In this document: piece by piece, positions 1 through 64,000 of the stretch
How the letters are laid out: each line of letters starts with the position of its first letter
Numbering within the stretch: the stretch's first letter is position 1
Assembly (NCBI GenBank): GCA_944389495.1
Contig: CALXMN010000001.1
Coordinates: 7,551-71,550, forward strand
Direction: 5' to 3'
Length of the DNA: 64,000 nucleotides
Source of the DNA: an uncultured Alphaproteobacteria bacterium
GTDB lineage: Bacteria; Pseudomonadota; Alphaproteobacteria; Rs-D84
The notes under the pieces: generated by a model
The model's database searches: none
Seen by the model: only the letters and a program-made list of their open reading frames with translations
What the model was told of the DNA's origin: nothing
Position numbers and translations under genes: made by a program

Positions 1-486
1 AAGTCTGTAATTGATGCAACGGCGGCGTCGTTGTTTGCGGAAACGGGCGACAGTGTTGAATACACGGTTGGGTCAATGATTGAATTGCCGCGCGCGGCCG
101 TTTTGGCGGATCAAATTGCGGAAAGTTGCGAATTCTTTGAATTTGGTACAAACGATTTGACCCAGACCACATTGGGAATGTCGCGCGATGACACGGGCAA
201 GATTTTGGATGAATATCGTGCACGTGGAATTTATGTTGCAGATCCATTTGCGTCCGTTGACCAAGAGGGTGTCGGTCTGTTGATCCAGGACGCGGTTGCC
301 AAGGCTCGCAAGACCAAGGGCGATAAAATCCACCTTGGGGTTTGTGGTGAACACGGCGGTGATCCTGCATCGGTTGAATATTTCCATCGTGTTGGATTTG
401 ACTCTGTTTCCTGCAGTCCGTTCCGTGTGCCAATTGCACGCCTTGCGGCGGCCCAGGCGGCGGTCAAATTCCCGCGCAACAAATAA
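1..486 (+). CDS. ppdK: Pyruvate phosphate dikinase, C-terminal part (5' truncated by window)
   Basis: GSMIELPRAA, FGTNDLTQ, GVCGEHGGDP and VSCSPFRVPIARLAAAQ motifs; frame open from base 1. Confidence 0.95.
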   Translation, partial: KSVIDATAASLFAETGDSVEYTVGSMIELPRAAVLADQIAESCEFFEFGTNDLTQTTLGMSRDDTGKILDEYRARGIYVADPFASVDQEGVGLLIQDAVAKARKTKGDKIHLGVCGEHGGDPASVEYFHRVGFDSVSCSPFRVPIARLAAAQAAVKFPRNK

Positions 487-510
487 AAAACGCCCGAAAG
501 GGCGTTTTTT
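485..510. terminator. Bidirectional intrinsic terminator
   Basis: AAAAAACGCCC-GAAA-GGGCGTTTTTT between convergent genes. Confidence 0.85.
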
Positions 511-556
511 CAGATAACAGAGTACAAATGATGCATAAATATCTGTTTTCTGTTAT

Positions 557-1117
557 CTAGAAACTATAGTTGATCGCGATACCAGTAAAATTAAAGCCGC
601 GATTTATTTCTGTAAAGTCGCCATTTGAAAAATGCTGGGTAAACAATTCAATGCGCCAATCATTCCCAATATTTTTCCCGATAAATACGCGTTCCCCGAA
701 TACCAGTCGGCTTTCCACATATCTGTCGCGTGAATCGCGCATATATGGCCCGATACCGATGCCCAGGTAAAATCCACGCCAATCAATTATCGAAACGTCC
801 CACGAAACGCCAATTGCCATAAAGGATAAACCACGGTCGTGCCCATACCCAAGGTTTTGGACAAATGTTAAATTCATACGTGATGGCAATCTGAAAATAC
901 TAAGCGGTTGACTGTACTGCAGCATCAGGTTTGTCATCGGTTCAAATTCCCATAAAAAAGGGTCGACCAGTTTAAATAAAGACCCCGGTCCCGTTCCCTG
1001 GGACACATACAGTGCGATTGAATTTTTATTATTATTTCCAAACATTGGGTTGTACGCATTGTCTGCAAATGCGGGCATTGTAACAATTGCTAAAAATACT
1101 GTGATAAATTTTTTCAT
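557..1117 (-). CDS. Acyloxyacyl hydrolase / PagL-like lipid A deacylase, outer-membrane beta-barrel
   Basis: Signal peptide, C-terminal HFSNG...NRGFN motif (PagL HxSN..N.G.N), terminal Phe. Confidence 0.7.
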   Translation of the reverse strand: MKKFITVFLAIVTMPAFADNAYNPMFGNNNKNSIALYVSQGTGPGSLFKLVDPFLWEFEPMTNLMLQYSQPLSIFRLPSRMNLTFVQNLGYGHDRGLSFMAIGVSWDVSIIDWRGFYLGIGIGPYMRDSRDRYVESRLVFGERVFIGKNIGNDWRIELFTQHFSNGDFTEINRGFNFTGIAINYSF

Positions 1118-1309
1118 AATAAGTTATTATACACGATAAAACATATCGTAACAAATAATAAAAAATTCCGCTTTGTAAATACCCGGTTTTCTTATTTACA
1201 GACCGCACCAAAAATGTTATAATTAAAGAAAACAGATGGGGGTTAATGTATCCAAAACACCATTGAACATCGGGTTTTCCGGTTGTTTCCGGAATACAGG
1301 AGAGTATTT

Positions 1310-3544
1310 ATGAAAAGCCGTAATTTCGCAGAACACGTAAAAAATGCGATGGGGACAGTATTCTTGTTGGCCGGCGCGTTCTTTGTTTGTTCAACATTAT
1401 TATCGATGCGTGCCGTATTTGCCGACCCTATTGCGCCGGCAAATACGGTTCCCACGTCATCTGGGGCGGTGGCGTCACCGCGTGCGTCCGGTACGGTACG
1501 TTCTGCGGCGCGTCCATCTGTTGCCGCATCGCGTGGTACATCATCAAATATTGTGTCACGTGGCACGTCATTGACGTCAAATAATAATTCTGCAACGACT
1601 GCGCGTACGGTGACATCGCGTACCGCTGCATCACGTGCGGCCGTAACGCCGGGGGGCGCGCGTACAAATACCGTGTCCCGTGCAACGAATACATCGGGTG
1701 GTGGTCGGCCGTCTGTAACCGCGTCGCGTAATACGGGTGTGGTAACATCACGCACAAATGCATTGCGCGGAAATACATCACGTAATGTTGTGTCGCGCAC
1801 AACGTCAACAAATGTTGCCAATCCGTCACGTGCGGTTGTGTCACGTACAACAACACCATCGCGTGTTTCCCTCCAGGGCAGTGCCATCCGTGGCAGCAAG
1901 GCCGCCGTTAATTCCAGCACATATACATATCTTCAGAACAGATTGTATACCGGTAACTATTCAAACATAATTGATTCCACCACGGGTCTTATCTCGGCCG
2001 AGGCATATAATAACTGTCTGGAATCATATTATGCCTGTATGGACGAGATTTGTACGGCGCGTAACGCGGCCCAACGTCGTTGTGCCTGTGCCGGTCGTGT
2101 CAAGGCCTTTGCCGAGGCCGAAGACGCACTTGAGCGTGCAAACGAAGAATTAATCAAGGTTTCTGGCGAATTGGCATTATTAATCGCCACCAAGGGCAAA
2201 GATATAAGCGAGGCATTTCAATTAACCGATGCAGAAAAGGTTATGAACTGCGTTTCCTGGAAAGAGGTTACCGATCAATATGGCCAATCTTCGGACGAGG
2301 CCGTTGAATGGTGTAATAACCACGGCATCTATGGAACAAATGGTGGTGCATTATCCACCTGTTCCCAGCCATCGTATTGCTCGGAAAGTGGAAATAATTT
2401 CGGTTTTGATATTACGAATATTGATGGTTCCAGCAGTGATATTTTGGCGTCCCTGCAATCTTGGGCCGATGCCAAAGAACAGACGTTAACAATTCTGACC
2501 GATGATAATGACAGTTTGACATCTGCATTTGATGAATTGACCAGTGTCGTCGGCAGTTTGGCCGGCATAGATGGCGCATTGGCATCGTCGGATGAATTAA
2601 AGGATTCTTTGGCGGAAACGTGGGGTTATGAATTGTTTGAATATGCGCATAATAATGTGTGCAACCGCGTATTAGACTCTTGCTTTAACGGTATATACGA
2701 GGCCTGTGGTACACCGCCCGCCGGTGGCACCAAGTGCGGAAATGGTCGTTCCCAGTGTCCATATAACTATAACAGTTATATATCCGTATCAAACAGCGGT
2801 TCGTATGAATTGGACTTTATTGAACCGAACACGGGCTATACGGCATCTAATTCGGCGACGTGTTTTGGCTATACAACCGCATCGGGTGACCCGTATGCTG
2901 ATTTGCGCGGCCCGGTTGCAGATGCCCGCCGCAGTATTATGCAGAAATACGCATTGGATGCAAATGCAGATTGTGATGCGTATGGCGAACAGTTAAGTGC
3001 CACCGCCCAAAATATTGGATATCAAAAGGTTGCCGCACAACAGGCATTACAACAGAAACGTCTTGAATTCTATCAAGAAGAACAAGAAACTGTTTTGGCC
3101 GATGCAACCGCCGCCGGTACAAACTTTAACGAGTGCCTGAGCGAGATATTAGATTGCTATGAAACCCAGGCGGATTCCGAACCGAACTGGACAACGGCGC
3201 GTATCAAAACATACTGTGCCCAGGTTGCAAATGTTCCGCATTGTTATGAAACGATGATTTGTAACCCGTCCACGTCCCAGTTCCGTGCCATCATCGACGA
3301 ACAAGACAGTGAAACCTGTAACAACAGCCAGGATTACGAAGAAAATACCTGTCGTAATATCGTGACATTGAACGAAATCTTGAATGGTGTTAACGGCGCG
3401 ACGGTAACGGATACAGAAACCGCATTGTGCATTGGCGAAGATGCATCGCGTTGCAGTTCTGCAAATATGCGTGAACAATGTCTGTTGAACAATTGGGTAA
3501 CCGAAATTCGTGAATGGGAAAAACCCAAAGACGATGGTGAATAA
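1310..3544 (+). CDS. Large exported protein with T/S/R/A low-complexity N-region and Cys-rich domain
   Basis: AGGAGA RBS before ATG 1310; hydrophobic leader; repeated VxSR motifs; CLESYYACMDEIC...RRCAC; paralog of 5454-7829. Confidence 0.8.
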   Translation: MKSRNFAEHVKNAMGTVFLLAGAFFVCSTLLSMRAVFADPIAPANTVPTSSGAVASPRASGTVRSAARPSVAASRGTSSNIVSRGTSLTSNNNSATTARTVTSRTAASRAAVTPGGARTNTVSRATNTSGGGRPSVTASRNTGVVTSRTNALRGNTSRNVVSRTTSTNVANPSRAVVSRTTTPSRVSLQGSAIRGSKAAVNSSTYTYLQNRLYTGNYSNIIDSTTGLISAEAYNNCLESYYACMDEICTARNAAQRRCACAGRVKAFAEAEDALERANEELIKVSGELALLIATKGKDISEAFQLTDAEKVMNCVSWKEVTDQYGQSSDEAVEWCNNHGIYGTNGGALSTCSQPSYCSESGNNFGFDITNIDGSSSDILASLQSWADAKEQTLTILTDDNDSLTSAFDELTSVVGSLAGIDGALASSDELKDSLAETWGYELFEYAHNNVCNRVLDSCFNGIYEACGTPPAGGTKCGNGRSQCPYNYNSYISVSNSGSYELDFIEPNTGYTASNSATCFGYTTASGDPYADLRGPVADARRSIMQKYALDANADCDAYGEQLSATAQNIGYQKVAAQQALQQKRLEFYQEEQETVLADATAAGTNFNECLSEILDCYETQADSEPNWTTARIKTYCAQVANVPHCYETMICNPSTSQFRAIIDEQDSETCNNSQDYEENTCRNIVTLNEILNGVNGATVTDTETALCIGEDASRCSSANMREQCLLNNWVTEIREWEKPKDDGE

Positions 3545-3570
3545 AAAACGGGGCAGATGCCCCGTTTTTT
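3543..3570. terminator. Bidirectional intrinsic terminator
   Basis: AAAAAACGGGGCA-GA-TGCCCCGTTTTTT. Confidence 0.85.
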
Positions 3571-3619
3571 ACAAAAATTTAACCGTGTTATGAAAACGTG
3601 CCGAACGCGGGTTATATGC

Positions 3620-3898
3620 TTATTCTAATGGACAGATTTCGGTAAATTCATATGTGCCGGTTGTATCGGTGTATTCTGTGTTCGCCGGTGCGTACATTAT
3701 GCAAAAACCGTCGGGTGCGGTGGTCAGACAACTGGTCACCGTACCACCAGATAGGTAACCCGTCGGACAGGACCAAGGCGCGATAATTGTATCTTTTTCT
3801 TCGGCCTGTATATATCCATTTGGGCACGTGGTCAGTGGTTCGGCCGCAATTGCGGTGCGGAATATCGGTAATATACATAAAAACAAAGATTTTTTCAT
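3620..3898 (-). CDS. Small secreted Cys-rich protein (cassette 1, gene B)
   Basis: AGGAGG RBS; signal-like N-terminus; two CPxGY repeats; CIMYAPANTEY...CPLE shared with 31864-32142. Confidence 0.8.
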   Translation of the reverse strand: MKKSLFLCILPIFRTAIAAEPLTTCPNGYIQAEEKDTIIAPWSCPTGYLSGGTVTSCLTTAPDGFCIMYAPANTEYTDTTGTYEFTEICPLE

Positions 3899-3917
3899 AT
3901 GCATCCTCCTTGTCTGT

Positions 3918-4340
3918 TTAAATAGATTTTATCAGCGAATATCTGAATGGTTGATTTGCTGTTATTTGTTTTGCGCATTCTTCTGCGCATCGGCTGGTAC
4001 AGGAAAGGCTGTTGCTAAATGAAAATGCTTTTACCCAGTTTGACATAACGGGGTGAATTATTTTGCAGTAACAATGCCGATTGTTGTTTTGCGTTGTTGC
4101 ATCGATTTGCAGATGGGTTAGTGCGCCCGAGTTGTCTTCAGAAGAGCATCCTGCAATACCGTCGATAACCGTTTCTTTGTTGTTTGTGTCACAATTGGTG
4201 CGCCAATCATATGCACCTTTAAATACACCGGCACTGCATTTTGTAAGTCCGGAATCCAGTGCCACGCACTTTACAACGGCCGCGGCCGGCGGAATCGCGA
4301 CCACACACAACGCACCTGCGATTAGTAAATATTTTTTCAT
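3918..4340 (-). CDS. Small secreted Cys-rich protein (cassette 1, gene A)
   Basis: GGAGATAAGAAT-ATG; signal peptide; VVKCVAL and CYCK..P..S.W..C...CA..CA scaffold shared with 31411-31848. Confidence 0.85.
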   Translation of the reverse strand: MKKYLLIAGALCVVAIPPAAAVVKCVALDSGLTKCSAGVFKGAYDWRTNCDTNNKETVIDGIAGCSSEDNSGALTHLQIDATTQNNNRHCYCKIIHPVMSNWVKAFSFSNSLSCTSRCAEECAKQITANQPFRYSLIKSI

Positions 4341-4371
4341 ATTCTTATCTCCATTTTCTTTTGTTTTTTAT

Positions 4372-4547
4372 AAAGAAAAACCACCGAATTTTTTAGGTGG
4401 TTGGAGTTTAAGAACAATTGATCGAATTGCGTGGCTTATTCAATATATTCACCACACTCCAACCGCGCGGGTTGGATTTATTTTACGTCCGTATTACCAG
4501 ACGCGATCAATGGGTTCTTAAGCCCAATGTGGAAACACCCCACATCA
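4372..4547 (-). ncRNA. Structured leader RNA, C4-antisense-like element copy 1, ending in an intrinsic terminator
   Basis: Homologous to 31212-31388 and 19140-19296 with compensatory changes; AACCACC/GGTGGTT hairpin plus U-run; upstream TTGATT-16-TATTAT promoter-like sequence. Confidence 0.7.
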
Positions 4548-4733
4548 GTATTTATAATATCATACGCGCGTGGTAAATCAACAGTAAATGTTATTCATAA
4601 TCATTTGTTAATCTTGTTCAAGGCAATGTTTGCAGTAAATTTTATGCAAAACACTTGACTTTTTAACAAAATATGTTACTTTTGTAGAAACTTTTGAACA
4701 AAACGAACAAGAACAATAACAAGAGAAAGACAG

Positions 4734-5033
4734 ATGAGCAACATTGCAATCTTTCAAACCGGCGGCAAACAATATCGCGTAAAGGCGGGCGATTTTGTAA
4801 AGGTTGAACGCCTGAATGCCGAAGGTACGGTCGAATTCGACCAGGTTTTAATGCTGGACGATAAAATTGGCACACCGTTTGTTGACGGTGCGCGCGTTGT
4901 GGCCCAGGTTGTTGAACAAAAACGTGGGGACAAGGTTTTGGTGTTCAAGAAAAAACGCCGTCAAAACTATCGTCGCACACGCGGCCATCGCCAGTATATT
5001 ACGGTTTTAAAAATTACGGAAATCAAGGGTTAA
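4734..5033 (+). CDS. rplU: 50S ribosomal protein L21
   Basis: [12 protein letters not shown]...[16 protein letters not shown]. Confidence 0.98.
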
Positions 5034-5058
5034 TCCCCGGATATGAAGGAGTTTAATT

Positions 5059-5325
5059 ATGGCACATAAGAAAGCTGGTTCTGCAACCGCCAACGGACGC
5101 GATTCTGCGGGACGTCGTTTGGGTGTTAAAAAATCCGGCGGCAGCCGTGTTATCCCGGGCAACATCATTATTCGCCAGCGTGGTACATCGGTTCATCCCG
5201 GTCTGAACGTTGGTATGGGCAAGGACCACACACTGTTTGCAAAAATTGCGGGCATTGTGAAATTTAAAAAGGGTTTGGGCGACAGAAAGACTGTTTCTGT
5301 TATTCCAGAATCCGAAGCAAAATAA
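5059..5325 (+). CDS. rpmA: 50S ribosomal protein L27
   Basis: [25 protein letters not shown]. Confidence 0.98.
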
Positions 5326-5350
5326 AAAACGCCCCGACGGGGCGTTTTTT
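5324..5350 (+). terminator. Intrinsic terminator after rpmA
   Basis: AAAAAACGCCCC-GAC-GGGGCGTTTTTT. Confidence 0.85.
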
Positions 5351-5453
5351 ATTAGAGAACAAAGTTCAGGAGAAAGTTAGCAGTAACGAGCAACCAGTAA
5401 CATTTTCATCTTTTATGCGGGCGGTTGTTGTGATATAATTACATAATAAAATT

Positions 5454-7829
5454 ATGAGAAGATTGCCCCTGTGCTTTTTCTTGATGGCGGTTTTTATACC
5501 GTTGGTTTTTGCCGACGGTACTGCTTCGGCCATATCACGTGTTATTCCATCTACGGGCGATACAACAAATGGCGCCGCGACCACGTCCGGCGGGCGCGGG
5601 GCCACAAATACGGTTTCGCGCACATCCGTATCACGTGCGACAACTGCGACAACGACGGGTGAACAATCGATTGATGTTTCCGGCCAAGATTCAGAAAATA
5701 CATCTGGGCGTGGGACGTCGGCACGCACGGTCGTCGGGCGCAGTGCAACATCCGGACAATCCAGGTCTGTGACGGACAATTCATCGGTTGTGCGTGTTGG
5801 TTCGCGTGTGTTGAATTTGGGGGACGCGGCCACGCCAACATCAACCGCGCGTGGTTCAACGACAACCGTGAATTCGGGTACATCGCGTGCCGGTGCGACC
5901 CAGACGCATACAAATACTGCGCGTGAAAATTTGGATGCAACGGTTAACACGGTTGGTCGCAACGCTCGTGTGGAAAGTGCAAGTATAAATAATAATCCTG
6001 CGGTTCGTCGGGCTGGGTTGACATTGCGGCCATCCACGGCCGAGGTTGGCGGTCGTGCCACCATTGCGGGCACAGATGTCCAGACTGGATCAAACATCGA
6101 CGAACAGGTTCGTGGTGTTCGCACGCGTGCGGCGTCTGTGACACCAACGGCGGAATCAATTGCCGATGCGACCGAACGGTTAAACCTGACGTCGGATTTA
6201 AATTCTTCGTGCCAGCAACAGTATAATGATTGTATGGACCAGTTTTGTAATGTTATCGATGCAAACCAGGGACGTTGTTCGTGTTCTTCAAACCTGTCGA
6301 ATTACACCGATGTAGAAGAGGCTGTCACCGATGCCAACAACCAATTGAACGAGGTTGCACAACGTATTCGCTATGTCGGATTGTCCGCGGATGAAATTCG
6401 CGCCATTATGAATGAAACCGAGGCAGAAGAGGCTTTATCCGGCGCCAAGGATACATCTGAAACCCGTAATATGTTGGAAGAGATAGAAAATCTTATTCGT
6501 GACCCATCAAGTACGGCGTCATCATATAATTATGGTTCCGGTTTCGGGTTGGATATGGATTTAGATTTTACGACAAATATTGCGGATTTGTTCAGTTTGG
6601 ACTTTTTGAACACCGGCACAACCAGTTTTTCGAACCTGCGTGGAACGGATTTGTATAACGCGGCCAAGAATCGTTGTCGTGTCGTCCTTGACCAGTGCGA
6701 GGCCGCCGGTGCCAACATAGACCAGATTACCGCAAACTATGATTTGGCCGTGGACAAGGATTGTATTGCCTATGAACAGGGGCTGAACAAAATGAATGAA
6801 ACGTTGGTTTCTAATGTGCGCAGTGCGAATTTAATGCTGCAAAAGGCGCGTTTGGCCGTGTTACAGAATAAAAATCAATATGATGCCAAGGGATGTATTG
6901 CCGCGCTGGATCAGTGTATGACGGATGAAATGGTGTGCGGTGCGGATTATACAAAATGCTTGGATCCGACCAAAACGTATATCGATGAAAACGGCGAAGT
7001 CGTATTGGGCCAGGATGTTACCAAAATTCGTGACTTTATGACAAAGTATGACAATTCAAAAATAGACAAAGGATTTTTGCAAAATTCATACAGTATGCCA
7101 ATTGGTGTGAACAATTGCACCGCCGCAGTGGACGATTCGGACGAAGATGATGTTGGTAATAATGGCGCCTGTATTGTAAAATATTTGTTACAGAAAATTG
7201 GTACCAAGCAAGAGGTCACAGACGAAGGTTTGTGTCGTGCTGTTTTGGATAAATGCCAGGCATACACATATGACGACCGTGGAAATTATTTACCATATAA
7301 CGACGTTGTCATAAATTATGTCCAGCGTGCAATGGTTAATATTCAGGCCGAACAACGCCAGATTATATCGGACTATGCATCAAATTGTATGTTGGATATT
7401 GCGAATTGCTATAACCAACAGGTAACCCAGGTTAATGCCTGGTCCACCAGTGCCAGCGTAAACAGCATTTATAACGTTATGCGTGGTGCGTGCCGCAATG
7501 TTGCATTAACGTGCGCATATGCCGTGTTCGATCAAGACAGCACCAGTTGCCCTGCAACCAACGACGATAAGTGCATAGAAAGCATTTCGGAAATGTTTTA
7601 TCAATCATTGTTGTGTCCGGATAATGCGATATATGACGATACGTGTTCAACAACCGATGGCGAATGTGTCAATGAAAAGTGCAGATGTTTGTCTGAGTAT
7701 GAAAAGTGGGGTACCCAATGTTTGGCCAAATGTCCGCCCAATTCAAATCGTAATTCTTATGGTTCGTGCACCTGTCTGTCAGAATATGTAATGAAAAACG
7801 GTGTTTGTGAAAAGATAAACGACAACTAG
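5454..7829 (+). CDS. Large exported protein with low-complexity N-region and Cys-rich domains
   Basis: Signal peptide; T/S/R-rich region; CQQQYNDCMDQFC...GRCSCS; EGF/furin-like Cys-rich tail; paralog of 1310-3544. Confidence 0.8.
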   Translation: MRRLPLCFFLMAVFIPLVFADGTASAISRVIPSTGDTTNGAATTSGGRGATNTVSRTSVSRATTATTTGEQSIDVSGQDSENTSGRGTSARTVVGRSATSGQSRSVTDNSSVVRVGSRVLNLGDAATPTSTARGSTTTVNSGTSRAGATQTHTNTARENLDATVNTVGRNARVESASINNNPAVRRAGLTLRPSTAEVGGRATIAGTDVQTGSNIDEQVRGVRTRAASVTPTAESIADATERLNLTSDLNSSCQQQYNDCMDQFCNVIDANQGRCSCSSNLSNYTDVEEAVTDANNQLNEVAQRIRYVGLSADEIRAIMNETEAEEALSGAKDTSETRNMLEEIENLIRDPSSTASSYNYGSGFGLDMDLDFTTNIADLFSLDFLNTGTTSFSNLRGTDLYNAAKNRCRVVLDQCEAAGANIDQITANYDLAVDKDCIAYEQGLNKMNETLVSNVRSANLMLQKARLAVLQNKNQYDAKGCIAALDQCMTDEMVCGADYTKCLDPTKTYIDENGEVVLGQDVTKIRDFMTKYDNSKIDKGFLQNSYSMPIGVNNCTAAVDDSDEDDVGNNGACIVKYLLQKIGTKQEVTDEGLCRAVLDKCQAYTYDDRGNYLPYNDVVINYVQRAMVNIQAEQRQIISDYASNCMLDIANCYNQQVTQVNAWSTSASVNSIYNVMRGACRNVALTCAYAVFDQDSTSCPATNDDKCIESISEMFYQSLLCPDNAIYDDTCSTTDGECVNEKCRCLSEYEKWGTQCLAKCPPNSNRNSYGSCTCLSEYVMKNGVCEKINDN

Positions 7830-7882
7830 GGCGAATAAAAAACACGGTTTTCCCGTGTTTTTTATTGCATTTTTTAATGTGT

Positions 7883-8569
7883 TTATGCCGTTATTTTTTC
7901 CATAAATGCGTTATGTGCGGCCAATTCATCTGGGTGTGGCCGAAATTCGCGACGTGGAAAATCTGCGCCAATTTTTGGATGTGCCAAAAAAGCGGCGTGT
8001 TGTTTTTCAATTATTTCTGAAACGTCGGGCGCGGGCGCCGTGTTTTCCAGTTCTTTGTACACCTTGGCCAAAATTTCGGCGTCAATTAACGCGCCGTGCG
8101 CATCTGCGCGCGCCGTCAGTGATATTCCATACCATTTGGCCAACGCGTCCAGCGAATAACTTTTGGGGCCAAAAACGCGATTACGCGCAATAACAATGGA
8201 ATCAAATTGTTGGCTGCGCGGAATCTGGGGTAATCCCACCATCTGTAATTCGTGATTTATAAAAGGAAAGTCAAAGTCCAATCCATTGTGCGCGACAATG
8301 GGGCTGTCGCCGATAAAGGCCAAGAACTTTGGTGCGACCGCGGACATTTTCGGTTTGTCTTCCAGAAATGCGTTGGATATTTTATGAACCATATACGAAT
8401 CAGGCGGGATAATTTTCCCATCTGGGTTAATATATTCGTGAAATGTATTATCTGTTATTGTGCCGTCAATCATTTCAACCGCACCGATTTCTATGCATCT
8501 ATCGCCACGCATATATTCCAATCCGGTTGTTTCTATGTCAAAGCAAATAACACGCCCCATTGTCCCCAT
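7883..8569 (-). CDS. dnaQ: DNA polymerase III epsilon subunit
   Basis: DIETTG, EIGAVE, VAHN..FD, HGALIDA DEDDh motifs. Confidence 0.93.
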   Translation of the reverse strand: MGTMGRVICFDIETTGLEYMRGDRCIEIGAVEMIDGTITDNTFHEYINPDGKIIPPDSYMVHKISNAFLEDKPKMSAVAPKFLAFIGDSPIVAHNGLDFDFPFINHELQMVGLPQIPRSQQFDSIVIARNRVFGPKSYSLDALAKWYGISLTARADAHGALIDAEILAKVYKELENTAPAPDVSEIIEKQHAAFLAHPKIGADFPRREFRPHPDELAAHNAFMEKITA

Positions 8570-8628
8570 CCCATAAATATAGTTTTGTAAAGTTATGTTT
8601 TGTGTATTATAATGTGCTGGTGAATTTA

Positions 8629-10752
8629 ATGCTACAAAATCTTAACCCGGAACAAAAATTGGCGGTCGAAACGACTGATGGGCCATTATTGGTGCTGTCG
8701 GGTGCGGGCACGGGTAAAACGCGCGTTTTAACCACCCGGGTGGCATATATATTGAATTCTGGTTTGGCATTACCGTGGCAGGTGTTGGCCCTTACATTCA
8801 CGAACAAGGCCGCAAATGAAATGAAGGCGCGTCTGGCTGCATTTGCTGATGATGGTACGTGGTATGCGGGCGATGTATGGTGTGGAACGTTTCATTCAAT
8901 TTGTTTGCGGATATTGCGGTCTAATGCGGACGCGGCTGGTTTGCGTCGTGATTTCTTGATATATGGCGAAGATGAACAAAAAACTGTTATTAAAAATGTT
9001 TTGGCCGATATGGGGATGGACGTCAAAGATTTCAGTCCCGCCGATTGGGTTGAACGTATTTCTGCAATCAAAGACAGGGGCTTGCACGGCACAGAACACA
9101 CGTCCGCCGTTGCATTAAAGATATTAAATGCATACAACGCAGAATTGGCGCGTCTTGGTGCGGTGGATTTTGGTGATATTATTTTAAAAGTTTTGGGTTT
9201 GTTTGACGCATTTCCTGATATTCTTGCCCGGTACCAGCGTCAGTTTAAATATATCCTGGTTGACGAGTTCCAGGATACAAACGCCGCTCAGATGCAGTTA
9301 TTACAAATGTTAACACGTGGTATTGAAAATCCGAATATATGCTGTGTTGGTGATGACGACCAATCGATTTATTCGTGGCGTGGTGCGGAAATAAAAAACA
9401 TTTTAAATTTTGAAAAGACATTTCCAAATGCCAAGGTTATCCGTTTGGAAACCAATTATCGCAGTACACCAAATATTTTGGGGGCGGCAAATTCTTTGAT
9501 ACGGCATAATACCGGTCGTCTTGGCAAAGATTTGCGTACACCGGATACATCCACACCTGGCGAGCCGGTTTATGTTTTAACCGTCCCCAGTGATTTTGAC
9601 GAGGCGCGCATTGTTGCAGATACAATTATGTCCAAATCATCGGATATGCCGTATTCTGGTTTTGCAATATTAATTCGTGCGGGCTCGTTATCACGTTTGT
9701 TTGAAGAAGAATTTACATCGCGTGGTATACCGTATAAATTAATTGGTGCGACCAAGTTCTATGATCGTGCCGAAATACGTGATGTGATTGCGTATTTACG
9801 ATTACTGGTATATCCGTTTGATGATATATCGTTTATGCGTGTTATTGGGCGCCCACGTCGTGGGTTTGGGCCATCTGCGATTGCGCGTCTGCGTACCGCG
9901 GGTGAAAATCTGATGGATGGGTTACGCCACGCGCAATTAACCACGCGTCAGCGTGCGGCCGCAGATGCATTTTTGGCGGCGTTTGATTTTGACTGGGCGG
10001 GCATTGCGCCAATGGATGCCGCCCAAAAGTTGTTGGATAATGTGGGCTATATAAAAATGTGGCGTGAATCCAAGGATGCGGATGCAACCGACCGATTGGA
10101 TAATATACGCGAATTAATAACAAACGTAATTGCCAAGTATGACACTTTGTCGGAATTTTTAGAGCACGCGGCATTGATGATGACGGACGATAATGATTCA
10201 GATGATGCAAACTCTGTGGCTGATGCGGTCAGCATTATGACAATTCACGCGGCCAAGGGGCTGGAATTTGATACGGTTTTTCTGCCCGCCTGGGAAGAGG
10301 GTATTTTCCCCAATGATATGGCGGTCCAGTCCGGCGGGCAAGAGGAAGAGCGTCGTCTTGCATACGTTGCGATTACACGTGCGCGTCGTCGTGCGATAAT
10401 AATAAACACAATGTCACGAATGCTGTTTGGTGAACGTCGCTATAATTCGCCCAGTCGCTTTATTACCGAAATGGATAACCGCTTTTTGGATTTCCAGGGT
10501 GGTGCGCCACGTTCTTATGTGTATGGTAACTATGGTGATGGGGCATATTCGCATTCGCGTGGTGGCACATTAAATACGGTTTCGCGTATGCGACGTACAA
10601 CAGAACATAAATCTGCGGTGGGTCGTTTGGTATCACACGATGAATTGGGCAATGGCGTTATAATCGAAGAAAACGGTGATATACTGACAATTGCCTTTAA
10701 GGCCAAAGGTATAAAAAAGGTTGCCCGCCAATATATTAAGTTTATCGATTAA
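8629..10752 (+). CDS. uvrD: UvrD/PcrA family DNA helicase
   Basis: SGAGTGKT, TFTNKAA, VDEFQD, VGDDDQSIYSWRGA, HAAKGLEF, EERRLAYVAITRAR. Confidence 0.95.
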   Translation: MLQNLNPEQKLAVETTDGPLLVLSGAGTGKTRVLTTRVAYILNSGLALPWQVLALTFTNKAANEMKARLAAFADDGTWYAGDVWCGTFHSICLRILRSNADAAGLRRDFLIYGEDEQKTVIKNVLADMGMDVKDFSPADWVERISAIKDRGLHGTEHTSAVALKILNAYNAELARLGAVDFGDIILKVLGLFDAFPDILARYQRQFKYILVDEFQDTNAAQMQLLQMLTRGIENPNICCVGDDDQSIYSWRGAEIKNILNFEKTFPNAKVIRLETNYRSTPNILGAANSLIRHNTGRLGKDLRTPDTSTPGEPVYVLTVPSDFDEARIVADTIMSKSSDMPYSGFAILIRAGSLSRLFEEEFTSRGIPYKLIGATKFYDRAEIRDVIAYLRLLVYPFDDISFMRVIGRPRRGFGPSAIARLRTAGENLMDGLRHAQLTTRQRAAADAFLAAFDFDWAGIAPMDAAQKLLDNVGYIKMWRESKDADATDRLDNIRELITNVIAKYDTLSEFLEHAALMMTDDNDSDDANSVADAVSIMTIHAAKGLEFDTVFLPAWEEGIFPNDMAVQSGGQEEERRLAYVAITRARRRAIIINTMSRMLFGERRYNSPSRFITEMDNRFLDFQGGAPRSYVYGNYGDGAYSHSRGGTLNTVSRMRRTTEHKSAVGRLVSHDELGNGVIIEENGDILTIAFKAKGIKKVARQYIKFID

Positions 10753-10776
10753 AAAAATCCGCGTTGCGCGGACTTT

Positions 10777-12075
10777 TTATTTTTTCTTGCGAATAATACT
10801 GATTACTCTTTTACCCCAGTTAACAGAATTATTCCACAGTTTACTTATATCGCCACCGAACTTTTTACCAAAACTGTCGTCAATGGCCCCCCCAAGGTTC
10901 CCCGCGATTTCATCGGCCCTGTTTGCCAGATATGCCACCAATAACCCGGTCATAAGTGTTATAATAAATCCACTGTTTTCCAAACTTGGTATGTTTGTGG
11001 CCAAATTTGCATCCACGGTCCCCGCCAATAATGCCGCACACAGTGCCACCACAATGGACAGTGATACAAAATATATTGCCGCATTTATAAAGCGCATAAT
11101 TTGTTTTGATAAAGATTCCGGACTGAATAATCCCAAGAATCCATTAAATATATCGCCGACAATGCCTTTGTACGATGTTTTGTTAATTGTCTGGGCAATT
11201 GCGGTAAATGGTAACATTATAACCCCCAAGAACAGATCGACAATTACACCAAATCCCATTAATGCAAACTTAAACGCATTGTAAACGAATATAACAATAA
11301 ACACCGCCCCAACCAGTGTTGTAAATGCGCTGTGCCCGATGCCGGAAATCATCCATTTCCATCCGGCGGCAATCGCGGTCATAAAAAATCCAGACAAACG
11401 TGTCGGCACACAAAGCATATTTGCCACAGAATTTGCATCAACTAACATTGTGTCCGCCATATTTGTGGCGGCATATTCGCGAATTGCGGCACACGTATCC
11501 GGCAATTGCGCCCCCGTGGCATTGGCCACCGCCCCCAGTATTAAATCAGACATATATGTTGCAACGCCAATAATTGGTCCAATAATCCACATAAACACCT
11601 GGGCCGGGCCAAACGCCAATATGATTGACCATATTGCGACGACCGCGCCCTTTTTTACCAAATTCACCCCCAGTTCCATTGCGCTGGAACCCTTGGTCAT
11701 CATATTGTATGCTTCGAACATAACCCAGAATATATACGCAACAATCATAAATATGATTGCAAATCGCACCAGCGATGAATCCAGCATATCCGCAACCAGT
11801 GACATTCCCTGCATTAATGCAAAGCCAATTTTCGCCTCGATCGGGACATAGTCAGGCACCAACTGGGTCGCTTGAAATTCCGATTGGAATTCGGTCATAT
11901 CTTGGCCGATTGTATTATTAAATGTTGCCAGGTTGTCGGCCGTCATCCAATTGCCGTAATCGCCAATTTCACTGAATGGTGCATTGGTTGTTGCCGCCAC
12001 GGTGGGTGATGCAATTAAAATTACGGCCACGGCGGCAATTAAGATTTTGTTTAAGATATGTTTTAAATATTTCAT
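10777..12075 (-). CDS. Polytopic membrane protein, VirB6/TrbL-like paralog 4
   Basis: Many TM segments, Cys-containing periplasmic loop, LFLGVIMLPF motif, basic C-terminal helix; overlaps its neighbour. Confidence 0.55.
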   Translation of the reverse strand: MKYLKHILNKILIAAVAVILIASPTVAATTNAPFSEIGDYGNWMTADNLATFNNTIGQDMTEFQSEFQATQLVPDYVPIEAKIGFALMQGMSLVADMLDSSLVRFAIIFMIVAYIFWVMFEAYNMMTKGSSAMELGVNLVKKGAVVAIWSIILAFGPAQVFMWIIGPIIGVATYMSDLILGAVANATGAQLPDTCAAIREYAATNMADTMLVDANSVANMLCVPTRLSGFFMTAIAAGWKWMISGIGHSAFTTLVGAVFIVIFVYNAFKFALMGFGVIVDLFLGVIMLPFTAIAQTINKTSYKGIVGDIFNGFLGLFSPESLSKQIMRFINAAIYFVSLSIVVALCAALLAGTVDANLATNIPSLENSGFIITLMTGLLVAYLANRADEIAGNLGGAIDDSFGKKFGGDISKLWNNSVNWGKRVISIIRKKK

Positions 12076-13514
12076 TATTTTTTACCAACCGCCTTGGATA
12101 TTATGTCGAAAAGTTGCTTTGGTGCGTTCCATATTTTCGTTCCCAAATCTTTGGCCCAGTTACCAAAGTCAAATTGTTCTTTGCCACCAATATTTAATAC
12201 GCCATCAACCTTGGGCTTGATGGTATAGAAATACAACAGGCAGATTAAAAACATCATCAGCAAGAAATCCCACCCATCGCGCATAAAGTCAAATGCGCCG
12301 GGGTATTGTGTCTCTGCCATATTGCGTTGTGCGGTAAAGCAATCACGGAATTTATCTGCGTCCATTTCGCCATCGACGGTTGCCACTGTCTCGCAGACAG
12401 AGAACGCGTTTATAACAGACATTGTTTGCGCATCTGGGTTTTTAATTTCTTGGCCCATCATTGGGGGCAATATTGCACTGTACCCATCAACGGGACCGGG
12501 GAAGTATGCATCTGCGGCGTACGCGACGATGGCGTATGTAATAATAACCTTTAATGTTATCCCAACGATTTGAATTGCAGACTTAACCAGCGTGTTAATT
12601 GCGCCCTTGACCACGCCCGCGGCCAAAGACCAGGTTTGTTCAAATGCTGCCGCCGCCAACAGCAGGGGCAAAAATATAATTAAAAATACTAATTTAAAGA
12701 TAACGGTCAGAACCTGGAACACCAAATCAAATCCGATAATCAAGAACATCAGCACCAATGTTAATCCTGCAATCCAGGTAAACACCCCGCCACCCATATC
12801 CATCCAGGCATAGTTCATCAGGGAAAATCCACCCGCCGCCCCGGCCAGCATTACGCTGTTGATATTTCCCATAACGCACATAAATGGTTGCAAAATCGGG
12901 TTTAGTATATCGCCGGTTGCATCGCCAATGTTTGCGGTGGCGCCGCATTGTGCGGCATCATTAACCCCAGTTGCGGCCATAGATAATTCTGCACCGACAA
13001 ACAGTACGGGTGTAATGGTTATATTTGCAACTGTTCGCAGGGCGGCACTGCCACCCATACCCAATGCGCCCATCAATGCGCCAACAATCAAGACACGTGC
13101 GCCTTGGCGCCAAACTTTGTCGAACCAGGCCTGGAATTCCAGTTTTTTTTCAGATGTATCCAATGTTGCGGTTTTTTTTGTGGCATCAAATATATATTTA
13201 CCGGTGTGTATAAATAAAAATATTCCGAAACCTATTGCCATCAATATCCATATATTGTCCACCATCGCGTTCCAGAACAATTCCGCGGCATCACCAATCA
13301 CGGCAAATAATTGTTCTATGTATCCGCACAGGAAACATCCATTTGCGGTTGCGATGTCACCATTTTGCACACCGATTGCGTGCAAAAATCCGTCCATACT
13401 AGTGTACGTTATTGCGGCCCCGCCGATTGATGAAGATAAATACCAAATCCCAACTCCCAGCGCGATTGCACCCATTAAAATACGTATGGCAACGGATATC
13501 AGTGTCGCCTTCAT
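12075..13514 (-). CDS. Polytopic membrane protein, VirB6/TrbL-like paralog 3
   Basis: N-terminal CFLC motif, FLPLLLAAAAFEQTW, multiple TMs. Confidence 0.55.
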   Translation of the reverse strand: MKATLISVAIRILMGAIALGVGIWYLSSSIGGAAITYTSMDGFLHAIGVQNGDIATANGCFLCGYIEQLFAVIGDAAELFWNAMVDNIWILMAIGFGIFLFIHTGKYIFDATKKTATLDTSEKKLEFQAWFDKVWRQGARVLIVGALMGALGMGGSAALRTVANITITPVLFVGAELSMAATGVNDAAQCGATANIGDATGDILNPILQPFMCVMGNINSVMLAGAAGGFSLMNYAWMDMGGGVFTWIAGLTLVLMFLIIGFDLVFQVLTVIFKLVFLIIFLPLLLAAAAFEQTWSLAAGVVKGAINTLVKSAIQIVGITLKVIITYAIVAYAADAYFPGPVDGYSAILPPMMGQEIKNPDAQTMSVINAFSVCETVATVDGEMDADKFRDCFTAQRNMAETQYPGAFDFMRDGWDFLLMMFLICLLYFYTIKPKVDGVLNIGGKEQFDFGNWAKDLGTKIWNAPKQLFDIISKAVGKK

Positions 13515-14698
13515 TTAGTGTCCTTTTTTTCGCCGCCGGACAATATATTTTTCCCAACTTTTTTTGCCATATCAACGATATTGGTGGTCAGTTTCATTGC
13601 ATCATTGGCCAACTGTTCACTTAATTGATTTTCGGCCGACACCCCAAATGCATCCAGTACCATTTTTGTAACGTTTGGAATTTCTTTATAAAGTGTGTTC
13701 AGTACATATACCAATATTACACATCCACCAATTGTCATCGCGGCCAGGTTGTCATCTGATAAATCGCCTGCGAAAATGTTTCCATTGGTAATCAGTTCCA
13801 TAATTTCTGTGGTGCTTTGTCCGGGCGCGGCAAAGAACTTAGAAATAATTACCATAATAACCGTATATGTTAAAACCGCAGCGGCCAAGGCGATAATCGC
13901 ATTAATCAGATTTTTAAATTGATTCGTGCCAACCTTTTTCCCAAGATTTGACATCCATCCCGGTGCATCACCACCCTTGAACGCCACCAGTATTAATGAC
14001 AGCGGGAAAAAGAAAGCAAAGAATGTCATTGCAACAATAATATCTGCAAAATAGCAGCAAAATCGCCAAAACAATTTAAAAAATCCATAGAACAAATATG
14101 CACCAATAAAGAATAAAATAATGTGCTTAATCAAAGAACCTATGCCCAACAGCGCGTCCAAAGAAAACGCCTTGTCCATAACTGCAATGCCCAGTTTCAT
14201 ATATGATTGAAATTGCGTAATGGTTGTTTTCATCAACATAACAATCGTATCACGCAGTTCTGGCCGGAAAAATCCATCATCAGAAATTTCCATTGGTTGA
14301 TATGTGACACGTTCGTTAACATCTTCGGGATTTGTTTGCAGCATACTTTGCGTATAAATCAGTGTAATGTTTGCGACGGGTTCAAATGTAATTGATGTTA
14401 TAAACCGCGGCAGCATAATTCCCATACTTAACAGGGCCAACGCAACCAAAGAATTAATAATTACGGGTTTAACCGATTTTTGATAGAACGGATCAGAAAC
14501 ATCGTTCTTCATATTTTTCCATACTGCATTTACGATATAAAACGCGAACAGTACACAGAATAAAATTACACAGAATATTACAAATTGATCATACACAGCG
14601 GCGGCGGCATTCGACACAATTTGAAATAAACGGTCAAACACCGGACAGCCCCAACACTGTACGGTGGTGTCAACCAAAGATCCCATAAATCCGTTCAT
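13511..14698 (-). CDS. Polytopic membrane protein, VirB6/TrbL-like paralog 2
   Basis: N-terminal CWGC motif, FFPLSLILVAF, multiple TMs; 4-nt overlaps at both ends. Confidence 0.55.
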   Translation of the reverse strand: MNGFMGSLVDTTVQCWGCPVFDRLFQIVSNAAAAVYDQFVIFCVILFCVLFAFYIVNAVWKNMKNDVSDPFYQKSVKPVIINSLVALALLSMGIMLPRFITSITFEPVANITLIYTQSMLQTNPEDVNERVTYQPMEISDDGFFRPELRDTIVMLMKTTITQFQSYMKLGIAVMDKAFSLDALLGIGSLIKHIILFFIGAYLFYGFFKLFWRFCCYFADIIVAMTFFAFFFPLSLILVAFKGGDAPGWMSNLGKKVGTNQFKNLINAIIALAAAVLTYTVIMVIISKFFAAPGQSTTEIMELITNGNIFAGDLSDDNLAAMTIGGCVILVYVLNTLYKEIPNVTKMVLDAFGVSAENQLSEQLANDAMKLTTNIVDMAKKVGKNILSGGEKKDTK

Positions 14699-15963
14699 TT
14701 CTTTTTAATCCACCCAAACGCCTTGCCCAGGGTTGTCCCCAGGTTTTTAATGTTTTTCACGGTTTTTGTTGCGTCGCCTGTAACTTGTGTATACAGATTG
14801 TCCATTCCTTTACCAACGTACGAATTTAACTGTTCCCGTGTCAGGTTAAATATGCGGAACATTAAATAGAATGTTAATATTGCCGACAACCATAACACAG
14901 AATGTGCGCCAAATCCCAAAGATGCGGTTGCCACCGGAACGTTTGATGTCGCACTGCCCCCGGCGGCGACAACGAATACAGATGAATTCCATTGAAACAA
15001 AGATTTTATTACCGCCAGGTTTACACACAGTATAAACACGCACGCAATCATTGTGATAACAATTTTTTGCAGTGCCTTGGTAATTCCCCCGAATGCAGGC
15101 CACAGGTCAAACCATTTATCACTTGGTTTTACGACATAGGCCAAAACCTGGAATGGATAGAGTATCAATGCCATTCCAAAATTAAATATCGCCTGGATAA
15201 TCAACAGTGCCATAAATAAGTTACTGGCGACAAATGTGAACACCAGGAATATTCCCGTAACTATGTTTAAAAAGTTTTCCCCCCCGTGTGGAATAAGTGT
15301 TATCAGACCACGCAACCCGGTATTAATAAAATCGAAACCGCGTTTTATAATTTGATTGTTTGCGTGCGATATATCAGATACGGGTTGAATCAGAAATTCA
15401 CAACTTTCTTGGCTTATCCATCCTTGTTGGATTATTGATTCTGGGCATTGCATTTTTGGTGCTTTGGCGCCGGTTTCATTTATTGTATTTGAAATACTTT
15501 CTGTATATATTGCCCCGAATTGCAGAAACGGATTAACCAACCATTCTGTTAGATATACGGGTTTTATTTGTAACAGTACTGTAACCGCAATGATGGCACG
15601 AATTGATGGCTTCAGCAGGTTCGTTGCGATTGTAAATCCATCGATGCCGCCCGACATTTCGCCGCCGCCCGAGAATCCGAAAAACGAAACCCAGATTTTT
15701 GGGAAATACATTTTTATCAGGTACAACGCCATTGATACCGCCAAAAATCCCCATACCAAGATATATATAATTCCATTTCCGCGTCCGACAAAGAATTCAT
15801 AACCGCCCGTTGCAACGGCCAACAGTGCATCCAAAACGGTTGGAATAATCGGTGCCAGGTTTAGCGCATCAACAATTGCGTAATCTGCGGCATTGGCGCA
15901 CATTGGCAAAAACAATGCCATTGCCACAGTTGCAAAAAAACATACACGTTTGAAAAAAAACAT
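14695..15963 (-). CDS. Polytopic membrane protein, VirB6/TrbL-like paralog 1
   Basis: Signal/TM segment, Cys pair in loop, LILYPFQVLAYV, basic C-terminus; ATG 15963 chosen as start. Confidence 0.55.
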   Translation of the reverse strand: MFFFKRVCFFATVAMALFLPMCANAADYAIVDALNLAPIIPTVLDALLAVATGGYEFFVGRGNGIIYILVWGFLAVSMALYLIKMYFPKIWVSFFGFSGGGEMSGGIDGFTIATNLLKPSIRAIIAVTVLLQIKPVYLTEWLVNPFLQFGAIYTESISNTINETGAKAPKMQCPESIIQQGWISQESCEFLIQPVSDISHANNQIIKRGFDFINTGLRGLITLIPHGGENFLNIVTGIFLVFTFVASNLFMALLIIQAIFNFGMALILYPFQVLAYVVKPSDKWFDLWPAFGGITKALQKIVITMIACVFILCVNLAVIKSLFQWNSSVFVVAAGGSATSNVPVATASLGFGAHSVLWLSAILTFYLMFRIFNLTREQLNSYVGKGMDNLYTQVTGDATKTVKNIKNLGTTLGKAFGWIKKK

Positions 15964-16031
15964 TACTCTCGGACTTTTTTGTCTTTTCAATTATATCACA
16001 TTTAGGGCAAAATATGATATACTTAAAAACA

Positions 16032-17321
16032 ATGAATAAACTAAAAAAGTTCTGGATTATTTTTTTATCCTTTCTGCCGTTTTCGGCGGGCGCGGTTGCA
16101 CCATTTGTTGTCGGCGCAATTGCGGGTGTTGGGGTAATTGCGGGATTTTCTATATACAGAACGGCGGCGCCGGTTAATATGGCGGACGCATTGAATTTTT
16201 TTTCCAGTTGTTGGTCGTGCCAAATGTTTTCAGATGTTATGGCAACGATGTCTGGATTGGTGCCGCGTGTTTATGACGCATTGGGGTCTGTGATTGTTCC
16301 GTTTGGTGCGGCATTAATGGCGATATGGTTCGCGTGGAAATTATTTTCCGGATTTATAAATGCCAAGATTAACGAACCCTGGTCGATTGTCAGTGATTTT
16401 GGTACCAAGTTTATCAAGTTGGCATTTGTGGCGGCATTGTTGGCTGTGCCGTTGCCGCGTATGTTGACCGATATTGTCATAGAACCGATATTTAATGTTG
16501 GTTTGTCATTGAATCGTGTTGTCGCCGGTGACGATGAATTTGCCAAGTGCGTCGTTGCAACGGCCGTTGCGGACCCTACGTCGGTCAGTGTTGATGCCGC
16601 GTCTGCGGGTGCATTTTCGCCACGTCTGCGTCATAATTTATCGTGTGAAATTGCCAATGTTCATCAAATGACAGGTTTGGGGATGACGGTTGGTTGGACT
16701 ATGCTGAATATGGCATTTAACGAAGAATATATGCATCATATTCTATGGGATATTCCGATTTTCCCAAACATTCCGATTTTCTTTGCTGGATTGCTGATAC
16801 TGGCGTTGTTTTTTGCGGCATTATTACCGATACCATTATATTTTCTAGAGGTTTTTATAAAACTGTCTATGGATTTGATAATGTTGCCGTTTATGATGCT
16901 GTCGTGGTTGTTCAAGGGATGGGGAATATTTCCAAATGGCGGACGTAACATAAGGTCTATGTTGGACGATGTGATTCGTGCCACCGGTGGTATTGCATTG
17001 ATTGGCGTATTTATTACCTTTGCCGTAATGTTTTTGAATGCGGTGTTTGGCCGTTGGCAGGGTGCGGACAGATTGGCCGCTGCATTATCACAAAACGATT
17101 CGACGATTTTGATGGATGGCCTGATGATGCGCAACGACAGTATTATAACGATTCTGTTAATGGGCATATTTATTGCGATGTTTATGACGATGATACCTGT
17201 ATTGGTAAAGACGCTGTTCGCCAATGTATCCATACCAAAAACATTTTATGAAACGACGGTAAAAAATTTAAATACAGTGTGGGGAAACCTTAAAAAATGG
17301 TACGCCGCACTAAAAAAATAA
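16032..17321 (+). CDS. Polytopic membrane protein, VirB6/TrbL-like paralog 5 (divergent)
   Basis: CWSC motif, LIMLPFMMLSWLF, similar topology to the four minus-strand genes. Confidence 0.55.
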   Translation: MNKLKKFWIIFLSFLPFSAGAVAPFVVGAIAGVGVIAGFSIYRTAAPVNMADALNFFSSCWSCQMFSDVMATMSGLVPRVYDALGSVIVPFGAALMAIWFAWKLFSGFINAKINEPWSIVSDFGTKFIKLAFVAALLAVPLPRMLTDIVIEPIFNVGLSLNRVVAGDDEFAKCVVATAVADPTSVSVDAASAGAFSPRLRHNLSCEIANVHQMTGLGMTVGWTMLNMAFNEEYMHHILWDIPIFPNIPIFFAGLLILALFFAALLPIPLYFLEVFIKLSMDLIMLPFMMLSWLFKGWGIFPNGGRNIRSMLDDVIRATGGIALIGVFITFAVMFLNAVFGRWQGADRLAAALSQNDSTILMDGLMMRNDSIITILLMGIFIAMFMTMIPVLVKTLFANVSIPKTFYETTVKNLNTVWGNLKKWYAALKK

Positions 17322-17389
17322 AAAATCAAGTGCTTTATTTAACGTGCCCCCCTTTTTTGTATAAACCGAATCTGATATAATTCATAGCA

Positions 17390-17905
17390 ATGAGGCACTT
17401 TCCGATTCTTTACTGGCCACGCAAGACAACCGCCGACCCGGATTACCAGTTGGCGCGCAAGGTCATAAATAATACCGCCGGTGTGATGCCGGATGTTATA
17501 ACCGGCGATTTGGATTTGATGGGGCTTTTGGCCAAGAATCCAAATGCAACAATATATTATCCTGTATTTTGTGAATCGACCGGTTGGTGGGGGGAATTGT
17601 TGGGCGGCAATGCCGTTGTAACGGACAAATTAATTATATCCCCGGAATGTCAGTTAATGGTCATAGAATCAGAACATACGGCCGGTACATCGACGCGTGG
17701 CAAAAATCAACTGTTGGCGGCGGAAATCTATCCAGCCAGCGGTTTTTTCAAGAAAATGAATTCTGGTATTGCGACGGTTGCAGATATGTTGGCAACGGAT
17801 GCCGGCACGATTTTGGCACTGTTTGCGGGGAAAAGTCCCACCCAGTTTATAAATGTTTTGGAATCAACGGGAAATTCATATTTGGGATGTATTGGTCGGT
17901 ATTAA
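17390..17905 (+). CDS. Hypothetical protein
   Basis: 171-aa ORF filling the gap; TATAAT 8 nt upstream of ATG; no family recognised. Confidence 0.7.
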   Translation: MRHFPILYWPRKTTADPDYQLARKVINNTAGVMPDVITGDLDLMGLLAKNPNATIYYPVFCESTGWWGELLGGNAVVTDKLIISPECQLMVIESEHTAGTSTRGKNQLLAAEIYPASGFFKKMNSGIATVADMLATDAGTILALFAGKSPTQFINVLESTGNSYLGCIGRY

Positions 17906-17919
17906 TGTTTTAATATTGC

Positions 17920-17947
17920 TTGATTTCTGGAAAAATACTTGTATAAT
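17920..17947 (+). promoter_or_regulatory. Sigma70-type promoter of rpmE
   Basis: TTGATT-16nt-TATAAT with TG upstream. Confidence 0.55.
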
Positions 17948-17980
17948 TTCGGGGCTTATGAAATAAAAAGGGTAAATACG

Positions 17981-18193
17981 ATGAAAAAAGGAATTCATCC
18001 GGAATACTATGAAATCAACGTCACGATGACGGACGGTAACACTGTAAAAATGTATTCTTCGGTTAAAAAAGATTTAATTTTGTCTACGGATAACCTGAAT
18101 CATTCCGCGTGGACCGGCCAACGCAGCAATGCCGGCGAAAAGGGACAACGCGCAACCAAATTTAAAAGCAAATTTGCAGGATTCAATTTTTAA
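17981..18193 (+). CDS. rpmE: 50S ribosomal protein L31 (Zn-free type)
   Basis: MKKGIHPEY...H.AWTG...KF..KF. Confidence 0.95.
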   Translation: MKKGIHPEYYEINVTMTDGNTVKMYSSVKKDLILSTDNLNHSAWTGQRSNAGEKGQRATKFKSKFAGFNF

Positions 18194-18217
18194 TATAATT
18201 ATATACGGGGCGGGGCA

Positions 18218-18922
18218 ATGGAACTGCTGATCAAAGGTTCGACCGAATTAAACAAAATGTTTATGGCGTTGCAACGAACGGCATCCGGCCTGCGTCACGA
18301 TTTTGGCGAGGTGGAAAATCTGCAACAATCCCTGCACGGTGCGCGTGACTTTGTAAAAAAGGCCGCGAGTCGTATCGAAGAAAGCATTTTGTCCGATTTG
18401 CTGTTGGTGCGTCCGGCGGCGGGTTTGTTGACCCCGAATGTGACACGCGACGGCGCGGGGCGTGAAGAATTTGTATTATCGCTTTCGGGTGCGGCGAATT
18501 TTGTTCGCGCGAATCCGCATTTTGCAATATCATTGGCATTGCGTTCGAATGACGAAACGAAAATCGCATTGGTATATTCACCAATTGATGAACGTTTGTA
18601 TTATGCCGAGTTGGGACGTGGCGCATACGTTTTTTCGGCATATCATTCTGCGCGCGTTCGTGTATCTAATTTATCAGAAACGGCGGATTTAACGGTTGCG
18701 TATAATACCACGTATGCGCGGCGCACAATTGGTGATGTGCGTCGTACGGGATGTCCGGCATTGGATTTGGCGTGGGTTGCATCTGGTAAATTTGATGGAT
18801 ATGTTTCTGATCCGTTGGATTTTGCAGAAATTGCGGCGGGCGACCTGCTTGTACGCGAGGCCGGCGGAAAAATCACAATGGATTCTGAATTAATTGCGAC
18901 CAACGGCCACATAGATTTATAG
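18218..18922 (+). CDS. suhB: Inositol monophosphatase family protein (SuhB-like), catalytic motifs degenerate
   Basis: RHDFGEVENLQ, NF...PHFAISLAL, RRTGCPALDLAWVASGKFDG, IAAG.LLVREAGG; DPxDGT motif absent. Confidence 0.75.
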   Translation: MELLIKGSTELNKMFMALQRTASGLRHDFGEVENLQQSLHGARDFVKKAASRIEESILSDLLLVRPAAGLLTPNVTRDGAGREEFVLSLSGAANFVRANPHFAISLALRSNDETKIALVYSPIDERLYYAELGRGAYVFSAYHSARVRVSNLSETADLTVAYNTTYARRTIGDVRRTGCPALDLAWVASGKFDGYVSDPLDFAEIAAGDLLVREAGGKITMDSELIATNGHIDL

Positions 18923-18948
18923 TTTTTTTGTTTGATGGCTTGGTTTAT

Positions 18949-18970
18949 CCCGCACAAACGCGGGGTTTTT
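18949..18970 (+). terminator. Intrinsic terminator of rpmE-suhB
   Basis: CCCGC-ACAAAC-GCGGG followed by GTTTTT. Confidence 0.6.
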
Positions 18971-19065
18971 ATTTGATGGTCCGGTGCGAATGATTTTTAG
19001 CCAGAATCGAGAAACACATCACTTAATTATCTTTTGCCGGGTCAAAAAATAAAAACCCGGGCCAG

Positions 19066-19296
19066 AAAAAGGGCGGGAATGCCCGAATTTGTGGAGATAA
19101 GATGGACATTCCCACGGCAGGTTACATATATTTGTAACAGGTGGTTGGAGGTTCAAAACTATATCAAGCAAATAGCGGAACTTATTCGATATATTCGTTC
19201 CCCTCCAACCCGATAAGCAATTGGTTGGCAGGATTTTAACGCAACCCGGTGCGCGCCTGATAGAGGTTTTGATGCCTCGCATTGATTCCCAATGCC
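19066..19296 (-). ncRNA. Stand-alone C4-antisense-like structured RNA, copy 3, with 3' hairpin exposing an anti-RBS loop
   Basis: Same stems as copies 1 and 2 with compensatory changes, loop GAATATATCGAATAA, CCTCCAACCACC; extended -10 TGTTATAAT upstream; 12-bp terminal stem with G-U pairs only on the minus strand, followed by CCTTTTT. Confidence 0.7.
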
Positions 19297-19380
19297 ATAT
19301 TATTATAACACGTTTAATTTTGCATTTCCAGAAAATAAAATACAAAACTTGCAAATGCGGGATAAATATCTTAAAATTTA

Positions 19381-21435
19381 ATGGCTATGAAATTCAAAAA
19401 ATTTTTACGTATTTTTCTGAATATATTGTTTTGGTGCTTTACATTTGGGATTGCGGCATTGGCGGTCTTGGTTTTTATTTATGGTAACGATTTGCCGGAT
19501 TACAAGAAATTGGCAACCTATGCCCCGCCGGTTGCAACCCGTCTTTACGCTTCGGACGGCAGTTTATTAATAGAATACGCCGAAGAACGTCGCGTATTCA
19601 TTGATTTTGAAGATTTGCCGCCCCAATTGGTTAATGCGTTTATCGCGGCCGAGGATCAAAATTTCTGGACACATCCCGGCATTGATGTCCAGGGTATAAC
19701 CCGTGCATTGGTAAATAATGGATTGCGTTTGGTCGGGTTTGATGCGCGTTTTTCGGGGGCATCCACCATCACGCAACAGGTTGCAAAAAACTTTTTCTTA
19801 ACATCTGAACGTACCATTTCGCGCAAGATAAAAGAGGCGATTTTGGCCCTGCGTCTGGAACGTACTTTTTCCAAAGAACATATTTTAACCCTTTATATGA
19901 ACCAGATATATTTGGGTGCGCGTGCATACGGCGTTGGTTCTGCGGCATTGATGTATTTTAACAAGCCTGTGTCGGACTTAACCTTGGCGGAATGTGCTTT
20001 TTTGGCGGCATTGCCCAAGGCGCCAAACAATCGTGATAACGCCATTGCGCGTCGAAACTATGTATTACGTCGTATGGTTGACGAAGGCTATATCACACAA
20101 TCTGCGGCGGATGCGGCCGCGGCCGAACCATTGAATATCAACAGTGGTTTTACCGCGCAAATGGATGCAGACTTTCAATATTTCGCCGAAGATGTTCGTC
20201 GTCAATTATTGGAAACATTGGGGCGCGAAACATTGTATAACCAGGGGCTTTATATCAAGACGACAATTGTTCCTGAATTCCAGCACGCCGCATCTGCGGC
20301 ATTAAATCGCGAACTGGATCGATATAATTCAATTCGTGGTGAAAACGAGCCGAAGTTACAAGGGGCAATTATTGCGATGAACCCGCACACAGGACGTATT
20401 GTTGCGATGTCTGGGGGGCGTTCCTTTGCCGAGAGTTCTTTTAATCGTGCAACCCAGGCAATGCGCCAAATTGGCAGTACGATAAAACCATTTGTATATT
20501 TGGCGGCACTGGAACAAGGTACCTCGCCCGAGGCATTAATTCTTGACGCACCGATTGTTGGCTGGCGCGAAGATAACTCGTTATGGAAACCGGAAAATTA
20601 CGATAAAAAATTTTTGGGTGATATACCGTTACGCTATGCATTGGAAACATCGCGCAATGTTCCGGCGGTTCGTATGGTGCAAAGTCTTGGGGTTGAAAAC
20701 GCCATAGAGGTTGCCCAGCGTTTCGGTGTCTATCCCCAGAATTTGGAAAATATAAATTTGTCATTGGCATTGGGGTCGGGCGAAACAACACTCCAGCGGT
20801 TGGTTTTGGGATATTCCGCGTTCGTAAATGGTGGTCACGTAATTCAACCGAAATTGGTTGATTATATCCAGGATCGTTATGGTCGTTCTTTGGATGGTCG
20901 TACGCCCCAGTTGATTGATTGGCAACCTGATTTGTTGCCACCCGAACGCGTTTCTGATGATTTGCCTTTGTCCGACCCACAAAGTTTATATCAAATGGTA
21001 TCAATATTACAGGGCACCGTTGAACGTGGTACCGGTCGCCAGGCACGTGTTCCCGGCCATACAATCGCGGGCAAGACCGGCACAACAAACGATGTCAAAG
21101 ATATATGGTTTGTTGGTTTTTCCAAGAATTTAATCGCGGGCGTTTATCTGGGGTTTGATATGCCGGCCCCATTGGGGCGTGGCGCAGGCAGTCATATGGC
21201 CGCGCGCGTATTCGCAGACTTTATGAAAACTGCCCTGGCGAATGAAAAGAATCAACCGTTTTCTGTCCCGGATGGTATGACCTTTGTTCGTGTTAATCGG
21301 ATGAGTGGCGCCGCCGCCGCCGATGACCCCAATGGCACCATTATTACCGAGGCATTTAAACCCGGGCAAAAACCGAATCCGGCCCCGCATAAGACTGCGG
21401 CACAATCCGGTCCGTCCGTTGGCGGAATATTTTAA
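19381..21435 (+). CDS. mrcA: Penicillin-binding protein 1A (bifunctional transglycosylase/transpeptidase)
   Basis: AEDQNF..HPG, GASTITQQVAKN, RKIKE, STIK, SRN, KTG motifs; start may be ATG 19387. Confidence 0.93.
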   Translation: MAMKFKKFLRIFLNILFWCFTFGIAALAVLVFIYGNDLPDYKKLATYAPPVATRLYASDGSLLIEYAEERRVFIDFEDLPPQLVNAFIAAEDQNFWTHPGIDVQGITRALVNNGLRLVGFDARFSGASTITQQVAKNFFLTSERTISRKIKEAILALRLERTFSKEHILTLYMNQIYLGARAYGVGSAALMYFNKPVSDLTLAECAFLAALPKAPNNRDNAIARRNYVLRRMVDEGYITQSAADAAAAEPLNINSGFTAQMDADFQYFAEDVRRQLLETLGRETLYNQGLYIKTTIVPEFQHAASAALNRELDRYNSIRGENEPKLQGAIIAMNPHTGRIVAMSGGRSFAESSFNRATQAMRQIGSTIKPFVYLAALEQGTSPEALILDAPIVGWREDNSLWKPENYDKKFLGDIPLRYALETSRNVPAVRMVQSLGVENAIEVAQRFGVYPQNLENINLSLALGSGETTLQRLVLGYSAFVNGGHVIQPKLVDYIQDRYGRSLDGRTPQLIDWQPDLLPPERVSDDLPLSDPQSLYQMVSILQGTVERGTGRQARVPGHTIAGKTGTTNDVKDIWFVGFSKNLIAGVYLGFDMPAPLGRGAGSHMAARVFADFMKTALANEKNQPFSVPDGMTFVRVNRMSGAAAADDPNGTIITEAFKPGQKPNPAPHKTAAQSGPSVGGIF

Positions 21436-21449
21436 AAATGGGGGAAAAG

Positions 21450-21743
21450 ATGAAACGTTTTATGTTGATGTTTTTGATGGCAATGACATTGGTTGCGTGT
21501 AATAAAAAAGATTCCACGATTGTTTGTGGTGATTATGATGTAACAATAAATATGGCCGCGGATGGCGAAACAATAACTGCGGTTATAAACGGCGACGAAA
21601 TGACATTACAACACGCGATTTCAGCATCTGGGGCGCGATATGTCGGCGAATTAAATGATACCGTTGTGACATTATGGAACCAGGGCACGGAATGGACGCT
21701 GTTTTTTAACGAAGATGTACCAATTTCGTGTACTATTAAATAA
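21450..21743 (+). CDS. MliC/PliC family lysozyme-inhibitor lipoprotein
   Basis: Lipobox LVAC; ISASGARY and LWNQG motifs. Confidence 0.8.
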   Translation: MKRFMLMFLMAMTLVACNKKDSTIVCGDYDVTINMAADGETITAVINGDEMTLQHAISASGARYVGELNDTVVTLWNQGTEWTLFFNEDVPISCTIK

Positions 21744-21797
21744 TTTTGGCTTTGTAATATTTATGTGATAGAATGTCAGCATAAGAAGGAGAATTTT

Positions 21798-22886
21798 ATG
21801 CTGACATCTTTGTTTTTGGAACGTGGGGCGACTTTTTTTGCCAGTGGTTGGACCCAGTTTGCGGCGGCATTCGGATTTGCGTTTTTAATCGTGTTAATAT
21901 TCGGTCGCCCATTTATAAATATGATGCATCGTATCCAAAAACGGGGCCAGCCAATCAGCGAAAATGTTCCAAGTGTTCATCGGCAAAAGGCCGGAACACC
22001 ATCGATGGGTGGTTTGTTAATAATTACGGCAATAATAATCCCCAGTATTTTGTTTATGCCTGTTTTTAATCCGACGGGTTGGATTGCATTATTGTCGCTG
22101 GTAATGTTTGGGGCGATTGGTTTTGTGGATGATTATAAAAAAATATCATCTCAATCGCACAAGGCATCAAACGGACTGTCGCCGTTAACCCGTCTTGGGC
22201 TCGAAGCGGTATGTGTTATCATCTTGGCGTATTTAATAAACCGCACAATTCCGCTGTATATCCCGGAATTGTCTTTGGCGTTACCATTTGGAATAATTTT
22301 GTCGTTGGGAATATGGTATTACGTGTTTGCGTATTTTGTAATCGCAGGCAGTGCAAATGCCACAAACATAACCGATGGCTTGGATGGTATGTTGGCCAAG
22401 TTATATATGCCGGTTTTGGTTGTGTTGGTTGTTGCGCTTTATGGTGCGACGCGAATTGGTTTTATGGATACGGTTATGTTTCTGCCGACGGCCAGCGGCC
22501 TGTACGCGGTTTTGGGCGCGGCATTTGGTGCGGTTCTTGGGTTTTTGTGGTTTAATGCAAAGCCGGCGTCAATTTTTATGGGCGATGTTGGTTCGTTGGC
22601 ATTGGGCGGATTTATGGGTACGGTCGCGATGTTGTTAAAGTCGGAAATAATAATGGCTATTGCGGCGGGAATGATGGTTTTAATTTTGCTGTCATCATTT
22701 ATCCAGACAATGTATTTCAAGATTTCGCGCAAGATTACCGGTACTGGGCGTCGTGTATTTCTGCGTGCGCCATTACATCATCATTTTGAAGAATTGGGAT
22801 GGCCAGAAACCAAGATTGTTGAACGATTTTTCGTGATGTCTGTTTTGTTTTCTGGGCTGGCGTTGGTGTTATTAAAATTCGCATAA
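21798..22886 (+). CDS. mraY: Phospho-N-acetylmuramoyl-pentapeptide transferase
   Basis: KAGTPSMGG, DDYKK, NITDGLDG, FMGDVGS, APLHHHFE. Confidence 0.96.
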   Translation: MLTSLFLERGATFFASGWTQFAAAFGFAFLIVLIFGRPFINMMHRIQKRGQPISENVPSVHRQKAGTPSMGGLLIITAIIIPSILFMPVFNPTGWIALLSLVMFGAIGFVDDYKKISSQSHKASNGLSPLTRLGLEAVCVIILAYLINRTIPLYIPELSLALPFGIILSLGIWYYVFAYFVIAGSANATNITDGLDGMLAKLYMPVLVVLVVALYGATRIGFMDTVMFLPTASGLYAVLGAAFGAVLGFLWFNAKPASIFMGDVGSLALGGFMGTVAMLLKSEIIMAIAAGMMVLILLSSFIQTMYFKISRKITGTGRRVFLRAPLHHHFEELGWPETKIVERFFVMSVLFSGLALVLLKFA

Positions 22887-22887
22887 G

Positions 22888-24033
22888 TTGAAAATGTTAC
22901 GAACCGAAGAAAGTAAACTTACCAGTTGGTATTTTGAAACAGACCGTAAATTATTGGTCTATGTACTGGTTATGATGGTAATCAGTGTAATTTGTATGAT
23001 TTCCGCCGGGTCGGTTGCGGCGGAACGTCTTGGACATCCGTGGAATTATTATATTGTCAAGGCAATTCCTTTTTATATCCTGGGGGTTATCTTTTTGCTG
23101 GGGTCCAGTATGTTGTCCAAGAAATGGGTTATGTGGCTGTCGTGGGCAAATGTTGGTGTTGGGTTACTGCTGCTGTTGGTTACATTGATTGCGCCACATA
23201 CCATAAACGGTTCAGACAGATTTGTGTCTTTGATGGGATTGGCGAATGTTATGCCCGCAGATATTATGAAGCCCGGGTTTATAATTATTACGGCCTGGTT
23301 TTTATCCAAGATGCGTGATACATACGGTGACGATATATTTTTCAATCGTGCGGCGTGGCGTTTTCGGTGGCTGTCTTGGTGGCCATATCTGGCGACCTTT
23401 GCGGTTGCATTGTTGATAATCTTTTCGCATCCAGATTTGGGAACGGCAATTTTATATTTAACGGTTTTGGGCGCGATGCTGTTTATTGCGGGGTTACCAT
23501 TGATAATGATACCTGTGATTGCAATGGCTGGATTGGGATTGTTAACGGTGGCGTTTTTCACAATGTCGCACGTTCATAATAGAATAATTTCATTTTTTAC
23601 CGGCACAGGTGACACGTACCAGGTTACGCAATCAATGCAGTCGATACAAAATGGCGGCTTGTTTGGCCAGGGTGACGGTTCGTTTGTAAAGCAATCATTG
23701 CCGGATGCGCACACAGATTTTATCTTTGCCGCGATTGCCGAAGATGCGGGTGCGATATTGGCGTGTGCATTAATTGTGTTCTTGATGTTGGTTCTGCGCC
23801 GTTTGATTGTGAACGCGTGCAATGCGCGTGACAAGTTTGTGTTATATGCCGCGGGTGGTGCGGCGGCACTGTTCGGAACCCAGGTTTGTATAAATCTGAT
23901 GTCTACGTTAAATTTATTTGCGCCCAAGGGTATGACGTTGCCATTTATTTCATATGGGGGCAGTTCGTTGTTATCGTTCTGTTTGCTGTTTGGTTTTATT
24001 ATGGCAATTGTTCGTGAAGACAAATGGAAATAA
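22888..24033 (+). CDS. ftsW: SEDS peptidoglycan polymerase FtsW
   Basis: PDLG, LPDAHTDFIFA, KGMTLPFISYGGSS; lies between mraY and murG. Confidence 0.92.
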   Translation: MKMLRTEESKLTSWYFETDRKLLVYVLVMMVISVICMISAGSVAAERLGHPWNYYIVKAIPFYILGVIFLLGSSMLSKKWVMWLSWANVGVGLLLLLVTLIAPHTINGSDRFVSLMGLANVMPADIMKPGFIIITAWFLSKMRDTYGDDIFFNRAAWRFRWLSWWPYLATFAVALLIIFSHPDLGTAILYLTVLGAMLFIAGLPLIMIPVIAMAGLGLLTVAFFTMSHVHNRIISFFTGTGDTYQVTQSMQSIQNGGLFGQGDGSFVKQSLPDAHTDFIFAAIAEDAGAILACALIVFLMLVLRRLIVNACNARDKFVLYAAGGAAALFGTQVCINLMSTLNLFAPKGMTLPFISYGGSSLLSFCLLFGFIMAIVREDKWK

Positions 24034-24048
24034 ATTGGGGGATTTAAA

Positions 24049-25095
24049 ATGAAGATTTGGATTGCAACGGGTGGAACCGGTGGACACGTTTTTCCCGCAC
24101 TAAGTGTGGCCCAAGAATTATCCGCACGTGGCCATAAAATTATTATATCAACCGATGGGCGTGTTCGTAAAATGGTTCGTGACGGTGCGCCACGTGGTTC
24201 GGGCGTTGTGTCTGTATGGGCATCTGGTGTTGGTGGCAAAGGACGTATGCATCAAATTATGGCGTTGTTTAAAATTGCGGTATCTGCGATATGGTTATCG
24301 TTGCGTTTTGGGATTACGCGTCCTGAACGTGTGGTTGCGTTTGGCGGATATGCATCTGTGGCACCGGTGTTTGCGGCGCATTTGTGGAAAATTCCAACAT
24401 ATTTGCACGAACAGAATGCGGCAATTGGTCGTGCGAACAAATTTACAATGCGCTGGGTCAGGACATTGATGACCAGTTTTCCAAACGTTGACGGAATTCC
24501 AACCAATACATCTGTGCGTGTGGTGTATACAGGATTACCGGTGCGTCGTGAAATTTTGGCACGTGCGGGCGCGCCTTTGCCAAATGGTGCGCATTTGTTG
24601 GTGACGGGCGGTTCGTTGGGTGCCCAGATTTTGGATGATGTCGTTCCAACCGCAATTTTACAAATGAAAAATAAAAAGATTTTTGTGACACATCAAACGC
24701 GCCCTGAAAATGTTGCACGCCTTCAAAAGTTATATGCAGACAATAAAATACGCGCAAATGTTTTGTCGTTTATTCACGATATGGCGGGCGCAATTGCAAA
24801 TTCTGATTTGATAATCGGCCGCAGCGGTGCCAGCACGGTTGTTGAATTGGAAACAATCGGTCGTGCGGCAATATTGGTACCATTAAATATCAATCCAGAC
24901 CAGGCGGCCAATGCGGCCAGTTTTGCGCGTCTTGGCGGCGGCTTTGCGGTGCCCCAGGAAAAGTTTACGCCAAAATGGTTGGCGTCAACATTAACCGAAC
25001 TGTTCGATAATCCATCACGCTTGGAAAAAATGGCCAAGAAAGCATTGGTTCCAAACAATGCAGTAAAAATAATTTGTGATGAAATAACAAAATAA
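24049..25095 (+). CDS. murG: MurG glycosyltransferase
   Basis: GGTGGHVFP, FGGYAS, HEQN, GGSLGA, RSGAST. Confidence 0.96.
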   Translation: MKIWIATGGTGGHVFPALSVAQELSARGHKIIISTDGRVRKMVRDGAPRGSGVVSVWASGVGGKGRMHQIMALFKIAVSAIWLSLRFGITRPERVVAFGGYASVAPVFAAHLWKIPTYLHEQNAAIGRANKFTMRWVRTLMTSFPNVDGIPTNTSVRVVYTGLPVRREILARAGAPLPNGAHLLVTGGSLGAQILDDVVPTAILQMKNKKIFVTHQTRPENVARLQKLYADNKIRANVLSFIHDMAGAIANSDLIIGRSGASTVVELETIGRAAILVPLNINPDQAANAASFARLGGGFAVPQEKFTPKWLASTLTELFDNPSRLEKMAKKALVPNNAVKIICDEITK

Positions 25096-25169
25096 TTTGT
25101 TTGATGCATTTTTCCACTTGCGCCCGATTCGTCATTTGTTCTATGATAAATACAGGAAGGAAAGGAAAA

Positions 25170-26639
25170 ATGCGACAGATTGCAATTTCTGTGTTATCGC
25201 TGTTTATTGCGTTGCCGGCATTTGCGGATGTTCGTTTGCCGGTTGTAAATATTGCTGCGGGCGGGATTTCGGCGCGTGCCGCATTTGGTGAACCGATTGT
25301 TCCAACACAATCTGTAACGCCAAAATCGACCGGAACTGTCGCATCAAATTCAACAAAAGATACAAAAAAATTGGCCCAAGATTCTGTGAACGTGGCGGAC
25401 ACGGCCGCGCGTGCCGTTGTACCCGCAAGGCCGGAAACGCTTGTGGCCACGGCGGATGCGGCGGATACGGGCGAACAAATTATTGCGGATGCGGATGTTT
25501 TGACACCGCGCCGGCCCAGTTCTGATTTATGGGCGCACGCATCGGTTGGTGATGTGGTACCGTTGCGTTTACCCACACCGGACGAGTTTTCGGTTATCCG
25601 TTCTGATGCCACATTACCGGAAGAGAATTTGGATAATACCGCCAAGACGACGCAAACACGTGTTGCCGTGGCGCCGGTTAATAAACCTGTGTCGGTAAAT
25701 ACAGAAACGACGTCCCGTGCGGTGTCGGAACCACTGTCTGAATTGGATGCCCAGATTGCGCGCCTGAACGAATTACAGCGTCGTGCCGACGAAAGTGTAC
25801 GTGAAGATTTTGCCCGGGCTAACCCCGCACCACGTGCGGCAACGGTCGTGGACCAAAACGTTACGACGCGTCGAAATGTTGTTGCGCGCCCAACCGTGTC
25901 GCGTGCCGCAAATATTGATGTGGCGCCCCGTGTTGCGCGTTCAGATGTGGACGATTATTCCCCCAACGATACAGATGATGTAACTTTGTCGCAAATGGTT
26001 GTACCAATGGATGATATGACCGATGACGTTGTTGTTCGCGCGGTAAAAAAGGCAGAATCCCCACGCATCGCATCTGTTCGTAATGATATGACACAAATGA
26101 GCCCCAGTGAATTACGCAAGGCGTTCAGAAAAACATTTTTATCTGAAAACAAACATTTGTCCACATTCCAAATAGACGATCGTTTTGACGTGGCCAGTGA
26201 TATGACCGCCAACGCCGCAGGTTTTACGTCTGCGCGTGATTTGTCCGAAACGGGTGGTATTCGTCCATTGGAAATCAAGATAAAGTTCCGTAATGATGAT
26301 GCGGCATTGTCGCGTGATAATTATAATTTGTTAACCGAATATGCGGGAATTGTGTTAAGCAATCCAACACGTGCGGTCCAGGTTTCAATTCCGCAAAGTG
26401 TAACGACCGACAAAGATGATCGTAAATTGGCGGCGCGTCGTTTGGCCATCATAGAACAGGTGTTACGTGATAACGGTATTTCCGAACAACGTATTTTACC
26501 TGTCTTGTCCCAACGGGACGAGGAGGGATTGGTTCTGCGTATGATTTCTTTGGATCAATATGAAACATTGACCCGTCAACAGCGTGATATATTTGGCGAC
26601 ACAATCAGCAAAAAAACCTACAGAAGTATGTCGTGGTAA
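25170..26639 (+). CDS. Exported protein with low-complexity region and C-terminal OmpA-like domain
   Basis: AAAGGAAAA RBS, signal peptide, IKFRNDDAALS...LAARRLAIIEQVL..NGIS..RI resembles OmpA_C. Confidence 0.6.
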   Translation: MRQIAISVLSLFIALPAFADVRLPVVNIAAGGISARAAFGEPIVPTQSVTPKSTGTVASNSTKDTKKLAQDSVNVADTAARAVVPARPETLVATADAADTGEQIIADADVLTPRRPSSDLWAHASVGDVVPLRLPTPDEFSVIRSDATLPEENLDNTAKTTQTRVAVAPVNKPVSVNTETTSRAVSEPLSELDAQIARLNELQRRADESVREDFARANPAPRAATVVDQNVTTRRNVVARPTVSRAANIDVAPRVARSDVDDYSPNDTDDVTLSQMVVPMDDMTDDVVVRAVKKAESPRIASVRNDMTQMSPSELRKAFRKTFLSENKHLSTFQIDDRFDVASDMTANAAGFTSARDLSETGGIRPLEIKIKFRNDDAALSRDNYNLLTEYAGIVLSNPTRAVQVSIPQSVTTDKDDRKLAARRLAIIEQVLRDNGISEQRILPVLSQRDEEGLVLRMISLDQYETLTRQQRDIFGDTISKKTYRSMSW

Positions 26640-27391
26640 GTCCGTATATGGAACGCGTGACCAAGTTTGTTTCAGGTGTCACGCGTTTTTCAATTGAATT
26701 TTTATTTCCGTCTGCGTGTCCATTGTGTGATGCGCCTGTATCTGTGGACGGCGAATTGTGTGCAGATTGTTGGACATCTTTTAATTGGATTGGGCGTCCC
26801 TGTTGTGTACGGTGTGGTTATCCGTTTCCGGCGGATTTGGATTTAGGCACGCGTCCGTTGTGTCCAAAATGTGCGTCGGGTGAAACTTCGTTGGACTTTA
26901 TTCGCAGTGCGTGTGTTTATGATGATGTATCGCGTTTGGCAATGTTGCCGTTCAAGCACGGCGGTCGTATTCGTTATGCGTCGTTTATGTCGCGTGCAAT
27001 GATGTGGGCGCTGCGTGATATTGATGTTCAGCCAGATATTATATTGCCGGTTCCATTGGCGTATCGTCGTTTGTTTCATCGTGGTTATAACCAGGCGGCA
27101 TTATTGGCGCGGCCGATTGCGCGTGCGTATGGTGTAACAATGGATTTGGATTGTGTTCGTCGCGAATACAGGCCTGATATGGGACACAAAAGTGCGCCCC
27201 AGCGTGCGGAAAATATTCGTGGTGTATTTCGCGTTATTCATCCGGATGCGGTTCGCGGTCGCCGCATTTTGTTGGTTGACGATGTTATGACAACGGGCGC
27301 GACATTTTCAGAATTGTCACGTGTATTAAGAAATGCGGGTGCCACGGCCGTATATGGTGTAACATTTTGTCGTGCGGCACGCGCAATATGA
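26633..27391 (+). CDS. comF: ComF family competence protein
   Basis: Double zinc ribbon, RGYNQA, LLVDDVMTTGAT. Confidence 0.92.
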   Translation: MVSPYMERVTKFVSGVTRFSIEFLFPSACPLCDAPVSVDGELCADCWTSFNWIGRPCCVRCGYPFPADLDLGTRPLCPKCASGETSLDFIRSACVYDDVSRLAMLPFKHGGRIRYASFMSRAMMWALRDIDVQPDIILPVPLAYRRLFHRGYNQAALLARPIARAYGVTMDLDCVRREYRPDMGHKSAPQRAENIRGVFRVIHPDAVRGRRILLVDDVMTTGATFSELSRVLRNAGATAVYGVTFCRAARAI

Positions 27392-27399
27392 AATCGGAT

Positions 27400-27798
27400 T
27401 TATTGCATACGCTGGTTATATTTATTTATAAAGGATTTCAACATATGATGCTTGTGGCTTTGTAATTCTTGGCGTATCACCTGGACCGAGCATAAATAGG
27501 CCAGTAATTCCAGTTGGTCGGCCAAATTTTTTATTTTTGTTGGATCCTTTGGAATGCTTGGTGTGTTGAATACTGGTTTTATGGCACGTGCGAACTGCTC
27601 GTTATCAGAAAACATTTCGTATTCTATATAGCAATTTTGTGGATCTGTATGTGAAAATCGTGTGCATAAATCTATGGTTACGTTATTTCCCCCATCGGTC
27701 ATTTCGAATGAATAAATTGACTCGGTCGGCGAGTTAATCGCCGAAACATACGATTTTTGTATCAATTCACATAATAAATAAAACAAATAAATTGGCAT
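27400..27798 (-). CDS. Hypothetical protein
   Basis: 132-aa ORF filling the gap, AT-rich. Confidence 0.55.
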   Translation of the reverse strand: MPIYLFYLLCELIQKSYVSAINSPTESIYSFEMTDGGNNVTIDLCTRFSHTDPQNCYIEYEMFSDNEQFARAIKPVFNTPSIPKDPTKIKNLADQLELLAYLCSVQVIRQELQSHKHHMLKSFINKYNQRMQ

Positions 27799-27913
27799 AG
27801 CGGTTGTTATCGTATTACAAATATTTCTTTTGTCAAGCGTTGTATAACAATGCCTTGAATTTTGTTTTTTATCTGGTACGATTTACGGGTATTAATTTTT
27901 ATGGGATATTACG

Positions 27914-30322
27914 ATGAATATAGAACTGGGTAAAAACGTTAACACGCGTGAACTGGAAACCAAGATCCAGGAATTTTGGGATTCAAATAATTTCTGGGAT
28001 AACGATGTAAATTCTGACAAGACGCCATTTTGTATAATGATGCCGCCACCGAATGTAACGGGTAATTTGCATATGGGGCACGCATTGGATAATATTTTAA
28101 CGGACATAGTCTGTCGGTATAAGCGTATGTGTGGATACGATGTGTTGTGGCAGCCGGGTACGGATCACGCATCTATTGCGACCCAGTTGTTGGTAGAGCG
28201 CGATTTGTCAAAGCGCGGCATAAATCCCCGTTCTTTAAGCAAAGAAGAATTGTTAAAAACTGCCTGGGAATGGAAGGCCGACAAAGGTGGTCAAATCATT
28301 CGTCAATTGCATATATTGGGCGTGACGCCGGTGTGGCATCGTGAACGTTTTACTATGGACGAAGGTTTGTCGCACGCGGTTATAAAATTATTTGTCAAGA
28401 TGTATAATGCGGGAATAATTTATCGTGCAAAACGCCTTGTTAATTGGTGCCCGAAACAGCAAACATCTGTATCGGATCTAGAGGTGGAAACCCGGGAAGA
28501 ACACGGAAAATTTTATTATTTTAATTATCCATTGGTTGGTGGTGGGGTGGTTGAAATTGCAACCACACGTCCAGAAACATTATTTGGGGACCAGGCAATC
28601 GCCGTACACCCGGAAAATGAAAAACTAAAGCATTTAATTGGTCGTCGTGCAATTATACCGTTAACCAATATTGAAATACCGATTATTGGTGACGAGCACG
28701 CCGATCCGGCCAAGGGTACCGGTGCGGTAAAAATTACGCCCGCCCACGATTTCGACGACTGGGACGTTGGGGTTCGTCATAACCTTGGGGTGGTTAATAT
28801 TTTGACCCCGGATGCGAAATTGAATGACAATCCGGTTGTGCCGGAAAAATATCGTGGTATGGATCGGTTTGCGGCGCGTGCAGAAATTGTTGCGGATATT
28901 GATGCCGCCGGTCTGTTGGTAAAAATAGAAGATAAAATAATTCCGACACCATATTCTGAACGTGGCGGTGTGGTTGTAGAACCGTATCTTACGGATCAAT
29001 GGTTTGTTGATACGACAAAATTGGTTGGCCCGGCCATAGATGCGGTGGAATCGGGCAAGATAAAGTTTATGCCTGAACACAGATATAATCTTTATATGTC
29101 TTGGATGCGAAATATTCGCCAGTGGCCAATCTCGCGCCAGTTGTGGTGGGGACACAGAATACCGGCGTGGTATGATGCAGATGGTAATGTCTATGTGGCC
29201 GAGAGTGAATCCGCCGCCGTCGAACAATCGGGTGGCAAAAAATTAACCCGCGATAATGATGTGTTGGATACGTGGTTTTCGTCGGCGCTGTGGCCATTTT
29301 CTACGTTGGGTTGGCCGGATGAAACGCCCGAGTTAAAAAAGTATTATCCAACAGATTTATTATACACCGCCGCAGATATAATCTTTTTCTGGGTTGCGCG
29401 TATGATAATGATGGGGATGTACGTGATGGGCGACGTGCCATTCAGAATGGTTAACTTTCACGGTTTGGTGCGTGATGCCAAAGGACAAAAAATGTCCAAA
29501 ACCAAGGGTAATGGCACAGATCCATTGGTCGCGGTTGAAAAATTCGGTGCAGATGCATTGCGTTATTGGGCGGCAACTGCGCCAATTGGAACGGATCTGC
29601 GTTACAGCGATGACGAGGTTAGACGCGGATCCAAGTTGCTTACAAAATTGTGGAATGCGTCAAAATATGTTTTGATGAATCTGGCGGATTTTGATCCGAA
29701 TACTGCGGCGCCGATTGCGATTGAAAACAGATATATCGAAGATAGGTGGGTTCTGTCTGAATTGAACAAGACAATCGCAGATGTGCGTCGGCATTTGGAT
29801 AAATATGATAACTGTAATTCTCGTGCGGCGATTGACACGTTCTTTTACGAAATATTCTGTGATCAATATTTGGAGTTTATCAAAGACAGATTTTGGTCGC
29901 CGGAAAAATACAGTGCCGAATCAAAACTGTCTGCGCAATGGACGTTGTTCCAGGTGTTGCGTGCAATAATCGGAATGTACGCACCGTTTATTCCATTCCA
30001 GACCGAAGAATTATGGCAAAAGATTTATAAGGCATACGAAGGCGGTGAAACACTGCATCTGACGTCGTACCCGGTGGTTGACGATGCGCGTAATACGGAT
30101 GTGTCCAATATGCAAATTGCACTGGATATTTTAAAAAGTGTTCGTGGTTTACGTACCGAGCGCAAGGTTGGCAATGGTGCCAAATTGGAAACTTTGACAA
30201 TTCCGTCCACAACACCGGCAACATTGCACGGATTAATTAAATCCGCCGCACGTGCGAACGAAATAATTTTGGGCGATACAATTGACTTTGTTGTTGCCGC
30301 ATCACAAGCAAAGGCGGAATAA
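27914..30322 (+). CDS. valS: Valyl-tRNA synthetase
   Basis: PPPNVTGNLHMGH, ATTRPET, ISRQLWWGH, KMSKT. Confidence 0.97.
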   Translation: MNIELGKNVNTRELETKIQEFWDSNNFWDNDVNSDKTPFCIMMPPPNVTGNLHMGHALDNILTDIVCRYKRMCGYDVLWQPGTDHASIATQLLVERDLSKRGINPRSLSKEELLKTAWEWKADKGGQIIRQLHILGVTPVWHRERFTMDEGLSHAVIKLFVKMYNAGIIYRAKRLVNWCPKQQTSVSDLEVETREEHGKFYYFNYPLVGGGVVEIATTRPETLFGDQAIAVHPENEKLKHLIGRRAIIPLTNIEIPIIGDEHADPAKGTGAVKITPAHDFDDWDVGVRHNLGVVNILTPDAKLNDNPVVPEKYRGMDRFAARAEIVADIDAAGLLVKIEDKIIPTPYSERGGVVVEPYLTDQWFVDTTKLVGPAIDAVESGKIKFMPEHRYNLYMSWMRNIRQWPISRQLWWGHRIPAWYDADGNVYVAESESAAVEQSGGKKLTRDNDVLDTWFSSALWPFSTLGWPDETPELKKYYPTDLLYTAADIIFFWVARMIMMGMYVMGDVPFRMVNFHGLVRDAKGQKMSKTKGNGTDPLVAVEKFGADALRYWAATAPIGTDLRYSDDEVRRGSKLLTKLWNASKYVLMNLADFDPNTAAPIAIENRYIEDRWVLSELNKTIADVRRHLDKYDNCNSRAAIDTFFYEIFCDQYLEFIKDRFWSPEKYSAESKLSAQWTLFQVLRAIIGMYAPFIPFQTEELWQKIYKAYEGGETLHLTSYPVVDDARNTDVSNMQIALDILKSVRGLRTERKVGNGAKLETLTIPSTTPATLHGLIKSAARANEIILGDTIDFVVAASQAKAE

Positions 30323-31051
30323 ATGACGGAAAAGTTAATAGAAAAACGCGTGCTCCAGGCGTATCAATGCGACCGTTATGGGTATGTTCGGCCATTAATT
30401 TTAATGAATGAATTACAGGGTGTCGCTGATACGCACGCCGAACGTCTTGGGTGTGGTCGTACGTATTTGTTGGAACATAATTTGGCGTGGGTTGTAACGC
30501 ATTATCTGGTTGATATTGTGGAAATCCCGCGTGAGGGCGAAGAATTGTCGTTTATAACCTGGCCGTCTGCACACGATATTCTGCGTGCCACCCGTGATTT
30601 CGAGGTTCGTGGTGCAGACAATCGATTGTTGGTTCGTGCCACGTCCCAGTGGATTTTAATTGATATGTCGCGTCGTCGGCCGTTGCGTCTGGATGAAAAT
30701 TTACCATATTGGGAAATTATTCCGGAACGCGCGTGGGATGTGCCGTTTGAAAAGTTTCCGGATTTTGTATCGACCAAAACGCATACAATGAAATGCCGTT
30801 TCGATGATATTGATGTGAACCAGCATATAAATAATGCGGTCTATGCGGTATGGGCCACGGAAAGCGTCGGGTACATATATCGTAATCAACATAAATTGAA
30901 ACGTATCGAATTGAATTTCAAAAAAGAAATCAGTCCGGACACGCCTGAAATTTCAGTTGATGTCGCAATTGATGGTCTGACCAGTCGTCATAAAATCAAG
31001 ACGGGTGATATAGAACACGCAGATGTTATTTGCACGTGGGCCGATTTGTGA
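30323..31051 (+). CDS. Acyl-ACP thioesterase
   Basis: Double hot-dog fold; DIDVNQHINNAVY motif. Confidence 0.88.
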   Translation: MTEKLIEKRVLQAYQCDRYGYVRPLILMNELQGVADTHAERLGCGRTYLLEHNLAWVVTHYLVDIVEIPREGEELSFITWPSAHDILRATRDFEVRGADNRLLVRATSQWILIDMSRRRPLRLDENLPYWEIIPERAWDVPFEKFPDFVSTKTHTMKCRFDDIDVNQHINNAVYAVWATESVGYIYRNQHKLKRIELNFKKEISPDTPEISVDVAIDGLTSRHKIKTGDIEHADVICTWADL

Positions 31052-31065
31052 TAAAATTGCTTGTG

Positions 31066-31095
31066 AAAAAAATGGGGCGCTTGCCCCATTTTTTT
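31066..31095 (+). terminator. Intrinsic terminator
   Basis: AAAAAAATGGGGC-GCTT-GCCCCATTTTTTT. Confidence 0.85.
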
Positions 31096-31211
31096 GTTAT
31101 GGGTCACAGGGCGGTGGTATGTGTGGTGTATTTTTTTTTATTCTATGATGGGTTTGGTAACCGAATTTTATTATTCCTTGCGTTGGTATGGCTAATACGA
31201 TAATATAAATA

Positions 31212-31388
31212 CGTCGGTGGGTGTTCCGCCGATGGGCTTAAGAACCCTTTACACGCGTCTGATTCAGACGTTAAACAAAACGTCCAACCATAACGGTTGG
31301 AGTGTGGTGAATATATTGAATAAGCCACGCAATTCGTGTAATTGTTCTTAAACTCCAACCACCTGAAAATTTTTGGTGGTTTTTTCTT
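31212..31388 (+). ncRNA. Structured leader RNA, C4-antisense-like element copy 2, ending in an intrinsic terminator
   Basis: 43-nt and 25-nt blocks identical to copy 1 flanking a 3-nt variable loop; TTGCGT-17-TAATAT upstream; AACCACC/GGTGGTT plus U-run. Confidence 0.7.
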
Positions 31389-31410
31389 GCAGAAAAAAGG
31401 AGATAAGAAT

Positions 31411-31848
31411 ATGAAAAAATATTTATTAATTGCGGGTGCGTTGTGTATGGTCGCGATTTTGCCGGCGGCGGCCGTTGTAAAGTGCGTGGCATTAAAGCCC
31501 GGCGAAACCACTTGCAGTGGCCCCAGTTTAAGTCCGGGTACGAATGAATGGACAACAACGTGTACAACAAATGGTACAAATGTGCCAGTCAGTGGTATAA
31601 TCGGGTGTTCGTCCGTCCGCGGCAGTTATGTTGGGGCCACTGTTGATGAATTACCAACAAATGTAAGAGCAGATGAAACGGTATACTGTTGGTGCAAAAT
31701 GACAAGTCCCGCTGTATCAAAATGGACGTATCGTACATCTTGGAGCGATGCAGAAACTTGTTTGAACTCTTGTGCCCCTAATTGTGCAAATGCATTTTGG
31801 ACGACGGATGGATTCAGTGATGGAATGTTTTCGTCTTTGTATGATTAA
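31411..31848 (+). CDS. Small secreted Cys-rich protein (cassette 2, gene A)
   Basis: GGAGATAAGAAT-ATG; MKKYLLIAGALC..VVKCVAL; CWCKMTSPAVSKW; paralog of 3918-4340. Confidence 0.85.
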   Translation: MKKYLLIAGALCMVAILPAAAVVKCVALKPGETTCSGPSLSPGTNEWTTTCTTNGTNVPVSGIIGCSSVRGSYVGATVDELPTNVRADETVYCWCKMTSPAVSKWTYRTSWSDAETCLNSCAPNCANAFWTTDGFSDGMFSSLYD

Positions 31849-31863
31849 ACAGGGGGGGCAGAT

Positions 31864-32142
31864 ATGAAGCATTTATTTGTTTTTATATTGGCGATCGCGC
31901 CGTGTGCATCATTTGCCGCCGCGCCGTCAACATCGTGTCCATCCGGTTATGTTGCCATAGAAGAAGAATATATGGCCATAGCGAATACTTCGTGCCCATC
32001 GGGTTACACATCCGCCGGCGCCGCGGCCAGTTGTTTAATTACCTCGCCCACGGGGTCGTGCATTATGTACGCGCCGGCAAATACAGAATATGACGATGTC
32101 GCGGGTGTGTATCTGTTTACCGCCGCGTGTCCGTTGGAATGA
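31864..32142 (+). CDS. Small secreted Cys-rich protein (cassette 2, gene B)
   Basis: Signal peptide; CPSGY x2; CIMYAPANTEY...CPLE; paralog of 3620-3898. Confidence 0.85.
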   Translation: MKHLFVFILAIAPCASFAAAPSTSCPSGYVAIEEEYMAIANTSCPSGYTSAGAAASCLITSPTGSCIMYAPANTEYDDVAGVYLFTAACPLE

Positions 32143-32194
32143 TGTGTAAAACATAGGTGGTGTGAACGTGTATAATGGAACAAGGGGGGACAAT

Positions 32195-32222
32195 AAAAAA
32201 ATCGCCAATCGGCGATTTTTTT
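32195..32222. terminator. Bidirectional intrinsic terminator
   Basis: AAAAAAATCGCC-AATC-GGCGATTTTTT. Confidence 0.85.
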
Positions 32223-32373
32223 AGTTTGCTGCACTTACAGCCAATCTTTTACGACCCGCTGCGCGGCGACGATTTAATACGTCACGACCGCCCTTGGTCG
32301 CCATCCGTTCACGAAAACCGTGTGTACGTACGCGGCGTGTTTTGGATGGTTGATATGTACGTTTTGTTGCCAT
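32221..32373 (-). CDS. rpmH: 50S ribosomal protein L34 (absent from ORF track, 50 aa)
   Basis: Manual translation [50 protein letters not shown]. Confidence 0.97.
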
Positions 32374-32543
32374 AATAAAATCCTTTTGTGCCCCTATTTA
32401 ATCACAGGTTTTGCAAAAACGCAACCTTTTTATTTAGATTTTATCAATCCCGTCTTTTTTAATCCTTCCAACATCAGATAGTATATAAACAATGCCGTAA
32501 ACAGTCGCCAAAATGGTAAAAACATATTTTTGTCCCCCGATTG

Positions 32544-32816
32544 TTATCTTATACGACTGTTGCGACGATGTTGGCGCATTTGGCGCACGAATTTATCACG
32601 CGCATTAACGGCATCTATGATAAGCCCCAGGTTCCATTTAATAATGGCCAGTTGTGCCCACATAAAAATATCACGTTTTTTACAGGTCGCCAGTATCAAA
32701 TCCAACTCGCGATGTGTTTCATATAAAGATTCTTTAAAGTGTGTCATAATGTTGGTTATATTATCACAAAGATTTGTTTTGTCAATATCTTTTTTGGGGT
32801 TTATGTCTTGACCCAA
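32544..32816 (-). CDS. Hypothetical protein (start uncertain)
   Basis: 90-aa ORF, helical, between rpmH and gyrA. Confidence 0.4.
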
Positions 32817-32867
32817 AGTGAAAAAATTTGCTATTCTTTATTTGTTAAAAGCAAGGGAATTTCCAGT

Positions 32868-35618
32868 ATGTCAGAAACAAACAATATCAACGAAATAAAC
32901 GAAATTAAAATTCCGCAATCGTCGCTGGAACACGAAATGCGGACCAGTTTTTTAGACTATGCGATGTCGGTCATTGTTGACCGTGCTTTACCGGATGTTC
33001 GTGACGGGTGCAAACCGGTTCATCGTCGAATTTTGTATGTTATGAACGATGTTGCGCCTGCGACCAAGCCAACGGTAAAATCGGCGCGTATTGTTGGTGA
33101 TGTTATGGGTAAATATCATCCCCACGGTGACAGTTCTATATACGAGGCGATGGTTCGTATGGGGCAAGATTTTTCTATGGGTGAAATGTTGGTCCAGGGC
33201 CAGGGTAATTTTGGTTCGCGCGATGGTGACAAGGCCGCGGCTATGCGTTATACCGAGGCACGACTCTCCAAACTTGGCGCATCAATGATGGACGATATGG
33301 ACAAAGACACCGTTGATTGGCAGCCGAATTTTGACGGTACATTACAGGAACCTGTTGTCTTGCCGACAAAATTTCCGAACTTTTTGGTAAATGGTGGTTC
33401 GGGTATTGCGGTTGGTATGGCGACAAATGTTCCAACCTATAACCTGGGCGAGATATGTAATGGTATCTTGGCAATTTTAAATAATCCCCAGATTTCTGAT
33501 GATGAATTATTTGGGATTATTCCCGGACCGGATTTTCCGACGGGTGCAATAATTATGGGGCGTGCCGGCGCGTACAAGGCGCACACCACGGGACGTGGAT
33601 CAATAATCGTTCGTGCCAAGACACATATGGAAACGTTTCACGATCATCCGGCGATTGTTGTTGATGAAATCCCGTACCAGGTAAATAAATCGCAACTGAT
33701 AATCAAAATTGCGGAATTAAGCAAAGAAAAACGTATCGAAGGTATCGCCGAAATTCGTGACGAATCATCCAAAGAAGGTTTGCGCATAGTCATAGAGTTA
33801 AAGCGTGATGCAATACCGGATGTTGTTTTGAATCATTTGTTCCAATATACGGAAATGCAGACAAATTTCCCGGTTAATATGATGGCGCTGAATCGCGGGC
33901 GGCCAATGCTGTTTAATGTTCGTGGCGTATTGGATGCATTTATTGATTTCCGATGCGAGGTTATTCGTCGTCGCACCATCTTTGATTTAAATCGTGCCCG
34001 CAATCGTGCGCATACGTTATTGGGGTTGTCTGTGGCGGTTGGTAATCTGGATGAAGTAATAGAGCTGATAAAATCCAGTGCCAACCCAGACGAAGCGCGC
34101 CAGGCATTAATTTCCCGTGGTTGGCGTGCATCTGATATAGAAAACTATATTCAATTAATTGATGATCCAAACACTGAATACAAGGACGGAATGTTCTATA
34201 TGTCCGAAGACCAGGCGCGTGCGATACTGGAATTACAGTTGCATCGTTTGACGGGGTTGGAACGTGATAAATTGCACGCAGACTTGGTTGATCTGGGCGG
34301 ACAGATTAAGGATTTGTTGGATATTTTGGGCAGTCACGAACGCATAATTCAAATTATTCGTGATGAAACAACAATGGTCCGTGACAGTTGGGCCAGTCCG
34401 CGTCGCACCGAAATTTCTGATGCGGAAATAGATATTGATGTCGAAGATTTAATTGCGCGCGAAGATATGGTTATAACTGTTTCCAATACGGGGTATATCA
34501 AGCGCGTGTCGCTGGATACATATCGCGCGCAAAAACGTGGCGGCAAAGGACGCAATGCAATGACGACCAAGGATGATGACTATGTGGTCCAGGTGTTTGT
34601 GGCCAATACGCATACGCCGCTATTATTCTTTTCGTCCAAGGGATTATGTTATAAATTAAAAACATATAAATTGCCCGAGGCCGCCGCCGCCGCCAAGGGG
34701 CGCCCATTGGTAAATTTGTTGCCGTTGGAAAACGGTGAAACAATAACCGCGATTTTACCGGTCCCCGAAGAGGATGTCGCCGCCGCACGTGAATCGGGGG
34801 TTGAACATTACTTTATGTTTGCAACTGCGTCGGGTACCGTGCGCCGTAATCGTACCTCTGATTTTGATTCAATTCGTGCAAACGGAAAAATCGCAATGAA
34901 ATTGGATGATGGTGACAGTTTGATTTCCGTACTGCCCTGTACCGAAGACCAGGATGTATTCCTTGCGACATATCGTGGTCGTTGCATACGCTTTCCTGTG
35001 TCCGAGATACGCGTTTTTGCGGGGCGTAATTCAACGGGTGTACGTGGTATGACGTTGGGTGCGGACGATAAAATTATCGGTATGGCGATGTTAAATCACG
35101 GTGAATCAGATGCCGCCGTACGTGCCGCATATATTCGCCAGTCGCGTGCCGCACGCCGTGCCGCCACCGGCATAGAGGAAGAGGTCGATGAAGAAGAGGA
35201 TGTGTCCACCCTGACATTATCCGATGAACAGATGGCGCAAATGGCGGCAAAGGAACAGTTTATTTTAACTGTGTCTGAAAACGGCTTTGGCAAACGCACC
35301 AGTTCGTATGAATACCGCACGACACATCGTGGTGGCGGCGGATTTACCAACATTAAACTGGGGGGCAAGAACACGGCCGTTGCAGGTTCGTTCCCGGTTG
35401 CGGATGATAACGATATAATAATGGTTACCGATGGTGGCAAGATTATTCGTACGCCTGTGCGTGATGTACGTATCGCGGGCCGCAGCACAGCGGGTGTAAC
35501 CTTGTTCCGTACGGCTGAAAACGAACGTGTCGTATCCGCCATATCTATCTTAAGCGACGAAGGCGAGGCCGCCGAAGTGGAAACCGAGGTTGCCCAACAA
35601 GAATCAACACAACAATAA
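32868..35618 (+). CDS. gyrA: DNA gyrase subunit A
   Basis: [37 protein letters not shown], GyrA-box QKRGGKG. Confidence 0.98.
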
Positions 35619-35633
35619 ACAACAGGGAACGGT

Positions 35634-36053
35634 ATGGATAACGAATATTTCGCATCAATAAATGAAGTATCAAAACGTCTGTCTGTGCCGGCGCACACCC
35701 TGCGTTATTGGGAAAAACAATTTCCTGTGATTATCCGGCCAACAACCGGCGCGGGCGGGCGGCGTTATTATCGTGCGGAAACGGTTGACCGATTAATTGT
35801 TATTCGTGATTTGTTGTATAAGCACGGATTAACAATTGCGGGGGTAAAAAAATTACTGCGTGATGGAAATTTTCCCGCGTCTGCGGATGAATTTATGGCA
35901 TCTGGCAATGTAATGGATGCACCCGCCCAGCATCAGGCAGCGCCGCAATCTGCACCGGTTAAACCCGCGCAGTCAAACGTTAATGCCGGTCAAATTGATT
36001 TGGCAATATCCATTTTGGAAAGTGCGCGTGACTTATTAAAAACAGCGCAATAA
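35634..36053 (+). CDS. MerR family transcriptional regulator
   Basis: SINEVS..L.VPAHTLRYWEKQF...GGRRYYR...LLY..GLTIAGVK. Confidence 0.9.
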   Translation: MDNEYFASINEVSKRLSVPAHTLRYWEKQFPVIIRPTTGAGGRRYYRAETVDRLIVIRDLLYKHGLTIAGVKKLLRDGNFPASADEFMASGNVMDAPAQHQAAPQSAPVKPAQSNVNAGQIDLAISILESARDLLKTAQ

Positions 36054-36060
36054 AATCGGT

Positions 36061-36090
36061 AAAAAATCGCCCCCGATGTGGGCGATTTTT
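36061..36090. terminator. Bidirectional intrinsic terminator
   Basis: AAAAAATCGCCC-CCGATGT-GGGCGATTTTT. Confidence 0.75.
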
Positions 36091-36189
36091 ATTAACCAGA
36101 ATGTTGTACCAAATTTAAATGTTTTGCGTCGCCAATGCAGTATACAAAAACAAAATGTGCATTTATTACATTGTAACAAATACAAATTA

Positions 36190-36264
36190 TGGCAGTCCCA
36201 ACGGGAATCGAACCCGTGTTACCGGAATGAGAATCCGATGTCCTAACCGCTAGACGATGGGACC
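36190..36264 (-). tRNA. tRNA-Glu (CUC)
   Basis: Reverse complement GGTCCCATCGTCTAGCGGTTAGGACATCGGATT-CTC-ATTCCGGTAACACGGGTTCGATTCCCGTTGGGACTGCCA; cloverleaf with encoded CCA. Confidence 0.95.
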
Positions 36265-36324
36265 AACGTCGTATATATTATCAATTATTTACTGTTTTGC
36301 AAATCTAAAAATTGTCGAATGGAA

Positions 36325-36891
36325 TCAATATTGCCGTGTTAATCTAAGCAATGATTGAATAGATTTGTTGGTTATTAACAATCTGCGTCCAAATACAGAC
36401 TGTATCAGTTTGCGTGCAAATACATTTTTGGGTACATAAACATCAACACCGTCTGCCTTTATAATATCGGGTGTAATATCAATCCGGGCCAGAATTCGCA
36501 CGTCGTCAAAGTTCACATATTCATCACGTACACCGGCGTCGTATTCGTGTAATCTGCGTTGTTCGAAGTTGGTCGGACACACCTGGTACACATAACTGAC
36601 GGGATTCATACTGTACGCAATAAATGTCCGGTCGTATTGTTCTGTGTTTGGGCGCCGGGTCAGAATATACAACCCATCCAGTTTATAATCATCGCGAACC
36701 CGGCCCGCGTGCAGATGCGGAAAAATGTGATATTGTAATGCATATGAAAATACAGATGTTGCGAATATAGCCACCTGGGTTTGTCCGTTTGCATTTCGTT
36801 CAGAACTGATCGCATTGCTGATACGCAACATATCCCCTACGGCCAGTTTTTGTTTGTTTGCGCTGTATAAAATCTTGGGCACTGACACCAT
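36325..36891 (-). CDS. Hypothetical protein, possible ADP-ribosyltransferase-like fold
   Basis: LYSAN..L.VGD.L / IFATS...ALQY / YVYQV / EYVN..DVRILARI pattern resembles Arr-type ART; paralog of 37009-37458. Confidence 0.5.
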   Translation of the reverse strand: MVSVPKILYSANKQKLAVGDMLRISNAISSERNANGQTQVAIFATSVFSYALQYHIFPHLHAGRVRDDYKLDGLYILTRRPNTEQYDRTFIAYSMNPVSYVYQVCPTNFEQRRLHEYDAGVRDEYVNFDDVRILARIDITPDIIKADGVDVYVPKNVFARKLIQSVFGRRLLITNKSIQSLLRLTRQY

Positions 36892-37008
36892 ACTGTGTTA
36901 TACAGTGAACTATTTACGTTGCAAAGTAAAGTCTTTTATCGTGCTGTATGCACAATATGGATTTTTATGACCAGTTATGATATGATTTATGATGATACGA
37001 GGACTAAA

Positions 37009-37458
37009 ATGTCAAATAAAATCAATGTGTTTGCAACATCTGATTTGGTGCACGCTAAAAATTATGCGATTATGAGGCTGGTTGGCAATGGATGGAAATC
37101 GCCACGCGAAAGAAATGTTTTATATATTCAAGAACTAAATCCAAATATTCCGGCCAAGGCGTATGTTTATGAACTGGATTCCAATGGTTTCAAACGGGAC
37201 GTAGATGGCAGTTATTATTGTTTAACGGACAAGCAGATAAACAAGGTTATAGAAATTGATATTATGCAAGAAATCAAAAACGGCAACATCAAAGTATATG
37301 TTTTGAAAGATGAATTTAATACGCCTAATATGTCTGGGGCCGAATGGGGCAAAATTGTCAAAGATAAAAACAATTTTGAATTGTATAAACCGGATTTCAA
37401 TAGCAAAAACATATTTGTTTTATCTGAAGCACGGAAAAGTAATTCTAATATTAAATAA
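37009..37458 (+). CDS. Hypothetical protein, paralog of 36325-36891
   Basis: GAGGA RBS; VFATS...AKNYA, LYI, AYVYEL, IDI...IK.G.IKVYV. Confidence 0.6.
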   Translation: MSNKINVFATSDLVHAKNYAIMRLVGNGWKSPRERNVLYIQELNPNIPAKAYVYELDSNGFKRDVDGSYYCLTDKQINKVIEIDIMQEIKNGNIKVYVLKDEFNTPNMSGAEWGKIVKDKNNFELYKPDFNSKNIFVLSEARKSNSNIK

Positions 37459-37530
37459 CATAGGGTGGGGTATCAATGAAATACGTGCGAATACCAAATA
37501 AAAAATGCCCCTGTGGGGTGTTTTTTTGTT

Positions 37531-37604
37531 TGGTTGGGGCGCACGGATTCGAACCATGATAAAGAGAACCAAAATCTCTTGTCCTACCATTAGACGACAC
37601 CCCA
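37531..37604 (-). tRNA. tRNA-Gln (UUG)
   Basis: Reverse complement TGGGGTGTCGTCTAATGGTAGGACAAGAGATT-TTG-GTTCTCTTTATCATGGTTCGAATCCGTGCGCCCCAACCA. Confidence 0.95.
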
Positions 37605-37705
37605 AAAGCAACACAGATTATAAATATCTTTTATATTTTTGCAATAACATTTTTTTTATTTATCTTTTTTATTGAAAAATTTTTAAAAAAGATTACTTTT
37701 TTCAC

Positions 37706-37754
37706 TTGAATTTTGTTTATTAAAACATATAATCATTAAGGTTTTTAATGATTA
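37706..37754 (+). promoter_or_regulatory. Promoter plus palindromic operator of the MarR-RND operon
   Basis: TTGAAT-16-TATAAT; TAATCATTAA-N5-TTAATGATTA (37730-37754) overlaps the -10. Confidence 0.7.
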
Positions 37755-37786
37755 AATGTCCTGTTTAATAAATCAAGGAAAACAAA

Positions 37787-38236
37787 ATGGCGCACAAAGA
37801 ATTTGTAAAATTATTTGAATCAAATATTTTGTTGTTTGATAAATTATCTGATCGGTTAAAACGTGGACCGTCGGCTTTGTCGGGTTATCCGCGGCAACAG
37901 TTAAGTATTTTGGTGCGGTTGCATATTGGTGGGCCGGCATTGTTAAAGGAAATTGCACGTCGTGAAATGGTAACGACGCCGAATTTGTGTGCGGCCTTTC
38001 GTAAATTAGAGCGCGATGGTCTGGTCCTGCGCAGAATTGACGACACAGATCGTCGCAATACGTGGTATTCGGTTACGAAAAAGGGTGAACAAATCGCGGG
38101 CCAGGCAATGGATTTAATGCGTGGCGCGATTGATAAACTGTTTGCCGGCATATCACGTGAAGACGAGGTTGCATTAACAGGCGCAATGAAAACTATAAAC
38201 AAGATTCTGGAAAAGATGGAGTTAACAAATGCATAA
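37787..38236 (+). CDS. MarR family regulator
   Basis: wHTH with LERDGLVLR..D..DRR....VT.KG. Confidence 0.9.
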   Translation: MAHKEFVKLFESNILLFDKLSDRLKRGPSALSGYPRQQLSILVRLHIGGPALLKEIARREMVTTPNLCAAFRKLERDGLVLRRIDDTDRRNTWYSVTKKGEQIAGQAMDLMRGAIDKLFAGISREDEVALTGAMKTINKILEKMELTNA

Positions 38237-39563
38237 TCTGAAACTGGCCGCGGTTGTAATGTGCGCGGTTGTTGCCACATCAAATGCATACGCAATGGAT
38301 TTATCATTAAATGATGCGGTTGATATGATTTTGGCTGAATCACAAGATTTGAAAAAGGCCGATGCCAACCTGAAAAAGGCCGAGGCGTCACTTGATTTGG
38401 CCAATTCAAATCGTTGGTTTAATATATCTGGTACCGCGACATATATGAATTTGATTGATGTGAAAAATCCGACCAAGTCATATTCTGTGAATATTCCGCC
38501 TGAATTGGGTGGGGTGCTGTCGCAAATGGTGGGGCAACAGGTTAATTTACCGGCCAGTTTGGATATCCCGGATAATATGTTTATGGCGGGTGTATCAGTT
38601 ACCCAGCCGATTTATACATTTGGAAAAATTGGCAATGCGGTAAAGTCGGTCAAGGCGGCGGTCAAAATGGCCGAATCCAACCAAGAATTAACTCGTCGGG
38701 CGGTTCGATACAGTGCGGTTGATATGTATTGGACGGCCAAGATGACGGATGAAATTGTTAAAATATCGCGTGCTGATTTGAATGCGGCACGTGATGCGCG
38801 CAAAAGTTTGACGTCGGCCGGACGTGCCAACCGCAGTAATTTGGTAAAAATAGAATCTGATATTGCGACCAAGGAAATTAATTTATCGAACGCAGAATTT
38901 AATCGTGATACCGCGCACAGAATGTTGAAAATTCTGGCGGGTATAGATATGAACGAAACATTAAATTTAACCGATGAATTCCCAGACGAATTTCCGGATT
39001 TAAATGCGGGCGAATTAACATCTACGCCACAATGGGATGTTTTGACAGAACAGATTCAGATGTACGAACGCAATGCCAAGTCCAAGCGTGATGGGGCCTT
39101 GCCGACATTGGCGGCAACCGCGTCATACGATTATATTGCATATGGCCCGAATATGGCAAATATGTTTGGTCATCATAATACCCAGTCTGCATATTGGGGG
39201 CTGGCGTTACAGATTCCGATTTTCAGTGGTGGTGCGAATATGGCGAATGCCACAATAGAGGCAATGAATGCCGAGGCCGCCCGTCAAGATCTGGATAAGG
39301 CAAAAAAAATGACAACCGAAGAATACACACGTGCCGTTGACCAGTACAATCATTTACGTGGCAACTTGGCAACATTGGAAAATGCACGTGATTTGGCGGC
39401 CAAAGCGTACGAGTTTTCCAGTGGTCGTTTTGCATCCGGCCAGACATCCGCCGTTGAATTGGCCGAGGTTTCCGCCGGTCTGTATCAATTGGATATGGCG
39501 TTATTGGATGCCAAGTACAATATTTTAATGTCTGCGGAATCTGTAAAAAAATTGGGTGAATAA
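38229..39563 (+). CDS. TolC family outer-membrane efflux protein
   Basis: Signal peptide, LSLNDAV, QPIYTFG and IPIFSGG repeats, helical heptads. Confidence 0.9.
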   Translation: MHNLKLAAVVMCAVVATSNAYAMDLSLNDAVDMILAESQDLKKADANLKKAEASLDLANSNRWFNISGTATYMNLIDVKNPTKSYSVNIPPELGGVLSQMVGQQVNLPASLDIPDNMFMAGVSVTQPIYTFGKIGNAVKSVKAAVKMAESNQELTRRAVRYSAVDMYWTAKMTDEIVKISRADLNAARDARKSLTSAGRANRSNLVKIESDIATKEINLSNAEFNRDTAHRMLKILAGIDMNETLNLTDEFPDEFPDLNAGELTSTPQWDVLTEQIQMYERNAKSKRDGALPTLAATASYDYIAYGPNMANMFGHHNTQSAYWGLALQIPIFSGGANMANATIEAMNAEAARQDLDKAKKMTTEEYTRAVDQYNHLRGNLATLENARDLAAKAYEFSSGRFASGQTSAVELAEVSAGLYQLDMALLDAKYNILMSAESVKKLGE

Positions 39564-39565
39564 AA

Positions 39566-40162
39566 ATGGAACAAGTGTTAATCAAGTTAAAATCAGAAAA
39601 GGTAAAACGTACGCTGTATGGGGCGTGTCTTGTGGCGTTAATTGGATGGTGTATATTTCGCTTTGCGGCGATTGGTGTGGAAAATGCACGCGCGGTGTTT
39701 AATCCGGCACGCTATGCCACGGATGTTGGGGCGCCCGTTTATGCGATGGATGTATCGCGCGAATCCGGCGTTCTGCGCGAACCCATAGAAATCAAAAATA
39801 ATCGTGCGTTGGTATCCAGTGTGCGTGTTGATAAATTACAACCCGGCCAGCGTGTTGACGATGGTGAAATTGTATCTGTATCACGTGACATAGATTTAAA
39901 TACGGGTATGCACATTGTTCGCACTCGTGGGGTGTCGGATGGTCTGCATTATGCAGAATACCAAACAGATGGATATTTTATTCCGTTATATGCGGTAAAT
40001 AATGGTGTTGTTATGTTGGATGTTGATGGCATTGCCACACCACGGGACGTTGATGTTTTGCGGTCTGATGCACAAACGGCGTTGGTATCTGGGCTGGCCG
40101 ATGGCGATATTGTTATTTTGTCCCAGATTGATGCCGGTGACCGTGTCCAGATTATAAAATAA
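39566..40162 (+). CDS. Short periplasmic adaptor (MFP)-like protein
   Basis: N-terminal TM, IDLNTG, IPLYAV, SGLADGDIVI; only 198 aa. Confidence 0.65.
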   Translation: MEQVLIKLKSEKVKRTLYGACLVALIGWCIFRFAAIGVENARAVFNPARYATDVGAPVYAMDVSRESGVLREPIEIKNNRALVSSVRVDKLQPGQRVDDGEIVSVSRDIDLNTGMHIVRTRGVSDGLHYAEYQTDGYFIPLYAVNNGVVMLDVDGIATPRDVDVLRSDAQTALVSGLADGDIVILSQIDAGDRVQIIK

Positions 40163-40201
40163 AAATATGCGTTAAAGAATTTTTTTCAGGGGGAATTTAC
40201 T

Positions 40202-43200
40202 ATGTTAAAGTTTTTCGTTCGCAGACCTGTTACAACGGTTATGTTTGTTTTGTTTTGGGTTGTGTTGGGTTTTGTATCTTTTCCAAAGATGAACATTGAA
40301 CGCACACCATCGGTTGAAATGCCGATGGTAACGGCGACCTTTATTTATCCCGGTGCGGCACCATCTGAAATAGAATCCCAAGTTATCAAGCGTGCCGAAG
40401 ACGCAATATCTGAAGTTTCCGAAATCAAAAAAATTACATCCCAGGCGTTTGAAAATGGTGGCTTTGTGATGGCAGAATTTAACATCGGCGTGGATGTTAA
40501 TGACAAAGCGACCGAGGTAAAAACAAAACTTGATTCATTGGTGTCTGAATTCCCCACAGATATGGAACAGCCCGTCGTTGAAAAATTAAACCCACTGGAA
40601 CAGCCGGTTGTTGATATTATGATAACTGGGGATAACCTGCGTGATTTACAGGAATATGTGGATGACACATTGTCCAACAAGATTACCGGAATTGCGGGCG
40701 TGGCCAGTGTGGATGTCTTTGGTGGGAAAACGCGTGCGGTTCGTATTGCAATGAATCCGGAATTATTGGCGGCGCGTGGTGCGACGGTAATGGATGTCGT
40801 GTCTGCATTGGGGGCACGCAATTTGAATGTTCCGGGTGGCAAAATTGAATTTGGCACAAATTCGTCAAACGTTCGTTTTGTGGGCGAATTTTCCAGTGTC
40901 GATGAAATTGCAAATTTACAGTTAACCACGGTCGAAGGCCAGCGGTTCAAGTTGTCTGATATTGCGACCGTAACAGATGCGGCGCGTGATCTGGAAAACG
41001 GTGCACGTTATAATGGGCGTGATGTTATTATTGCATCTGTTGTCAAGTCGTCTGATGGGAATGCGATAAATGTATCGCGTGCATTGCGGGATCAAATGCC
41101 GGCCTTAACCGCAGATTTACAATCAGAATTCCCCGATGCCACGATGGAAATCATATCTGATTCTTCGACCGCAATTGCCGATGAAACATACGGCACAATC
41201 GAAGGCATTATTTTGGGGGTTATATTCACAGTATTGGTTTTGTTGGCGTTTACGCGTAACTGGCGTTCAACGATTATTGCAGGCGTTGTGATACCTGCGT
41301 CATTAATTGCCGGATTTTTCTTTATGGATGCCAGTAATTTTACAATCAATGCATTAACATTGTTGGCGTATTCATCGGCATTGGGCACATTGGTGTCAAA
41401 CGCAATTATTTTAATAGAATCTGCCTTGCAGGAAATGCGCAACGGAAAAAATCCCGAAGATGCCGCAATTGACGGTACCAAAAAAGTTGCCGTATCTGTA
41501 TTGGCGGGCGTCGGGACAAATGTGGTGGTATTTTTACCATTGGCCTTTATGGGCGGTATAGCAGGTCAATTTATGAACCAATTTGGTATGACGGTTGTAT
41601 ATCTGACATTGTTGTCATTACTGTTCTCGTTCACATTGACACCGATGATGATTGCCAAATTTTTGCGTCTGACGAATAATAAAAAGTCCGGTCGCGCCCA
41701 ATCGGCCAAGACGGTTCGTGCCGCGGTTGTATCCCCGGACAAAAAAGACGCATCGGCAAAGAAGTCGCGTCTGCGCCGTTGGTTTGATTACCAGCACGCA
41801 CATCCGTGGCGCGTTGTTGCGATGGCACTTGCACTGTTATTGGTAACGGCCGGCTTAATGAAATTTGTCGGCAGTGAATTCGCCCCATCAACCGACACAA
41901 ACGAAATAAACATTACTGCGCGTGCGCCAATGGGGGCCACGTATGAAAAATCATCCGAAATCGCCGCCCAAATAGAAAAAAAGTTGGCTGATTTTGATGA
42001 GGTCCAGGCCGTATCTGTAAAAATTGGCGATCGTGGTCTGCAAAATATTGCGGTTAAGTTAACGTTGGTTGACGTATCGGAACGCAGTAAATCTGACCAA
42101 GAAATTGCGCGTGATATTATGCCGGTGTTGGCCCAGATTCCGGATGTCGAAATCCAGGTCAGTGCGGGTGCCGCCATATCGGCCGGAACATCCAATGCAG
42201 ATATTGTATTAAACGTATACGGTGCAGATGATGCAAAACGTACGGCGTATGCAAATCAAATTCTGGGTATGATAAACCACTTGCCCGAGGTGCAAACCGC
42301 CGTCCTGGCCCAGCAAAAGCCGGCCACTGAAACCCAGTTTGTCCCCGACGAAGATAAAATGAATTCTTGGGGTATAAACAATTCTTATGCGGGATTGACT
42401 TTGCGTACGGCATTGTATGGTAATGATGATTACAAGTACAAAGAAAACGGCGAAGAATACCCAATAATTTTGGAATTTGCCAAGCCTTTTAAAACAATGG
42501 GTATGTTTGATACCGTGTTTGTAAATTCCCAGCGTGGAATGGTACCATTGTCTGAATTGGGCAAGATCCAGGTTGTTGATGCCACACCCGAAATTATGCG
42601 TATTGACAAGAATCGTATAACAGAAATCGATGTTACACTTGGCAAGTCTACAATGGGGCCGGTCCAAAAAAAGATAGAGGTCGCCATTGCAAAAATTGAC
42701 TGGGATGCGGGCTATGGCGTTGAATTTGGTGGTATGTCTGAAATCCAGGGTGAAACAACAACCGAAATTGGAAATGCGTTTATGCTGGCGGTTATATTAA
42801 CGTATATGTTATTGGCGGCGATATTAAATTCGTTGGCACATCCATTTACAATTGCAACATCTATTGTGACCAGTTTTGCGGGCGTGTTTGCGTTGATGTT
42901 CTTGTCGGGCGCGACAATGAATGTTGGGGCGATGTTGGCATTTGTTATGTTGGTTGGATTGGTTGTTAATAACAATATTCTTGTTCTGGAACCGACGGTT
43001 AACCGTATTGCAAACGGTGAAAATGCGTCCGAAGCCCTGTGGACGGAATTAAAAGATAAACAATCAATGGTTTTAATGACGTCCATTGCGGTTATAACCG
43101 GTATGATACCCCAATTATGGTCAACCGATGGGATGAAGGTTGCAATGGGTGCGGTTATGATTGGCGGTATGTTTGCCAGTATGATATTTACATTTGTACT

Positions 43201-43264
43201 GACGCCGGCATTGTTCTTTTTGGTGGAACGCGGCCGTCAAAGATTACGTCGTGGCAATAAATAA
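40202..43264 (+). CDS. RND family (AcrB-like) permease
   Basis: RRPVTT, YPGAAPSEIE, N.NVPGG, TLTPMM; 12-TM RND layout. Confidence 0.92.
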   Translation: MLKFFVRRPVTTVMFVLFWVVLGFVSFPKMNIERTPSVEMPMVTATFIYPGAAPSEIESQVIKRAEDAISEVSEIKKITSQAFENGGFVMAEFNIGVDVNDKATEVKTKLDSLVSEFPTDMEQPVVEKLNPLEQPVVDIMITGDNLRDLQEYVDDTLSNKITGIAGVASVDVFGGKTRAVRIAMNPELLAARGATVMDVVSALGARNLNVPGGKIEFGTNSSNVRFVGEFSSVDEIANLQLTTVEGQRFKLSDIATVTDAARDLENGARYNGRDVIIASVVKSSDGNAINVSRALRDQMPALTADLQSEFPDATMEIISDSSTAIADETYGTIEGIILGVIFTVLVLLAFTRNWRSTIIAGVVIPASLIAGFFFMDASNFTINALTLLAYSSALGTLVSNAIILIESALQEMRNGKNPEDAAIDGTKKVAVSVLAGVGTNVVVFLPLAFMGGIAGQFMNQFGMTVVYLTLLSLLFSFTLTPMMIAKFLRLTNNKKSGRAQSAKTVRAAVVSPDKKDASAKKSRLRRWFDYQHAHPWRVVAMALALLLVTAGLMKFVGSEFAPSTDTNEINITARAPMGATYEKSSEIAAQIEKKLADFDEVQAVSVKIGDRGLQNIAVKLTLVDVSERSKSDQEIARDIMPVLAQIPDVEIQVSAGAAISAGTSNADIVLNVYGADDAKRTAYANQILGMINHLPEVQTAVLAQQKPATETQFVPDEDKMNSWGINNSYAGLTLRTALYGNDDYKYKENGEEYPIILEFAKPFKTMGMFDTVFVNSQRGMVPLSELGKIQVVDATPEIMRIDKNRITEIDVTLGKSTMGPVQKKIEVAIAKIDWDAGYGVEFGGMSEIQGETTTEIGNAFMLAVILTYMLLAAILNSLAHPFTIATSIVTSFAGVFALMFLSGATMNVGAMLAFVMLVGLVVNNNILVLEPTVNRIANGENASEALWTELKDKQSMVLMTSIAVITGMIPQLWSTDGMKVAMGAVMIGGMFASMIFTFVLTPALFFLVERGRQRLRRGNK

Positions 43265-43288
43265 AAATGGGGCATCGGCCCCATTTTT
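43263..43288 (+). terminator. Intrinsic terminator
   Basis: AAAAATGGGGC-ATCG-GCCCCATTTTT. Confidence 0.8.
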
Positions 43289-43346
43289 ATTGCAAAATTA
43301 AAAAAAAGATTGTTATAATTCCACCGAATTATCAAAGGATTTATAT

Positions 43347-43958
43347 ATGTTAAAGAAAGAAGATGTTGTCGTTTTTGATTTTGATGGGACGTTATCTGGT
43401 CGTGATACCAGTATGGAATTTGTAAAGTATTGTTTTCGTCATTCTGGTCGTCCGTGGTTGTATTTACCATTGATTGGCGTCGGTCTGATTGGTCGCTGGT
43501 TAAATCCGTCCGGGATTTGGTGGCGCCAGGCAACGCGTCGCTTTTTGACGCCGGAAATGATACGGCGTTTTGCGCCCGCGTTTATAAAACAGCATCGTCG
43601 TGAACGTTTCGGCTGGTCCAAGGACCAGGTGGCCAAAGAACGTGCCGATGGGCGCAGTGTTGTTTTAATTTCTGCCAGTCCAGATTATTTGTTGCCACAA
43701 TTGGTGCGCGATATTAAGTTTGATGCGGTATTGTGTTCGCGTATGGATGAAAATCATCCGTGGAAATATGAATTTTTGTGCTGGGGCCAGAACAAGGTTG
43801 TCGCAATGGATGAATGGGCCAAAAAAAATCATATGATTCCGCGTGTGGTGCGTTCTTATTCAGACAGTAAATCAGATATGCCGCTGATGGAAATTGCCGC
43901 GGAACAGGTATGGGTCGATAAAAAAACCGGGTTAAGAAAATCGTCCTGGTGCAAATAA
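43347..43958 (+). CDS. HAD-IB family hydrolase
   Basis: FDFDGTL, ISAS, K, YSDSKSD motifs. Confidence 0.88.
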   Translation: MLKKEDVVVFDFDGTLSGRDTSMEFVKYCFRHSGRPWLYLPLIGVGLIGRWLNPSGIWWRQATRRFLTPEMIRRFAPAFIKQHRRERFGWSKDQVAKERADGRSVVLISASPDYLLPQLVRDIKFDAVLCSRMDENHPWKYEFLCWGQNKVVAMDEWAKKNHMIPRVVRSYSDSKSDMPLMEIAAEQVWVDKKTGLRKSSWCK

Positions 43959-43983
43959 GGCATCAATCCGTTATAATCACAGT

Positions 43984-44223
43984 ATGGTTATAACGGATGT
44001 TTTATATGATTTAACGGTTGGCGTTGCGGGCGCGGTATTGGGGGCGCTGATAATGTTGGTGTTCAGCCATAAAAAAACGCGTCGTTTGTCGGATGAAATT
44101 TTGGTTAATCGCAAAGATTTAGAAAATTTACGCCTGGAAAACAATCGCTTGATTGAAACCATCAAAGACCGTGAAAATCAAATCCTGGCCCTGCAACGCA
44201 AAATTTTGAACAAGAAAAAATAA
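43984..44223 (+). CDS. Small membrane-anchored coiled-coil protein
   Basis: One TM followed by a heptad region. Confidence 0.7.
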   Translation: MVITDVLYDLTVGVAGAVLGALIMLVFSHKKTRRLSDEILVNRKDLENLRLENNRLIETIKDRENQILALQRKILNKKK

Positions 44224-44345
44224 TTGTCATTATACATAAGGTTACCCACAATACGCGCATAAATAATATACATTATACGCGTATTATTATTTTATATTGT
44301 TATCACAGTGGTAACCCGACAATCGGGGTTAAAATTTACACGTAA

Positions 44346-45227
44346 TTAATCTGCGTCTGTGCCAAAATCCATATCGCGCAATTTTTCGGCCCGCGGGGCG
44401 ATTTTTCCAATGGATGTTTGCAATTGTTCTATGTCTGTTACCGCCAGATTAAAGTGTTGTTGTACCTTGGTCGCGCGATCAGACAGACGCGCCAGGTCGG
44501 CCAGCAATAAATCCAGTTCGCGTTTTATTTTATCCGCCACACGTTTTATTTTTATATCAGACAACACCGCGCGTATCGTGTTCAGTGTTGCCCACAATGT
44601 TGATGGCGATACAATAAACACCTTGCGTCGGGCGGCATAATCAACGATTCCCGGAAAATTTCTGTGCAGTGTTTCAAATATTGATTCTGATGCAATAAAC
44701 ATCATTGCAGAATCCGCGGTTTTCCCGGGGATGATATATTTATCTGCGATTGCGTCGATATGTTTGCGCACATCCAATTCGAATTGCTTTTTTGCGCCAT
44801 CTTCATTTTGTGCGGTCATACGGTTATAACTTTCCAATGGAAATTTACTGTCGATAATCATATCGCCCGGCGGATACGGCAGACGTATTATACAGTCCGG
44901 TCGTACCCCTGTATCCAGCACGGTTTGAAAAGAATACGTATCGGGTGGCATAATATCGGCAACCAAGTCCGCCAATTGGCGTTCACCAAATGTGCCACGT
45001 GCCTGTTTGTTGCCCATCAATATATTCTTAAAATTGGCAATATCTGCGCTGATGTTTTTTAATTCGATTGCATTTTGACTTAACGCGCCAAGGCGTTCCG
45101 CCAATCGTTCGCGCAGACGTGCATTATCTTCACGCAGGGATGAAATGTCCACCGTTGGCCGGCGCATCAACAGCGCAATTAATAATATGATTATTATAAA
45201 CAGTAATACAAAAATATAGGTTGTCAT
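44346..45227 (-). CDS. rmuC: DNA recombination protein RmuC
   Basis: RGTFGE.QL, RPD.II.LP, IDSKFP, KYI.PG.T.D.A.MF, SPSTL. Confidence 0.93.
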   Translation of the reverse strand: MTTYIFVLLFIIIILLIALLMRRPTVDISSLREDNARLRERLAERLGALSQNAIELKNISADIANFKNILMGNKQARGTFGERQLADLVADIMPPDTYSFQTVLDTGVRPDCIIRLPYPPGDMIIDSKFPLESYNRMTAQNEDGAKKQFELDVRKHIDAIADKYIIPGKTADSAMMFIASESIFETLHRNFPGIVDYAARRKVFIVSPSTLWATLNTIRAVLSDIKIKRVADKIKRELDLLLADLARLSDRATKVQQHFNLAVTDIEQLQTSIGKIAPRAEKLRDMDFGTDAD

Positions 45228-45269
45228 TTTCCAATCCTTTGCTAAAATCCATTATAAAAGGATTTGTAT

Positions 45270-45770
45270 ATGTTGCAAATGAAACTTTGTGGTGATTTGA
45301 TTTTGCGGGAAAAGTGTGAACCCGTGACTGAAATTACCCCGGATGTTTTGGATATAATGAATGAAATGGTGGAAATGATGCGGGCCCAGAATGGCGTTGG
45401 TCTGGCCGCGCCCCAGGTTGGACAACTAAAGCGATTTTTGGTTATGATGGACCCGGATACAGAAACGGTGTTCAAGATGATAAACCCACAAATTATTACA
45501 CGCAGTTCCGATACCTGCACAATAGAAGAGGGATGCCTGTCTGTTTTGGGATCGGATAATTTACCGGTATACGCGAACGTTACGCGTCCCGCGTCCGTTG
45601 ATGTTACGTGGACAGACGAAACCGGAAACCAGGTGGGGGCAAAAATGTCCGGACTGCCGGCGCGTATTGTTCAGCACGAAACCGACCATCTTGACGGTAT
45701 ATTATTTATTGACTATCTGTCGCCGGTGCGTCGTGAAATGGTTATGCGAAAGGTTCGGAAACACAAATGA
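45270..45770 (+). CDS. def: Peptide deformylase
   Basis: GVGLAAPQ, EGCLS, QHETDHLDG. Confidence 0.97.
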   Translation: MLQMKLCGDLILREKCEPVTEITPDVLDIMNEMVEMMRAQNGVGLAAPQVGQLKRFLVMMDPDTETVFKMINPQIITRSSDTCTIEEGCLSVLGSDNLPVYANVTRPASVDVTWTDETGNQVGAKMSGLPARIVQHETDHLDGILFIDYLSPVRREMVMRKVRKHK

Positions 45771-46573
45771 AATTGGTCTTGATGGGCACAAATGATTTTG
45801 TTGTGCCAATATTTGAAGCAATACGAAATGCTGGTCACGAAATTATGGCCGTCTTTACGCGCGCGCCACGGCCGGTTGGGCGTAAACAGATTTTAACCCC
45901 GTCGCCTGTGCATACGTGGGCTGTATCGAACAGTTTACCGGTGTTTACCAGTATTCGTGAATATAATTTTTCACCGGATATGGTTGTGGTTGTGTCATAT
46001 GGTGTAATATTACGTGATAATGTATTGGCATCTGCCCCGTGTGTGAATGTTCACCCCAGTCGTTTACCGCAATATCGCGGGCCGTCGCCAATACGCACGG
46101 CGATTTATAATGGCGATGAAAAATCGGCTGTGTGTTTGATGCAAGTAACACCCGAAATGGATGCGGGTGACATCTATATGTGTCGTGAATTTGACATTGG
46201 CGAAAACGATACCAACCAAGATATTGAAAGTATTGTGTCAAAAATCGGTGCAGAAATGTTGGTCGAATATTTATCAAATCCGTCTGCGTATACCCCCACC
46301 GCCCAGGTTGGCACCCCAACATATACGCGCAAGTTTACGGGGGCCGATGAAATAATTGATTGGCGTCGTACACCACGTGAAATTCATAATCAAATTCGTG
46401 CGATTGGTGCGGGGCGTACCAAAATTAATGGTGTGGATGTAAAAATATTGGATACGCGTGTTGTGGATAATAAACTGGAAATTTTGCGGATTCAGCCGGC
46501 CGGTAAAAAGCCGATGGATTGGAAAAGTTTCTTAAATGGTCTGCACGGTGCAGAAATAAAATTTGGTGAATAA
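45767..46573 (+). CDS. fmt: Methionyl-tRNA formyltransferase
   Basis: MGT..F, NVHPS.LP.YRG.SPI, MDAGD; follows def. Confidence 0.93.
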   Translation: MKLVLMGTNDFVVPIFEAIRNAGHEIMAVFTRAPRPVGRKQILTPSPVHTWAVSNSLPVFTSIREYNFSPDMVVVVSYGVILRDNVLASAPCVNVHPSRLPQYRGPSPIRTAIYNGDEKSAVCLMQVTPEMDAGDIYMCREFDIGENDTNQDIESIVSKIGAEMLVEYLSNPSAYTPTAQVGTPTYTRKFTGADEIIDWRRTPREIHNQIRAIGAGRTKINGVDVKILDTRVVDNKLEILRIQPAGKKPMDWKSFLNGLHGAEIKFGE

Positions 46574-46574
46574 A

Positions 46575-46835
46575 ATGTATGTTGAAAAATATTGTAAATA
46601 TAAAAAACAAAAAACCATTTTGAACGAGGTTAATTTAAATTGTACCTGTATTGATTGTGAAAATGACGCGTGCTTTACCCGTCGTGATATTGGGTGCAAA
46701 TATGCATATTCCACGTGTGCGGAATATGTCGCGGCAAAAATAGACCCAGAATACAAAATGGAAAAAGAGCGTATGTGTCGTATGTGCCTTGATATGGCGG
46801 CGCGTTGTTTAAAACGAAATCAAAAGGAAAAATAA
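46575..46835 (+). CDS. Small Cys-rich hypothetical protein
   Basis: Multiple CxxC-like clusters, basic tail NQKEK. Confidence 0.55.
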   Translation: MYVEKYCKYKKQKTILNEVNLNCTCIDCENDACFTRRDIGCKYAYSTCAEYVAAKIDPEYKMEKERMCRMCLDMAARCLKRNQKEK

Positions 46836-47044
46836 ATGATTAAAAAAATGATTGTGTACACCAAGATTATCCACCACATTGGTGCAAATATTGTTACTTT
46901 TTGTGGTGTTATCGTGGGAACAATGCGTGTGGGTATGATAACTTGTTGCGTATGTTATTGATGGGGCCCAAGATTGTAAAATTCGACGACACGTGTAAAC
47001 ACTTTAAATATGCCGACAAATATAAAAATCAAAAAGTAAGATAG
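46836..47044 (+). pseudogene. Small Cys-rich ORF interrupted by a frameshift in an A7 run
   Basis: ATG ATT A7 then a 64-codon open -1 frame (DCVHQ...WCKYC...NQKVR) lacking its own ATG start. Confidence 0.45.
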
Positions 47045-47049
47045 TTTAT

Positions 47050-47808
47050 ATGACGCGGTACAAAATAGAACTTGAATACGACGGCAGTGATTTAATCGGT
47101 TGGCAACAAAATCGCCAGGGCCCATCGGTCCAGTCGTTGTTAATGGACGCAATTGAACGCTTTTGTGGTGCGCGTCCAGACGTTGTTGCCGCCGGTCGTA
47201 CAGATGCAGGCGTGCACGCGATTTCGATGACGGCACATTTTGATTTGAATGCAATGCCCGATGCAAATACGGTTATGCGCGCATTAAATTTTTATTTGAT
47301 GGAATTTCCTGTGTCTGTGTTGAATTGTGGTATTGTGTCGGATGATTTTAATGCGCGCTTTTCGTGTACGTGTCGGCACTATAAATATTATGTATTAAAT
47401 CGCGCGTCGCATCCGGTATTAAACAAGAATCGTGTATGGTGGGTCCCGCGCAAATTGAACGTTTCTGCGATGCGTCGCGCCGCCACAAAATTAATTGGCA
47501 ATCACGATTTTACCAGTTTTCGTGCATCCCAGTGCCAGGCAAAAAGTCCCATAAAAACATTGGATACGTGCAAGATAACGCGTCGTGGCGATATGGTGAT
47601 ATTTGAATTTTCTGCACGTTCTTTTCTGCATCACCAGGTGCGAAATATGGTTGGGACGCTGGTTGAAATTGGACTGGGTAAGCCATATGACATAGATGAA
47701 ATTTTTGCCGCCCGTAATCGCAGTGCCGCGGGCCCAACCGCGCCGGCATCGGGGTTGTATTTTATTCGGGCGGATTATGCCACGGACGTGTCCGTGAAAC
47801 ATACTTGA
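47050..47808 (+). CDS. truA: tRNA pseudouridine(38-40) synthase
   Basis: YDGS...GWQ, AGRTDAGVHA, FNARFS, HDFTSF, FLHHQVR. Confidence 0.97.
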   Translation: MTRYKIELEYDGSDLIGWQQNRQGPSVQSLLMDAIERFCGARPDVVAAGRTDAGVHAISMTAHFDLNAMPDANTVMRALNFYLMEFPVSVLNCGIVSDDFNARFSCTCRHYKYYVLNRASHPVLNKNRVWWVPRKLNVSAMRRAATKLIGNHDFTSFRASQCQAKSPIKTLDTCKITRRGDMVIFEFSARSFLHHQVRNMVGTLVEIGLGKPYDIDEIFAARNRSAAGPTAPASGLYFIRADYATDVSVKHT

Positions 47809-49705
47809 TTTTTCCATTTGGATATATAACAAATCCGCCGCGTAAAATTTTATGGTTGCACTTTGGTGCATCTATGTGAAAATAAGATACGATATAATCT
47901 ATGTCTTGGTTGTTGCACATTTGAACGATATTATTTTGCAGCGGAACATATTTTTGGATATAGGCCAATGTAAAATTTTTTGTTTCGTACATCCATACGC
48001 CATTTTCTGGTTTGCGCCGAATGTTTTTAAGTGCTGCGGGCTCGCCATTTATTTGTCGCCACGTATTAAATGTAAAATAATGATTGGATGCGCGCGATTT
48101 TGTAAAGCCCAATTTCCCGTCATTACCAACAAATGCCGCCAACTCGTGATCATTCGTTACATAAAACAGCGGTCTTGGTTGTGCCACAGCAAGACAAATT
48201 CCAATTGTTAAAAACGCGCCACCAAAAATATAGTTTATTTTTATATGTATATTTCGGATGAATATAATTGATATAAAGCCCAGGATGATAAATACCATTG
48301 CGATATTTGGTATGTGCGACAATGTAATTGTTGAACCGGGCATTGTTGTAATCCATCTGCCAATCCCCAGACAAAAGTCATAAATTTGTTCTGCAAAATT
48401 AATTGGCCACATCCATCCGAACAAAGATGTAAAAACGCCAATGCATACCAAAGGCATAATTGCGATTGAAAACAGTGGTAACAAAACAAGATTGCCAATC
48501 AGACCATAAACCGGCAATTCATAGAAATGCATTACAACAAATGGGGCGGTAAACAATGTTGCAACCCCAGATGTCAGTATTGCGGTATAAATTATTTTTA
48601 TAATTTTATTTTTGGGCATTTGTGGTTTTATATCGTTCCACAACCACACCAGTCCAAATATTGCCGCAAAAGACAATTGAAATCCGGCCTGCATTACAAA
48701 GTGCGGATTCATTATAAATATTATACAGAATGCGACACATACGTTGCGAACAGAAATTGCGTGTCGTCCAACAATGAATGCCATAAACACCAATGTTGCC
48801 ATAATAAATGCGCGAATTGTTGCAACGTCTGTACCCGATAAAATCACATAGAACAGTAAACCGCACCACGCACAAATTAATGCGGGTATTCGTGCCGGTA
48901 TGCGCCGTGTTAATGGTGCAATTGCGCGGAATATTAAAAAGAATATTGCGAACAACCACGCTGAAACCAATGTGATATGAAATCCACTGATTGACCAAAC
49001 GTGTCCGACGCCGGTTGCGGTCCATACGGGCGCATCGTCTTTTGGAACCGCATTTTTATAGCCCAACACCAATGTATCCACCAGAAAAGAATTTGTTTGT
49101 CTGTGAATCCAATCACGCAAATCGGAAATGCTTTCACCGTTTGATGGTGTGATGACGGAATATTCATCAATGTATCCCGTTGCAGTCAGGCCATTAAAAT
49201 ACATCCATCGTGCATAATCAAAAGATTCTGGTGCGTCTGCACCATCTGGGCGAAACAGTCCGATTTTGGCGCGGATTATATCGCCCAGTTTTGGTGGTGT
49301 AATATTCGTTCCGGCGGAAACACGAACGATTGCGTCGCCATCGGGGATGGCGTTAATTTGTGCGGCGTCTGTTTTTATATAAATACGCGTCTTGTCATAT
49401 GTATAGTCAATATGTGTGACCGTACCGATAATTTCTTGGTTATGTATATTGTGTGAAATCTGGGGTGTATTGATAAAGTGTGTAAATATTGCCGCCCAAC
49501 AAAACCCGATCAAGAACAAAGAAATTGCGCGCACAATTACCGGTGTATGTAATATGACAAAAATTATGCCCATAATCGCGCCAATAATACACAGCCCAAG
49601 ATTCGGTTCTGTACCCAGGTTAAAGTATAACCCGGCGCCAAATGCCAACAAGAATGGCACCCATAAAAACAGATTACGTAATTGATTTTTCCACAAATCC
49701 TGCAT
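47762..49705 (-). CDS. comEC: ComEC/Rec2 competence membrane protein
   Basis: OB-like domain with FDYAR, GVGHVWSISGFH, RAFIM, GFQLSF; no MBL domain; ATG 49705 chosen as start. Confidence 0.9.
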   Translation of the reverse strand: MQDLWKNQLRNLFLWVPFLLAFGAGLYFNLGTEPNLGLCIIGAIMGIIFVILHTPVIVRAISLFLIGFCWAAIFTHFINTPQISHNIHNQEIIGTVTHIDYTYDKTRIYIKTDAAQINAIPDGDAIVRVSAGTNITPPKLGDIIRAKIGLFRPDGADAPESFDYARWMYFNGLTATGYIDEYSVITPSNGESISDLRDWIHRQTNSFLVDTLVLGYKNAVPKDDAPVWTATGVGHVWSISGFHITLVSAWLFAIFFLIFRAIAPLTRRIPARIPALICAWCGLLFYVILSGTDVATIRAFIMATLVFMAFIVGRHAISVRNVCVAFCIIFIMNPHFVMQAGFQLSFAAIFGLVWLWNDIKPQMPKNKIIKIIYTAILTSGVATLFTAPFVVMHFYELPVYGLIGNLVLLPLFSIAIMPLVCIGVFTSLFGWMWPINFAEQIYDFCLGIGRWITTMPGSTITLSHIPNIAMVFIILGFISIIFIRNIHIKINYIFGGAFLTIGICLAVAQPRPLFYVTNDHELAAFVGNDGKLGFTKSRASNHYFTFNTWRQINGEPAALKNIRRKPENGVWMYETKNFTLAYIQKYVPLQNNIVQMCNNQDIDYIVSYFHIDAPKCNHKILRGGFVIYPNGKIKYVSRTRPWHNPPE

Positions 49706-49784
49706 ATAAAAAGTATAGGAATTTATTTTATTGCCTGGCAATGAAAAATTTCGTATGATGAAAGTCCATAAGGAGGCATTTCTT

Positions 49785-51359
49785 ATGGCAAAATATATTT
49801 TTATTACCGGTGGTGTTGTATCCAGTTTGGGCAAGGGCGTCGCGGCGGCAAGTTGTGGCGCCCTTCTTCAATCGCGTGGTTATACGGTGCACGCGCGCAA
49901 ATTTGATCCGTATTTGAACATAGATCCCGGAACGATGTCGCCGTTCCAGCACGGTGAAGTTTATGTTACAAATGATGGGTTTGAAACAGACTTGGATTTG
50001 GGGTATTACGAACGATTTTTGGGTATTCATTTGACACGAAATGATTCTGTATCTGGGGGGCGAATATATTGGGATGTGTTAAATTCGGAACGTCACGGTG
50101 ACTATCTTGGGGCGACGGTTCAAATGATTCCGCACGTCAGCAATAAAATCAAAGAATATATTTCTGGGCCGACCGGAACGGACTTTGTGGTATGTGAAAT
50201 TGGTGGTACGGTTGGTGATATCGAGGGCAAGATCTTTCTTGAATCCATACGACAATTTGCAAACGACGTTGGTCGCAAAAATGTTATGTTTGTGCATTTA
50301 ACCTTGGCGCCATATTTGGAAAAAAGCGGCGAATTAAAAACCAAGCCGACACAAATGTCTGTGCGCGAATTATTGGAAAACGGTATCCAGGCCGATATGT
50401 TGATTGTTCGCAGTCCGCGTATGTTAACTGCGGATGAACGTGCCAAAATAGGGATGTTTTGTAATCTGCCGGCGAAAAATGTAATCAGTGGAATCGACCT
50501 GGATAATATATATAAAATTCCATTGGCTTATGATGCCCAGCACGTATTTGATATAATCGCGGATCATTTCGATTTACCGAACGCAACGGGCAATATGGAT
50601 AAATTCCAAAAATTATCCAGGTATTTGTCCGCGGATTTACCGCACGTTAAAATAGGCGTTGTTGGTAAATACTTTGATGTTCCCGATGCGTACAAATCAT
50701 TGAACGAGGCACTGTTTCACGCAGGCATTCAAAACAACGTTCACGTGGATATTGAAAAAATAAATGCAGAAGATTTTTCCGCCGATGCGGCAACGGGATT
50801 GGATGGCATATTGGTTCCGGGCGGTTTTGGTGTGCGCGGCGTTGCGGGCAAAATTGCTGCGGCGGGATACGCACGTGAAAGTGGTACGCCATATATGGGA
50901 ATTTGTTTGGGGATGCAGGTTGCGGTTCTGGATTTTGCACGCAATGTATTGGGTATTTCTGATGCGGATTCAACCGAATTTACGAAAAATTGTACCCCTG
51001 TAATAAATATTATGCCCGATCACGATGCGTTGGATATGGGGGGCACATTGCGTCTGGGGGCGTATCCGTGCCTAATACGTCCAAATACATTGGCGGCAAA
51101 GATATACGGCAAATCACAAATATCCGAACGTCATCGTCACAGATATGAAATGGATATATCTTATGCGGATAAATTTGAACGTGCCGGTATGATAATATCT
51201 GGGGTAAGCCCGGATGGGCGACTGCCTGAAATGGTGGAATTAAAAAATCATCCATTTTTCATTGCGGGTCAATTTCATCCGGAATTTCAATCCAGTCCAT
51301 ATTCAGGGCATCCGATGTTTAACGCATTTATTGCGGCGGCCGCCCATCACGGTATATAA
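49785..51359 (+). CDS. pyrG: CTP synthase
   Basis: GGVVSSLGKG, DPGTMSPFQHGE, KTKPTQ, GICLGMQ, QFHPE. Confidence 0.98.
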   Translation: MAKYIFITGGVVSSLGKGVAAASCGALLQSRGYTVHARKFDPYLNIDPGTMSPFQHGEVYVTNDGFETDLDLGYYERFLGIHLTRNDSVSGGRIYWDVLNSERHGDYLGATVQMIPHVSNKIKEYISGPTGTDFVVCEIGGTVGDIEGKIFLESIRQFANDVGRKNVMFVHLTLAPYLEKSGELKTKPTQMSVRELLENGIQADMLIVRSPRMLTADERAKIGMFCNLPAKNVISGIDLDNIYKIPLAYDAQHVFDIIADHFDLPNATGNMDKFQKLSRYLSADLPHVKIGVVGKYFDVPDAYKSLNEALFHAGIQNNVHVDIEKINAEDFSADAATGLDGILVPGGFGVRGVAGKIAAAGYARESGTPYMGICLGMQVAVLDFARNVLGISDADSTEFTKNCTPVINIMPDHDALDMGGTLRLGAYPCLIRPNTLAAKIYGKSQISERHRHRYEMDISYADKFERAGMIISGVSPDGRLPEMVELKNHPFFIAGQFHPEFQSSPYSGHPMFNAFIAAAAHHGI

Positions 51360-51407
51360 ATTGGGTATATATGGCAATGGCCATCGATAGTTTACCGATG
51401 GCCTTTA

Positions 51408-51722
51408 TTATTTACCAAATATAAAAGAATTATCAACCGACAGTTTGATTATTTCATCTGTGTTATCATTATCTGCGGCGTGTTGTCGAACAGTTTTTCC
51501 ACATTGCAGGCATTTATGGGTAATTATAAATGTGTCGCCGGATTTTTCTGCGACAACGGGACGCATCATTCCGCCACAGTTTGCCATCCTGTCCCCCGGT
51601 GCATTATCAACGTGTCGCGACCATAAACAATTCGGGCAATGGTTTGTATATCCATTGCCCCGAACGTGCGCACCACAGTGTGCGCATATAAAATCTTCGA
51701 CCCGACGGGTAAATCTTTTCAT
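51408..51722 (-). CDS. RNHCP domain zinc-binding protein
   Basis: F.C.HCG...YTNHCPNCLWSRHVD..PGDR...CGG.M.P...HKC..CG. Confidence 0.88.
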   Translation of the reverse strand: MKRFTRRVEDFICAHCGAHVRGNGYTNHCPNCLWSRHVDNAPGDRMANCGGMMRPVVAEKSGDTFIITHKCLQCGKTVRQHAADNDNTDEIIKLSVDNSFIFGK

Positions 51723-51970
51723 TACAATCCCAATGCCGTACGATACATTTGTGTTAATTCGTCTGCCTCGTCCAATTCGTCTGGATCCATTTTACGCAGG
51801 CGTATCATTTGACGAATATATTTGGGGTCAAAGCCGGCGGATTTTGCCTCGCTATAAATTTCTTTAATATCTGCGGCGATGGCGGCCGTTTCTTCATTTA
51901 ATTTTTCGATGCGTTCAATAATACTTAACAATTGTTGATTGTCAATTGCGCCGTGATTTGCATTTTTCAT
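51722..51970 (-). CDS. DUF2312 / GapR nucleoid-associated protein
   Basis: QLLSIIERIEKL.EE...IKEIYSEAKSAGFD. Confidence 0.9.
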   Translation of the reverse strand: MKNANHGAIDNQQLLSIIERIEKLNEETAAIAADIKEIYSEAKSAGFDPKYIRQMIRLRKMDPDELDEADELTQMYRTALGL

Positions 51971-52062
51971 AGCAGATTTCCCCTTGTTTTTTGATGAACT
52001 ATATGATATATCATAAATCGCAAAAATCAAGAAAAACAAAAGTAAAAAAAGCAAGGAATATT

Positions 52063-53430
52063 ATGAGATTTACAAAAATAACTGCATCTATCGGTCCAAA
52101 GTGCGAAGACCGCGAAACGTTAACAAAAATGATTTCGGCGGGGGTAAATATGTGCCGCCTGAATTTCAGTCACGATACCGGCGATGTCCAGGGTAAAAAG
52201 ATTGATTTAATTCGTGAAATATCGGATGAATTAAATACGCCGGTTGCGGTAATGATTGATTTACAGGGCCCGAAACATCGTATTGGAAATTTTGAAACCG
52301 AAGAAAAATATCCGCTGCAAATCGGGCAAAAGTTTACATTTGATACAGATCCAACGCCGGGAAATTCGACACGTGTTCAATTGCCGGATTGTGATGTTAT
52401 GAAATCTTTGAACGTTGGTGACAGAATATTGTTAAATGACGGTAAAATCGAAATGGCGGTTGAATCTGTATCGGCCGACAAAGTTGTTGCGACGGTTGTG
52501 CGTGGAACAGAAATTTGGTCGCGCCGTGGTTTTAATTTACCAGATACCGAGATTGCAACATCTGTCCTTACGCCCAAGGATCGGGCCGATTTGGAATATG
52601 CGATAACCAAAAATCCTGATTGGGTTGCAATATCTTTTGTGCAAAAACCCGAAGACGTGGCCGAGGTTCGTGATTTTATCACTGCGCGTACATCGCACCC
52701 GATAAAGATAATTGCAAAAATTGAACGTCCAAATGCGGTTGCACGTATTACTGAAATTGCGGCCGTTGCAGACGGAATAATGATTGCGCGTGGCGACCTT
52801 GCTGTAGAGGTTCCGTTTGAAGAAGTGCCCGCAATATCGCGTCATATTATTCGCGAATGTCGCAAAATGAACAAGCCGGTAATTATGGCGACCCAGATGT
52901 TGGGCACAATGGTTAACAGTGAATTTCCCACCCGTGCCGAAATTACCGACGTTGCCAATGCGGCATATCTGCGTGCAGATTCCACAATGACATCCGAAGA
53001 AACAACAATCGGTATTAATCCGGTAAATGTCATAAACACTATGGACAAGATATTGGCATATTCTGACGGTGATGCGATTGCAAATCCGTATGATTGGTCG
53101 CGCGTGGAAAATATTCCTGAAAATGATTGGTCGCGCAGTGTGGCGTCTATGGCATATTTAAATCGTGTATCGGCAATAGTTGTGTTTGCGCGCGATGCAT
53201 CCGCTGCGATGCAGATTTCGTGTCGCAAGCCCGATATTCCAATTGTTGCCGTGTGCAACGAACGCGTTATCGCGAACCAGTTATGTTTATTACGCGGTGT
53301 GTTTCCGGTATATGACGCAGATTTATTTGCCCAGCGTGACGCATTTAATTCGGCACGTCGTTTTGGGGTAAATTCTGGGAAATTGGTTATTGTCGATGAC
53401 GATAAAATCAGTTTGCGTACATTGGACTAG
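52063..53430 (+). CDS. pyk: Pyruvate kinase
   Basis: TKI.ASIGP, RLNFSH, DLQGPK, AKIE, ARGDL, ATQML, PTRAE. Confidence 0.95.
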   Translation: MRFTKITASIGPKCEDRETLTKMISAGVNMCRLNFSHDTGDVQGKKIDLIREISDELNTPVAVMIDLQGPKHRIGNFETEEKYPLQIGQKFTFDTDPTPGNSTRVQLPDCDVMKSLNVGDRILLNDGKIEMAVESVSADKVVATVVRGTEIWSRRGFNLPDTEIATSVLTPKDRADLEYAITKNPDWVAISFVQKPEDVAEVRDFITARTSHPIKIIAKIERPNAVARITEIAAVADGIMIARGDLAVEVPFEEVPAISRHIIRECRKMNKPVIMATQMLGTMVNSEFPTRAEITDVANAAYLRADSTMTSEETTIGINPVNVINTMDKILAYSDGDAIANPYDWSRVENIPENDWSRSVASMAYLNRVSAIVVFARDASAAMQISCRKPDIPIVAVCNERVIANQLCLLRGVFPVYDADLFAQRDAFNSARRFGVNSGKLVIVDDDKISLRTLD

Positions 53431-53508
53431 TATAAAAAAATATCATATTACGGTGGCGGTTTTTGGTGTTGACCGCCACCGTGTTTTTTTACTAAAATCA
53501 TTCTTGAT

Positions 53509-54726
53509 ATGAAAGGATTTTGGGGGATATTTCTTTTAAGTTTTGCGTTTATTACGTCGGCGTCTGCCGCCCAGTATCGTGCGGCATTGGTTGCAGATAT
53601 GGACAGTGGCCGCGTTCTTTACCAAGAAAATGCCAATGACCAAAATTATCCGGCCAGTTTGACCAAAATAATGACATTATATTTAACATTTGACGCATTG
53701 GAACACGGTCGTCTGCATTTGGACGATTATTTAATTGTTTCAAAGTCTGCGGCATCGGCGTCGCCGGTAAAATTGGGGTTGGCCGCGGGCAGTAAAATAA
53801 AGGTCGAAGATGCAATCAAGGCGTTAACCGTGTTAAGTGCAAATGATGTGGCGCGTGTGTTGGCCGAAAACCTTAAGGGCGGACAAGAGGGGAATTTTGC
53901 CGGATTGATGACGCGCGTTGCGGCCGAAATAGGGCTGTCCGGTACAAATTTTGAAAATTCATCTGGTCTGCCGGATGACGATCATATGTCAACCGCGCGT
54001 GATATTGCGTTGCTGTCTATGGCCGTGTACAAGCATTTTCCCCAGTATTGGAAATATTTTTCAATCAAGACCTGGACATATAATGGCAAGACGTATACAA
54101 ACGGCAACCGTCTGTTGGGGACGTACCCGGGCTGTGACGGGATGAAAACGGGATATACTAACAAGTCGCGTTATTCATTGGTTGCGACGGCCAATCGCGA
54201 AAATCATCATTTAATTGCGGTTGTGCTTGGTGCGGCCAGCAAAGATGTTCGTGCCAACGTTGCAACAGATATGTTAAATCGTGGTTTTGAAATGGTGGCG
54301 GGGATGCCCGGGGAACGCGTTATTACATATACAACGGCGGCCCCTGTGAATAATGTGCCGCAAACGGTTACATATTCTGCGTCTGGGGCTGCGTCAACCA
54401 CGACATATTCTGCGCCTGTTCAATCGACTGTGCCAACGACGTTTGGTGCGGCATATAATGCCGCCACGGCCCAGACGGCACCCATTACGAACACGTCAAA
54501 TAATGCACCCGGTAATGCAGGCGTGCAATTTGGGGCGTTTTCTTCACATGATGCCGCCACGGCCCAGGTTTCAAATGTTCGTAATACTTTGGGGGTCACC
54601 GCTGTAATAGAAAGTGCGCCAAACGGTATGTTTCGCGTGCGTGTAAATAACTTGTCTGAATCCGCGGCCCAGGATATTCATACACGTGCCCAGAATGCGG
54701 GCCTGGACAGTTATATTTTTCATTAA
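53509..54726 (+). CDS. D-alanyl-D-alanine carboxypeptidase with C-terminal SPOR domain
   Basis: PASLTK, SAN, KTG motifs; VQFGAF SPOR. Confidence 0.92.
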   Translation: MKGFWGIFLLSFAFITSASAAQYRAALVADMDSGRVLYQENANDQNYPASLTKIMTLYLTFDALEHGRLHLDDYLIVSKSAASASPVKLGLAAGSKIKVEDAIKALTVLSANDVARVLAENLKGGQEGNFAGLMTRVAAEIGLSGTNFENSSGLPDDDHMSTARDIALLSMAVYKHFPQYWKYFSIKTWTYNGKTYTNGNRLLGTYPGCDGMKTGYTNKSRYSLVATANRENHHLIAVVLGAASKDVRANVATDMLNRGFEMVAGMPGERVITYTTAAPVNNVPQTVTYSASGAASTTTYSAPVQSTVPTTFGAAYNAATAQTAPITNTSNNAPGNAGVQFGAFSSHDAATAQVSNVRNTLGVTAVIESAPNGMFRVRVNNLSESAAQDIHTRAQNAGLDSYIFH

Positions 54727-54744
54727 TGGTATTTTGGTAATATT

Positions 54745-55344
54745 ATGAATTCAAAAATAGAAAAATTAATAAAACAGTTTGCAAAATTACCGCGCCTGGG
54801 GTCTCGCGCCGCCCAGCGGATTGTGTTATCCCTGCTCCAGGATAAAACGGGGCGTGCGGAAAATCTGGCAAATGCATTGTTGGATGCGGCATCAACTATT
54901 CGGCCGTGCCCGGTGTGTGGTGTGTTAACGGATACAAATGTTGGTCTGTGCGAATTTTGTCGTGATGCGACGCGTTGTAATGGGCAACTGTGCGTGGTAC
55001 GCGATTTGTCAGATGTATGGACATTGGAAAAGTCCGCGATTTTTCACGGGCGGTATCATATTTTGGGTGGACTGTTATCTGGGGTTGCGGGAACTTTACC
55101 GGATGATCTTAATATTGCGGGTTTGGCAAATCGCATAAGGCAAGAAAACATAACAGAAATAATATTTGCGTTACCAAACACGATCGAAGGAAAAACGACC
55201 CAGCATTATGTTATGTCAATAATTGATGCGGCCCCAGACGTTCGTTTTTCAGAATTGGCATCTGGGGTGCCATTGGGCGGTGATATAGATTATTTGGATG
55301 ATGGTACACTGTCGCTGGCATTTGGGGGACGACGAGAATTATGA
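54745..55344 (+). CDS. recR: Recombination mediator RecR
   Basis: C4 zinc finger, YHILGG.LS, EG.TT, G.P.GG.IDYLD.GTL. Confidence 0.93.
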   Translation: MNSKIEKLIKQFAKLPRLGSRAAQRIVLSLLQDKTGRAENLANALLDAASTIRPCPVCGVLTDTNVGLCEFCRDATRCNGQLCVVRDLSDVWTLEKSAIFHGRYHILGGLLSGVAGTLPDDLNIAGLANRIRQENITEIIFALPNTIEGKTTQHYVMSIIDAAPDVRFSELASGVPLGGDIDYLDDGTLSLAFGGRREL

Positions 55345-56177
55345 ATAAAACAAATACTTTTACTTTGGAAACATTACCACCTGTGTCAGAAATGATGCGT
55401 AATGCGGGGCTGGTGCCCAAGAAACAATTTGGACAAAACTTTTTATTTGATTTAAATTTGACTGGGCGTATTGCACGCAGTGTTCCGAACATTTCCACCA
55501 CCCCGGTAATAGAGGTTGGACCCGGGCCCGGCGGGTTAACACGCGCATTATTGATGGCGGGTGCACCGCGTGTTATTGCCATAGAAATGGATAAAACGAC
55601 CGCACCAATTTTAAATGAAATTGCGCGTGCCGCCACGTCCCGCTTAACGATTATTTACGATGATGCGCTGCGTGTTGATTTTGCGGGGTTGGGCGTATCG
55701 TCTTATGCGATTTGTTCAAATTTGCCATATAATGTTGGAACCGAATTGCTGGTTCAATGGTTAATACGTGCAGCCCACGGCGCGCCTATAAAATCTATGA
55801 CCCTTATGTTCCAGCGCGAGGTTGCACAACGTATCACCGCGCGTGTTGGTAATGACCAGTATGGTCGTTTGGCGGTTTTGACGGCATTGGTTGCAGATGC
55901 CCAGATTTTATTTGACGTTCCAAATACGGCCTTTGTTCCGCGTCCACGTGTACAAAGTGCCGTTGTTCGTGTTATACCGAACCCGAAAAAAATAGCGTCT
56001 TTACCGGATATTGCAAAAATTGAAAAAATAACTGCATTATTGTTTGGGCATCGTCGCAAGATGATACGTGGTATAATTCCAAATGTTGATTGGGAAAGGT
56101 TCGGCCTGCGCGGAACCGAGCGTGCCGAAGAATTATCGCCGGAAACATTTGCACAATTGGCGCGCGATTTGATATAA
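55341..56177 (+). CDS. rsmA: 16S rRNA dimethyltransferase KsgA
   Basis: KQFGQNFL, EVGPGPGGLT, NLPYN, MFQREVA. Confidence 0.96.
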   Translation: MNKTNTFTLETLPPVSEMMRNAGLVPKKQFGQNFLFDLNLTGRIARSVPNISTTPVIEVGPGPGGLTRALLMAGAPRVIAIEMDKTTAPILNEIARAATSRLTIIYDDALRVDFAGLGVSSYAICSNLPYNVGTELLVQWLIRAAHGAPIKSMTLMFQREVAQRITARVGNDQYGRLAVLTALVADAQILFDVPNTAFVPRPRVQSAVVRVIPNPKKIASLPDIAKIEKITALLFGHRRKMIRGIIPNVDWERFGLRGTERAEELSPETFAQLARDLI

Positions 56178-56211
56178 TATCATTAATGATAACAGAGAGA
56201 GAATATATAAA

Positions 56212-57915
56212 TTGACACTGCCTATACTAATATTTTTGGCGATATTGTTCGTATTGATTTGCGTGTTGCGTGTTGCGCACATAGGGGCATTGGTTGCTTT
56301 TTTATTGGCGGGTGTTATTTCCGGGCCATATGTTTTAAATTTATTCCAGTTATCTGAAACGTGGTCTTTTTTGGGTGATTTGGGAATATTATTTTTGTGG
56401 TTTAATATGGGATTGGGCATAAACATTCGCCGTCTGTGGGATATGCGTCGCACAATATTCGGTTTTGGTGCAACCCAGGTTTTAATGGTTGCGATAATGT
56501 TATTTCCAATATTAATGGGTGTAACACCGTGGACTATGCTTGGGTGCATAATGGTTTCGTTGTTGTTGGCGATGTCCAGTACATCTGCAGATATTCAATT
56601 ACTGACCGATCGGAACCAGTTAAATACGAATATGGGACGCCAGACATTTTCGATATTATTATTCCAAGATTTATTGTCCATTCCGCTATTGGCGATGTTG
56701 CCGGTTTTTGCGGGAAAGACTTTTAATTTGGGCGCAACGGCAATTGACATATTGGTATTATCGATTGCGCTGATTTTGGGTGTGGTTGTTATTGGTCGGT
56801 TTATATTGAATCCATTAATGCGTTTGGTTGCACGTCTTAAATCGCGCGAGGCATTTGTTCTTACCATAATGCTTATGATAATTGTTGGTGCATTTGGAAT
56901 GGACTTATTGGGGTTGCCGGTTGGTCTGGGGGCATTTTTGGCCGGAATGTTATTGTCTGAAACAATATATCGACATCAAATCAGTGCGGAAATATCGCCG
57001 TATGCAATGTTATTTTTGGCGTTCTTTTTCATAGCATTGGGAATGGGGTTAAATCTGCCGCTGTTGGGTGAAAACTGGTATTTTGTTTTGGCGGGTGTTG
57101 CCGGATTGGTTGTTATTAAGTTTTGTGCGATATTTATTGTTGCGCGTGTTCGCAATGTATCTGTGCCGGATGCGGCGATGATTGCATTAATTTTGGCCCA
57201 GGGTGGCGAGTTTGGATTGTTAATGTTACAGACAATGAAGGCTGCGGGTATAGATGCATTACCCGAAACGCACCAAGAAATATTAACGGCCATTATTGTT
57301 GTGTCTATTATGTTAACACCGATATTATTGGCGATATTCGATATTTTGCGCCGCCACGGCAAGATATTATCTGCCTATCCAATGCGTACGGCGGCCGATC
57401 GTGAAAAAAGTGTACGGCCTGCGGTTATTATTTGTGGATTTGGTCGTGTTGGTCAAATTGTTGCAGAAATATTAACCGTGGAAAAAATACCATATTTGGC
57501 GATTGATTTGGATGTAAATGCGGTGATGCTGGGCCAGGAACACGGATTTAATGTCGTGTATGGAAATACATCGAATGATGCTGTTTTGCGTGATTTTGGT
57601 TTGTCACGGCGCACGCGGGCGGTTGTTGTTGCGCTGGATAACGTGTCGACGGCGCGTGATACAATTTTAACGGTTCGAAATATTGCACCGCGGGTCAAGA
57701 TTTTTGCACGTGCGCGTAATTTGGCCGACAGCCAGGAATTGTTAACACTGAACGTGACCCAGGCATTACCTGAAACCATAGAATCATCATTTATGTTGGC
57801 GTCGGGTGTATTGTCGCACCTAGGAATATCTGATTCCAAGATAAACGGATTGCTGGACAATTTACGTACGGATAATTATGCGGGCGTTGGCAAAACAATT
57901 TCTGATAAAAATTGA
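56212..57915 (+). CDS. CPA2 cation:proton antiporter with TrkA-N domain (KefB/KefC-like)
   Basis: MSST, LLFQD, GAFLAG, QGGEF, ICGFGRVG; TTG start. Confidence 0.88.
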   Translation: MTLPILIFLAILFVLICVLRVAHIGALVAFLLAGVISGPYVLNLFQLSETWSFLGDLGILFLWFNMGLGINIRRLWDMRRTIFGFGATQVLMVAIMLFPILMGVTPWTMLGCIMVSLLLAMSSTSADIQLLTDRNQLNTNMGRQTFSILLFQDLLSIPLLAMLPVFAGKTFNLGATAIDILVLSIALILGVVVIGRFILNPLMRLVARLKSREAFVLTIMLMIIVGAFGMDLLGLPVGLGAFLAGMLLSETIYRHQISAEISPYAMLFLAFFFIALGMGLNLPLLGENWYFVLAGVAGLVVIKFCAIFIVARVRNVSVPDAAMIALILAQGGEFGLLMLQTMKAAGIDALPETHQEILTAIIVVSIMLTPILLAIFDILRRHGKILSAYPMRTAADREKSVRPAVIICGFGRVGQIVAEILTVEKIPYLAIDLDVNAVMLGQEHGFNVVYGNTSNDAVLRDFGLSRRTRAVVVALDNVSTARDTILTVRNIAPRVKIFARARNLADSQELLTLNVTQALPETIESSFMLASGVLSHLGISDSKINGLLDNLRTDNYAGVGKTISDKN

Positions 57916-58010
57916 ATTGTATTTTAAATATAAAAAGGCCGCATTTGTGGACTTTTTATATTTGATTTTATGTGTACAGATTGTTATATTTTCAAGAAAT
58001 GGGATTAATA

Positions 58011-58559
58011 ATGAAAAATATTTGGAAATATGTGATAATAATTTTGTCGGCGATTGTCGTTGACCAATTGACCAAGGGTATATTGTTATACCTTATAACT
58101 GGAACGGTCCCGTTATTTGGGGCGGCGTGGGATATTGTACCTGTACCGTACCTGATGACCCAGGTTTGCGATTTCTTTAACATAGTATTTACGTGGAATC
58201 CGGGTGCGTCATTTTCTATGCTGCGCACTGTGGGCGAAGTGGCACCCATAATTATCATATCTGCAACTGCGTTTATTATTGGATTGATAACATATTATTT
58301 ATTTGCGCGTGCCCCGGGGTATGAACGTGCGCCATTGGCATTGATTGTTGGCGGTGCGATTGGCAACTTGGTTGATCGCGTTCGATTTGGTGCGGTTGTT
58401 GATTTTTTGGATTTTCACGTTGGGGGCTGGCATTGGCCTGCGTTTAATATTGCGGATATGTGCATTGTAATTGGTGTTGCGTGGCTTATATTAAATTTTA
58501 TATTGGCACGTCGTCGTTGTGTATGCGCGTCCCAGACAACTAAAAATGGAAAGAAATAA
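58011..58559 (+). CDS. lspA: Lipoprotein signal peptidase
   Basis: DQLTK, NPGASF, GGAIGNLVDR, VVDF, FNIAD. Confidence 0.96.
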   Translation: MKNIWKYVIIILSAIVVDQLTKGILLYLITGTVPLFGAAWDIVPVPYLMTQVCDFFNIVFTWNPGASFSMLRTVGEVAPIIIISATAFIIGLITYYLFARAPGYERAPLALIVGGAIGNLVDRVRFGAVVDFLDFHVGGWHWPAFNIADMCIVIGVAWLILNFILARRRCVCASQTTKNGKK

Positions 58560-60130
58560 TGGTAAAGTATTTAAATAATAATAATTCTGGATTTCAACAG
58601 TGGAATGCCGCGCGCGATTCTAATGTAAAGCGGTCGCGTTGGGCTGGTATTCTGTGGTGGTTTATATTATTTTTGGCGGCTTGGTGGGTGCTGTCTTGGT
58701 GGATGGGGCCGTCCGGGGTTAATACGGGTGCCGATGAAGTGAAATTGGAAACAATTGATGTATCGACGGTTCCTGTATCAGAAATAAAATCAGAAAATTT
58801 AACCGCCAAGGTCCAGGGATTACGCATATCGGACATAGAGTTGTTAAAATATGCATCCGATGCGTCGGATGACAATTCTGCGCCGGTTGTATTATTGGGA
58901 TCGGAAAATTCGTACGCGTTGGTTGGACTGATTGCGAACGGTACGGATGTTCCGGGACAAACAACGGTATGGAATCAAGATGGTGATATGTATACGTGGC
59001 GTAACTCTGATGGTTTGGAATTTCGTCGTGCTATTACGATTGATGGTTATGTAATATCGGTTGCGGATACAATTAATAATACAACGGCCGACGCAATATC
59101 TGTTGCGCCATACGCCGAAATTTTACGTGCGAACGATGCGGAATCATCGGCCGGCGTATATACGGGGGCGGTTGCATACGTTAATTCTGATCTGGAACGC
59201 GAAGATTGGGCACGTATTGCGGATAAATCGTTTGCATATTCTACGACAAACGGCTTTATCGGCTTTGTGGACCAGTATTGGGAAACAATTTTATCCGTGG
59301 CCAGTCCGGATCAAACAATGCGTGTACGTCCAGCGGGCAATATGTACCAGGTTGATACCGTGGCCGCACCGGTAACCATTGCATCCGGCGAAACCAAGAC
59401 AATAACGACAAATTTATATATGGGGCCGCGCGACCATCGTATTTTGCAATCTGCGGATGCCAAGATAACGGGCATAGATGAAACGGTTGATTATGGATGG
59501 TTCTGGTTTTTTGTACGCCCGATATTATGGTTGTTGCACGTGTTAAATTCAGTTGTGATGAATTATGGTGTTGCAATAATCATAATGACATTGCTGTTAC
59601 GTTTGGCAATGTGGCCATTGACGCGCAAATCGTATGTTTCGATGATGGCAATGCAAAAGATGCAGCCGGAAATGGCGCGCATTCAAAAACTGTACGCCAA
59701 TGACAAGGCGCGTATGCAAATGGAAATGATGCGCCTGTACCAGACGCATAAAACGTCACCGATGTCCGGATGTTTACCAATGCTGATCCAGATACCAATT
59801 TTCTTTGCATTGTACAAGGCGTTGTTAATTTCGGTCCAGATGCGCAGTGCACATTTTCTGTGGATTTCTGATTTGGCATCAATGGATCCGTATTTTATAT
59901 TACCGATATTGATGGGGTTAACGATGTGGTTGCAACAGCATTTACAAACCGCATCCACCGGCGTCCAGACAAACGATGCGGTGGCCCAAACGCAAAAGGT
60001 AATGAAATGGATGCCATTGATATTTACGGTAATGTTTGCGTGGATGCCGGCGGGATTGGTGTTGTATTGGACTGTGTCAAATATATTCGGTATTGGCCAA
60101 ATGTATTATATTAAAAAGTTGGGTAAATAA
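58559..60130 (+). CDS. yidC: Membrane protein insertase YidC
   Basis: VDYGWF, NYGVAII, GCLPMLIQIPIFFALY, WI.DL...DPYFILP, GLVLYW. Confidence 0.96.
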   Translation: MVKYLNNNNSGFQQWNAARDSNVKRSRWAGILWWFILFLAAWWVLSWWMGPSGVNTGADEVKLETIDVSTVPVSEIKSENLTAKVQGLRISDIELLKYASDASDDNSAPVVLLGSENSYALVGLIANGTDVPGQTTVWNQDGDMYTWRNSDGLEFRRAITIDGYVISVADTINNTTADAISVAPYAEILRANDAESSAGVYTGAVAYVNSDLEREDWARIADKSFAYSTTNGFIGFVDQYWETILSVASPDQTMRVRPAGNMYQVDTVAAPVTIASGETKTITTNLYMGPRDHRILQSADAKITGIDETVDYGWFWFFVRPILWLLHVLNSVVMNYGVAIIIMTLLLRLAMWPLTRKSYVSMMAMQKMQPEMARIQKLYANDKARMQMEMMRLYQTHKTSPMSGCLPMLIQIPIFFALYKALLISVQMRSAHFLWISDLASMDPYFILPILMGLTMWLQQHLQTASTGVQTNDAVAQTQKVMKWMPLIFTVMFAWMPAGLVLYWTVSNIFGIGQMYYIKKLGK

Positions 60131-60474
60131 ACACTGCATAACTTGTACAATCCGCGTGGCGTGAATGGTCGTGCGGATTGTATACCGATTGCATACTTGC
60201 AAAATTCCACACACGATGTACATTGTTGTCCATACTGTACCAGTTTTTTGGGTACCGTATGGTTTGATTTTATAAAACACCATCCGCGGGCCTGCATCAG
60301 TTCCAACGCGCGCCTGTTCAGTGCGATTGATGCAACATATCCGCGTTTAACAAATTGATACATAATAAAGTGATTTTGTGTTACGCGTATAATTGGGGCA
60401 CAATGTCGTGGTGCGCGGCAACATATCTGCGGCAGTAATTTTGATGTATTTTGGGCAAAGGCAATGATAATCAT
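60106..60474 (-). CDS. Hypothetical protein, possible permuted papain-like (H...C) fold
   Basis: RHCAP, SCVEFCKYAIG, TPRGLYK; ATG 60474 chosen as start. Confidence 0.55.
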   Translation of the reverse strand: MIIIAFAQNTSKLLPQICCRAPRHCAPIIRVTQNHFIMYQFVKRGYVASIALNRRALELMQARGWCFIKSNHTVPKKLVQYGQQCTSCVEFCKYAIGIQSARPFTPRGLYKLCSVYLPNFLI

Positions 60475-60538
60475 TTTATTTTCCGTGATTTGTTTACCCG
60501 AATTTATTTTAAAATTCGGGTAACAGGTTAATCTGATT

Positions 60539-60898
60539 TTATTCAATCCATCCGCGTTCTGATGCAGCATCTTCGATAATTTTCATTGCATCATTCCACA
60601 GCCCGGCGGCGCGATTTTCCGTCCAAATATATTGATGTGGCGCACGTCTGCGATCGCCGAATTTTTTCATCACATTCAAATGTGCATCAGACAATTTTCC
60701 ACAAAGATATAATTTGGTTATCAATGTTTCGACATCTAATACTTCGCACACACGTTTACGTGTTGGCGCGTGCCCACGTGCAAAGCCATTTTGAATTGAC
60801 TTGGAATATAAAAACCAGAACCACAGTTGTTCGGCGCTTTGAAATTTGTTTGCATTACAGATTACGTTTGATGCGTTTTGTGTATTCATTTTTCTCAT
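60539..60898 (-). CDS. Conserved hypothetical protein
   Basis: F.SAEQLWFWF...CE..D......LY...L...HL...FG pattern; AAAGGAG RBS. Confidence 0.65.
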   Translation of the reverse strand: MRKMNTQNASNVICNANKFQSAEQLWFWFLYSKSIQNGFARGHAPTRKRVCEVLDVETLITKLYLCGKLSDAHLNVMKKFGDRRRAPHQYIWTENRAAGLWNDAMKIIEDAASERGWIE

Positions 60899-61190
60899 CT
60901 CCTTTTTTTGTTATGTGGTATGGTTTTGATATATAACCAAAATATGCGAATCTGTAAAATGTTACAACCGTTGGTTGAAATGCATTTCAGAAATTCGATT
61001 CGTATTTGGTTTTTTATTTTTTGTTTGCGAATCGATTAATATGATTTTTTACCGATTTGCGAAAATAAAAATGCGCCACGTGGCGCATTTGTTAAAATAA
61101 AAATTTTTATTTATTATTAATATATTTTCCCCAATAAATTTTTCAATAGTTTAACAAAAAATCCCGCCATATTGACGGGACGTGGTTTAG

Positions 61191-63707
61191 TTACAGAATT
61201 GGCGGGAAACAATCGCCACCGGCCTCGGGACAGCAGTTAAATCCCTGTTCGCCCATATCTGTATATATTTCACCCGGACAGCATCCAAATTCATCGGGCA
61301 GTGCCCCCCCCTCGCACGTGATGACGGCCTCGGTCGTGGTTTCTTCTTCTGTGACAACCGGATTAAACGGATTTTGAATTACACCAGTATCATCGTATGT
61401 CAATCCCAACACTTCTTCATTATACGCCTGGTTTCCACTTATGCCGGTTAATCCTGTACCGGTATTGAATGACGAACCTTCGCCATAATTGGCCTGGAAC
61501 TGTTTTTGTTGGTCTTGATACAATGCATCCTGTTGTGCATTGCTGATGGCCTGGTAATTCATTGATTGACAATATGCCAATACGGTTCTGTAATCATATC
61601 CCGATGTCATAATATCGTTCATTCTGCTTTCATCAATATCCCATAAACCATCTTCGGTTTTATTTGTGCAAAATCCACTTAAATCAAATGAACGTACCTG
61701 GCCAATCCAAGAACTGTCACCATAATTTACGGTTGGTGTTGCATTTTTGCGCCAATCATCCTGGCGAACATTACGCTGTGCATCGGCGGCGGCCAATCCT
61801 GTGGCGGCCTGGACCTTGTTAACAGAGCATTCTTTATCATTTTGTCCGCACGTAATTACCAAATCCATTGGCGAATATACGGTTATGCGCGTACCTGCGG
61901 CAATGGAAAATGGCGGAATGGTATTATCCAACGCATCAACCAACAGTTTTTGTGCCACCTGGTTCCAGGCGGAAATAACCTCTTGCTTGGCCAATTCGGA
62001 TGAACGTACGGTTCCCGATTGTACAACGGTATTATTATCCAAATCAATTTGGTTAATAAAGGTATCTGCAATTGGTGCAATCATATTTACGGCGGCCGGA
62101 ACAATCGCGGTCAGCATAGGCATAACCAATTGTTCGACATAGTCGGTACTGCCGTGACCGGGCACACCCGCGCGTCCCTGGGAATCGCCTGAAAATGGTG
62201 CCGATGCCGTATTAAAGTTAAATTCAACACCACTGGGCAATACAAATTGATACCATTGAATTTGCATACGTCCGATTGATTTATATGGCCCTGGCAATTC
62301 GCCCGTGACATAACCCAACATTAATGTTCCCGTTGGGATTACAACCGTTCGTCCATCATCTGCATAAACATTACGATCAACCGTGGCACGCACCGGCAAT
62401 GTTTGTCCGGCACAATTTCCCGATGCGTCACACTTGTACAGCGAAGGATCGGCACGCACCTCGGACACTATTGTGGCGGGAATAGGTTTATACTGGCGCA
62501 ACACAAATCGTCTGTCAAATGGATCCGATGAAAAAACGGCTGTTCCACTGGTCCCAATTTTCACGTCTGGCACCGGCGCCGGTTTTAAATTTATACCTGG
62601 TTGCTTTGTGCTGTCTTGCGGAATTGATGCGGTGGCCAATTCTTCGGTTGTTAATTGATATGCCTTGTTCACACTGCGTTCAGTTGCCGGGTTTGATAAT
62701 TGGGGCAATGCGCCATTTTGAATTGTTGTATATCCAATATGTTCGGCATCTGTGCCGATTTTTTGTGCTGGGTTATTTATATCTGTAATAATTCCGTTAT
62801 CAGGATTATATGTTCCGGCCGGATTACTGCAGGTTGTATCAGAAAACGGATGGTAATAATATGCGCCACCACTTGGGCGAATCCATCCGCTTTGCACCCC
62901 CGACAGATTATATGCCGGCATTGCGAAATCAGAACACGCCTCGGGCGGCCGAACATATTCTGCATCTGTTATTGATGCGGTAACCTGGGATGGCGTGGTA
63001 ACGGGTTTCGCCGGTTTTGCAATGTCGCCCAAAATAAGGTCATCATCCGATGCCACCGCATTAATATCTTCTTTTATTTCCTGTTGTATTGGTGATGTGG
63101 GCGTCGTAACAGGCGCCGGTTCGGCAATCACATCCGATTTTTTATCAGGTTCTGTTTTTTGTTCTGGTTCCGGTTCTGCGACTGGGGCCGGCATTTCTGG
63201 CGCATTTGCCCCCAATACTATGACAATTTTTTCGGTATTTTTCATTATATCTGGTGCATCCGCGGCGCGCCAATCCACGTACAGTGCGGCGGCGTGCGCA
63301 TCTGTGGCAACCGTTGGTTTATAGGTCATATCAACCGAACACGATATTTCTTCATTAATTTGCCCCAACGTGGTACAGGTTTCATTTCTTGACAATCCAT
63401 CGGCATTATCTGAAATGCGTATATCCATAATTTTTACGGGCGCACTGGCGGATATTTTCAGTGTTTCATTTTCACTGTCACCGACGGTTACATTTGCCCA
63501 ATCGATTGTATCTGGGGTGATGTTCAACTTAATTGCAGCGTCATCAACATTTTCTATTTTTTCTTCTTCTTTGCGTGTCAACAACAGCGTTAACAGTATC
63601 AGCACCACCACAAACGCCGCCGCCAAAAACAGCCATTGAATATGCTTTGGCGTATTTTTACGTAAATCAGAAAATTGTTTTTTTAACTTGTTCATATTTA
63701 CCCACAA
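61191..63707 (-). CDS. VirB10/TrbI-like type IV secretion scaffold with Ig-like N-domain and Cys-rich tail
   Basis: N-terminal TM, Pro-rich linker, IPAT..SE...V.ATV.RNVY..DG..V.IP.GT...G, GD.QGRAG.PG, I.AGTRITV. Confidence 0.75.
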   Translation of the reverse strand: MWVNMNKLKKQFSDLRKNTPKHIQWLFLAAAFVVVLILLTLLLTRKEEEKIENVDDAAIKLNITPDTIDWANVTVGDSENETLKISASAPVKIMDIRISDNADGLSRNETCTTLGQINEEISCSVDMTYKPTVATDAHAAALYVDWRAADAPDIMKNTEKIVIVLGANAPEMPAPVAEPEPEQKTEPDKKSDVIAEPAPVTTPTSPIQQEIKEDINAVASDDDLILGDIAKPAKPVTTPSQVTASITDAEYVRPPEACSDFAMPAYNLSGVQSGWIRPSGGAYYYHPFSDTTCSNPAGTYNPDNGIITDINNPAQKIGTDAEHIGYTTIQNGALPQLSNPATERSVNKAYQLTTEELATASIPQDSTKQPGINLKPAPVPDVKIGTSGTAVFSSDPFDRRFVLRQYKPIPATIVSEVRADPSLYKCDASGNCAGQTLPVRATVDRNVYADDGRTVVIPTGTLMLGYVTGELPGPYKSIGRMQIQWYQFVLPSGVEFNFNTASAPFSGDSQGRAGVPGHGSTDYVEQLVMPMLTAIVPAAVNMIAPIADTFINQIDLDNNTVVQSGTVRSSELAKQEVISAWNQVAQKLLVDALDNTIPPFSIAAGTRITVYSPMDLVITCGQNDKECSVNKVQAATGLAAADAQRNVRQDDWRKNATPTVNYGDSSWIGQVRSFDLSGFCTNKTEDGLWDIDESRMNDIMTSGYDYRTVLAYCQSMNYQAISNAQQDALYQDQQKQFQANYGEGSSFNTGTGLTGISGNQAYNEEVLGLTYDDTGVIQNPFNPVVTEEETTTEAVITCEGGALPDEFGCCPGEIYTDMGEQGFNCCPEAGGDCFPPIL

Positions 63708-63715
63708 TAGCCAAC

Positions 63716-64000
63716 TTACTGAATTCTTACCACGTTACAGGCAACACCACTGAACTGCAGCAATTTGTTACACAATTCTTGTGCGGTTGTAACATCGGCC
63801 AGTGGTCCAATGCGCAGACGATATAGCCGTGCGGCCGAACCTTCGGACCCCAGATCCCCGACGCCCTGTTCATCCACTGCAAAGAAAACCATATCTTTGT
63901 ATTGTGTTAATATACCCTGGCCATCTTCGCCGCTGAACTTTGCCAACAAATTGGCCCAATAATCATCCAGTGCCTTGACCGATGTATCCGATTTCAGTTC
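63716..64000 (-). CDS. SPOR domain protein, C-terminal part (5' truncated by window)
   Basis: YRLRIGPL....AQELC..L...GV.C.V SPOR signature. Confidence 0.75.
   Translation of the reverse strand, partial: ELKSDTSVKALDDYWANLLAKFSGEDGQGILTQYKDMVFFAVDEQGVGDLGSEGSAARLYRLRIGPLADVTTAQELCNKLLQFSGVACNVVRIQ

Follow-up and report, generated by a model that had tools for sequence, protein, structure and literature searches.

The window, by which we mean the whole 64,000-nucleotide stretch of DNA analysed here, contains three copies of one structured RNA element, two of which lie immediately upstream of pairs of genes for small cysteine-rich (Cys-rich) proteins. An earlier note on this DNA had read them as a domesticated or convergently evolved counterpart of the C4 antisense RNA of phages P1 and P7. 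Using a covariance model (R1), we confirmed all three at their proposed sites, with matches on the contig at 11923-12100, 26673-26850 and 38759-38937 for copies 1, 2 and 3 respectively (window offset 7550). The copies are not due to chance. The features of each locus, in window coordinates, are as follows.

Copy 1 and cassette 1
4554..4581, minus strand: promoter-like site TTGATT-16-TATTAT with TG ahead; the -10 stops a few bases 5' of the RNA (promoter scan)
4373..4550, minus strand: RNA element, P1 hairpin, four-way junction and terminator-like hairpin (R1 183.1 bits, E 2.5e-39; fold z -6.4)
4396..4464, minus strand: C4/Xcc1-like 70-nt core, GGUUGGAG...CUCCAACCACC (core model R2, 82.1 bits; covariation of the alternative fold)
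4343..4352, minus strand: ribosome-binding site (RBS) GGAGAUAAGA, complementary to core segment UUCUUAAACUCC (from sequence)
3918..4340, minus strand: gene A, 140 aa, signal peptide, 10 Cys
3620..3904, minus strand: gene B, 94 aa, Cys-rich

Copy 2
19302..19330, minus strand: promoter-like site TGGAAA-17-TATAAT (10/12, TG ahead; promoter scan)
19123..19300, minus strand: RNA element, orphan without a downstream gene (R1 87.3 bits; RF02221 35 bits)
19140..19210, minus strand: core (R2 82.3 bits)
19062..19114, minus strand: tail, a 10-bp hairpin (19075-19114) whose 19-nt loop carries UCUUAUCUCC, the anti-RBS of six cassettes, then a U-run

Copy 3 and cassette 3
31178..31206, plus strand: putative promoter TTGCGT-17-TAATAT, read by eye and absent from the promoter scan calls
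31209..31387, plus strand: RNA element (R1 179.1 bits; fold z -6.2)
31295..31363, plus strand: core (R2 83.3 bits)
31357..31385, plus strand: terminator-like hairpin AACCACC/GGUGGUU, 11-nt loop, U-run (helix 10, 95.5% paired in 124 sequences)
31399..31408, plus strand: RBS GGAGAUAAGA
31411..31848, plus strand: gene A, 145-aa Cys-rich secreted protein of a lineage-restricted family
31864..32142, plus strand: gene B, 92 aa, Cys-rich, signal peptide

As the earlier note had described, copies 1 and 3 precede two-gene Cys-rich cassettes with signal peptides; a Pfam search with gene B of cassette 1 returned no family above the cut-off. The terminators that it placed at the ends of these leaders are less secure, the hairpins of the window copies being weak (5-7 bp, loop 10-11 nt) and absent from the calls of a consensus terminator scan. 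In copy 3 the 5' arm of this hairpin overlaps the outer stem of the core. Copy 2 indeed has no cassette, and the loop of its tail hairpin is complementary to GGAGATAAGA, the RBS sequence common to both window cassettes. This 10-mer occurs seven times in the genome against about two expected from base composition; six occurrences are cassette RBSs and the seventh is the antisense copy in the copy 2 tail. All three copies are flanked by genes with housekeeping roles (L21, L27, inositol monophosphatase, PBP1A, acyl-ACP thioesterase, a class I aminoacyl-tRNA synthetase and GyrA); none of these is a phage gene (icd/ant, prophage), again as the note had it.

Two mutually exclusive folds both covary

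In an alignment of 13 copies, 18 of the 29 pairs predicted by RNAalifold show compensatory changes. The earlier note had proposed a test for covariation, and it is found in two mutually exclusive folds. In the closed fold a four-way junction comes after the 5' hairpin P1, and the 3' half is masked by segments that lie upstream of it, namely UCCAACC and the 5' strands of P2 and P3. Across 124 sequences 93.8% of its cells are paired, compared with 41-48% for slid partners and 70.8% for shuffles, a comparison inflated by kinship among the sequences and made on alignments (A3 and A4) that had been built to fit the model; of the 100 loci underlying A3, 80 were retrieved with a search pattern in which the hairpin-1 loop and CCAACCACC are invariant. 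Both sides have changed in 40 of 46 pairs. The core junction and the loop of hairpin 2 pair with upstream segments through helices P2 and P3, which are 97.6% paired and show both-side changes in 6/6 and 5/5 pairs.

The open fold is a 70-nt three-way junction. Its outer stem (GGUUGGAGG/CCUCCAACC) encloses two hairpins, the first capped by the conserved loop GAAUAUAUUGAAUAA, and a single-stranded junction after the second; RCC follows the stem. The 19 pairs of this fold are 92.5% paired (slid partners 35-48%), and in 14 of them both partners have changed. Thus pair 242:333 is GC in 73, UA in 30 and UG in 8 sequences, and pair 294:318 in hairpin 2 is AU in 60 and UA in 49. The core begins with GGU (G in 122, G in 117 and T in 118 of 124) and its stem is followed by RCC (A or G in 123, C in 119, C in 113 of 124).

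Since 1243 cells of the closed fold have changed on both sides, selection acts on RNA pairing and not on DNA identity. This bears on the idea that the promoter, leader and signal-peptide block is a DNA repeat, a recombination substrate that swaps cargo, for antigenic variation or the exchange of cassettes, and whose RNA structure would be a by-product or of lesser importance. Such exchange would agree with the different cargo found in another genome (L109) at the same syntenic position 3' of the acyl-ACP thioesterase gene, with a copy (C3:76235) whose P2 5' strand mismatches its own 3' strand as in a recombinant, and with the identical downstream remnant of two degenerate copies. However, the changes in four helices number in the hundreds and are compensatory, and sequence variation in the helices would reduce recombination. 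We consider this account very improbable.

The two folds share a strand. GGUUGGAG, the 3' strand of P5, pairs either with UCCAACC upstream or with CUCCAACC downstream, both pairings covary, and CUCCAACC overlaps the 5' arm of the terminator-like hairpin. A similar layout is that of the phage P4 CI RNA, which acts on transcription of the phage replication genes; there seqB is complementary to both an upstream seqA and a downstream seqC on the same leader, and pairing leads to premature termination. The alternation also resembles that of an anti-antiterminator, antiterminator and terminator, although the hairpin is weak, and stretches around the junction are unpaired and conserved (A-rich J4/5, a 15-nt loop and CAAUU). 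These features would suit a purely cis-acting sensor, a riboswitch or protein-dependent attenuator with the four-way junction as aptamer and a resemblance to C4 that is topological only. Binding of a ligand or protein would stabilise P5 and P2 and release AACCACC to build the terminator, thereby switching many genes for surface proteins and regulators together. The closed fold leaves the terminator free to form while the anti-RBS segment is masked, which weighs against reading the elements as antisense leader modules.

In many copies the core is complementary to the RBS of the downstream gene

The core junction together with CUCC, as in UUCUUAAACUCC, has complementarity to the Shine-Dalgarno (SD) sequence and spacer of the downstream gene (GGAGAUAAGAA). 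Over 70 non-redundant element/RBS pairs the mean pairing energy is -9.55 kcal/mol for cognate partners versus -8.07 (sd 0.2) for permuted ones, a value that none of 5000 permutations reached. Cognate partners have a limited edge (median rank 0.23), and a large share of the pairing energy is generic SD/anti-SD. The locus-specific recognition codes of the earlier note are supported in part: the cognate RBS is the best partner for only 4 of 16 copies in the host genome and one code is common to five copies. From a reading of the sequences, copies upstream of HTH genes show little complementarity past the SD. No b2-like second site was found downstream by eye, and no trans target at an RBS with two or fewer mismatches was found for the junction of copy 2.

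Without the 5' domain, the minimum-energy fold forms 12 bp between UUCUUAAACUCC and GGAGAUAAGAA; when the domain is kept, only CUCC:GGAG persists of the RBS pairing. The variable P2 and P3 match the RBS region, a match that a ligand pocket would not need and that therefore counts against the sensor.

The elements form an expanded family with diverse cargo

Although the earlier note counted three copies, the host genome (0.9 Mb) holds 23 R1 matches at E<=2.2e-5 and 21 cores by model R2. For the order (Ca. Enterousia/Rs-D84 gut Alphaproteobacteria), the scan that it proposed of the genome and its relatives found the family (match at E<=1e-5) in 130 of 151 genomes, and for the genus in 106 of 107; the richest genome, of about 1 Mb, has 45 matches. 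Six of 25 copies in the host genome are orphans without a downstream gene. Another copy lies within 150 nt downstream of 15 of 124 copies, and in one tandem array all five copies have a promoter of their own, TTGATA-17-TATAAT, whose end is 2-3 nt upstream of the RNA. The Cys-rich secreted proteins that the earlier note took as the cargo are present, but so are glycosyltransferases and Cro/XRE-like regulators, the last being the commonest cargo in the relatives (24 of 93 distinct downstream ORFs).

Many copies ahead of diverse genes might again be expected of a sensor. Cyclic di-GMP riboswitches likewise occur in many copies before diverse genes; GGDEF was not found in the host genome (96.8% complete), which makes c-di-GMP an unlikely ligand. 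The cargo is, however, heterogeneous, orphans and arrays mean that the element is not always the leader of a gene, and arrays of five complete units with their own promoters, like the orphans, would be pointless if the leader were purely a sensor. On this evidence a sensor seems to us unlikely.

The same arrays and orphans could be accounted for if the elements were trans-acting sRNAs with their main targets elsewhere, in transcripts of phages or mobile elements, serving superinfection immunity or as decoys, with the downstream link reduced to a shared promoter and read-through. C4, isrK and sRNA-Xcc1 RNAs are described as typical of phages and genomic islands, with tandem copies in Xylella (PMC12189769). 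The prevalence of Cro/XRE-like cargo agrees with this, as does a viral-contig copy that adjoins P2-like tail genes. Yet that copy is the single pattern match in 2.9 million viral contigs, as against at least 117 in genome contigs, and the surroundings of the window copies are housekeeping genes. The variable junction is in many copies complementary, beyond the SD, to the RBS of its own gene. For the junction of copy 2 no trans RBS target with two or fewer mismatches was found. We think it quite unlikely that the main targets lie elsewhere.

Relationship to known RNA families

In the GenBank record of phage P1 the order is promoter, a1, b1, c4 RNA, a2, b2 and icd, and c4 folds into an outer stem, a hairpin, a hairpin with the b' loop, a single-stranded junction (a') and ACC. 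The elements resemble the P1/P7 immI leader in having a promoter, upstream mimic sites (a1/b1), a core and, at the RBS of the gene that follows, a putative target, with a1 then b1 upstream and b' then a' in the core. The core likewise has an outer stem starting with GGU, two hairpins, a single-stranded junction and a 3' ACC, and the junction (a') and hairpin-2 loop (b') are its variable pairing parts. Unlike in c4, the outer stem has 9 bp instead of 17, the loop of hairpin 1 is conserved and 15 nt long instead of being a UUCG tetraloop, and the core is separated from its putative target by a terminator-like hairpin. The minimum-energy fold here is the closed, self-masked four-way junction with its strong covariation, whereas in that of the whole P1 leader c4 stays folded and a1/b1 are unpaired. 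There is no icd/ant or phage context at the window copies and no b2 site was found, and the elements number 20-45 per genome, set against P1/P7 c4.

The phage-immunity-type switch of the earlier note is matched in immI architecture and core topology but not in sequence. Rfam C4 (RF01695, gathering score 45 bits), the family it named, has no match in the whole genome at E<=10, nor any in subset searches of the window at the gathering score, of copy 3 at E<=10, of 20 loci at E<=0.1 and of one copy at E<=1. Conversely, R2 finds P1 c4 with its exact annotated ends (48343-48419) at just 8.9 bits and E 6.2, the fifth of 9 matches in 50 kb, so homology with c4 is unsupported.

The best Rfam match is sRNA-Xcc1 (RF02221; known from Xanthomonas, and from Xylella as sXF1-5), at 8 loci scoring 26.4-40.1 bits (per-genome E 4.9e-6 to 9e-3), all below the 53-bit cut-off by at least 13 bits. 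Of 14 control genomes, two have a match at E<=10 and none has one above the cut-off. The alignment spans the outer stem, the A/U-rich hairpin-1 loop, hairpin 2 and ACC, and such a match of the 3' half to a known sRNA family (E 5e-6) is a further point against a sensor. Xylella is reported to carry seven sRNA-Xcc1 copies, five of them in tandem, for which Hfq-mediated action is proposed (PMC12189769). The tandem arrays here are similar; Hfq was not found in the host genome. The long 5' masking domain and the putative cis-linked target gene distinguish our elements from sRNA-Xcc1; around the three window copies the neighbours are housekeeping genes, and no integron cassette or genomic-island setting was seen there.

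Another large family is Group 1 of Acinetobacter baumannii, 21 C4-like sRNAs in one genome with a conserved 5' stem-loop region before the C4-like part (PMC5320573). For these RNAs RNA-seq suggests processing at a GGW motif, and the variable a' loop is proposed as the target determinant (PMC5320573). Shared with them are the many copies, the 5' stem-loop region, the GGU start and the variable a'; lineage, sequence and 5' domain differ, and Group 1 RNAs match Rfam C4 where ours do not. The account of Group 1 in PMC5320573 that we draw on does not present these RNAs as leaders of genes they control and reports no downstream RBS complementarity. Given that C4-like sRNAs are published as large families on the chromosome of A. 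baumannii (PMC5320573) and sRNA-Xcc1 as multi-copy tandem genes in Xylella (PMC12189769), the "new system" of the earlier note was an overstatement.

A proposed self-contained antisense leader module

We favor, with moderate confidence, the interpretation that the elements are self-contained antisense-RNA leader modules of the C4/sRNA-Xcc1 type, in which a ~175-nt RNA probably locks the RBSs of downstream genes for secreted proteins and small regulators. Each module would comprise a sigma-70-like promoter, the RNA, a weak terminator-like hairpin with a U-run and, mostly, an RBS with its gene. A search among RNA runs found none that contains this stretch. Read-through transcripts would be repressed in cis, the core covering the RBS and turning the gene off, and the upstream RBS mimic (the P2 5' strand and GGG) would compete for the anti-RBS segment and so govern how much of it is free. 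The C4 rule places the RNase P 5' end at GGW, before an acceptor-like stem followed by RCC(A) (PMC5320573, citing Hartmann 1995). RNase P, whose type A RNA is encoded in the host genome (163 bits), may cleave the RNA at the initial GGU of the core, as happens in P1 c4, and would thereby release the core.

The existence of orphans and tandem arrays, and of codes common to several copies, suggests that the RNAs would act in trans as well. Acinetobacter and Xylella were known before to have C4-like sRNAs in multiple copies, and the family in these gut Alphaproteobacteria is a strongly expanded variant of that kind.

Three copies of a structured RNA represent a large family

The three stretches that the earlier note had read as copies of one structured RNA were all matched by R1, a covariance model of the whole ~175-nt element:

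Window 4373-4550, - strand: RNA element, copy 1 (R1)
Window 19123-19300, - strand: RNA element, copy 2, orphan (R1)
Window 31209-31387, + strand: RNA element, copy 3 (R1)

Folding of single sequences gave z scores of -6.2 (copy 3) and -6.4 (copy 1) against shuffles, with 0/200 shuffles as stable. Copies 1 and 3 are followed by the RBS GGAGAUAAGA and then by a two-gene cassette of small signal-peptide Cys-rich proteins, as had been described; the terminator in which these leaders were said to end is a terminator-like hairpin with a U-run, and scans of all three copies left such hairpins uncalled, their loops being larger than the scan allows. No gene follows copy 2. Its tail hairpin displays UCUUAUCUCC, complementary to the RBS that six cassettes share, which bears out the proposed loop complementary to the RBS common to both window cassettes; the genome has 7 occurrences of GGAGATAAGA where ~2 would be expected, and six are those cassette RBSs. 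No phage gene adjoins any of these three copies, again as noted earlier: the flanking genes are housekeeping genes (L21, L27, inositol monophosphatase, PBP1A, acyl-ACP thioesterase, a class I aminoacyl-tRNA synthetase and GyrA).

At the gathering score, the only Rfam matches in the window were two tRNA genes (36193-36264 and 37534-37604, -), with nothing on the elements, and the matches of a permissive scan of copy 3 were noise. Two ORFs in the window, at 1283-3544 (+, 753 aa) and 17390-17905 (+, 171 aa), had no Pfam family at E<=1e-5.

BLAST with copy 3 against the genome containing the window (905,540 bp in 10 contigs, 96.8% complete) returned 13 copies, from which R1 was built. R1 then gave 28 matches in this genome at E<=1 and 23 at E<=2.2e-5, and R2, a model of the 70-nt core alone, gave 21. 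All 24 sampled genomes of the same genus were matched by R1, with up to 45 matches in one ~1 Mb genome. In a wider draw of the order, with at most 18 candidates scored per genome, R1 matched 130/151 genomes at E<=1e-5 (genus 106/107, family 117/121, one other family 10/19), with more than 1100 matches in total. The three copies of the earlier note are thus part of a much larger family, present in this genome as ~25 modules among roughly 900 genes, or roughly one every 35-40 kb. Scanning genome contigs for an exact pattern gave at least 117 stretches; the matches listed carry the record titles Candidatus Enterousia, or 'Alphaproteobacteria' or 'Rickettsiales bacterium' MAGs, from animal and human gut. 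Ca. Enterousia (order Rs-D84) has been characterised as a group of gut bacteria whose genomes are smaller than ~1 Mb (PMC12306168).

Among 2.9 million viral contigs the same pattern matched once, at 8439-8616 of an IMG/VR contig (L195). This copy comes after P2-like tail genes (tube, tape measure, GpU, GpD) and a restriction-modification pair (PLD-like/EcoRI-type methylase), and an ABC transporter follows it; it is therefore probably host flank at a prophage-host boundary. A viral origin of the family was rejected on the grounds of this single, probably host-derived match.

Covariation supports two alternative folds

RNAalifold predicted 29 pairs from the 13 copies, 18 of them with compensatory changes. 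A hand-drawn structure of seven helices (P1, a P2 extension, P2, P3, P5, P6 and a terminator-like helix) was 87.6% paired in the same copies, compared with 37-47% when partners were slid. In alignment A3, made of 124 matches from 100 loci of relatives, this closed fold was 93.8% paired against 70.8% for shuffled and 41-48% for slid partners, with both sides changed in 40/46 pairs (1243 cells); these values come from an alignment fitted to the model, in which 80/100 loci had been fetched by a pattern fixing the P6 loop and CCAACCACC, and kinship among the sequences inflates the shuffle tests. On this covariation, the closed RNA is predicted to consist of a 5' hairpin (P1) and, after it, a four-way junction that P2 and P3 close. 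Within the junction lie the variable hairpin P4, P5 (UCCAACC/GGUUGGA) and P6 with the loop GAAUAUAUUGAAUAA. The loop palindrome AAUAUAUU was considered as a general dimerisation site and rejected, as variant loops break it. Kissing of the P1 loop with the hairpin-1 loop (UGUUC with GAAUA) was also considered; the loop hardly varies and so offers no covariation signal.

The P5 3' strand and the first bases of P6 (GGUUGGAGK) can alternatively pair with the downstream CUCCAACC. The resulting helix of 9 pairs is 96.8% paired, and its pair 242:333 is GC in 73 sequences, UA in 30 and UG in 8. A second hairpin (CAAUU/AAUUG, CUAUA/UAUAG) covaries in the same manner, with pair 294:318 found as AU in 60 and UA in 49. 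Together with a shortened P6, these form a 70-nt three-way junction of 19 pairs, 92.5% paired, 14 of which changed on both sides. The divergent copy at C2:113702 (contig C2 of the genome) has all three segments changed jointly (CCCUGA / GGUCAGGGGG / CCUCCUGGCC). As drawn, this open fold and the closed fold would be mutually exclusive. The outer stem of the open fold overlaps AACCACC, the 5' arm of the element's final hairpin and U-run; formation of the terminator-like hairpin therefore differs between the folds. A ligand- or protein-sensing attenuator is a rival explanation for such an arrangement. A second-messenger riboswitch was rejected, since GGDEF (PF00990) was not found in the 96.8% complete genome.

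The core resembles C4-type antisense RNAs in topology

The earlier note had likened the element to the C4 antisense RNA of phage P1. GenBank annotates the P1 immI leader with a promoter, a1, b1, c4 RNA (48343-48419), a2, b2 and icd, and folding of c4 gives an outer stem, a tetraloop hairpin, a b'-loop hairpin, the a' junction, the outer stem and ACC. The parts of the open fold come in the same order, with the hairpin-2 loop (the P3 3' strand) in the place of b' and the junction (the P2 3' strand) in that of a'; the upstream partners also follow suit, a1 (P2 5' strand) and then b1 (P3 5' strand). Unlike the element described here, the P1 leader has no closed form in its predicted fold. Rfam C4 (RF01695) had no match at E<=10 in the whole genome, and none in four other scans. 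R2 placed c4 in P1 exactly on its annotated ends, with a score of only 8.9 bits and E 6.2, fifth of nine hits; this is not significant, and common descent with c4 is unsupported.

The Rfam family sRNA-Xcc1 (RF02221) gave 8 matches in the genome of 26-40.1 bits (E 4.9e-6 to 9e-3 per genome), under its cut-off of 53 bits. Four fall on R1 elements, copy 2 included, and four on second-class loci with the core GGUCGGGGGG...CCCCGACC. The aligned region coincides with the open fold, from the outer stem through the A/U-rich loop and second hairpin to ACC. The second class scores closer than class A, the R1 elements, to sRNA-Xcc1 (up to 40.1 bits). It has the same architecture: GCC comes after the core, the loop is UAUACAACAGG, and there are a separate upstream mask and a terminator-like hairpin. 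Its loci lie outside the window:

C5:45596-45682, - strand: second-class locus
C5:47744-47839, + strand: second-class locus
C4:71628-71724, + strand: second-class locus
C4:9513-9610, - strand: second-class locus
C4:2514: second-class locus
C1:161659: second-class locus
C3:111643: second-class locus

The core begins with GGU and has RCC after the stem; GGW marks the RNase P site of c4 according to PMC5320573, which cites Hartmann 1995, and the genome carries a type A RNase P RNA (C6:1399-1743). Hfq (PF17209) was not found in the 96.8% complete genome. Large chromosomal families have a precedent in the 21 C4-like sRNAs of A. baumannii, and tandem sRNA-Xcc1 copies in Xylella (PMC5320573; PMC12189769). 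By comparison, the novelty lies in the sequence, for which no Rfam family reaches threshold, in the long covarying self-mask, in the cis-link to non-phage cargo with matching RBSs, in the density and in the lineage. The family is absent from Rfam 15, and no description of it was found in the literature outside subscription journals.

The junction is complementary to the downstream RBS

In the open fold, the junction and the first bases of the 3' strand of the outer stem are complementary to the SD and spacer of the downstream gene:

UUCUUAAACUCC with GGAGAUAAGAA: anti-RBS/RBS pair, five copies in the genome
UGAACCUCC with GGAGUGUUCA or GGAGGUUUA: anti-RBS/RBS pair
GUUUAGAACC with GGUUCUAAA: anti-RBS/RBS pair
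CUAACUUCC with GGAGUUAG: anti-RBS/RBS pair

Across 70 non-redundant element/RBS pairs, the mean duplex energy was -9.55 kcal/mol for cognate versus -8.07 kcal/mol (sd 0.2) for permuted pairs. None of 5000 permutations was as low, and 1/5000 was when CUCC and the SD were omitted. The cognate advantage is modest (median rank 0.23 over the 70 pairs); among copies in the genome, the cognate RBS was best in 4/16 and in the top three in 11/16. The locus-specific codes proposed earlier thus survive as a preference for cognate over permuted partners, but the variable helix would specify classes and not unique locks.

When copy 3 was folded with its RBS, P2 was retained and the sole RBS pairing was CUCC with GGAG. 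Folded from GGU onward, 12 anti-RBS bases paired with the RBS around the terminator-like hairpin. In these folding models the upstream domain therefore acts like a mask (an anti-sequestor). A b2-like site (a copy of the P3 5' strand), sought by eye in the first codons, gave 5-nt matches only.

Cargo genes are diverse

The Cys-rich secreted cargo of the earlier note is real but not the only cargo. Behind the 25 best R1 matches in the genome, a ~140-aa Cys-rich family was found in 10 cases and a shorter relative in 1; another 5 had larger Cys-rich proteins with signal peptides, 3 had small HTH proteins (Pfam HTH_3 in 2/3), and 6 had no ORF of at least 40 aa. Among the 124 matches in relatives, 97 are followed by an ORF and 15 by another copy, while 10 have no ORF behind them and another 2 sit at the edge of a locus. 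The 93 distinct ORFs of relatives were sorted with a crude signal-peptide rule: Cro/XRE-like small proteins account for 24 and the ~140-aa family for 12; of the other signal-peptide-like proteins, 11 have at least 6 Cys and 13 have fewer; 33 ORFs are of other kinds. Pfam placed 7 of the relatives' cargo proteins in HTH_31, 2 in GT2, and one each in ABC transporter, GmrSD, OMP beta-barrel and YadA-anchor families.

Members of the ~140-aa family share 10 conserved Cys and carry SLSD at the C terminus:

Window 31411-31848: ~140-aa Cys-rich secreted protein
Window 3918-4340: ~140-aa Cys-rich secreted protein
P0001-P0031: relatives of this protein

It is lineage-restricted and has no Pfam family, and its 31 relatives at E<=0.001 are metagenomic and unnamed only. 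The AlphaFold model is confident (pLDDT 79.6, pTM 0.73), a beta-sheet with two C-terminal helices, and none of the 60 matches listed among solved structures reached E<=0.001.

In a relative, an element (L109:3632-3802) occupies the same syntenic site as copy 3, after aminoacyl-tRNA synthetase and acyl-ACP thioesterase genes, and precedes a different protein of 245 aa. This synteny hints at cargo exchange behind a fixed leader. Such exchange also bears on a rival explanation, held unlikely, that the element is a recombination block; the compensatory changes count against it.

Promoters, arrays and orphan copies

Promoter-like sites were called in the window for copies 1 and 2, and none for copy 3. 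A search of sequencing runs gave no RNA run containing this stretch; the one run labelled metatranscriptomic, with a contig over 31090-31347, is marked as probably DNA and does not bear on transcription. Among relatives, 15/124 copies have another copy within 150 nt downstream; in one array, TTGATA-17-TATAAT (11 of 12) recurs in 5/5 copies, ending 2-3 nt before the RNA. In the window's genome, elements at C4:16580-16746 (-) and C4:16849-17002 (+) stand back to back, divergent and ~100 nt apart, one preceding a Cys-rich gene and the other a small HTH gene. Downstream of the copies at C2:18482-18649 and C9:14991-15175 lies one and the same remnant, an RBS and the coding sequence of a signal peptide that lacks its start codon, which looks like a duplicated, decayed cassette; the 5' half of the C9 copy has been replaced.

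Copies with no gene of their own bear on a further rival, a trans-acting RNA family directed at phages. The copy 2 junction had no RBS match with at most 2 mismatches in a search for trans targets.

A putative RNA lock

Beyond the fact that these sequences can pair, we infer every step of the following mechanism, which we hold to be the most likely one. Each module would be transcribed from its own promoter. The closed fold would mask the anti-RBS and permit the terminator-like hairpin. The open fold would be an RNA of C4/Xcc1 type; by binding with its junction to the RBS of mRNAs, either read-through or paralogous, it would block translation, and RNase P cleavage at GGU may render the switch irreversible.

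A broader reading, which we hold to be possible but doubtful, is that the surface, secreted and regulator genes of this reduced-genome, apparently Hfq-less gut symbiont lineage are in large part run through an RNA lock-and-key network. Each genome would contain tens of self-masked C4-type RNAs, in code classes, each standing before the gene it locks; orphan and tandem copies would act in trans, and the conserved upstream mask, the analogue of a1/b1, would decide when the lock opens. Expression of the variable Cys-rich repertoire would then be hierarchical or mutually exclusive.

The element family could join Rfam and may link C4, isrK and sRNA-Xcc1. It comprises hundreds of natural variants, all built of mask, anti-RBS and RBS, and makes two matters testable: the long-unclear role of a1/b1 in c4-type RNAs and the rules of specificity. 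The lineage-restricted Cys-rich secreted proteins, presumably under tight control, are candidates for factors that face the host or the community. If the broader reading is true, a phage-immunity-type antisense RNA would be the dominant post-transcriptional regulator of an uncultured gut lineage.

What the first reader, a model, noticed from the sequence alone, without database searches (positions are those of the whole stretch)
4341..4547. Leader copy 1: expression platform with terminator and built-in anti-RBS
On the minus strand GGTTGGAGT can pair either locally with upstream TCCAACC or with downstream ACTCCAACC. The latter overlaps the 5' arm of the AACCACC/GGTGGTT+U terminator, giving mutually exclusive terminator and antiterminator folds. 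In addition, GTTCTTAAACTCC can pair with the gene's own RBS GGAGATAAGAAT (GGAG/CTCC plus TAAGAAT/GTTCTTA), which would explain why that RBS is identical in both cassettes (a b2-like site).
Basis: partly seen in the sequence, partly recalled or inferred. Interest (0 to 1): 0.7.

Follow-up and report, generated by a model that had tools for sequence, protein, structure and literature searches.

The report
Multi-copy terminator-switch leader RNA
The stretch is one copy of an uncatalogued, about 190-base folded RNA leader that can adopt two shapes, one of which stops transcription and hides the ribosome-binding site, and that sits in front of dozens of surface-protein genes in tiny-genome gut bacteria; what flips it is still unknown.

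Summary
They belong to a complete leader RNA: promoter, hairpin P1, a long-range helix P2, arms P3-P5, an intrinsic terminator and the ribosome-binding site.

The genome (905 kb) holds 22-25 copies. Relatives hold 1-48 each, and 12 of 149 other sampled alphaproteobacterial families have it. No Rfam 15 family matches.

Covariation supports both the terminator fold and the rival antiterminator fold (GGUUGGAGG with CCUCCAACC), so the switch idea stands.

The "anti-RBS" is half right. The CUCC core does co-vary with the Shine-Dalgarno sequence across lineages.

Best model: CCUCC is a hub. When free, the terminator forms and the hub can mask the ribosome-binding site. When it is paired with GGAGG of P4, transcription reads through.

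The trigger is unknown. Searches of this genome found no GGDEF, RelA/SpoT, Hfq or CsrA. c-di-AMP synthase does not co-occur with the leader. No expression data cover the leader.

Earlier notes of this scan describe the same leader family on other Enterousia genomes.

The parts
4554..4581 (-). Sigma-70-like promoter TTGATT-16-TATTAT with TG before the -10; implies a transcript start near 4547
   Evidence: A -10-like AT(A)AAT precedes P1 in the family alignment.
4527..4545 (-). P1 hairpin (AUGUGGG / UCCACAU) with pentaloop GUGUU; starts within a few bases of the transcript start
   Evidence: 7 of 7 pairs show changes on both sides; loop consensus is GNNUU.
4504..4525 (-). 5' strands of long-range helix P2: GGG (a), CUUAAGAAC (P2b) and AUUGAUCG (P2c), separated by CC
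   Evidence: Cognate against non-cognate duplex energy is -17.2 against -8.9 kcal/mol, and the cognate is best in 15 of 20 copies. P2b is 98.5% and P2c 84.9% paired, with all 15 pairs co-varying.
4486..4503 (-). P3, a variable hairpin arm (CGUCUG / CGGACG)
   Evidence: A hairpin is predicted in 90 of 102 copies. The region is 17-65 nt long with no conserved loop.
4477..4485 (-). A-rich junction UAAAAUAAA between P3 and P4
   Evidence: Conserved A-run in the alignment consensus.
4456..4476 (-). P4 hairpin: b (UCCAACC, 4470-4476) with b' (GGUUGGAGU, 4456-4464). b' is the strand that switches partner.
   Evidence: P4 is 95.3% paired and 7 of 7 pairs co-vary.
4429..4457 (-). P5: stem GUGUGG/CCACGC around the conserved GAAUAUAUUGAAUAA. 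In relatives this is a symmetric internal loop RAAUAA/RAAUAA with an optional distal hairpin.
   Evidence: 5 of 5 stem pairs co-vary; loop variants are listed.
4408..4424 (-). 3' strands of P2: CGAUCAAU (P2c, 4417-4424) and GUUCUUAA (P2b, 4408-4415). Together with CAAUU (4425-4429) the same bases can form the alternative local hairpin P6.
   Evidence: For P6, the pair 356:381 is UA:62/AU:34.
4399..4407 (-). b2 (ACUCCAACC), the hub: an anti-Shine-Dalgarno core CUCC plus the first 4 bases of the terminator. It pairs with b' (antiterminator), with the RBS, or possibly with GGG of strand a.
   Evidence: antiterminator covariation; Shine-Dalgarno covariation; pairing with strand a is compatible only.
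4370..4402 (-). Intrinsic terminator: AACCACC / GGUGGUU, 10-nt loop, then UUUUUCUUU
   Evidence: The stem is 90.4% paired and 6 of 7 pairs co-vary; 7 of 7 co-vary on the second set. It adds about -8.7 kcal/mol in stepwise folds.
4338..4352 (-). RBS GGAGAUAAGAAU and the ATG of the 140-aa secreted cysteine-rich protein gene (3918-4340), followed by a 94-aa secreted protein gene (3620-3904)
   Evidence: Neither protein matches a Pfam family.
31204..31413 (+). Copy 2 of the leader (82% identical in the pairwise alignment), with compensatory changes in P1 and P2c, before a paralogous two-gene cassette
19117..19306 (-). Copy 3 of the leader. It has a variant 3' end and no gene downstream.

Best explanation
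This is one member of a large, uncatalogued family of cis-acting 5' leader RNAs of gut Alphaproteobacteria. It gates expression of envelope and secreted-protein genes by a two-state fold.

In the closed state, P4 (b:b') and the roughly 16-bp long-range helix P2 are formed. The C-rich hub b2 (CCUCCAACC) is then not held by b'. The terminator AACCACC/GGUGGUU plus U-run forms, and most transcripts end about 30-35 nt before the RBS. In transcripts that read through, the CUCC core of the hub can mask the Shine-Dalgarno sequence. In some copies the neighbouring P2b 3' strand adds to this masking.

In the open state, b' leaves b and pairs with b2 over 9 bp. P2c is replaced by the small hairpin P6. 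Four bases of the terminator stem are taken away and the anti-Shine-Dalgarno core is occupied, so transcription continues.

Shown by sequence and covariation: both folds, the terminator, and the Shine-Dalgarno/hub complementarity. Inferred: that the folds control termination and translation, and that the closed state is the default. The closed state is predicted to be the more stable one in 76 of 102 copies. The factor that favours the open state is not identified. My best guess is a small ligand, an ion or an unrecognised protein acting on the P2c-P3-P4-P5 junction.
For: 1. The family is real and large. There are 22 nhmmer hits and 25 covariance-model hits in a 905-kb genome. It was found in 24 of 24 same-genus genomes, 8 of 16 genomes of other families of the order, and 12 of 149 other families of the class.
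2. No Rfam 15 family matches. There are no hits at gathering score, and only chance-level hits with E of 0.03 or more.
3. The closed-state helices co-vary on two alignments.
4. The antiterminator and P6 co-vary on alignments that were not fitted to them.
5. The central strand co-varies with both of its partners.
6. The long-range P2 helix is copy-specific. Cognate duplex energy is -17.2 against -8.9 kcal/mol, and 67 of 80 copies rank in the best tenth.
7. The Shine-Dalgarno sequence co-varies with the hub core across lineages.
8. The full-length fold of copy 1 pairs UGGAG with CUCCA.
9. The leader always lies between a promoter-like site and a gene start.
Against: 1. No transcript data exist. 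Two metatranscriptome runs gave no contigs over the leader, so termination at the U-run is unproven.
2. In thermodynamic models, enforcing the antiterminator does not open the Shine-Dalgarno sequence on average. Mean unpaired probability is 0.32 against 0.38 unconstrained. The reason is that the released b strand also carries CUCC in this genus.
3. Masking by the hub is predicted with probability above 0.5 in only 19 of 84 copies.
4. A 16-bp closing helix is unusually strong for a ligand-tuned switch.
5. The P5 loop motif differs between subfamilies, which argues against a single conserved ligand pocket.
6. The alignments were fitted to the closed-state model, which inflates its pair counts.
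7. The copies are related, so the shuffle tests overstate significance.
Confidence: 0.72

Rival explanations
1. Classical metabolite or ion riboswitch of the OFF type. The four-way junction closed by P2c is an aptamer. Ligand binding locks P4 and P2, giving termination and RBS masking. Without ligand, b2 invades P4.
For: The architecture is aptamer-like, with a multi-helix junction, a conserved A-rich junction strand and a conserved P5 internal loop. The two folds are predicted to be close in energy, with a mean difference of -4.4 kcal/mol on about -50. No Hfq or CsrA was found and there is no NusG paralogue. There is no conserved leader peptide.
Against: The regulated genes are surface and secreted proteins, HTH regulators, glycosyltransferases and a methylase, not enzymes or transporters of one pathway. 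The P5 motif is not conserved across subfamilies. Second-messenger enzymes do not fit: no GGDEF or RelA/SpoT was found, and DAC was not found in leader-rich genomes G017 (22 matches, 97% complete) and G030 (25 matches, 30; 96% complete).
Confidence: 0.3
2. Protein-dependent antitermination or attenuation. An unrecognised RNA-binding protein, possibly dimeric and bound to the symmetric RAAUAA/RAAUAA loop of P5 or to strand b, shifts the balance between P4 and the antiterminator.
For: The internal loop is symmetric. The regulon is large, at 25-48 sites per genome, like a dedicated regulator's. HTH regulator genes are themselves under the leader. One cold-shock-domain protein is present.
Against: No candidate was identified. 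Hfq and CsrA were not found, the ANTAR search was uninformative because no control genome matched, and there is only one NusG. The P5 loop is not universal.
Confidence: 0.25
3. Constitutive attenuator whose setting is genetic, not physiological. Each copy is hard-wired ON or OFF by how well its two P2 strands match. Mutation or gene conversion between copies resets it.
For: P2 strands are copy-specific. Three copies on one contig share an identical 3' strand but have different 5' strands. In this genome, 3 of 20 copies (C3:76235, C3:49108, C7:4721) have mismatched P2 and are predicted to favour the antiterminator by +9 to +15 kcal/mol. Downstream genes are the kinds often subject to phase variation (that link is recalled, not tested).
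Against: Most copies keep a well-matched P2 through compensatory change, which implies selection for the closed fold in each copy. Conservation of the antiterminator in well-matched copies implies that they too can open.
Confidence: 0.12
4. The leader's short terminated product is a stand-alone small RNA acting in trans, and the downstream gene link is secondary.
For: Copy 3 in the window (19117-19306) has a promoter and a leader but no downstream gene.
Against: A start codon preceded by a Shine-Dalgarno-like motif was found within the 130 nt read downstream in 87 of 102 copies examined. No free complementary targets or mimics were found elsewhere in the genome. The Shine-Dalgarno covariation argues for cis action.
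Confidence: 0.05

Closest known systems
Terminator/antiterminator expression platforms of transcriptional riboswitches (general class; recalled knowledge)
   Same: A cis 5' leader with a structured upstream domain. One strand has two exclusive partners, and one of those pairings removes the 5' arm of an intrinsic terminator.
   Different: No Rfam family matches and no ligand is known. The switching strand is an internal arm (P4) rather than the closing helix. A 16-bp copy-specific long-range helix clamps the closed state. There are 25-48 copies per sub-megabase genome.
Translational riboswitches and leaders with the anti-Shine-Dalgarno / anti-anti-Shine-Dalgarno arrangement (recalled; the search listed only general papers, none read)
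   Same: A C-rich anti-Shine-Dalgarno element that can pair with either the RBS or an upstream G-rich strand.
   Different: Here the same C-rich element is also the start of the terminator and the 3' half of the antiterminator, so one hub serves both levels. Masking is predicted to be strong in only a minority of copies.
c-di-GMP riboswitches before surface-protein, pilus and flagellar genes in Clostridioides difficile (recalled, not tested)
   Same: A many-copy leader RNA that controls envelope and adhesin-type genes through termination.
   Different: No GGDEF domain was found in this genome and there is no sequence or structure match to those families.
c-di-AMP (ydaO, RF00379) riboswitch
   Same: The genome encodes a DAC-domain cyclase, and the P5 loop has two-fold symmetry.
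   Different: RF00379 was not found in this genome. DAC was not found in leader-rich genomes G017 and G030.
T-box leaders
   Same: Leader size and terminator/antiterminator logic.
   Different: No Rfam T-box hit even at E up to 10. The antiterminator is an uninterrupted 9-bp helix without the bulge that receives the tRNA 3' end (sequence). No specifier-like conserved loop was seen.
Leader family noted earlier by this scan on other Enterousia genomes (e1-4730463, e1-3590191, e1-1210677, e1-1112997)
   Same: By their descriptions, the same ~150-235-nt terminator-switch leader before secreted-protein and XRE genes.
   Different: Those are unchecked AI notes and I did not see their alignments.

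Membership tests
Any Rfam 15 family | Covariance-model score at or above the family's gathering threshold | tested here: not met
   In the whole window only two tRNAs reach threshold. Permissive scans of both leaders give only sub-threshold hits, which largely reflect the terminator hairpin.
Riboswitch (generic) | Cis-located 5' leader with mutually exclusive folds that affect a terminator or an RBS | tested here: met
   Both folds co-vary. The position between promoter and start codon is consistent.
Riboswitch (generic) | Conserved aptamer core shared by all members | tested here: inconclusive
   An A-rich junction and a RAAUAA loop are conserved in the genus, but P5 is replaced by another motif in other families.
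Riboswitch (generic) | Direct, protein-free binding of a small ligand | not testable with these tools
   Needs in-line probing, ITC or a structure.
Intrinsic (Rho-independent) terminator | GC-containing hairpin directly followed by a U-run, on the transcribed strand | tested here: met
   A 7-bp stem with 4 G-C pairs followed by UUUUUCUUU. The stem co-varies. The consensus scan missed it only because the loop is 10 nt.
Intrinsic (Rho-independent) terminator | Transcripts actually end at the U-run | tested here: inconclusive
   RNA-run contigs did not cover the leader.
Leader-peptide attenuator (trp type) | Conserved short ORF in the leader whose translation selects the fold | tested here: not met
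   Only 15 of 102 leaders have an ATG ORF of 8 or more codons behind a Shine-Dalgarno-like motif, and these sit at scattered positions.
c-di-AMP riboswitch (ydaO) | Match to RF00379, and co-occurrence with a diadenylate cyclase | tested here: not met
T-box | T-box sequence with a bulged antiterminator, and a specifier loop | tested here: not met
   No Rfam hit; the antiterminator helix is uninterrupted.
ANTAR-, Hfq- or CsrA-dependent leaders | The cognate protein is encoded in the genome | tested here: not met
   Hfq and CsrA were not found in a 96.8%-complete genome. The ANTAR search matched in no control genome, so it says nothing.

The most novel reading that the evidence does not exclude
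The leader is a recombination-read "barcode lock" for contingency genes. Each copy carries a private 15-bp address, the two strands of P2, that keeps its gene terminated. When gene conversion between paralogous cassettes places a breakpoint between the two strands, they no longer match, the antiterminator wins, and the newly converted surface-protein gene is switched on. This would be RNA-level phase or antigenic variation without promoter inversion or repeat slippage.
Probability: 0.1. Interest if true: 0.9.

Novelty: new member of a known kind. Interest (0 to 1): 0.62.

Why it matters
If the model holds, a single RNA family governs a large share of the surface and secreted proteome of an uncultured group of very small-genome gut bacteria. 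These bacteria are found in chickens, ruminants, horses and humans. The family also occurs at lower copy number in other Alphaproteobacteria.

It offers a compact natural design in which one C-rich hub controls both transcription termination and ribosome access. It also poses a clear open question, the identity of the trigger, in organisms where no Hfq, CsrA, GGDEF or RelA/SpoT was found.

The alignments and the covariance model built here are sufficient to seed a new RNA family entry.

Tried and rejected
1. Expression evidence. One run search and one read-laying were made. The two RNA runs gave only a few low-depth contigs on neighbouring genes and none over the leader or cassette, so they say nothing about termination.

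2. c-di-AMP as ligand. DAC is present here, but RF00379 was not found and DAC was not found in leader-rich relatives. Rejected as unlikely.

3. c-di-GMP or ppGpp. No GGDEF or RelA/SpoT was found.

4. A trans-acting mimic or antisense RNA. The b'/b2 9-mer occurs outside leaders once, in a coding-like region. Searches for complements of each copy's P2 strands gave only self hits, paralogues and a few hits with 1-3 mismatches inside coding-like sequence.

5. A kissing contact between the P1 loop and the terminator arm or the P5 loop. The listed sequences show no co-variation.

6. Helix P2a (GGGG with CCUC). It is compatible in two registers but has no real covariation. The local alternative GGGG/CCC has modest support.

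7. A helix around the co-varying pair 73:354. Only that single pair co-varies.

8. GNRA capping of P3. It is present in only 10 of 102 copies.

9. Literature. Searches for "Enterousia" (16 papers) and for structured-RNA terms listed nothing that describes this RNA. In PMC12306168 I read only the passages returned by a term search; "riboswitch" does not occur in it.

Full report
**What is at the coordinates**

On the minus strand, 4341-4547 lies between a divergent gene that starts at 4734 (+) and a 140-aa signal-peptide, cysteine-rich ORF (3918-4340, -). A 94-aa secreted ORF (3620-3904) follows.
- b' GGTTGGAGT, 4456-4464
- b TCCAACC, 4470-4476
- b2 ACTCCAACC, 4399-4407
- terminator AACCACC 4396-4402 and GGTGGTT 4379-4385, then the U-run 4370-4378
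- GTTCTTAAACTCC, 4403-4415
- RBS GGAGATAAGAAT, 4341-4352

A promoter-like TTGATT-16-TATTAT at 4581-4554 places the transcript start near 4547. The finding therefore spans one whole leader. The 178-nt RNA folds far better than its shuffles (z = -5.99).

**It is a family, not a pair**

- blastn, nhmmer and a covariance model find 22-25 copies in the 905-kb genome. Three are in this window, the third at 19117-19306 (-).
- The model matches in 24 of 24 genomes of the same genus, with 1-48 matches each, and in 8 of 16 genomes of other families of the order.
- It also matches in 12 of 149 genomes drawn one per family from the rest of the class. Those genomes are 0.9-2.5 Mb and have 1-7 matches each.
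- A strict pattern scan of public genomes hit about 870 stored stretches by the tool's estimate. The titles are nearly all Candidatus Enterousia or uncultured gut Alphaproteobacteria or "Rickettsiales" MAGs from chicken, ruminants, horse and human. A few are labelled otherwise, which may be mis-binning or chance.
- Rfam 15 has no matching family.

**Architecture**

I hand-curated a structure on 20 own-genome copies and re-aligned 102 distinct copies to it. The elements are:
- P1 hairpin at the 5' end
- long-range helix P2, made of P2b (7-8 bp), a CC/U internal loop, and P2c (8 bp)
- variable arm P3
- an A-rich junction
- P4 (b:b')
- P5 with conserved GAAUAU...GAAUAA
- the terminator

This fold is 92.8% paired against 67.1% in shuffles and 39-45% when partners are slid. 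Changes on both sides occur in 41 of 45 pairs. A second alignment with 20 sequences from other families gives 92.6% against 65.3%, with 40 of 45 pairs.

The alignments were fitted to this model, so I also ran a test that needs no alignment. I scored duplex energy between each copy's 5' and 3' P2 segments against those of other copies. The cognate mean is -17.2 against -8.9 kcal/mol, and the cognate is the best partner in 15 of 20 copies. In the larger set 67 of 80 copies rank in the best tenth.

**The switch**

The alignment was not fitted to the pairing of b' with b2. Even so, that 9-bp helix plus a small hairpin P6 (which reuses the P2c 3' strand) is 91.1% paired against 80.7% in shuffles and 35-48% when slid. 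Changes on both sides occur in 10 of 14 pairs. On the second set it is 90.4% against 77.8%.

The same b' column co-varies with b (AU:63/GC:19) and with b2 (UA:57/CG:19/UG:11). Lineages use UUGGAGG, UCAGGAG, CUGGAAGG or CUGGGAGG together with matching b and b2.

The antiterminator takes 4 of the terminator's 7 stem bases. P6 co-variation (UA:62/AU:34) indicates that a fold without P2c is also under selection.

**The anti-RBS**

Cognate pairing between the P2b 3' strand plus CUCC and the RBS window is stronger than non-cognate pairing (-8.83 against -7.31 kcal/mol, 0 of 5000 permutations). Only 20 of 80 copies rank in the best tenth.

Copies 1 and 2 pair UUAAGAA-type sequence. Others pair UCUAAA or GCUUGAA, and further examples come from other genomes.

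The strongest evidence concerns the core. The Shine-Dalgarno sequence follows the leader's own C-rich core:

| Shine-Dalgarno motif | Leaders with the matching core | Leaders with CCUCC |
|---|---|---|
| GGAAG | 11 of 31 (core CUUCC; at least seven genomes) | 1 of 61 |
| GGGGG | 0 of 31 (core CUUCC) | 24 of 61 |
| GGGAG | 4 of 7 (core CUCCC) | 3 of 61 |

The ribosome's own anti-Shine-Dalgarno sequence is expected to be constant (established knowledge, not tested here). If so, this pattern points to pairing between the RBS and b2.

For copy 1 the full-length minimum-energy fold keeps P2 and pairs UGGAG with CUCCA around the terminator hairpin. GGAG has an unpaired probability of about 0.02.

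Against a general claim:
- Across 84 copies the mean unpaired probability of the Shine-Dalgarno sequence is 0.38 in the leader context and 0.68 for the tail alone.
- Pairing to b2 exceeds 0.5 in only 19 copies.
- Enforcing the antiterminator does not open the site on average (0.32). In this genus the released b strand also carries CUCC.

**Energetics and default state**

On transcripts cut before the terminator's 3' arm, the closed fold is predicted to be more stable than the antiterminator fold in 76 of 102 copies, by a mean of -4.4 kcal/mol. For copy 1 the values are -54.5 against -46.2. When only P2b, P2c and P4 are enforced, the antiterminator is favoured in 14 of 102 copies.

In this genome, three copies with mosaic, mismatched P2 strands favour the antiterminator by +9 to +15 kcal/mol: C3:76235, C3:49108 and C7:4721. 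Stepwise folding of copy 1 forms P2 as soon as its 3' strand appears, and then forms the terminator. I therefore take the closed, terminating state as the default, and the open state as requiring help or a mismatched P2.

**What it controls**

In this genome the downstream genes are mostly small secreted cysteine-rich proteins without a Pfam match. Two larger secreted proteins and three short genes read as HTH regulators also follow leaders; two of the three match Pfam HTH_3 and the third has no Pfam match.

In other families the first downstream genes are:
- two outer-membrane beta-barrel proteins
- GT2 and GT10 glycosyltransferases
- an N6 DNA methylase
- TM2 and DUF805 membrane proteins
- a hydrogenase-like chemoreceptor
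- lipoproteins
- several proteins with pilin-like N-termini (read by eye, no Pfam match)

The common theme is the cell envelope.

**The trigger**

It was not found.
- No GGDEF, RelA/SpoT, Hfq or CsrA was found in a 96.8%-complete genome.
- The ANTAR search was uninformative.
- There is one NusG and one cold-shock-domain protein.
- A DAC cyclase is present, but RF00379 was not found.
- DAC was not found in leader-rich relatives such as G017 (22 matches) and G030 (25 matches, 30).
- There is no conserved leader ORF.
- No trans copy of the switching strand or of the P2 addresses was found.
- The P5 loop is a symmetric RAAUAA/RAAUAA internal loop in most members but is replaced by a different motif in some families. 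That weakens the case for a single conserved ligand pocket.

**Limits**

- There is no expression evidence.
- The copies are related, so shuffle-based counts overstate independence.
- Energies are nearest-neighbour predictions without pseudoknots or tertiary contacts.
- Start codons were called by a simple rule.
- The organism name rests on the titles of related public records and on earlier notes of this scan. The window's own record is unnamed.
- Background on Enterousia comes from passages of PMC12306168 returned by a term search. These cover the order Rs-D84, genomes under 1 Mbp, and missing amino-acid, nucleotide and fatty-acid synthesis.

**Relation to earlier notes of this scan**

Several notes describe what appears to be the same leader family on other Enterousia genomes. 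I used them only as leads.

Noticed in passing
window 19117-19306 (-), and downstream to about 18930: A third leader copy with a promoter-like -10 but a different 3' end: a long GGGAAUG.../...CAUUCCC hairpin and several U-runs. No gene lies downstream; the next feature is the end of a convergent + strand gene. It is either an orphaned leader or a stand-alone RNA. The inserted hairpin may relate to the invertible element described in note e1-1112999.
   Followed up: partly
alignment A3, columns 73 and 354 (in copy 1 about 4521 and 4428): The base just after GGGG of strand a co-varies with the base just after P5 (UA:53, CG:31, UG:9). Both states occur within this one genome. The two positions are too far apart to pair in the closed fold. 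Neighbouring pairs do not co-vary. This may be a tertiary contact or a third conformer.
   Followed up: partly
G000 C3:37898, C3:48978, C3:76361: Three leader copies share an identical 3' half, from P5 through the terminator, and two of them also share the start of the gene. Their 5' halves differ, so in two of them the P2 strands no longer match. These look like recombination mosaics with a breakpoint inside the leader.
   Followed up: partly
G000 C2:110289-110639 (+): A diadenylate cyclase (DAC) domain gene in an alphaproteobacterium. The control genomes Caulobacter and E. coli lack it. It was found in 19 of 24 same-genus genomes but in only 1 of 16 genomes of the other families of the order.
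   Followed up: partly
G000 C4:16549-16755 (-) and C4:16842-17033 (+): Two leaders lie back to back about 90 bp apart. One drives a secreted cysteine-rich protein gene and the other a 75-aa HTH_3 regulator gene.
   Followed up: no
G000 C2:18361-18674 and C9:14976-15297: Two leader copies are followed by the same decayed gene start. The ATG and first codons of the signal peptide are missing, and the C9 copy also lacks the 5' half of the leader.
   Followed up: no
loci L255, L257, L259-L261, L058, L105 (other families): In these members P5 carries a different conserved insert (AUGUYCAGGC, a tetraloop, then GCYAAAG) in place of the RAAUAA pair. The family therefore has at least two P5 subtypes.
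   Followed up: no
window 31054-31095: A strong bidirectional intrinsic terminator (AAAAAAAUGGGGCGCUUGCCCCAUUUUUUU) lies between the upstream gene and the promoter of leader copy 2. It shows that hairpin-plus-U terminator sequences occur in this genome.
   Followed up: no

What the first reader, a model, noticed from the sequence alone, without database searches (positions are those of the whole stretch)
19066..19296. Orphan third RNA copy displays a loop antisense to the cassette RBS
This diverged copy keeps every stem by compensatory change: GAGG/CCTC vs GGG/CCC, TCAAAAC:GTTTTGA vs TTAAGAAC:GTTCTTAA, TATCAGGC:GCTTGATA, GGAAC/GTTCC vs GTGGT/GCCAC around loop GAATATATYGAATAA, and GGTTGGAGG/CCTCCAACC vs GGTTGGAGT/ACTCCAACC. 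It ends in a 12-bp stem (GTGGGAATGTCC/GGGCATTCCCGC, with G-U pairs that fix the minus strand) followed by CCTTTTT. The 19-nt loop contains TCTTATCTCCA, perfectly complementary to 11 nt of the cassette-1 RBS (4343-4353 region) and 10 nt of the cassette-2 RBS (31399-31408). Inference: a trans-acting master sRNA repressing translation of the family.
Basis: partly seen in the sequence, partly recalled or inferred. Interest (0 to 1): 0.85.

Follow-up and report, generated by a model that had tools for sequence, protein, structure and literature searches.

The report
Gene-less leader RNA with antisense loop
A gene-less copy of a very abundant, highly folded leader RNA of a small gut bacterium ends in a hairpin whose conserved loop is antisense to the start of an outer-membrane protein gene, and in this genome also to the ribosome sites of several secreted-protein genes, so it probably works as a small silencing RNA.

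Summary
Window 19066-19296 (minus strand) holds a full copy of a structured leader RNA, followed by a 12-bp hairpin, a 19-nt loop and a U-run instead of a gene. It is not the third copy of a small family. A covariance model finds 21 copies in this 0.9-Mb genome and matches in 102 of 121 genomes of the order. Two pseudoknots covary, and an antiterminator/terminator alternative is conserved. Rfam 15 gives only a sub-threshold sRNA-Xcc1 match.

The 12-nt loop core is identical in hairpin loops of 10 of 201 congeners, while the spacers beside it have diverged to about 50% identity. Eight of the ten lie at the same locus, one of them without any leader. This favours a trans-acting antisense RNA.

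The cassette ribosome site GGAGATAAGA co-occurs with the loop in only 2 of those 10 genomes. A better conserved partner is the start codon plus codons 2-5 of a near-leaderless, autotransporter-like gene on another contig. It is the top-ranked target in this genome and is complementary in most loop-bearing species.

No expression data exist. Every functional step is inferred.

The parts
19302..19330 (-). Promoter-like site of the orphan RNA: TGGAAA, 17 nt, TATAAT, with TG before the -10. The start is expected near 19296.
   Evidence: Consensus scan, 10 of 12 matches. A -10 box sits at the same place in front of the other copies.
19280..19295 (-). Hairpin A (GCATTG / CAATGC).
   Evidence: MFE fold. 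Helix 1 has changes on both sides in 7 of 7 pairs, but only 71.5% of cells pair in the MAFFT alignment.
19263..19278 (-). Hairpin B (GAGG / CCTC). Its loop TCAAAAC is the 5' strand of pseudoknot 1.
   Evidence: B stem pairs in 96% of cells and pseudoknot 1 in 87.6%, with heavy covariation. Own versus swapped partners: median 7 versus 4 bp. The strain variant T>C at 19277 turns an A-U pair into G-U.
19255..19262 (-). 5' strand of pseudoknot 2 (TATCAGGC). It pairs with the loop of hairpin E (GCTTGATA).
   Evidence: Own versus swapped partners: median 7 versus 4 bp, and 89% versus 18% reach 6 bp or more. In this copy the pairing runs 9 bp.
19239..19254 (-). Hairpin C (CGCA / TGCG). It contains the 17-mer specific to the orphan-type leaders.
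   Evidence: Read. The exact 17-mer occurs in 7 of 201 genomes, and all 7 are orphan copies.
19223..19228 (-). Anti-P1 segment (CCAACC). It can pair with the 5' strand of P1 instead of the 3' strand.
   Evidence: 93.8% of cells pair across 76 copies. It covaries with P1 in the variants that carry GGTCAGGAGG.
19143..19210 (-). Core of the leader: P1 (19210-19202 with 19151-19143), hairpin D with the conserved loop GAATATATCGAATAA (19201-19177), hairpin E (19175-19159), and the 3' strand of pseudoknot 1 (19159-19153).
   Evidence: Model R2 scores 87 bits here, the best hit in the genome. P1 pairs in 98.5% of cells, D in 93-95% and E in 92%. Rfam sRNA-Xcc1 reaches only 35 bits against a gathering score of 53.
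19122..19137 (-). Small spacer hairpin (TTACAAATATATGTAA). It stands where the other copies have the CCACC/GGTGG terminator. It is not conserved.
   Evidence: The spacers of 7 syntenic orphans are 50% identical. The strain variant A>G at 19137 lies here.
19073..19115 (-). Terminal 12-bp hairpin with a 19-nt loop (19103-19085). The invariant 12-mer TCTTATCTCCAC lies at 19102-19091.
   Evidence: The loop 12-mer is identical in 10 hairpins of 10 species, with compensatory stem changes in G097 and entirely different stems in G081 and G108.
19066..19070 (-). U-run after the hairpin, the likely 3' end in this genome.
   Evidence: A run of T follows the hairpin only in G000, G160 and G098. A strain in one DNA run has two more A/T here.
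19036..19063 (-). Second conserved element after the hairpin: a short GC stem around a U-rich loop (…CCGGG TTTTTATTTTTTGA CCCGG…). Its role is unknown.
   Evidence: It is alike in G000, G052, G127, G160, G097 and G216.
4343..4353 (-). Ribosome site of cassette 1 (UGGAGAUAAGA, then AAU AUG). It precedes gene 3918-4340 and complements the loop over 11 nt.
31399..31408 (+). Ribosome site of cassette 2 (GGAGAUAAGA). It precedes gene 31411-31848 and complements the loop over 10 nt.
4396..4467 (-). Leader core of cassette 1. The full leader runs from about 4560 to 4370, including its CCACC/GGTGG terminator.
   Evidence: R2 scores 83.3 bits. Sequence read.
31292..31363 (+). Leader core of cassette 2. 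The full leader runs from about 31200 to 31390, including its terminator.
   Evidence: R2 scores 85.3 bits. Sequence read.

Best explanation
The stretch encodes a minus-strand RNA of about 235 nt with two modules.

Module 1 (19296-19143) is a complete member of an order-wide, multi-copy leader class. It comprises three 5' hairpins, a 9-bp P1 that encloses hairpins D and E, and two pseudoknots that dock the 5' domain onto E. An upstream CCAACC can take the 5' strand of P1. In ordinary copies the 3' strand of P1 overlaps a CCACC/GGTGG-U-run terminator. P1 plus the pseudoknots is therefore an antiterminator, and the leader is a riboswitch-like ON switch for the gene behind it. Its signal is unknown.

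Module 2 replaces the gene. It is a 12-bp hairpin that presents a 19-nt loop. The invariant UCUUAUCUCCAC of the loop, together with the top of the 5' arm, is antisense to GUG GAG AUA AGA UGG. That sequence is the start codon and codons 2-5 of a 521-aa autotransporter-like protein gene, G000 C2:77348-78913, which lies outside the window. The gene has no Shine-Dalgarno sequence, and at most about 45 nt separate the upstream terminator from its start codon.

I propose that the RNA acts in trans. The loop contacts the 5' end of that mRNA, pairing spreads into the 5' arm, the start codon is covered, and translation is blocked.

In this genome and in G098 the same loop also matches 10-11 nt of the Shine-Dalgarno and spacer region of 4-6 leader-linked secreted-protein genes. 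These are probably lineage-specific extra targets.

What is shown: the sequences, the structural covariation, conservation of the loop, synteny, and complementarity with its statistics.

What is inferred: transcription, the 3' end, pairing in the cell, repression, and any sensing by the leader.
For: Loop under selection.
- The 12-mer lies in hairpin loops of 10 of 201 congeners. The backwards control pattern gave 6 random matches.
- All 7 genomes found through the leader 17-mer carry it.
- All 6 intergenic hairpins found through the stem pattern carry it.
- Among the 7 syntenic leader-bearing orphans, identity by segment is: leader 0.86, spacer 0.50, arms 0.75-0.78, loop 1.00.
- G097 has compensatory stem changes. 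G081 and G108 show the same loop on unrelated stems. G098 keeps the promoter, hairpin and loop at the same locus without any leader.
- Eight of the 10 lie between the same two genes.

Conserved partner.
- In G000 the best non-self site for the 5' arm plus loop, among 1.81 million positions, is the start of the autotransporter-like gene. Its score is 36, with the next sites at 35 and 34.
- It ranks 1 of 1,969 start windows by net cofold energy, at -9.9 kcal/mol against -7.1 for the next.
- Each species' own orphan scored against its own orthologue's 5' end beats all 1,000 random windows in 6 of 9 species. The values are p = 0.012 and 0.024 in two more, and 0.126 in G160. The site always begins at -4 to +1 from the start codon.
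- Species-specific bases agree between RNA and gene: ATGGAC in G000, ATGGGG in G052, GAGGCATC in G097, AAGAC in G160.
- The 16-nt loop scores a median of 26 in 9 loop-bearing species, against 13.5 in 14 species without the loop (Mann-Whitney p = 0.0006; the species are related, so this is overstated).

RNA and strand.
- An extended -10 promoter match lies upstream.
- R2 scores 87 bits on minus and 17.9 on plus.
- G-U pairs in the stems are only possible on minus.

The target protein resembles autotransporters. The nearest ESM Atlas clusters score 0.98, and 55% and 27% of their members carry PF03797.
Against: - There are no expression data. No run on record as RNA holds the stretch.
- In G000 itself the match to the autotransporter-like start has a mismatch and a wobble inside the loop part (GUGGA-U-GUAAGAU). 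The cassette sites are 10-11 nt perfect and lie wholly within the loop.
- The margin in the ungapped genome scan is small: 36 against 35 and 34.
- When the U-tail is included, the gene start ranks only 9th of 1,969.
- The own-versus-other matrix is not diagonal. Only 3 of 9 orphans (G052, G127, G098) score best on their own gene.
- G160 pairs poorly with its own gene (p = 0.126). Its gene has the same 5' end as G042, which has no orphan.
- G042 and G008 are closer to G000 than any loop-bearing species by the neighbouring protein, yet they lack the orphan.
- The gene was not found in G077.
- The near-leaderless status is inferred from geometry only. The sigma-70 scanner found no plus-strand promoter there.
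- Pfam gives no family for the protein.
- A U-run follows the hairpin in only 3 of the 10, so the 3' end elsewhere is unknown.
Confidence: 0.55

Rival explanations
1. One reading: the loop is an anti-RBS seed whose main job is to repress translation of the leader-linked secreted-protein cassettes by pairing with GGAGAUAAGA at their Shine-Dalgarno and spacer region.
For: The loop has 11 nt (cassette 1, and C7:34975) or 10 nt of perfect, fully loop-exposed complementarity to 6 ribosome sites in G000. All 6 lie behind leader copies. G098, which has the leaderless orphan, has 4 such sites behind leaders. The 10-mer occurs nowhere else in G000 except in the loop itself. The loop-only duplex is about -16 kcal/mol.
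Against: Only 2 of the 10 loop-bearing genomes have the RBS, and only 2 of the 7 RBS-bearing genomes have the loop. In G052, G160, G097 and G081 the 10-mer is absent outside the orphan. The 21 leader-linked regions read in five loop-bearing species use other RBS contexts. In G000 it would cover 6 of 21 leader copies, not the family. Two of the 6 genes look broken or truncated (C4:16565, C3:16068).
Confidence: 0.15
2. A decayed cassette. The leader lost its gene, the hairpin is only a terminator or a leftover inverted fragment of another gene's 5' end, and nothing acts in trans.
For: Decayed copies are common. C2:18506 and C9:15083 have lost the start codon, C4:16604 has a damaged P1 and a frameshifted gene, and C4:91463 is followed by a 20-codon stub. 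Gene-less tandem leaders exist in G081. The hairpin does carry a U-run in G000.
Against: The loop is 100% identical while the spacer is 50% identical. The stems carry compensatory changes. Two other stem scaffolds carry the same loop. One species keeps the hairpin without the leader. Most species have no U-run after the hairpin, so termination cannot be what is conserved. The leader part scores highest of all 21 copies, which is not what decay would give.
Confidence: 0.12
3. A decoy. The RNA titrates whatever factor or ligand acts on the roughly 20 leaders, or a protein that binds the pyrimidine-rich loop, rather than base-pairing with mRNAs.
For: The leader module is intact and is the best-scoring copy. 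Stand-alone leaders with their own terminators occur in tandem in G081. Rli55/EutX is a precedent: a riboswitch-controlled RNA that sequesters a regulator (PMC5449094, passages read).
Against: G098 keeps the hairpin and has dropped the leader, so the leader is dispensable for whatever is conserved. The loop's complementarity to one gene's start is position-specific and follows species-specific bases, which a protein site would not explain.
Confidence: 0.1
4. The conserved sequence serves the plus strand. GGAGATAAG-ATG would be the ribosome site and start of a small peptide gene, for example a type I toxin controlled by the antisense RNA.
For: In G000 the plus strand reads GGAGATAAGATG followed by an 11-codon frame.
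Against: The ATG is not kept: it is ATA in G127 and ACG in G160. The frames differ in length and content.
Confidence: 0.02

Closest known systems
SreA/SreB of Listeria monocytogenes (SAM riboswitch transcripts that act in trans on prfA mRNA)
   Same: A riboswitch-type 5' element is released as a small RNA that base-pairs with the translation-initiation region of an unlinked mRNA (PMC5449094, passages read).
   Different: SreA is still the working leader of its own operon, and its seed lies within the riboswitch transcript. Here the copy has no gene, and the seed sits in a separate hairpin added downstream. The sensor class is a different, undescribed one. The proposed target site is the start codon of an mRNA without a Shine-Dalgarno sequence.
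AspocR and Rli55/EutX (B12-riboswitch-controlled non-coding RNAs)
   Same: A sensor domain is followed by an effector RNA segment instead of a gene (PMC5449094, passages read). G081 and G108 have exactly this order: leader, the leader's own terminator, then the loop-bearing hairpin.
   Different: AspocR is cis-antisense and Rli55 sequesters a protein. Here the effector is trans-antisense. In G000 the leader's own terminator is gone, so the effector would be made constitutively. No ligand is known.
sRNA-Xcc1 (Rfam RF02221)
   Same: A closing stem of about 9 bp encloses two hairpins and is followed by ACC. It is a short RNA with its own end, lying upstream of and in the same direction as a gene (symE) in mobile cassettes (bioRxiv 10.1101/2025.06.18.660453, passages read). 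It was detected as an RNA of about 88-100 nt (PMC2996969, passages read).
   Different: The match is 35 bits against a gathering score of 53. Only this copy matches. Cassettes 1 and 2 give nothing at E up to 1. sRNA-Xcc1 has no 5' domain, pseudoknots or anti-P1 segment in its model. The downstream genes here are not symE.
Loop-initiated antisense RNAs such as CopA/CopT, RNAI/RNAII and Sok/hok
   Same: The seed is displayed in a hairpin loop, and complementarity continues into the stem, which suggests a kissing contact followed by strand invasion.
   Different: Those are cis-encoded with full complementarity. This one is encoded on a different contig from its proposed target, with 14-17 nt of imperfect pairing.
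Multi-copy signalling riboswitches in front of surface-protein genes, for example c-di-GMP classes (recalled)
   Same: There are tens of copies per genome in 5' UTRs of secreted or surface proteins, with terminator-type expression platforms.
   Different: No Rfam family matches. No GGDEF domain was found in this 96.8%-complete genome. The fold differs: P1 with two hairpins plus two pseudoknots.

Membership tests
sRNA-Xcc1 (RF02221) | Score at or above Rfam's gathering threshold (53 bits) | tested here: not met
   35 bits, E = 0.0002 in a 551-nt search. No hit in the whole-window gathering search. No hit on cassettes 1 or 2 at E up to 1.
sRNA-Xcc1 (RF02221) | Lies upstream of symE in integron cassettes | tested here: not met
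   The four cassette proteins in the window have no Pfam family. The orphan has no downstream gene. The association with symE is taken from passages of bioRxiv 10.1101/2025.06.18.660453.
Riboswitch-like transcription attenuator (leader module) | Conserved, covarying structure in 5' UTRs | tested here: met
   76 copies: 80.7% paired against 66.8% shuffled, and 41 of 47 pairs change on both sides. Pseudoknots pair better with their own partner than with swapped ones. A promoter stands before and an RBS plus gene after most copies.
Riboswitch-like transcription attenuator (leader module) | Mutually exclusive antiterminator and terminator | tested here: met
   The anti-P1 hairpin pairs in 93.8% of cells and the terminator stem in 85-90% across 76 copies. 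The terminator's 5' arm overlaps the 3' strand of P1 by 4 nt. In the orphan itself the terminator is missing.
Riboswitch-like transcription attenuator (leader module) | Binds a ligand or factor that shifts the fold | not testable with these tools
   No candidate emerged. No GGDEF domain in the genome. No trans RNA complementary to the D loop beyond the copies' own antisense strands.
Trans-encoded base-pairing sRNA (orphan as a whole) | Own promoter and own 3' end, with no ORF | tested here: met
   Promoter match of 10 of 12 with TG. A 12-bp stem plus U-run was read; the scanner does not list it because its loop limit is 8. No ORF with an SD within 170 nt.
Trans-encoded base-pairing sRNA (orphan as a whole) | Conserved single-stranded seed | tested here: met
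   The 12-mer is identical in 10 hairpin loops. The flanks are 50% identical. Queries independent of the loop recover it in 7 of 7 and 6 of 6 cases.
Trans-encoded base-pairing sRNA (orphan as a whole) | Complementary target site conserved across species | tested here: inconclusive
   Start of the autotransporter-like gene: 6 of 9 species beat all 1,000 random windows, 2 more give p = 0.01-0.02, and 1 gives 0.13. It ranks 1 of 1,969 in G000. The own-versus-other matrix is not diagonal. The cassette RBS is present in only 2 of 10.
Trans-encoded base-pairing sRNA (orphan as a whole) | The RNA is expressed | not testable with these tools
   No listed run is on record as RNA. Only DNA contigs cover the stretch.
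Riboswitch-controlled effector RNA (AspocR / Rli55 type) | The sensor's terminator stands between the sensor and the effector segment | tested here: not met
   In G000 and the six other syntenic leader-bearing orphans, the CCACC/GGTGG hairpin has lost its U-run or its 3' arm. The feature is met only in G081 and G108.
Type I toxin-antitoxin | Conserved small ORF opposite the antisense RNA | tested here: not met
   The plus-strand ATG is replaced by ATA in G127 and ACG in G160.

The most novel reading that the evidence does not exclude
An undescribed riboswitch-like RNA class with a double pseudoknot and an antiterminator platform is present at 1 to 40 or more copies per roughly 0.9-Mb genome across a whole order of reduced-genome gut bacteria. 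It governs a regulon of small cysteine-rich secreted proteins and HTH regulators. One copy has been converted into the driver of a trans-antisense RNA that silences a leaderless autotransporter mRNA at its start codon. The same unknown signal that switches the secreted-protein cassettes on would then switch a surface protein off. In some lineages the cassettes have themselves acquired the matching ribosome site, which would close a feedback loop.
Probability: 0.3. Interest if true: 0.85.

Novelty: new variant of a known kind. Interest (0 to 1): 0.72.

Why it matters
The leader class appears to be absent from Rfam 15, yet it is one of the most repeated structured RNAs relative to genome size that I have seen. 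It has 21 copies in 905 kb, and at least 40 in some relatives. It sits before genes of unknown function that dominate the secreted repertoire of an uncultured gut lineage. Finding its signal would open up the physiology of that lineage.

The orphan copy is a rare natural case of a sensor-type leader re-used to express a trans-acting antisense RNA. It comes with intermediates in related species: one with the leader's terminator intact, one with it lost, and one with the leader deleted. These show how such RNAs arise.

The proposed target site is the first codons of an mRNA without a Shine-Dalgarno sequence. That gives a simple test of antisense control of leaderless translation.

Tried and rejected
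- **Rfam.** The gathering search of the whole window gave only two tRNAs. E-value searches of the three copies gave only the sub-threshold sRNA-Xcc1 match on copy 3.
- **BLAST outside the genus.** It found the leader in 18 of 24 same-genus genomes and in 0 of 16 genomes of other genera. The covariance model later found it there, so that BLAST blank was a sensitivity limit.
- **Plus-strand mini-ORF.** Rejected.
- **Stem pattern search for orphans with other loops.** None found. Seven further matches were unrelated palindromes.
- **Leader 17-mer with 1-2 mismatches.** The matches were about as many as the control's, and I did not inspect them.
- **Loose 11-mer search with 2 mismatches in five genomes.** Uninformative: hundreds of hits, close to the control.
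- **13-mer with 2 mismatches in G052.** This led to the autotransporter-like gene.
- **Trans partner for the conserved D loop.** Only the copies' own antisense strands and one AT-rich site at C3:137251 came up.
- **c-di-GMP as the signal.** No GGDEF domain in the genome.
- **Pfam on the cassette proteins and the target protein.** No family reached its curated cut-off.
- **Expression.** No RNA holder is listed. The one run labelled RNA-Seq held only small pieces at 17555-18275 and is probably DNA.
- **Cofold ranking with the U-tail.** It was dominated by generic AAAGG ribosome sites pairing with the tail, so I repeated it with the hairpin alone. Cofold cannot represent loop-only kissing, so it under-scores the cassette sites.
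- **RNAduplex scan of the whole genome.** It timed out and was replaced by a vectorised ungapped scan.
- **The one scan of genome contigs.** I spent it on a 14-mer that is far too short for that collection. It returned only chance matches in unrelated phyla. My guess of its taxon is from memory and untested.
- **Literature.** Searches (listings only, except where passages are cited) showed no description of this RNA class. Motif lists in supplements of the ncRNA-discovery papers listed could hold it.
- **First filing of the report.** One search was returned for a missing field (confidence) and was resent with the field filled in.
Full report
**What is at the coordinates.**

Read on the minus strand, window 19330-19062 has the following elements in order.
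- An extended -10 promoter match: TGGAAA, 17 nt, TATAAT, preceded by TG.
- Hairpin A (19295-19280).
- Hairpin B (19278-19263).
- An 8-nt segment (19262-19255).
- Hairpin C (19254-19239).
- A CCAACC segment (19228-19223).
- A 9-bp helix P1 (19210-19202 with 19151-19143). It encloses hairpin D, with the loop GAATATATCGAATAA, and hairpin E.
- A small non-conserved hairpin (19137-19122).
- A 12-bp hairpin (19115-19073) with a 19-nt loop.
- A U-run (19070-19066).

The MFE fold recovers A, B, P1 and the terminal hairpin, with z = -3.4. The plus strand folds about as well, so folding energy does not settle the strand. The strand is settled by the G-U pairs and by my covariance model, which scores 87 bits on minus and 17.9 on plus.

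**It is a member of a large family, not a third copy.**

A regular-expression scan and BLAST of the whole 905-kb assembly showed many more copies. A covariance model of the P1-D-E core was built from 54 copies with the structure I supplied. It finds 21 copies in this genome at E up to 0.01.

In 121 genomes sampled from the order, 102 have a match:
- 80 of 81 in the genus;
- 86 of 91 in the family;
- in other families, 12 of 19, 1 of 4, 1 of 2, 1 of 3 and 0 of 1.

Several genomes reach the ceiling of 40 scored candidates.

Rfam 15 has no family for it. The whole-window gathering search gave only two tRNAs. Permissive searches gave one sub-threshold hit, sRNA-Xcc1 at 35 bits against a gathering score of 53, on this copy only.

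**Architecture and likely logic of the leader.**

Ordinary copies lie between a -10 box and a ribosome site. On an alignment of 76 copies the proposed structure pairs in 80.7% of cells against 66.8% after shuffling (0 of 500 shuffles reach it). 41 of 47 pairs change on both sides.

Pairing by helix:
- B stem: 96%.
- Pseudoknot 1 (loop of B with the segment just 5' of the 3' strand of P1): 87.6%, with several base-pair types at most positions.
- P1: 98.5%.
- D: 93-95%.
- E: 92%.

Hairpins A and C and pseudoknot 2 looked weaker there because MAFFT misplaces their variable lengths. A per-sequence test shows that both pseudoknots pair with their own partner over a median of 7 bp, against 4 bp with partners swapped between copies.

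Two further helices compete with P1. The first is an upstream CCAACC that pairs with the 5' strand of P1 (93.8% paired). It covaries in the rare copies whose P1 reads GGTCAGGAGG. The second is a CCACC/GGTGG stem with a U-run whose 5' arm overlaps the 3' strand of P1 (85-90% paired).

The simplest reading is an ON switch. The small 5' hairpin plus the terminator is the default state. P1, locked by the two pseudoknots, is the antiterminator. What stabilises it is unknown. I found no GGDEF domain in the genome and no trans RNA complementary to the D loop.

**Genes behind the 21 copies.**
- About eleven are paralogous secreted, cysteine-rich proteins of about 140 aa. Each cassette in the window also has a second protein of about 93 aa. 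None has a Pfam family.
- Others are larger secreted proteins and three small HTH-type proteins.
- Several copies are decayed: a lost start codon at C2:18506 and C9:15083, and a damaged P1 with a frameshifted gene at C4:16604.

**The orphan is conserved as such.**

The closest relatives by the neighbouring inositol-monophosphatase-like protein are G042 (90% identity) and G008 (89%). They have only about 70-80 nt between that gene and the PBP1A-like gene, and no leader there. G052 (87%) has an orthologous orphan.

The loop 12-mer TCTTATCTCCAC occurs 14 times in 12 of 201 congeners, against 6 matches for the backwards control. Ten of those 14 sit in the loop of a hairpin downstream of a leader or promoter.
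- Eight lie at the same locus: G000, G052, G127, G160, G097, G077, G216 and G098.
- Two, G081 and G108, lie elsewhere.

Queries that do not contain the loop give the same set. The stem pattern found six of these hairpins, all with that loop. The exact leader 17-mer found seven genomes, all with the loop.

Among the seven syntenic leader-bearing orphans, mean pairwise identity is 0.86 for the leader, 0.50 for the spacer, 0.75-0.78 for the arms and 1.00 for the 12-mer. G097 has a compensatory A-U to G-C change in the stem.

G081 and G108 carry the loop on an unrelated, longer stem, placed after a leader that keeps its own terminator. G098 has the promoter, a short 5' hairpin and the loop-bearing hairpin with a U-run, but no leader.

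A run of T follows the hairpin only in G000, G160 and G098. What is conserved is therefore the displayed loop, not termination.

The plus-strand reading, a ribosome site plus ATG, is not conserved.

In G000, GGAGATAAGA occurs seven times: once as the loop's antisense and six times as the ribosome site of a leader-linked gene. In this genome the idea therefore looks good.

Across the genus it does not hold.
- The exact site GGAGATAAGAATATG is in 7 of 201 genomes: G000 (5), G098 (4), G197 (3), G079 (2), and G042, G214 and G138 (1 each).
- Of these, only G000 and G098 have the loop.
- The five others have no antisense copy of the 10-mer.
- In G052, G160, G097 and G081 the 10-mer exists only in the orphan itself. 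In G127, G077 and G108 its other occurrences lie inside coding sequence, and one of the two in G216 is the start of the autotransporter-like gene.
- The 21 leader-linked regions I read in five loop-bearing species use other Shine-Dalgarno contexts.

**A better conserved partner.**

A relaxed search in G052 led to the start of a gene of about 520 aa. Its G000 orthologue is C2:77348-78913, on another contig.

Its first codons read GTG GAT GTA AGA TGG AC in G000 and GTG GAG ATA AGA TGG AC in G216. The second is the exact complement of the loop. The invariant 12-mer is thus antisense to the start codon plus codons 2-4.

The 5' ends in the other species:
- G127: GTGGAGATAAGGTGG.
- G052: ATGGGGATAAGATGGGG.
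- G098: ATGGAGATGAGATGGGC.
- G097: TGTTGTGGAGAT, followed after a short gap by GAGGCATC. The latter matches that species' altered 5' arm.
- G108: TTTGTGGAGAT.
- G081: GTGGGGATAA.
- G160: weak.

In species without the orphan the ends differ, for example GTGGTTTTAAGAC in G042 and ATGGGAAAGGGATGG in G197.

The numbers:
- In G000 this site is the best non-self match of the 5' arm plus loop among 1.81 million positions. The margin is small, 36 against 35 and 34.
- It ranks first of 1,969 start windows by net cofold energy with the hairpin alone, at -9.9 against -7.1 kcal/mol. Four of the cassette sites rank 23, 52, 64 and 81.
- That method cannot model loop-only kissing, so it disfavours the cassette sites. 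With the U-tail included the gene start ranks 9th and cassette 2 ranks 21st.
- Each species' own orphan scored against its own gene start beats 1,000 random windows in 6 of 9 species. The site always starts at -4 to +1.
- The 16-nt loop scores higher on the gene's 5' end in 9 loop-bearing species than in 14 without the loop (medians 26 and 13.5, p = 0.0006; not phylogenetically independent).

Against this reading:
- Only 3 of 9 orphans score best on their own gene.
- G160 pairs poorly.
- The gene was not found in G077.

The gene has no Shine-Dalgarno sequence. An intrinsic terminator ends about 55 nt before its start, and a motif conserved across the genus (CTTTAAGA ... TCTTATGTGCTA) fills most of that space. 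The 5' UTR can therefore hardly exceed about 10 nt. This is an inference, because the sigma-70 scanner called no promoter there.

Pfam finds no family for the protein. The nearest ESM Atlas clusters score 0.98 and carry the Autotransporter domain in 55% and 27% of their members. The protein has a signal-peptide-like N-terminus and ends in an aromatic residue. I call it autotransporter-like and no more than that.

**Most likely mechanism.**

The RNA is a trans-encoded antisense regulator. The loop nucleates on the extreme 5' end of the autotransporter-like mRNA. Pairing can extend into the 5' arm, for 14-17 nt in all. The start codon is occluded.

In G000 and G098 the loop additionally matches 10-11 nt at the ribosome sites of four to six secreted-protein cassettes. 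I take these as lineage-specific additional targets. In G000 the loop-only pairing is actually better for the cassettes (about -16 kcal/mol) than for the gene start, which has a mismatch and a wobble there. I do not rank the two within this one genome with confidence.

The leader module provides the promoter-proximal structure. In G081 and G108 it still gates the hairpin through its own terminator. In G000 that terminator is lost and expression would be constitutive. In G098 the leader has been discarded.

The closest precedents are the trans-acting SAM-riboswitch transcripts SreA and SreB, and the B12-riboswitch-controlled AspocR and Rli55 (PMC5449094, passages read).

The resemblance to sRNA-Xcc1 is architectural and sub-threshold. 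That RNA also lies upstream of a gene, symE, in cassettes (bioRxiv 10.1101/2025.06.18.660453 and PMC2996969, passages read).

**What is missing.**

- There is no evidence of expression. No RNA run holds the stretch. The DNA contigs of two runs confirm the sequence and show strain variants: none in the hairpin, two extra A/T in the U-run, and an A-U to G-U change in hairpin B.
- Literature searches (listings) showed no description of this class. Supplements were closed.

**Verdict.**

The element is a conserved, gene-less derivative of a very abundant new leader class. A trans-antisense function is the best reading (about 0.55). The 'master repressor of the cassette family' reading is at most a local side-effect in two of ten species.

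Noticed in passing
window 3620-4340 (-) and 31411-32142 (+); also 1283-3544 (+) and 5454-7829 (+): Each cassette has two genes: a secreted cysteine-rich protein of about 140 aa followed by one of about 93 aa. Neither has a Pfam family. Cassette 1 sits between two cysteine-rich proteins of 753 and 791 aa with low-complexity N-terminal parts, also without a Pfam family above cut-off.
   Followed up: partly
L123 (G081:C4:74564-77666) and L143 (G081:C3:46767-49870): Tandem arrays of two or three complete leaders, each with its own promoter and terminator. They lie about 180-240 nt apart with no gene between them. Stand-alone leader RNAs therefore exist elsewhere in the genus.
   Followed up: no
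G000 C2:18506, C9:15083, C4:16604, C4:91463 (outside the window): Decayed cassettes. Two nearly identical copies have lost the start codon behind an intact ribosome site. One leader lacks the 5' strand of P1 and its gene is frameshifted. One is followed by a 20-codon stub.
   Followed up: partly
window 19036-19063 (-): A short GC stem around a U-rich loop follows the orphan hairpin. It is conserved in six of the syntenic species, although most of them have no U-run between it and the hairpin. It may be the real 3' end or a protein site.
   Followed up: no
L313 1461-1497 (G000 C2:77311-77347) and 17 other loci: A conserved motif, CTTTAAGA, 7 nt, TC(T/C)TATGTGCTA, lies 10-12 nt before the start of the autotransporter-like genes across the genus (18 of 30 loci). 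It does not fit the sigma-70 consensus scanner. It may be a special promoter or an operator.
   Followed up: partly
window 19065, 19137, 19277, 19301: Strain variants in DNA contigs of public runs: two extra A/T that lengthen the U-run, one change in the non-conserved spacer hairpin, one that turns an A-U pair of hairpin B into G-U, and one next to the -10 box. No variant was listed in the 12-bp hairpin or its loop.
   Followed up: partly
G003, G013, G022, G045, G048, G072, G075, G076: The autotransporter-like gene has two paralogues in 8 of the 61 genomes searched, and it is only 24-44% identical between species. It evolves fast, as expected of a surface protein.
   Followed up: no
window 36193-36264 and 37534-37604 (-): Two tRNA genes are the only Rfam gathering-level matches in the 64-kb window.
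   Followed up: no
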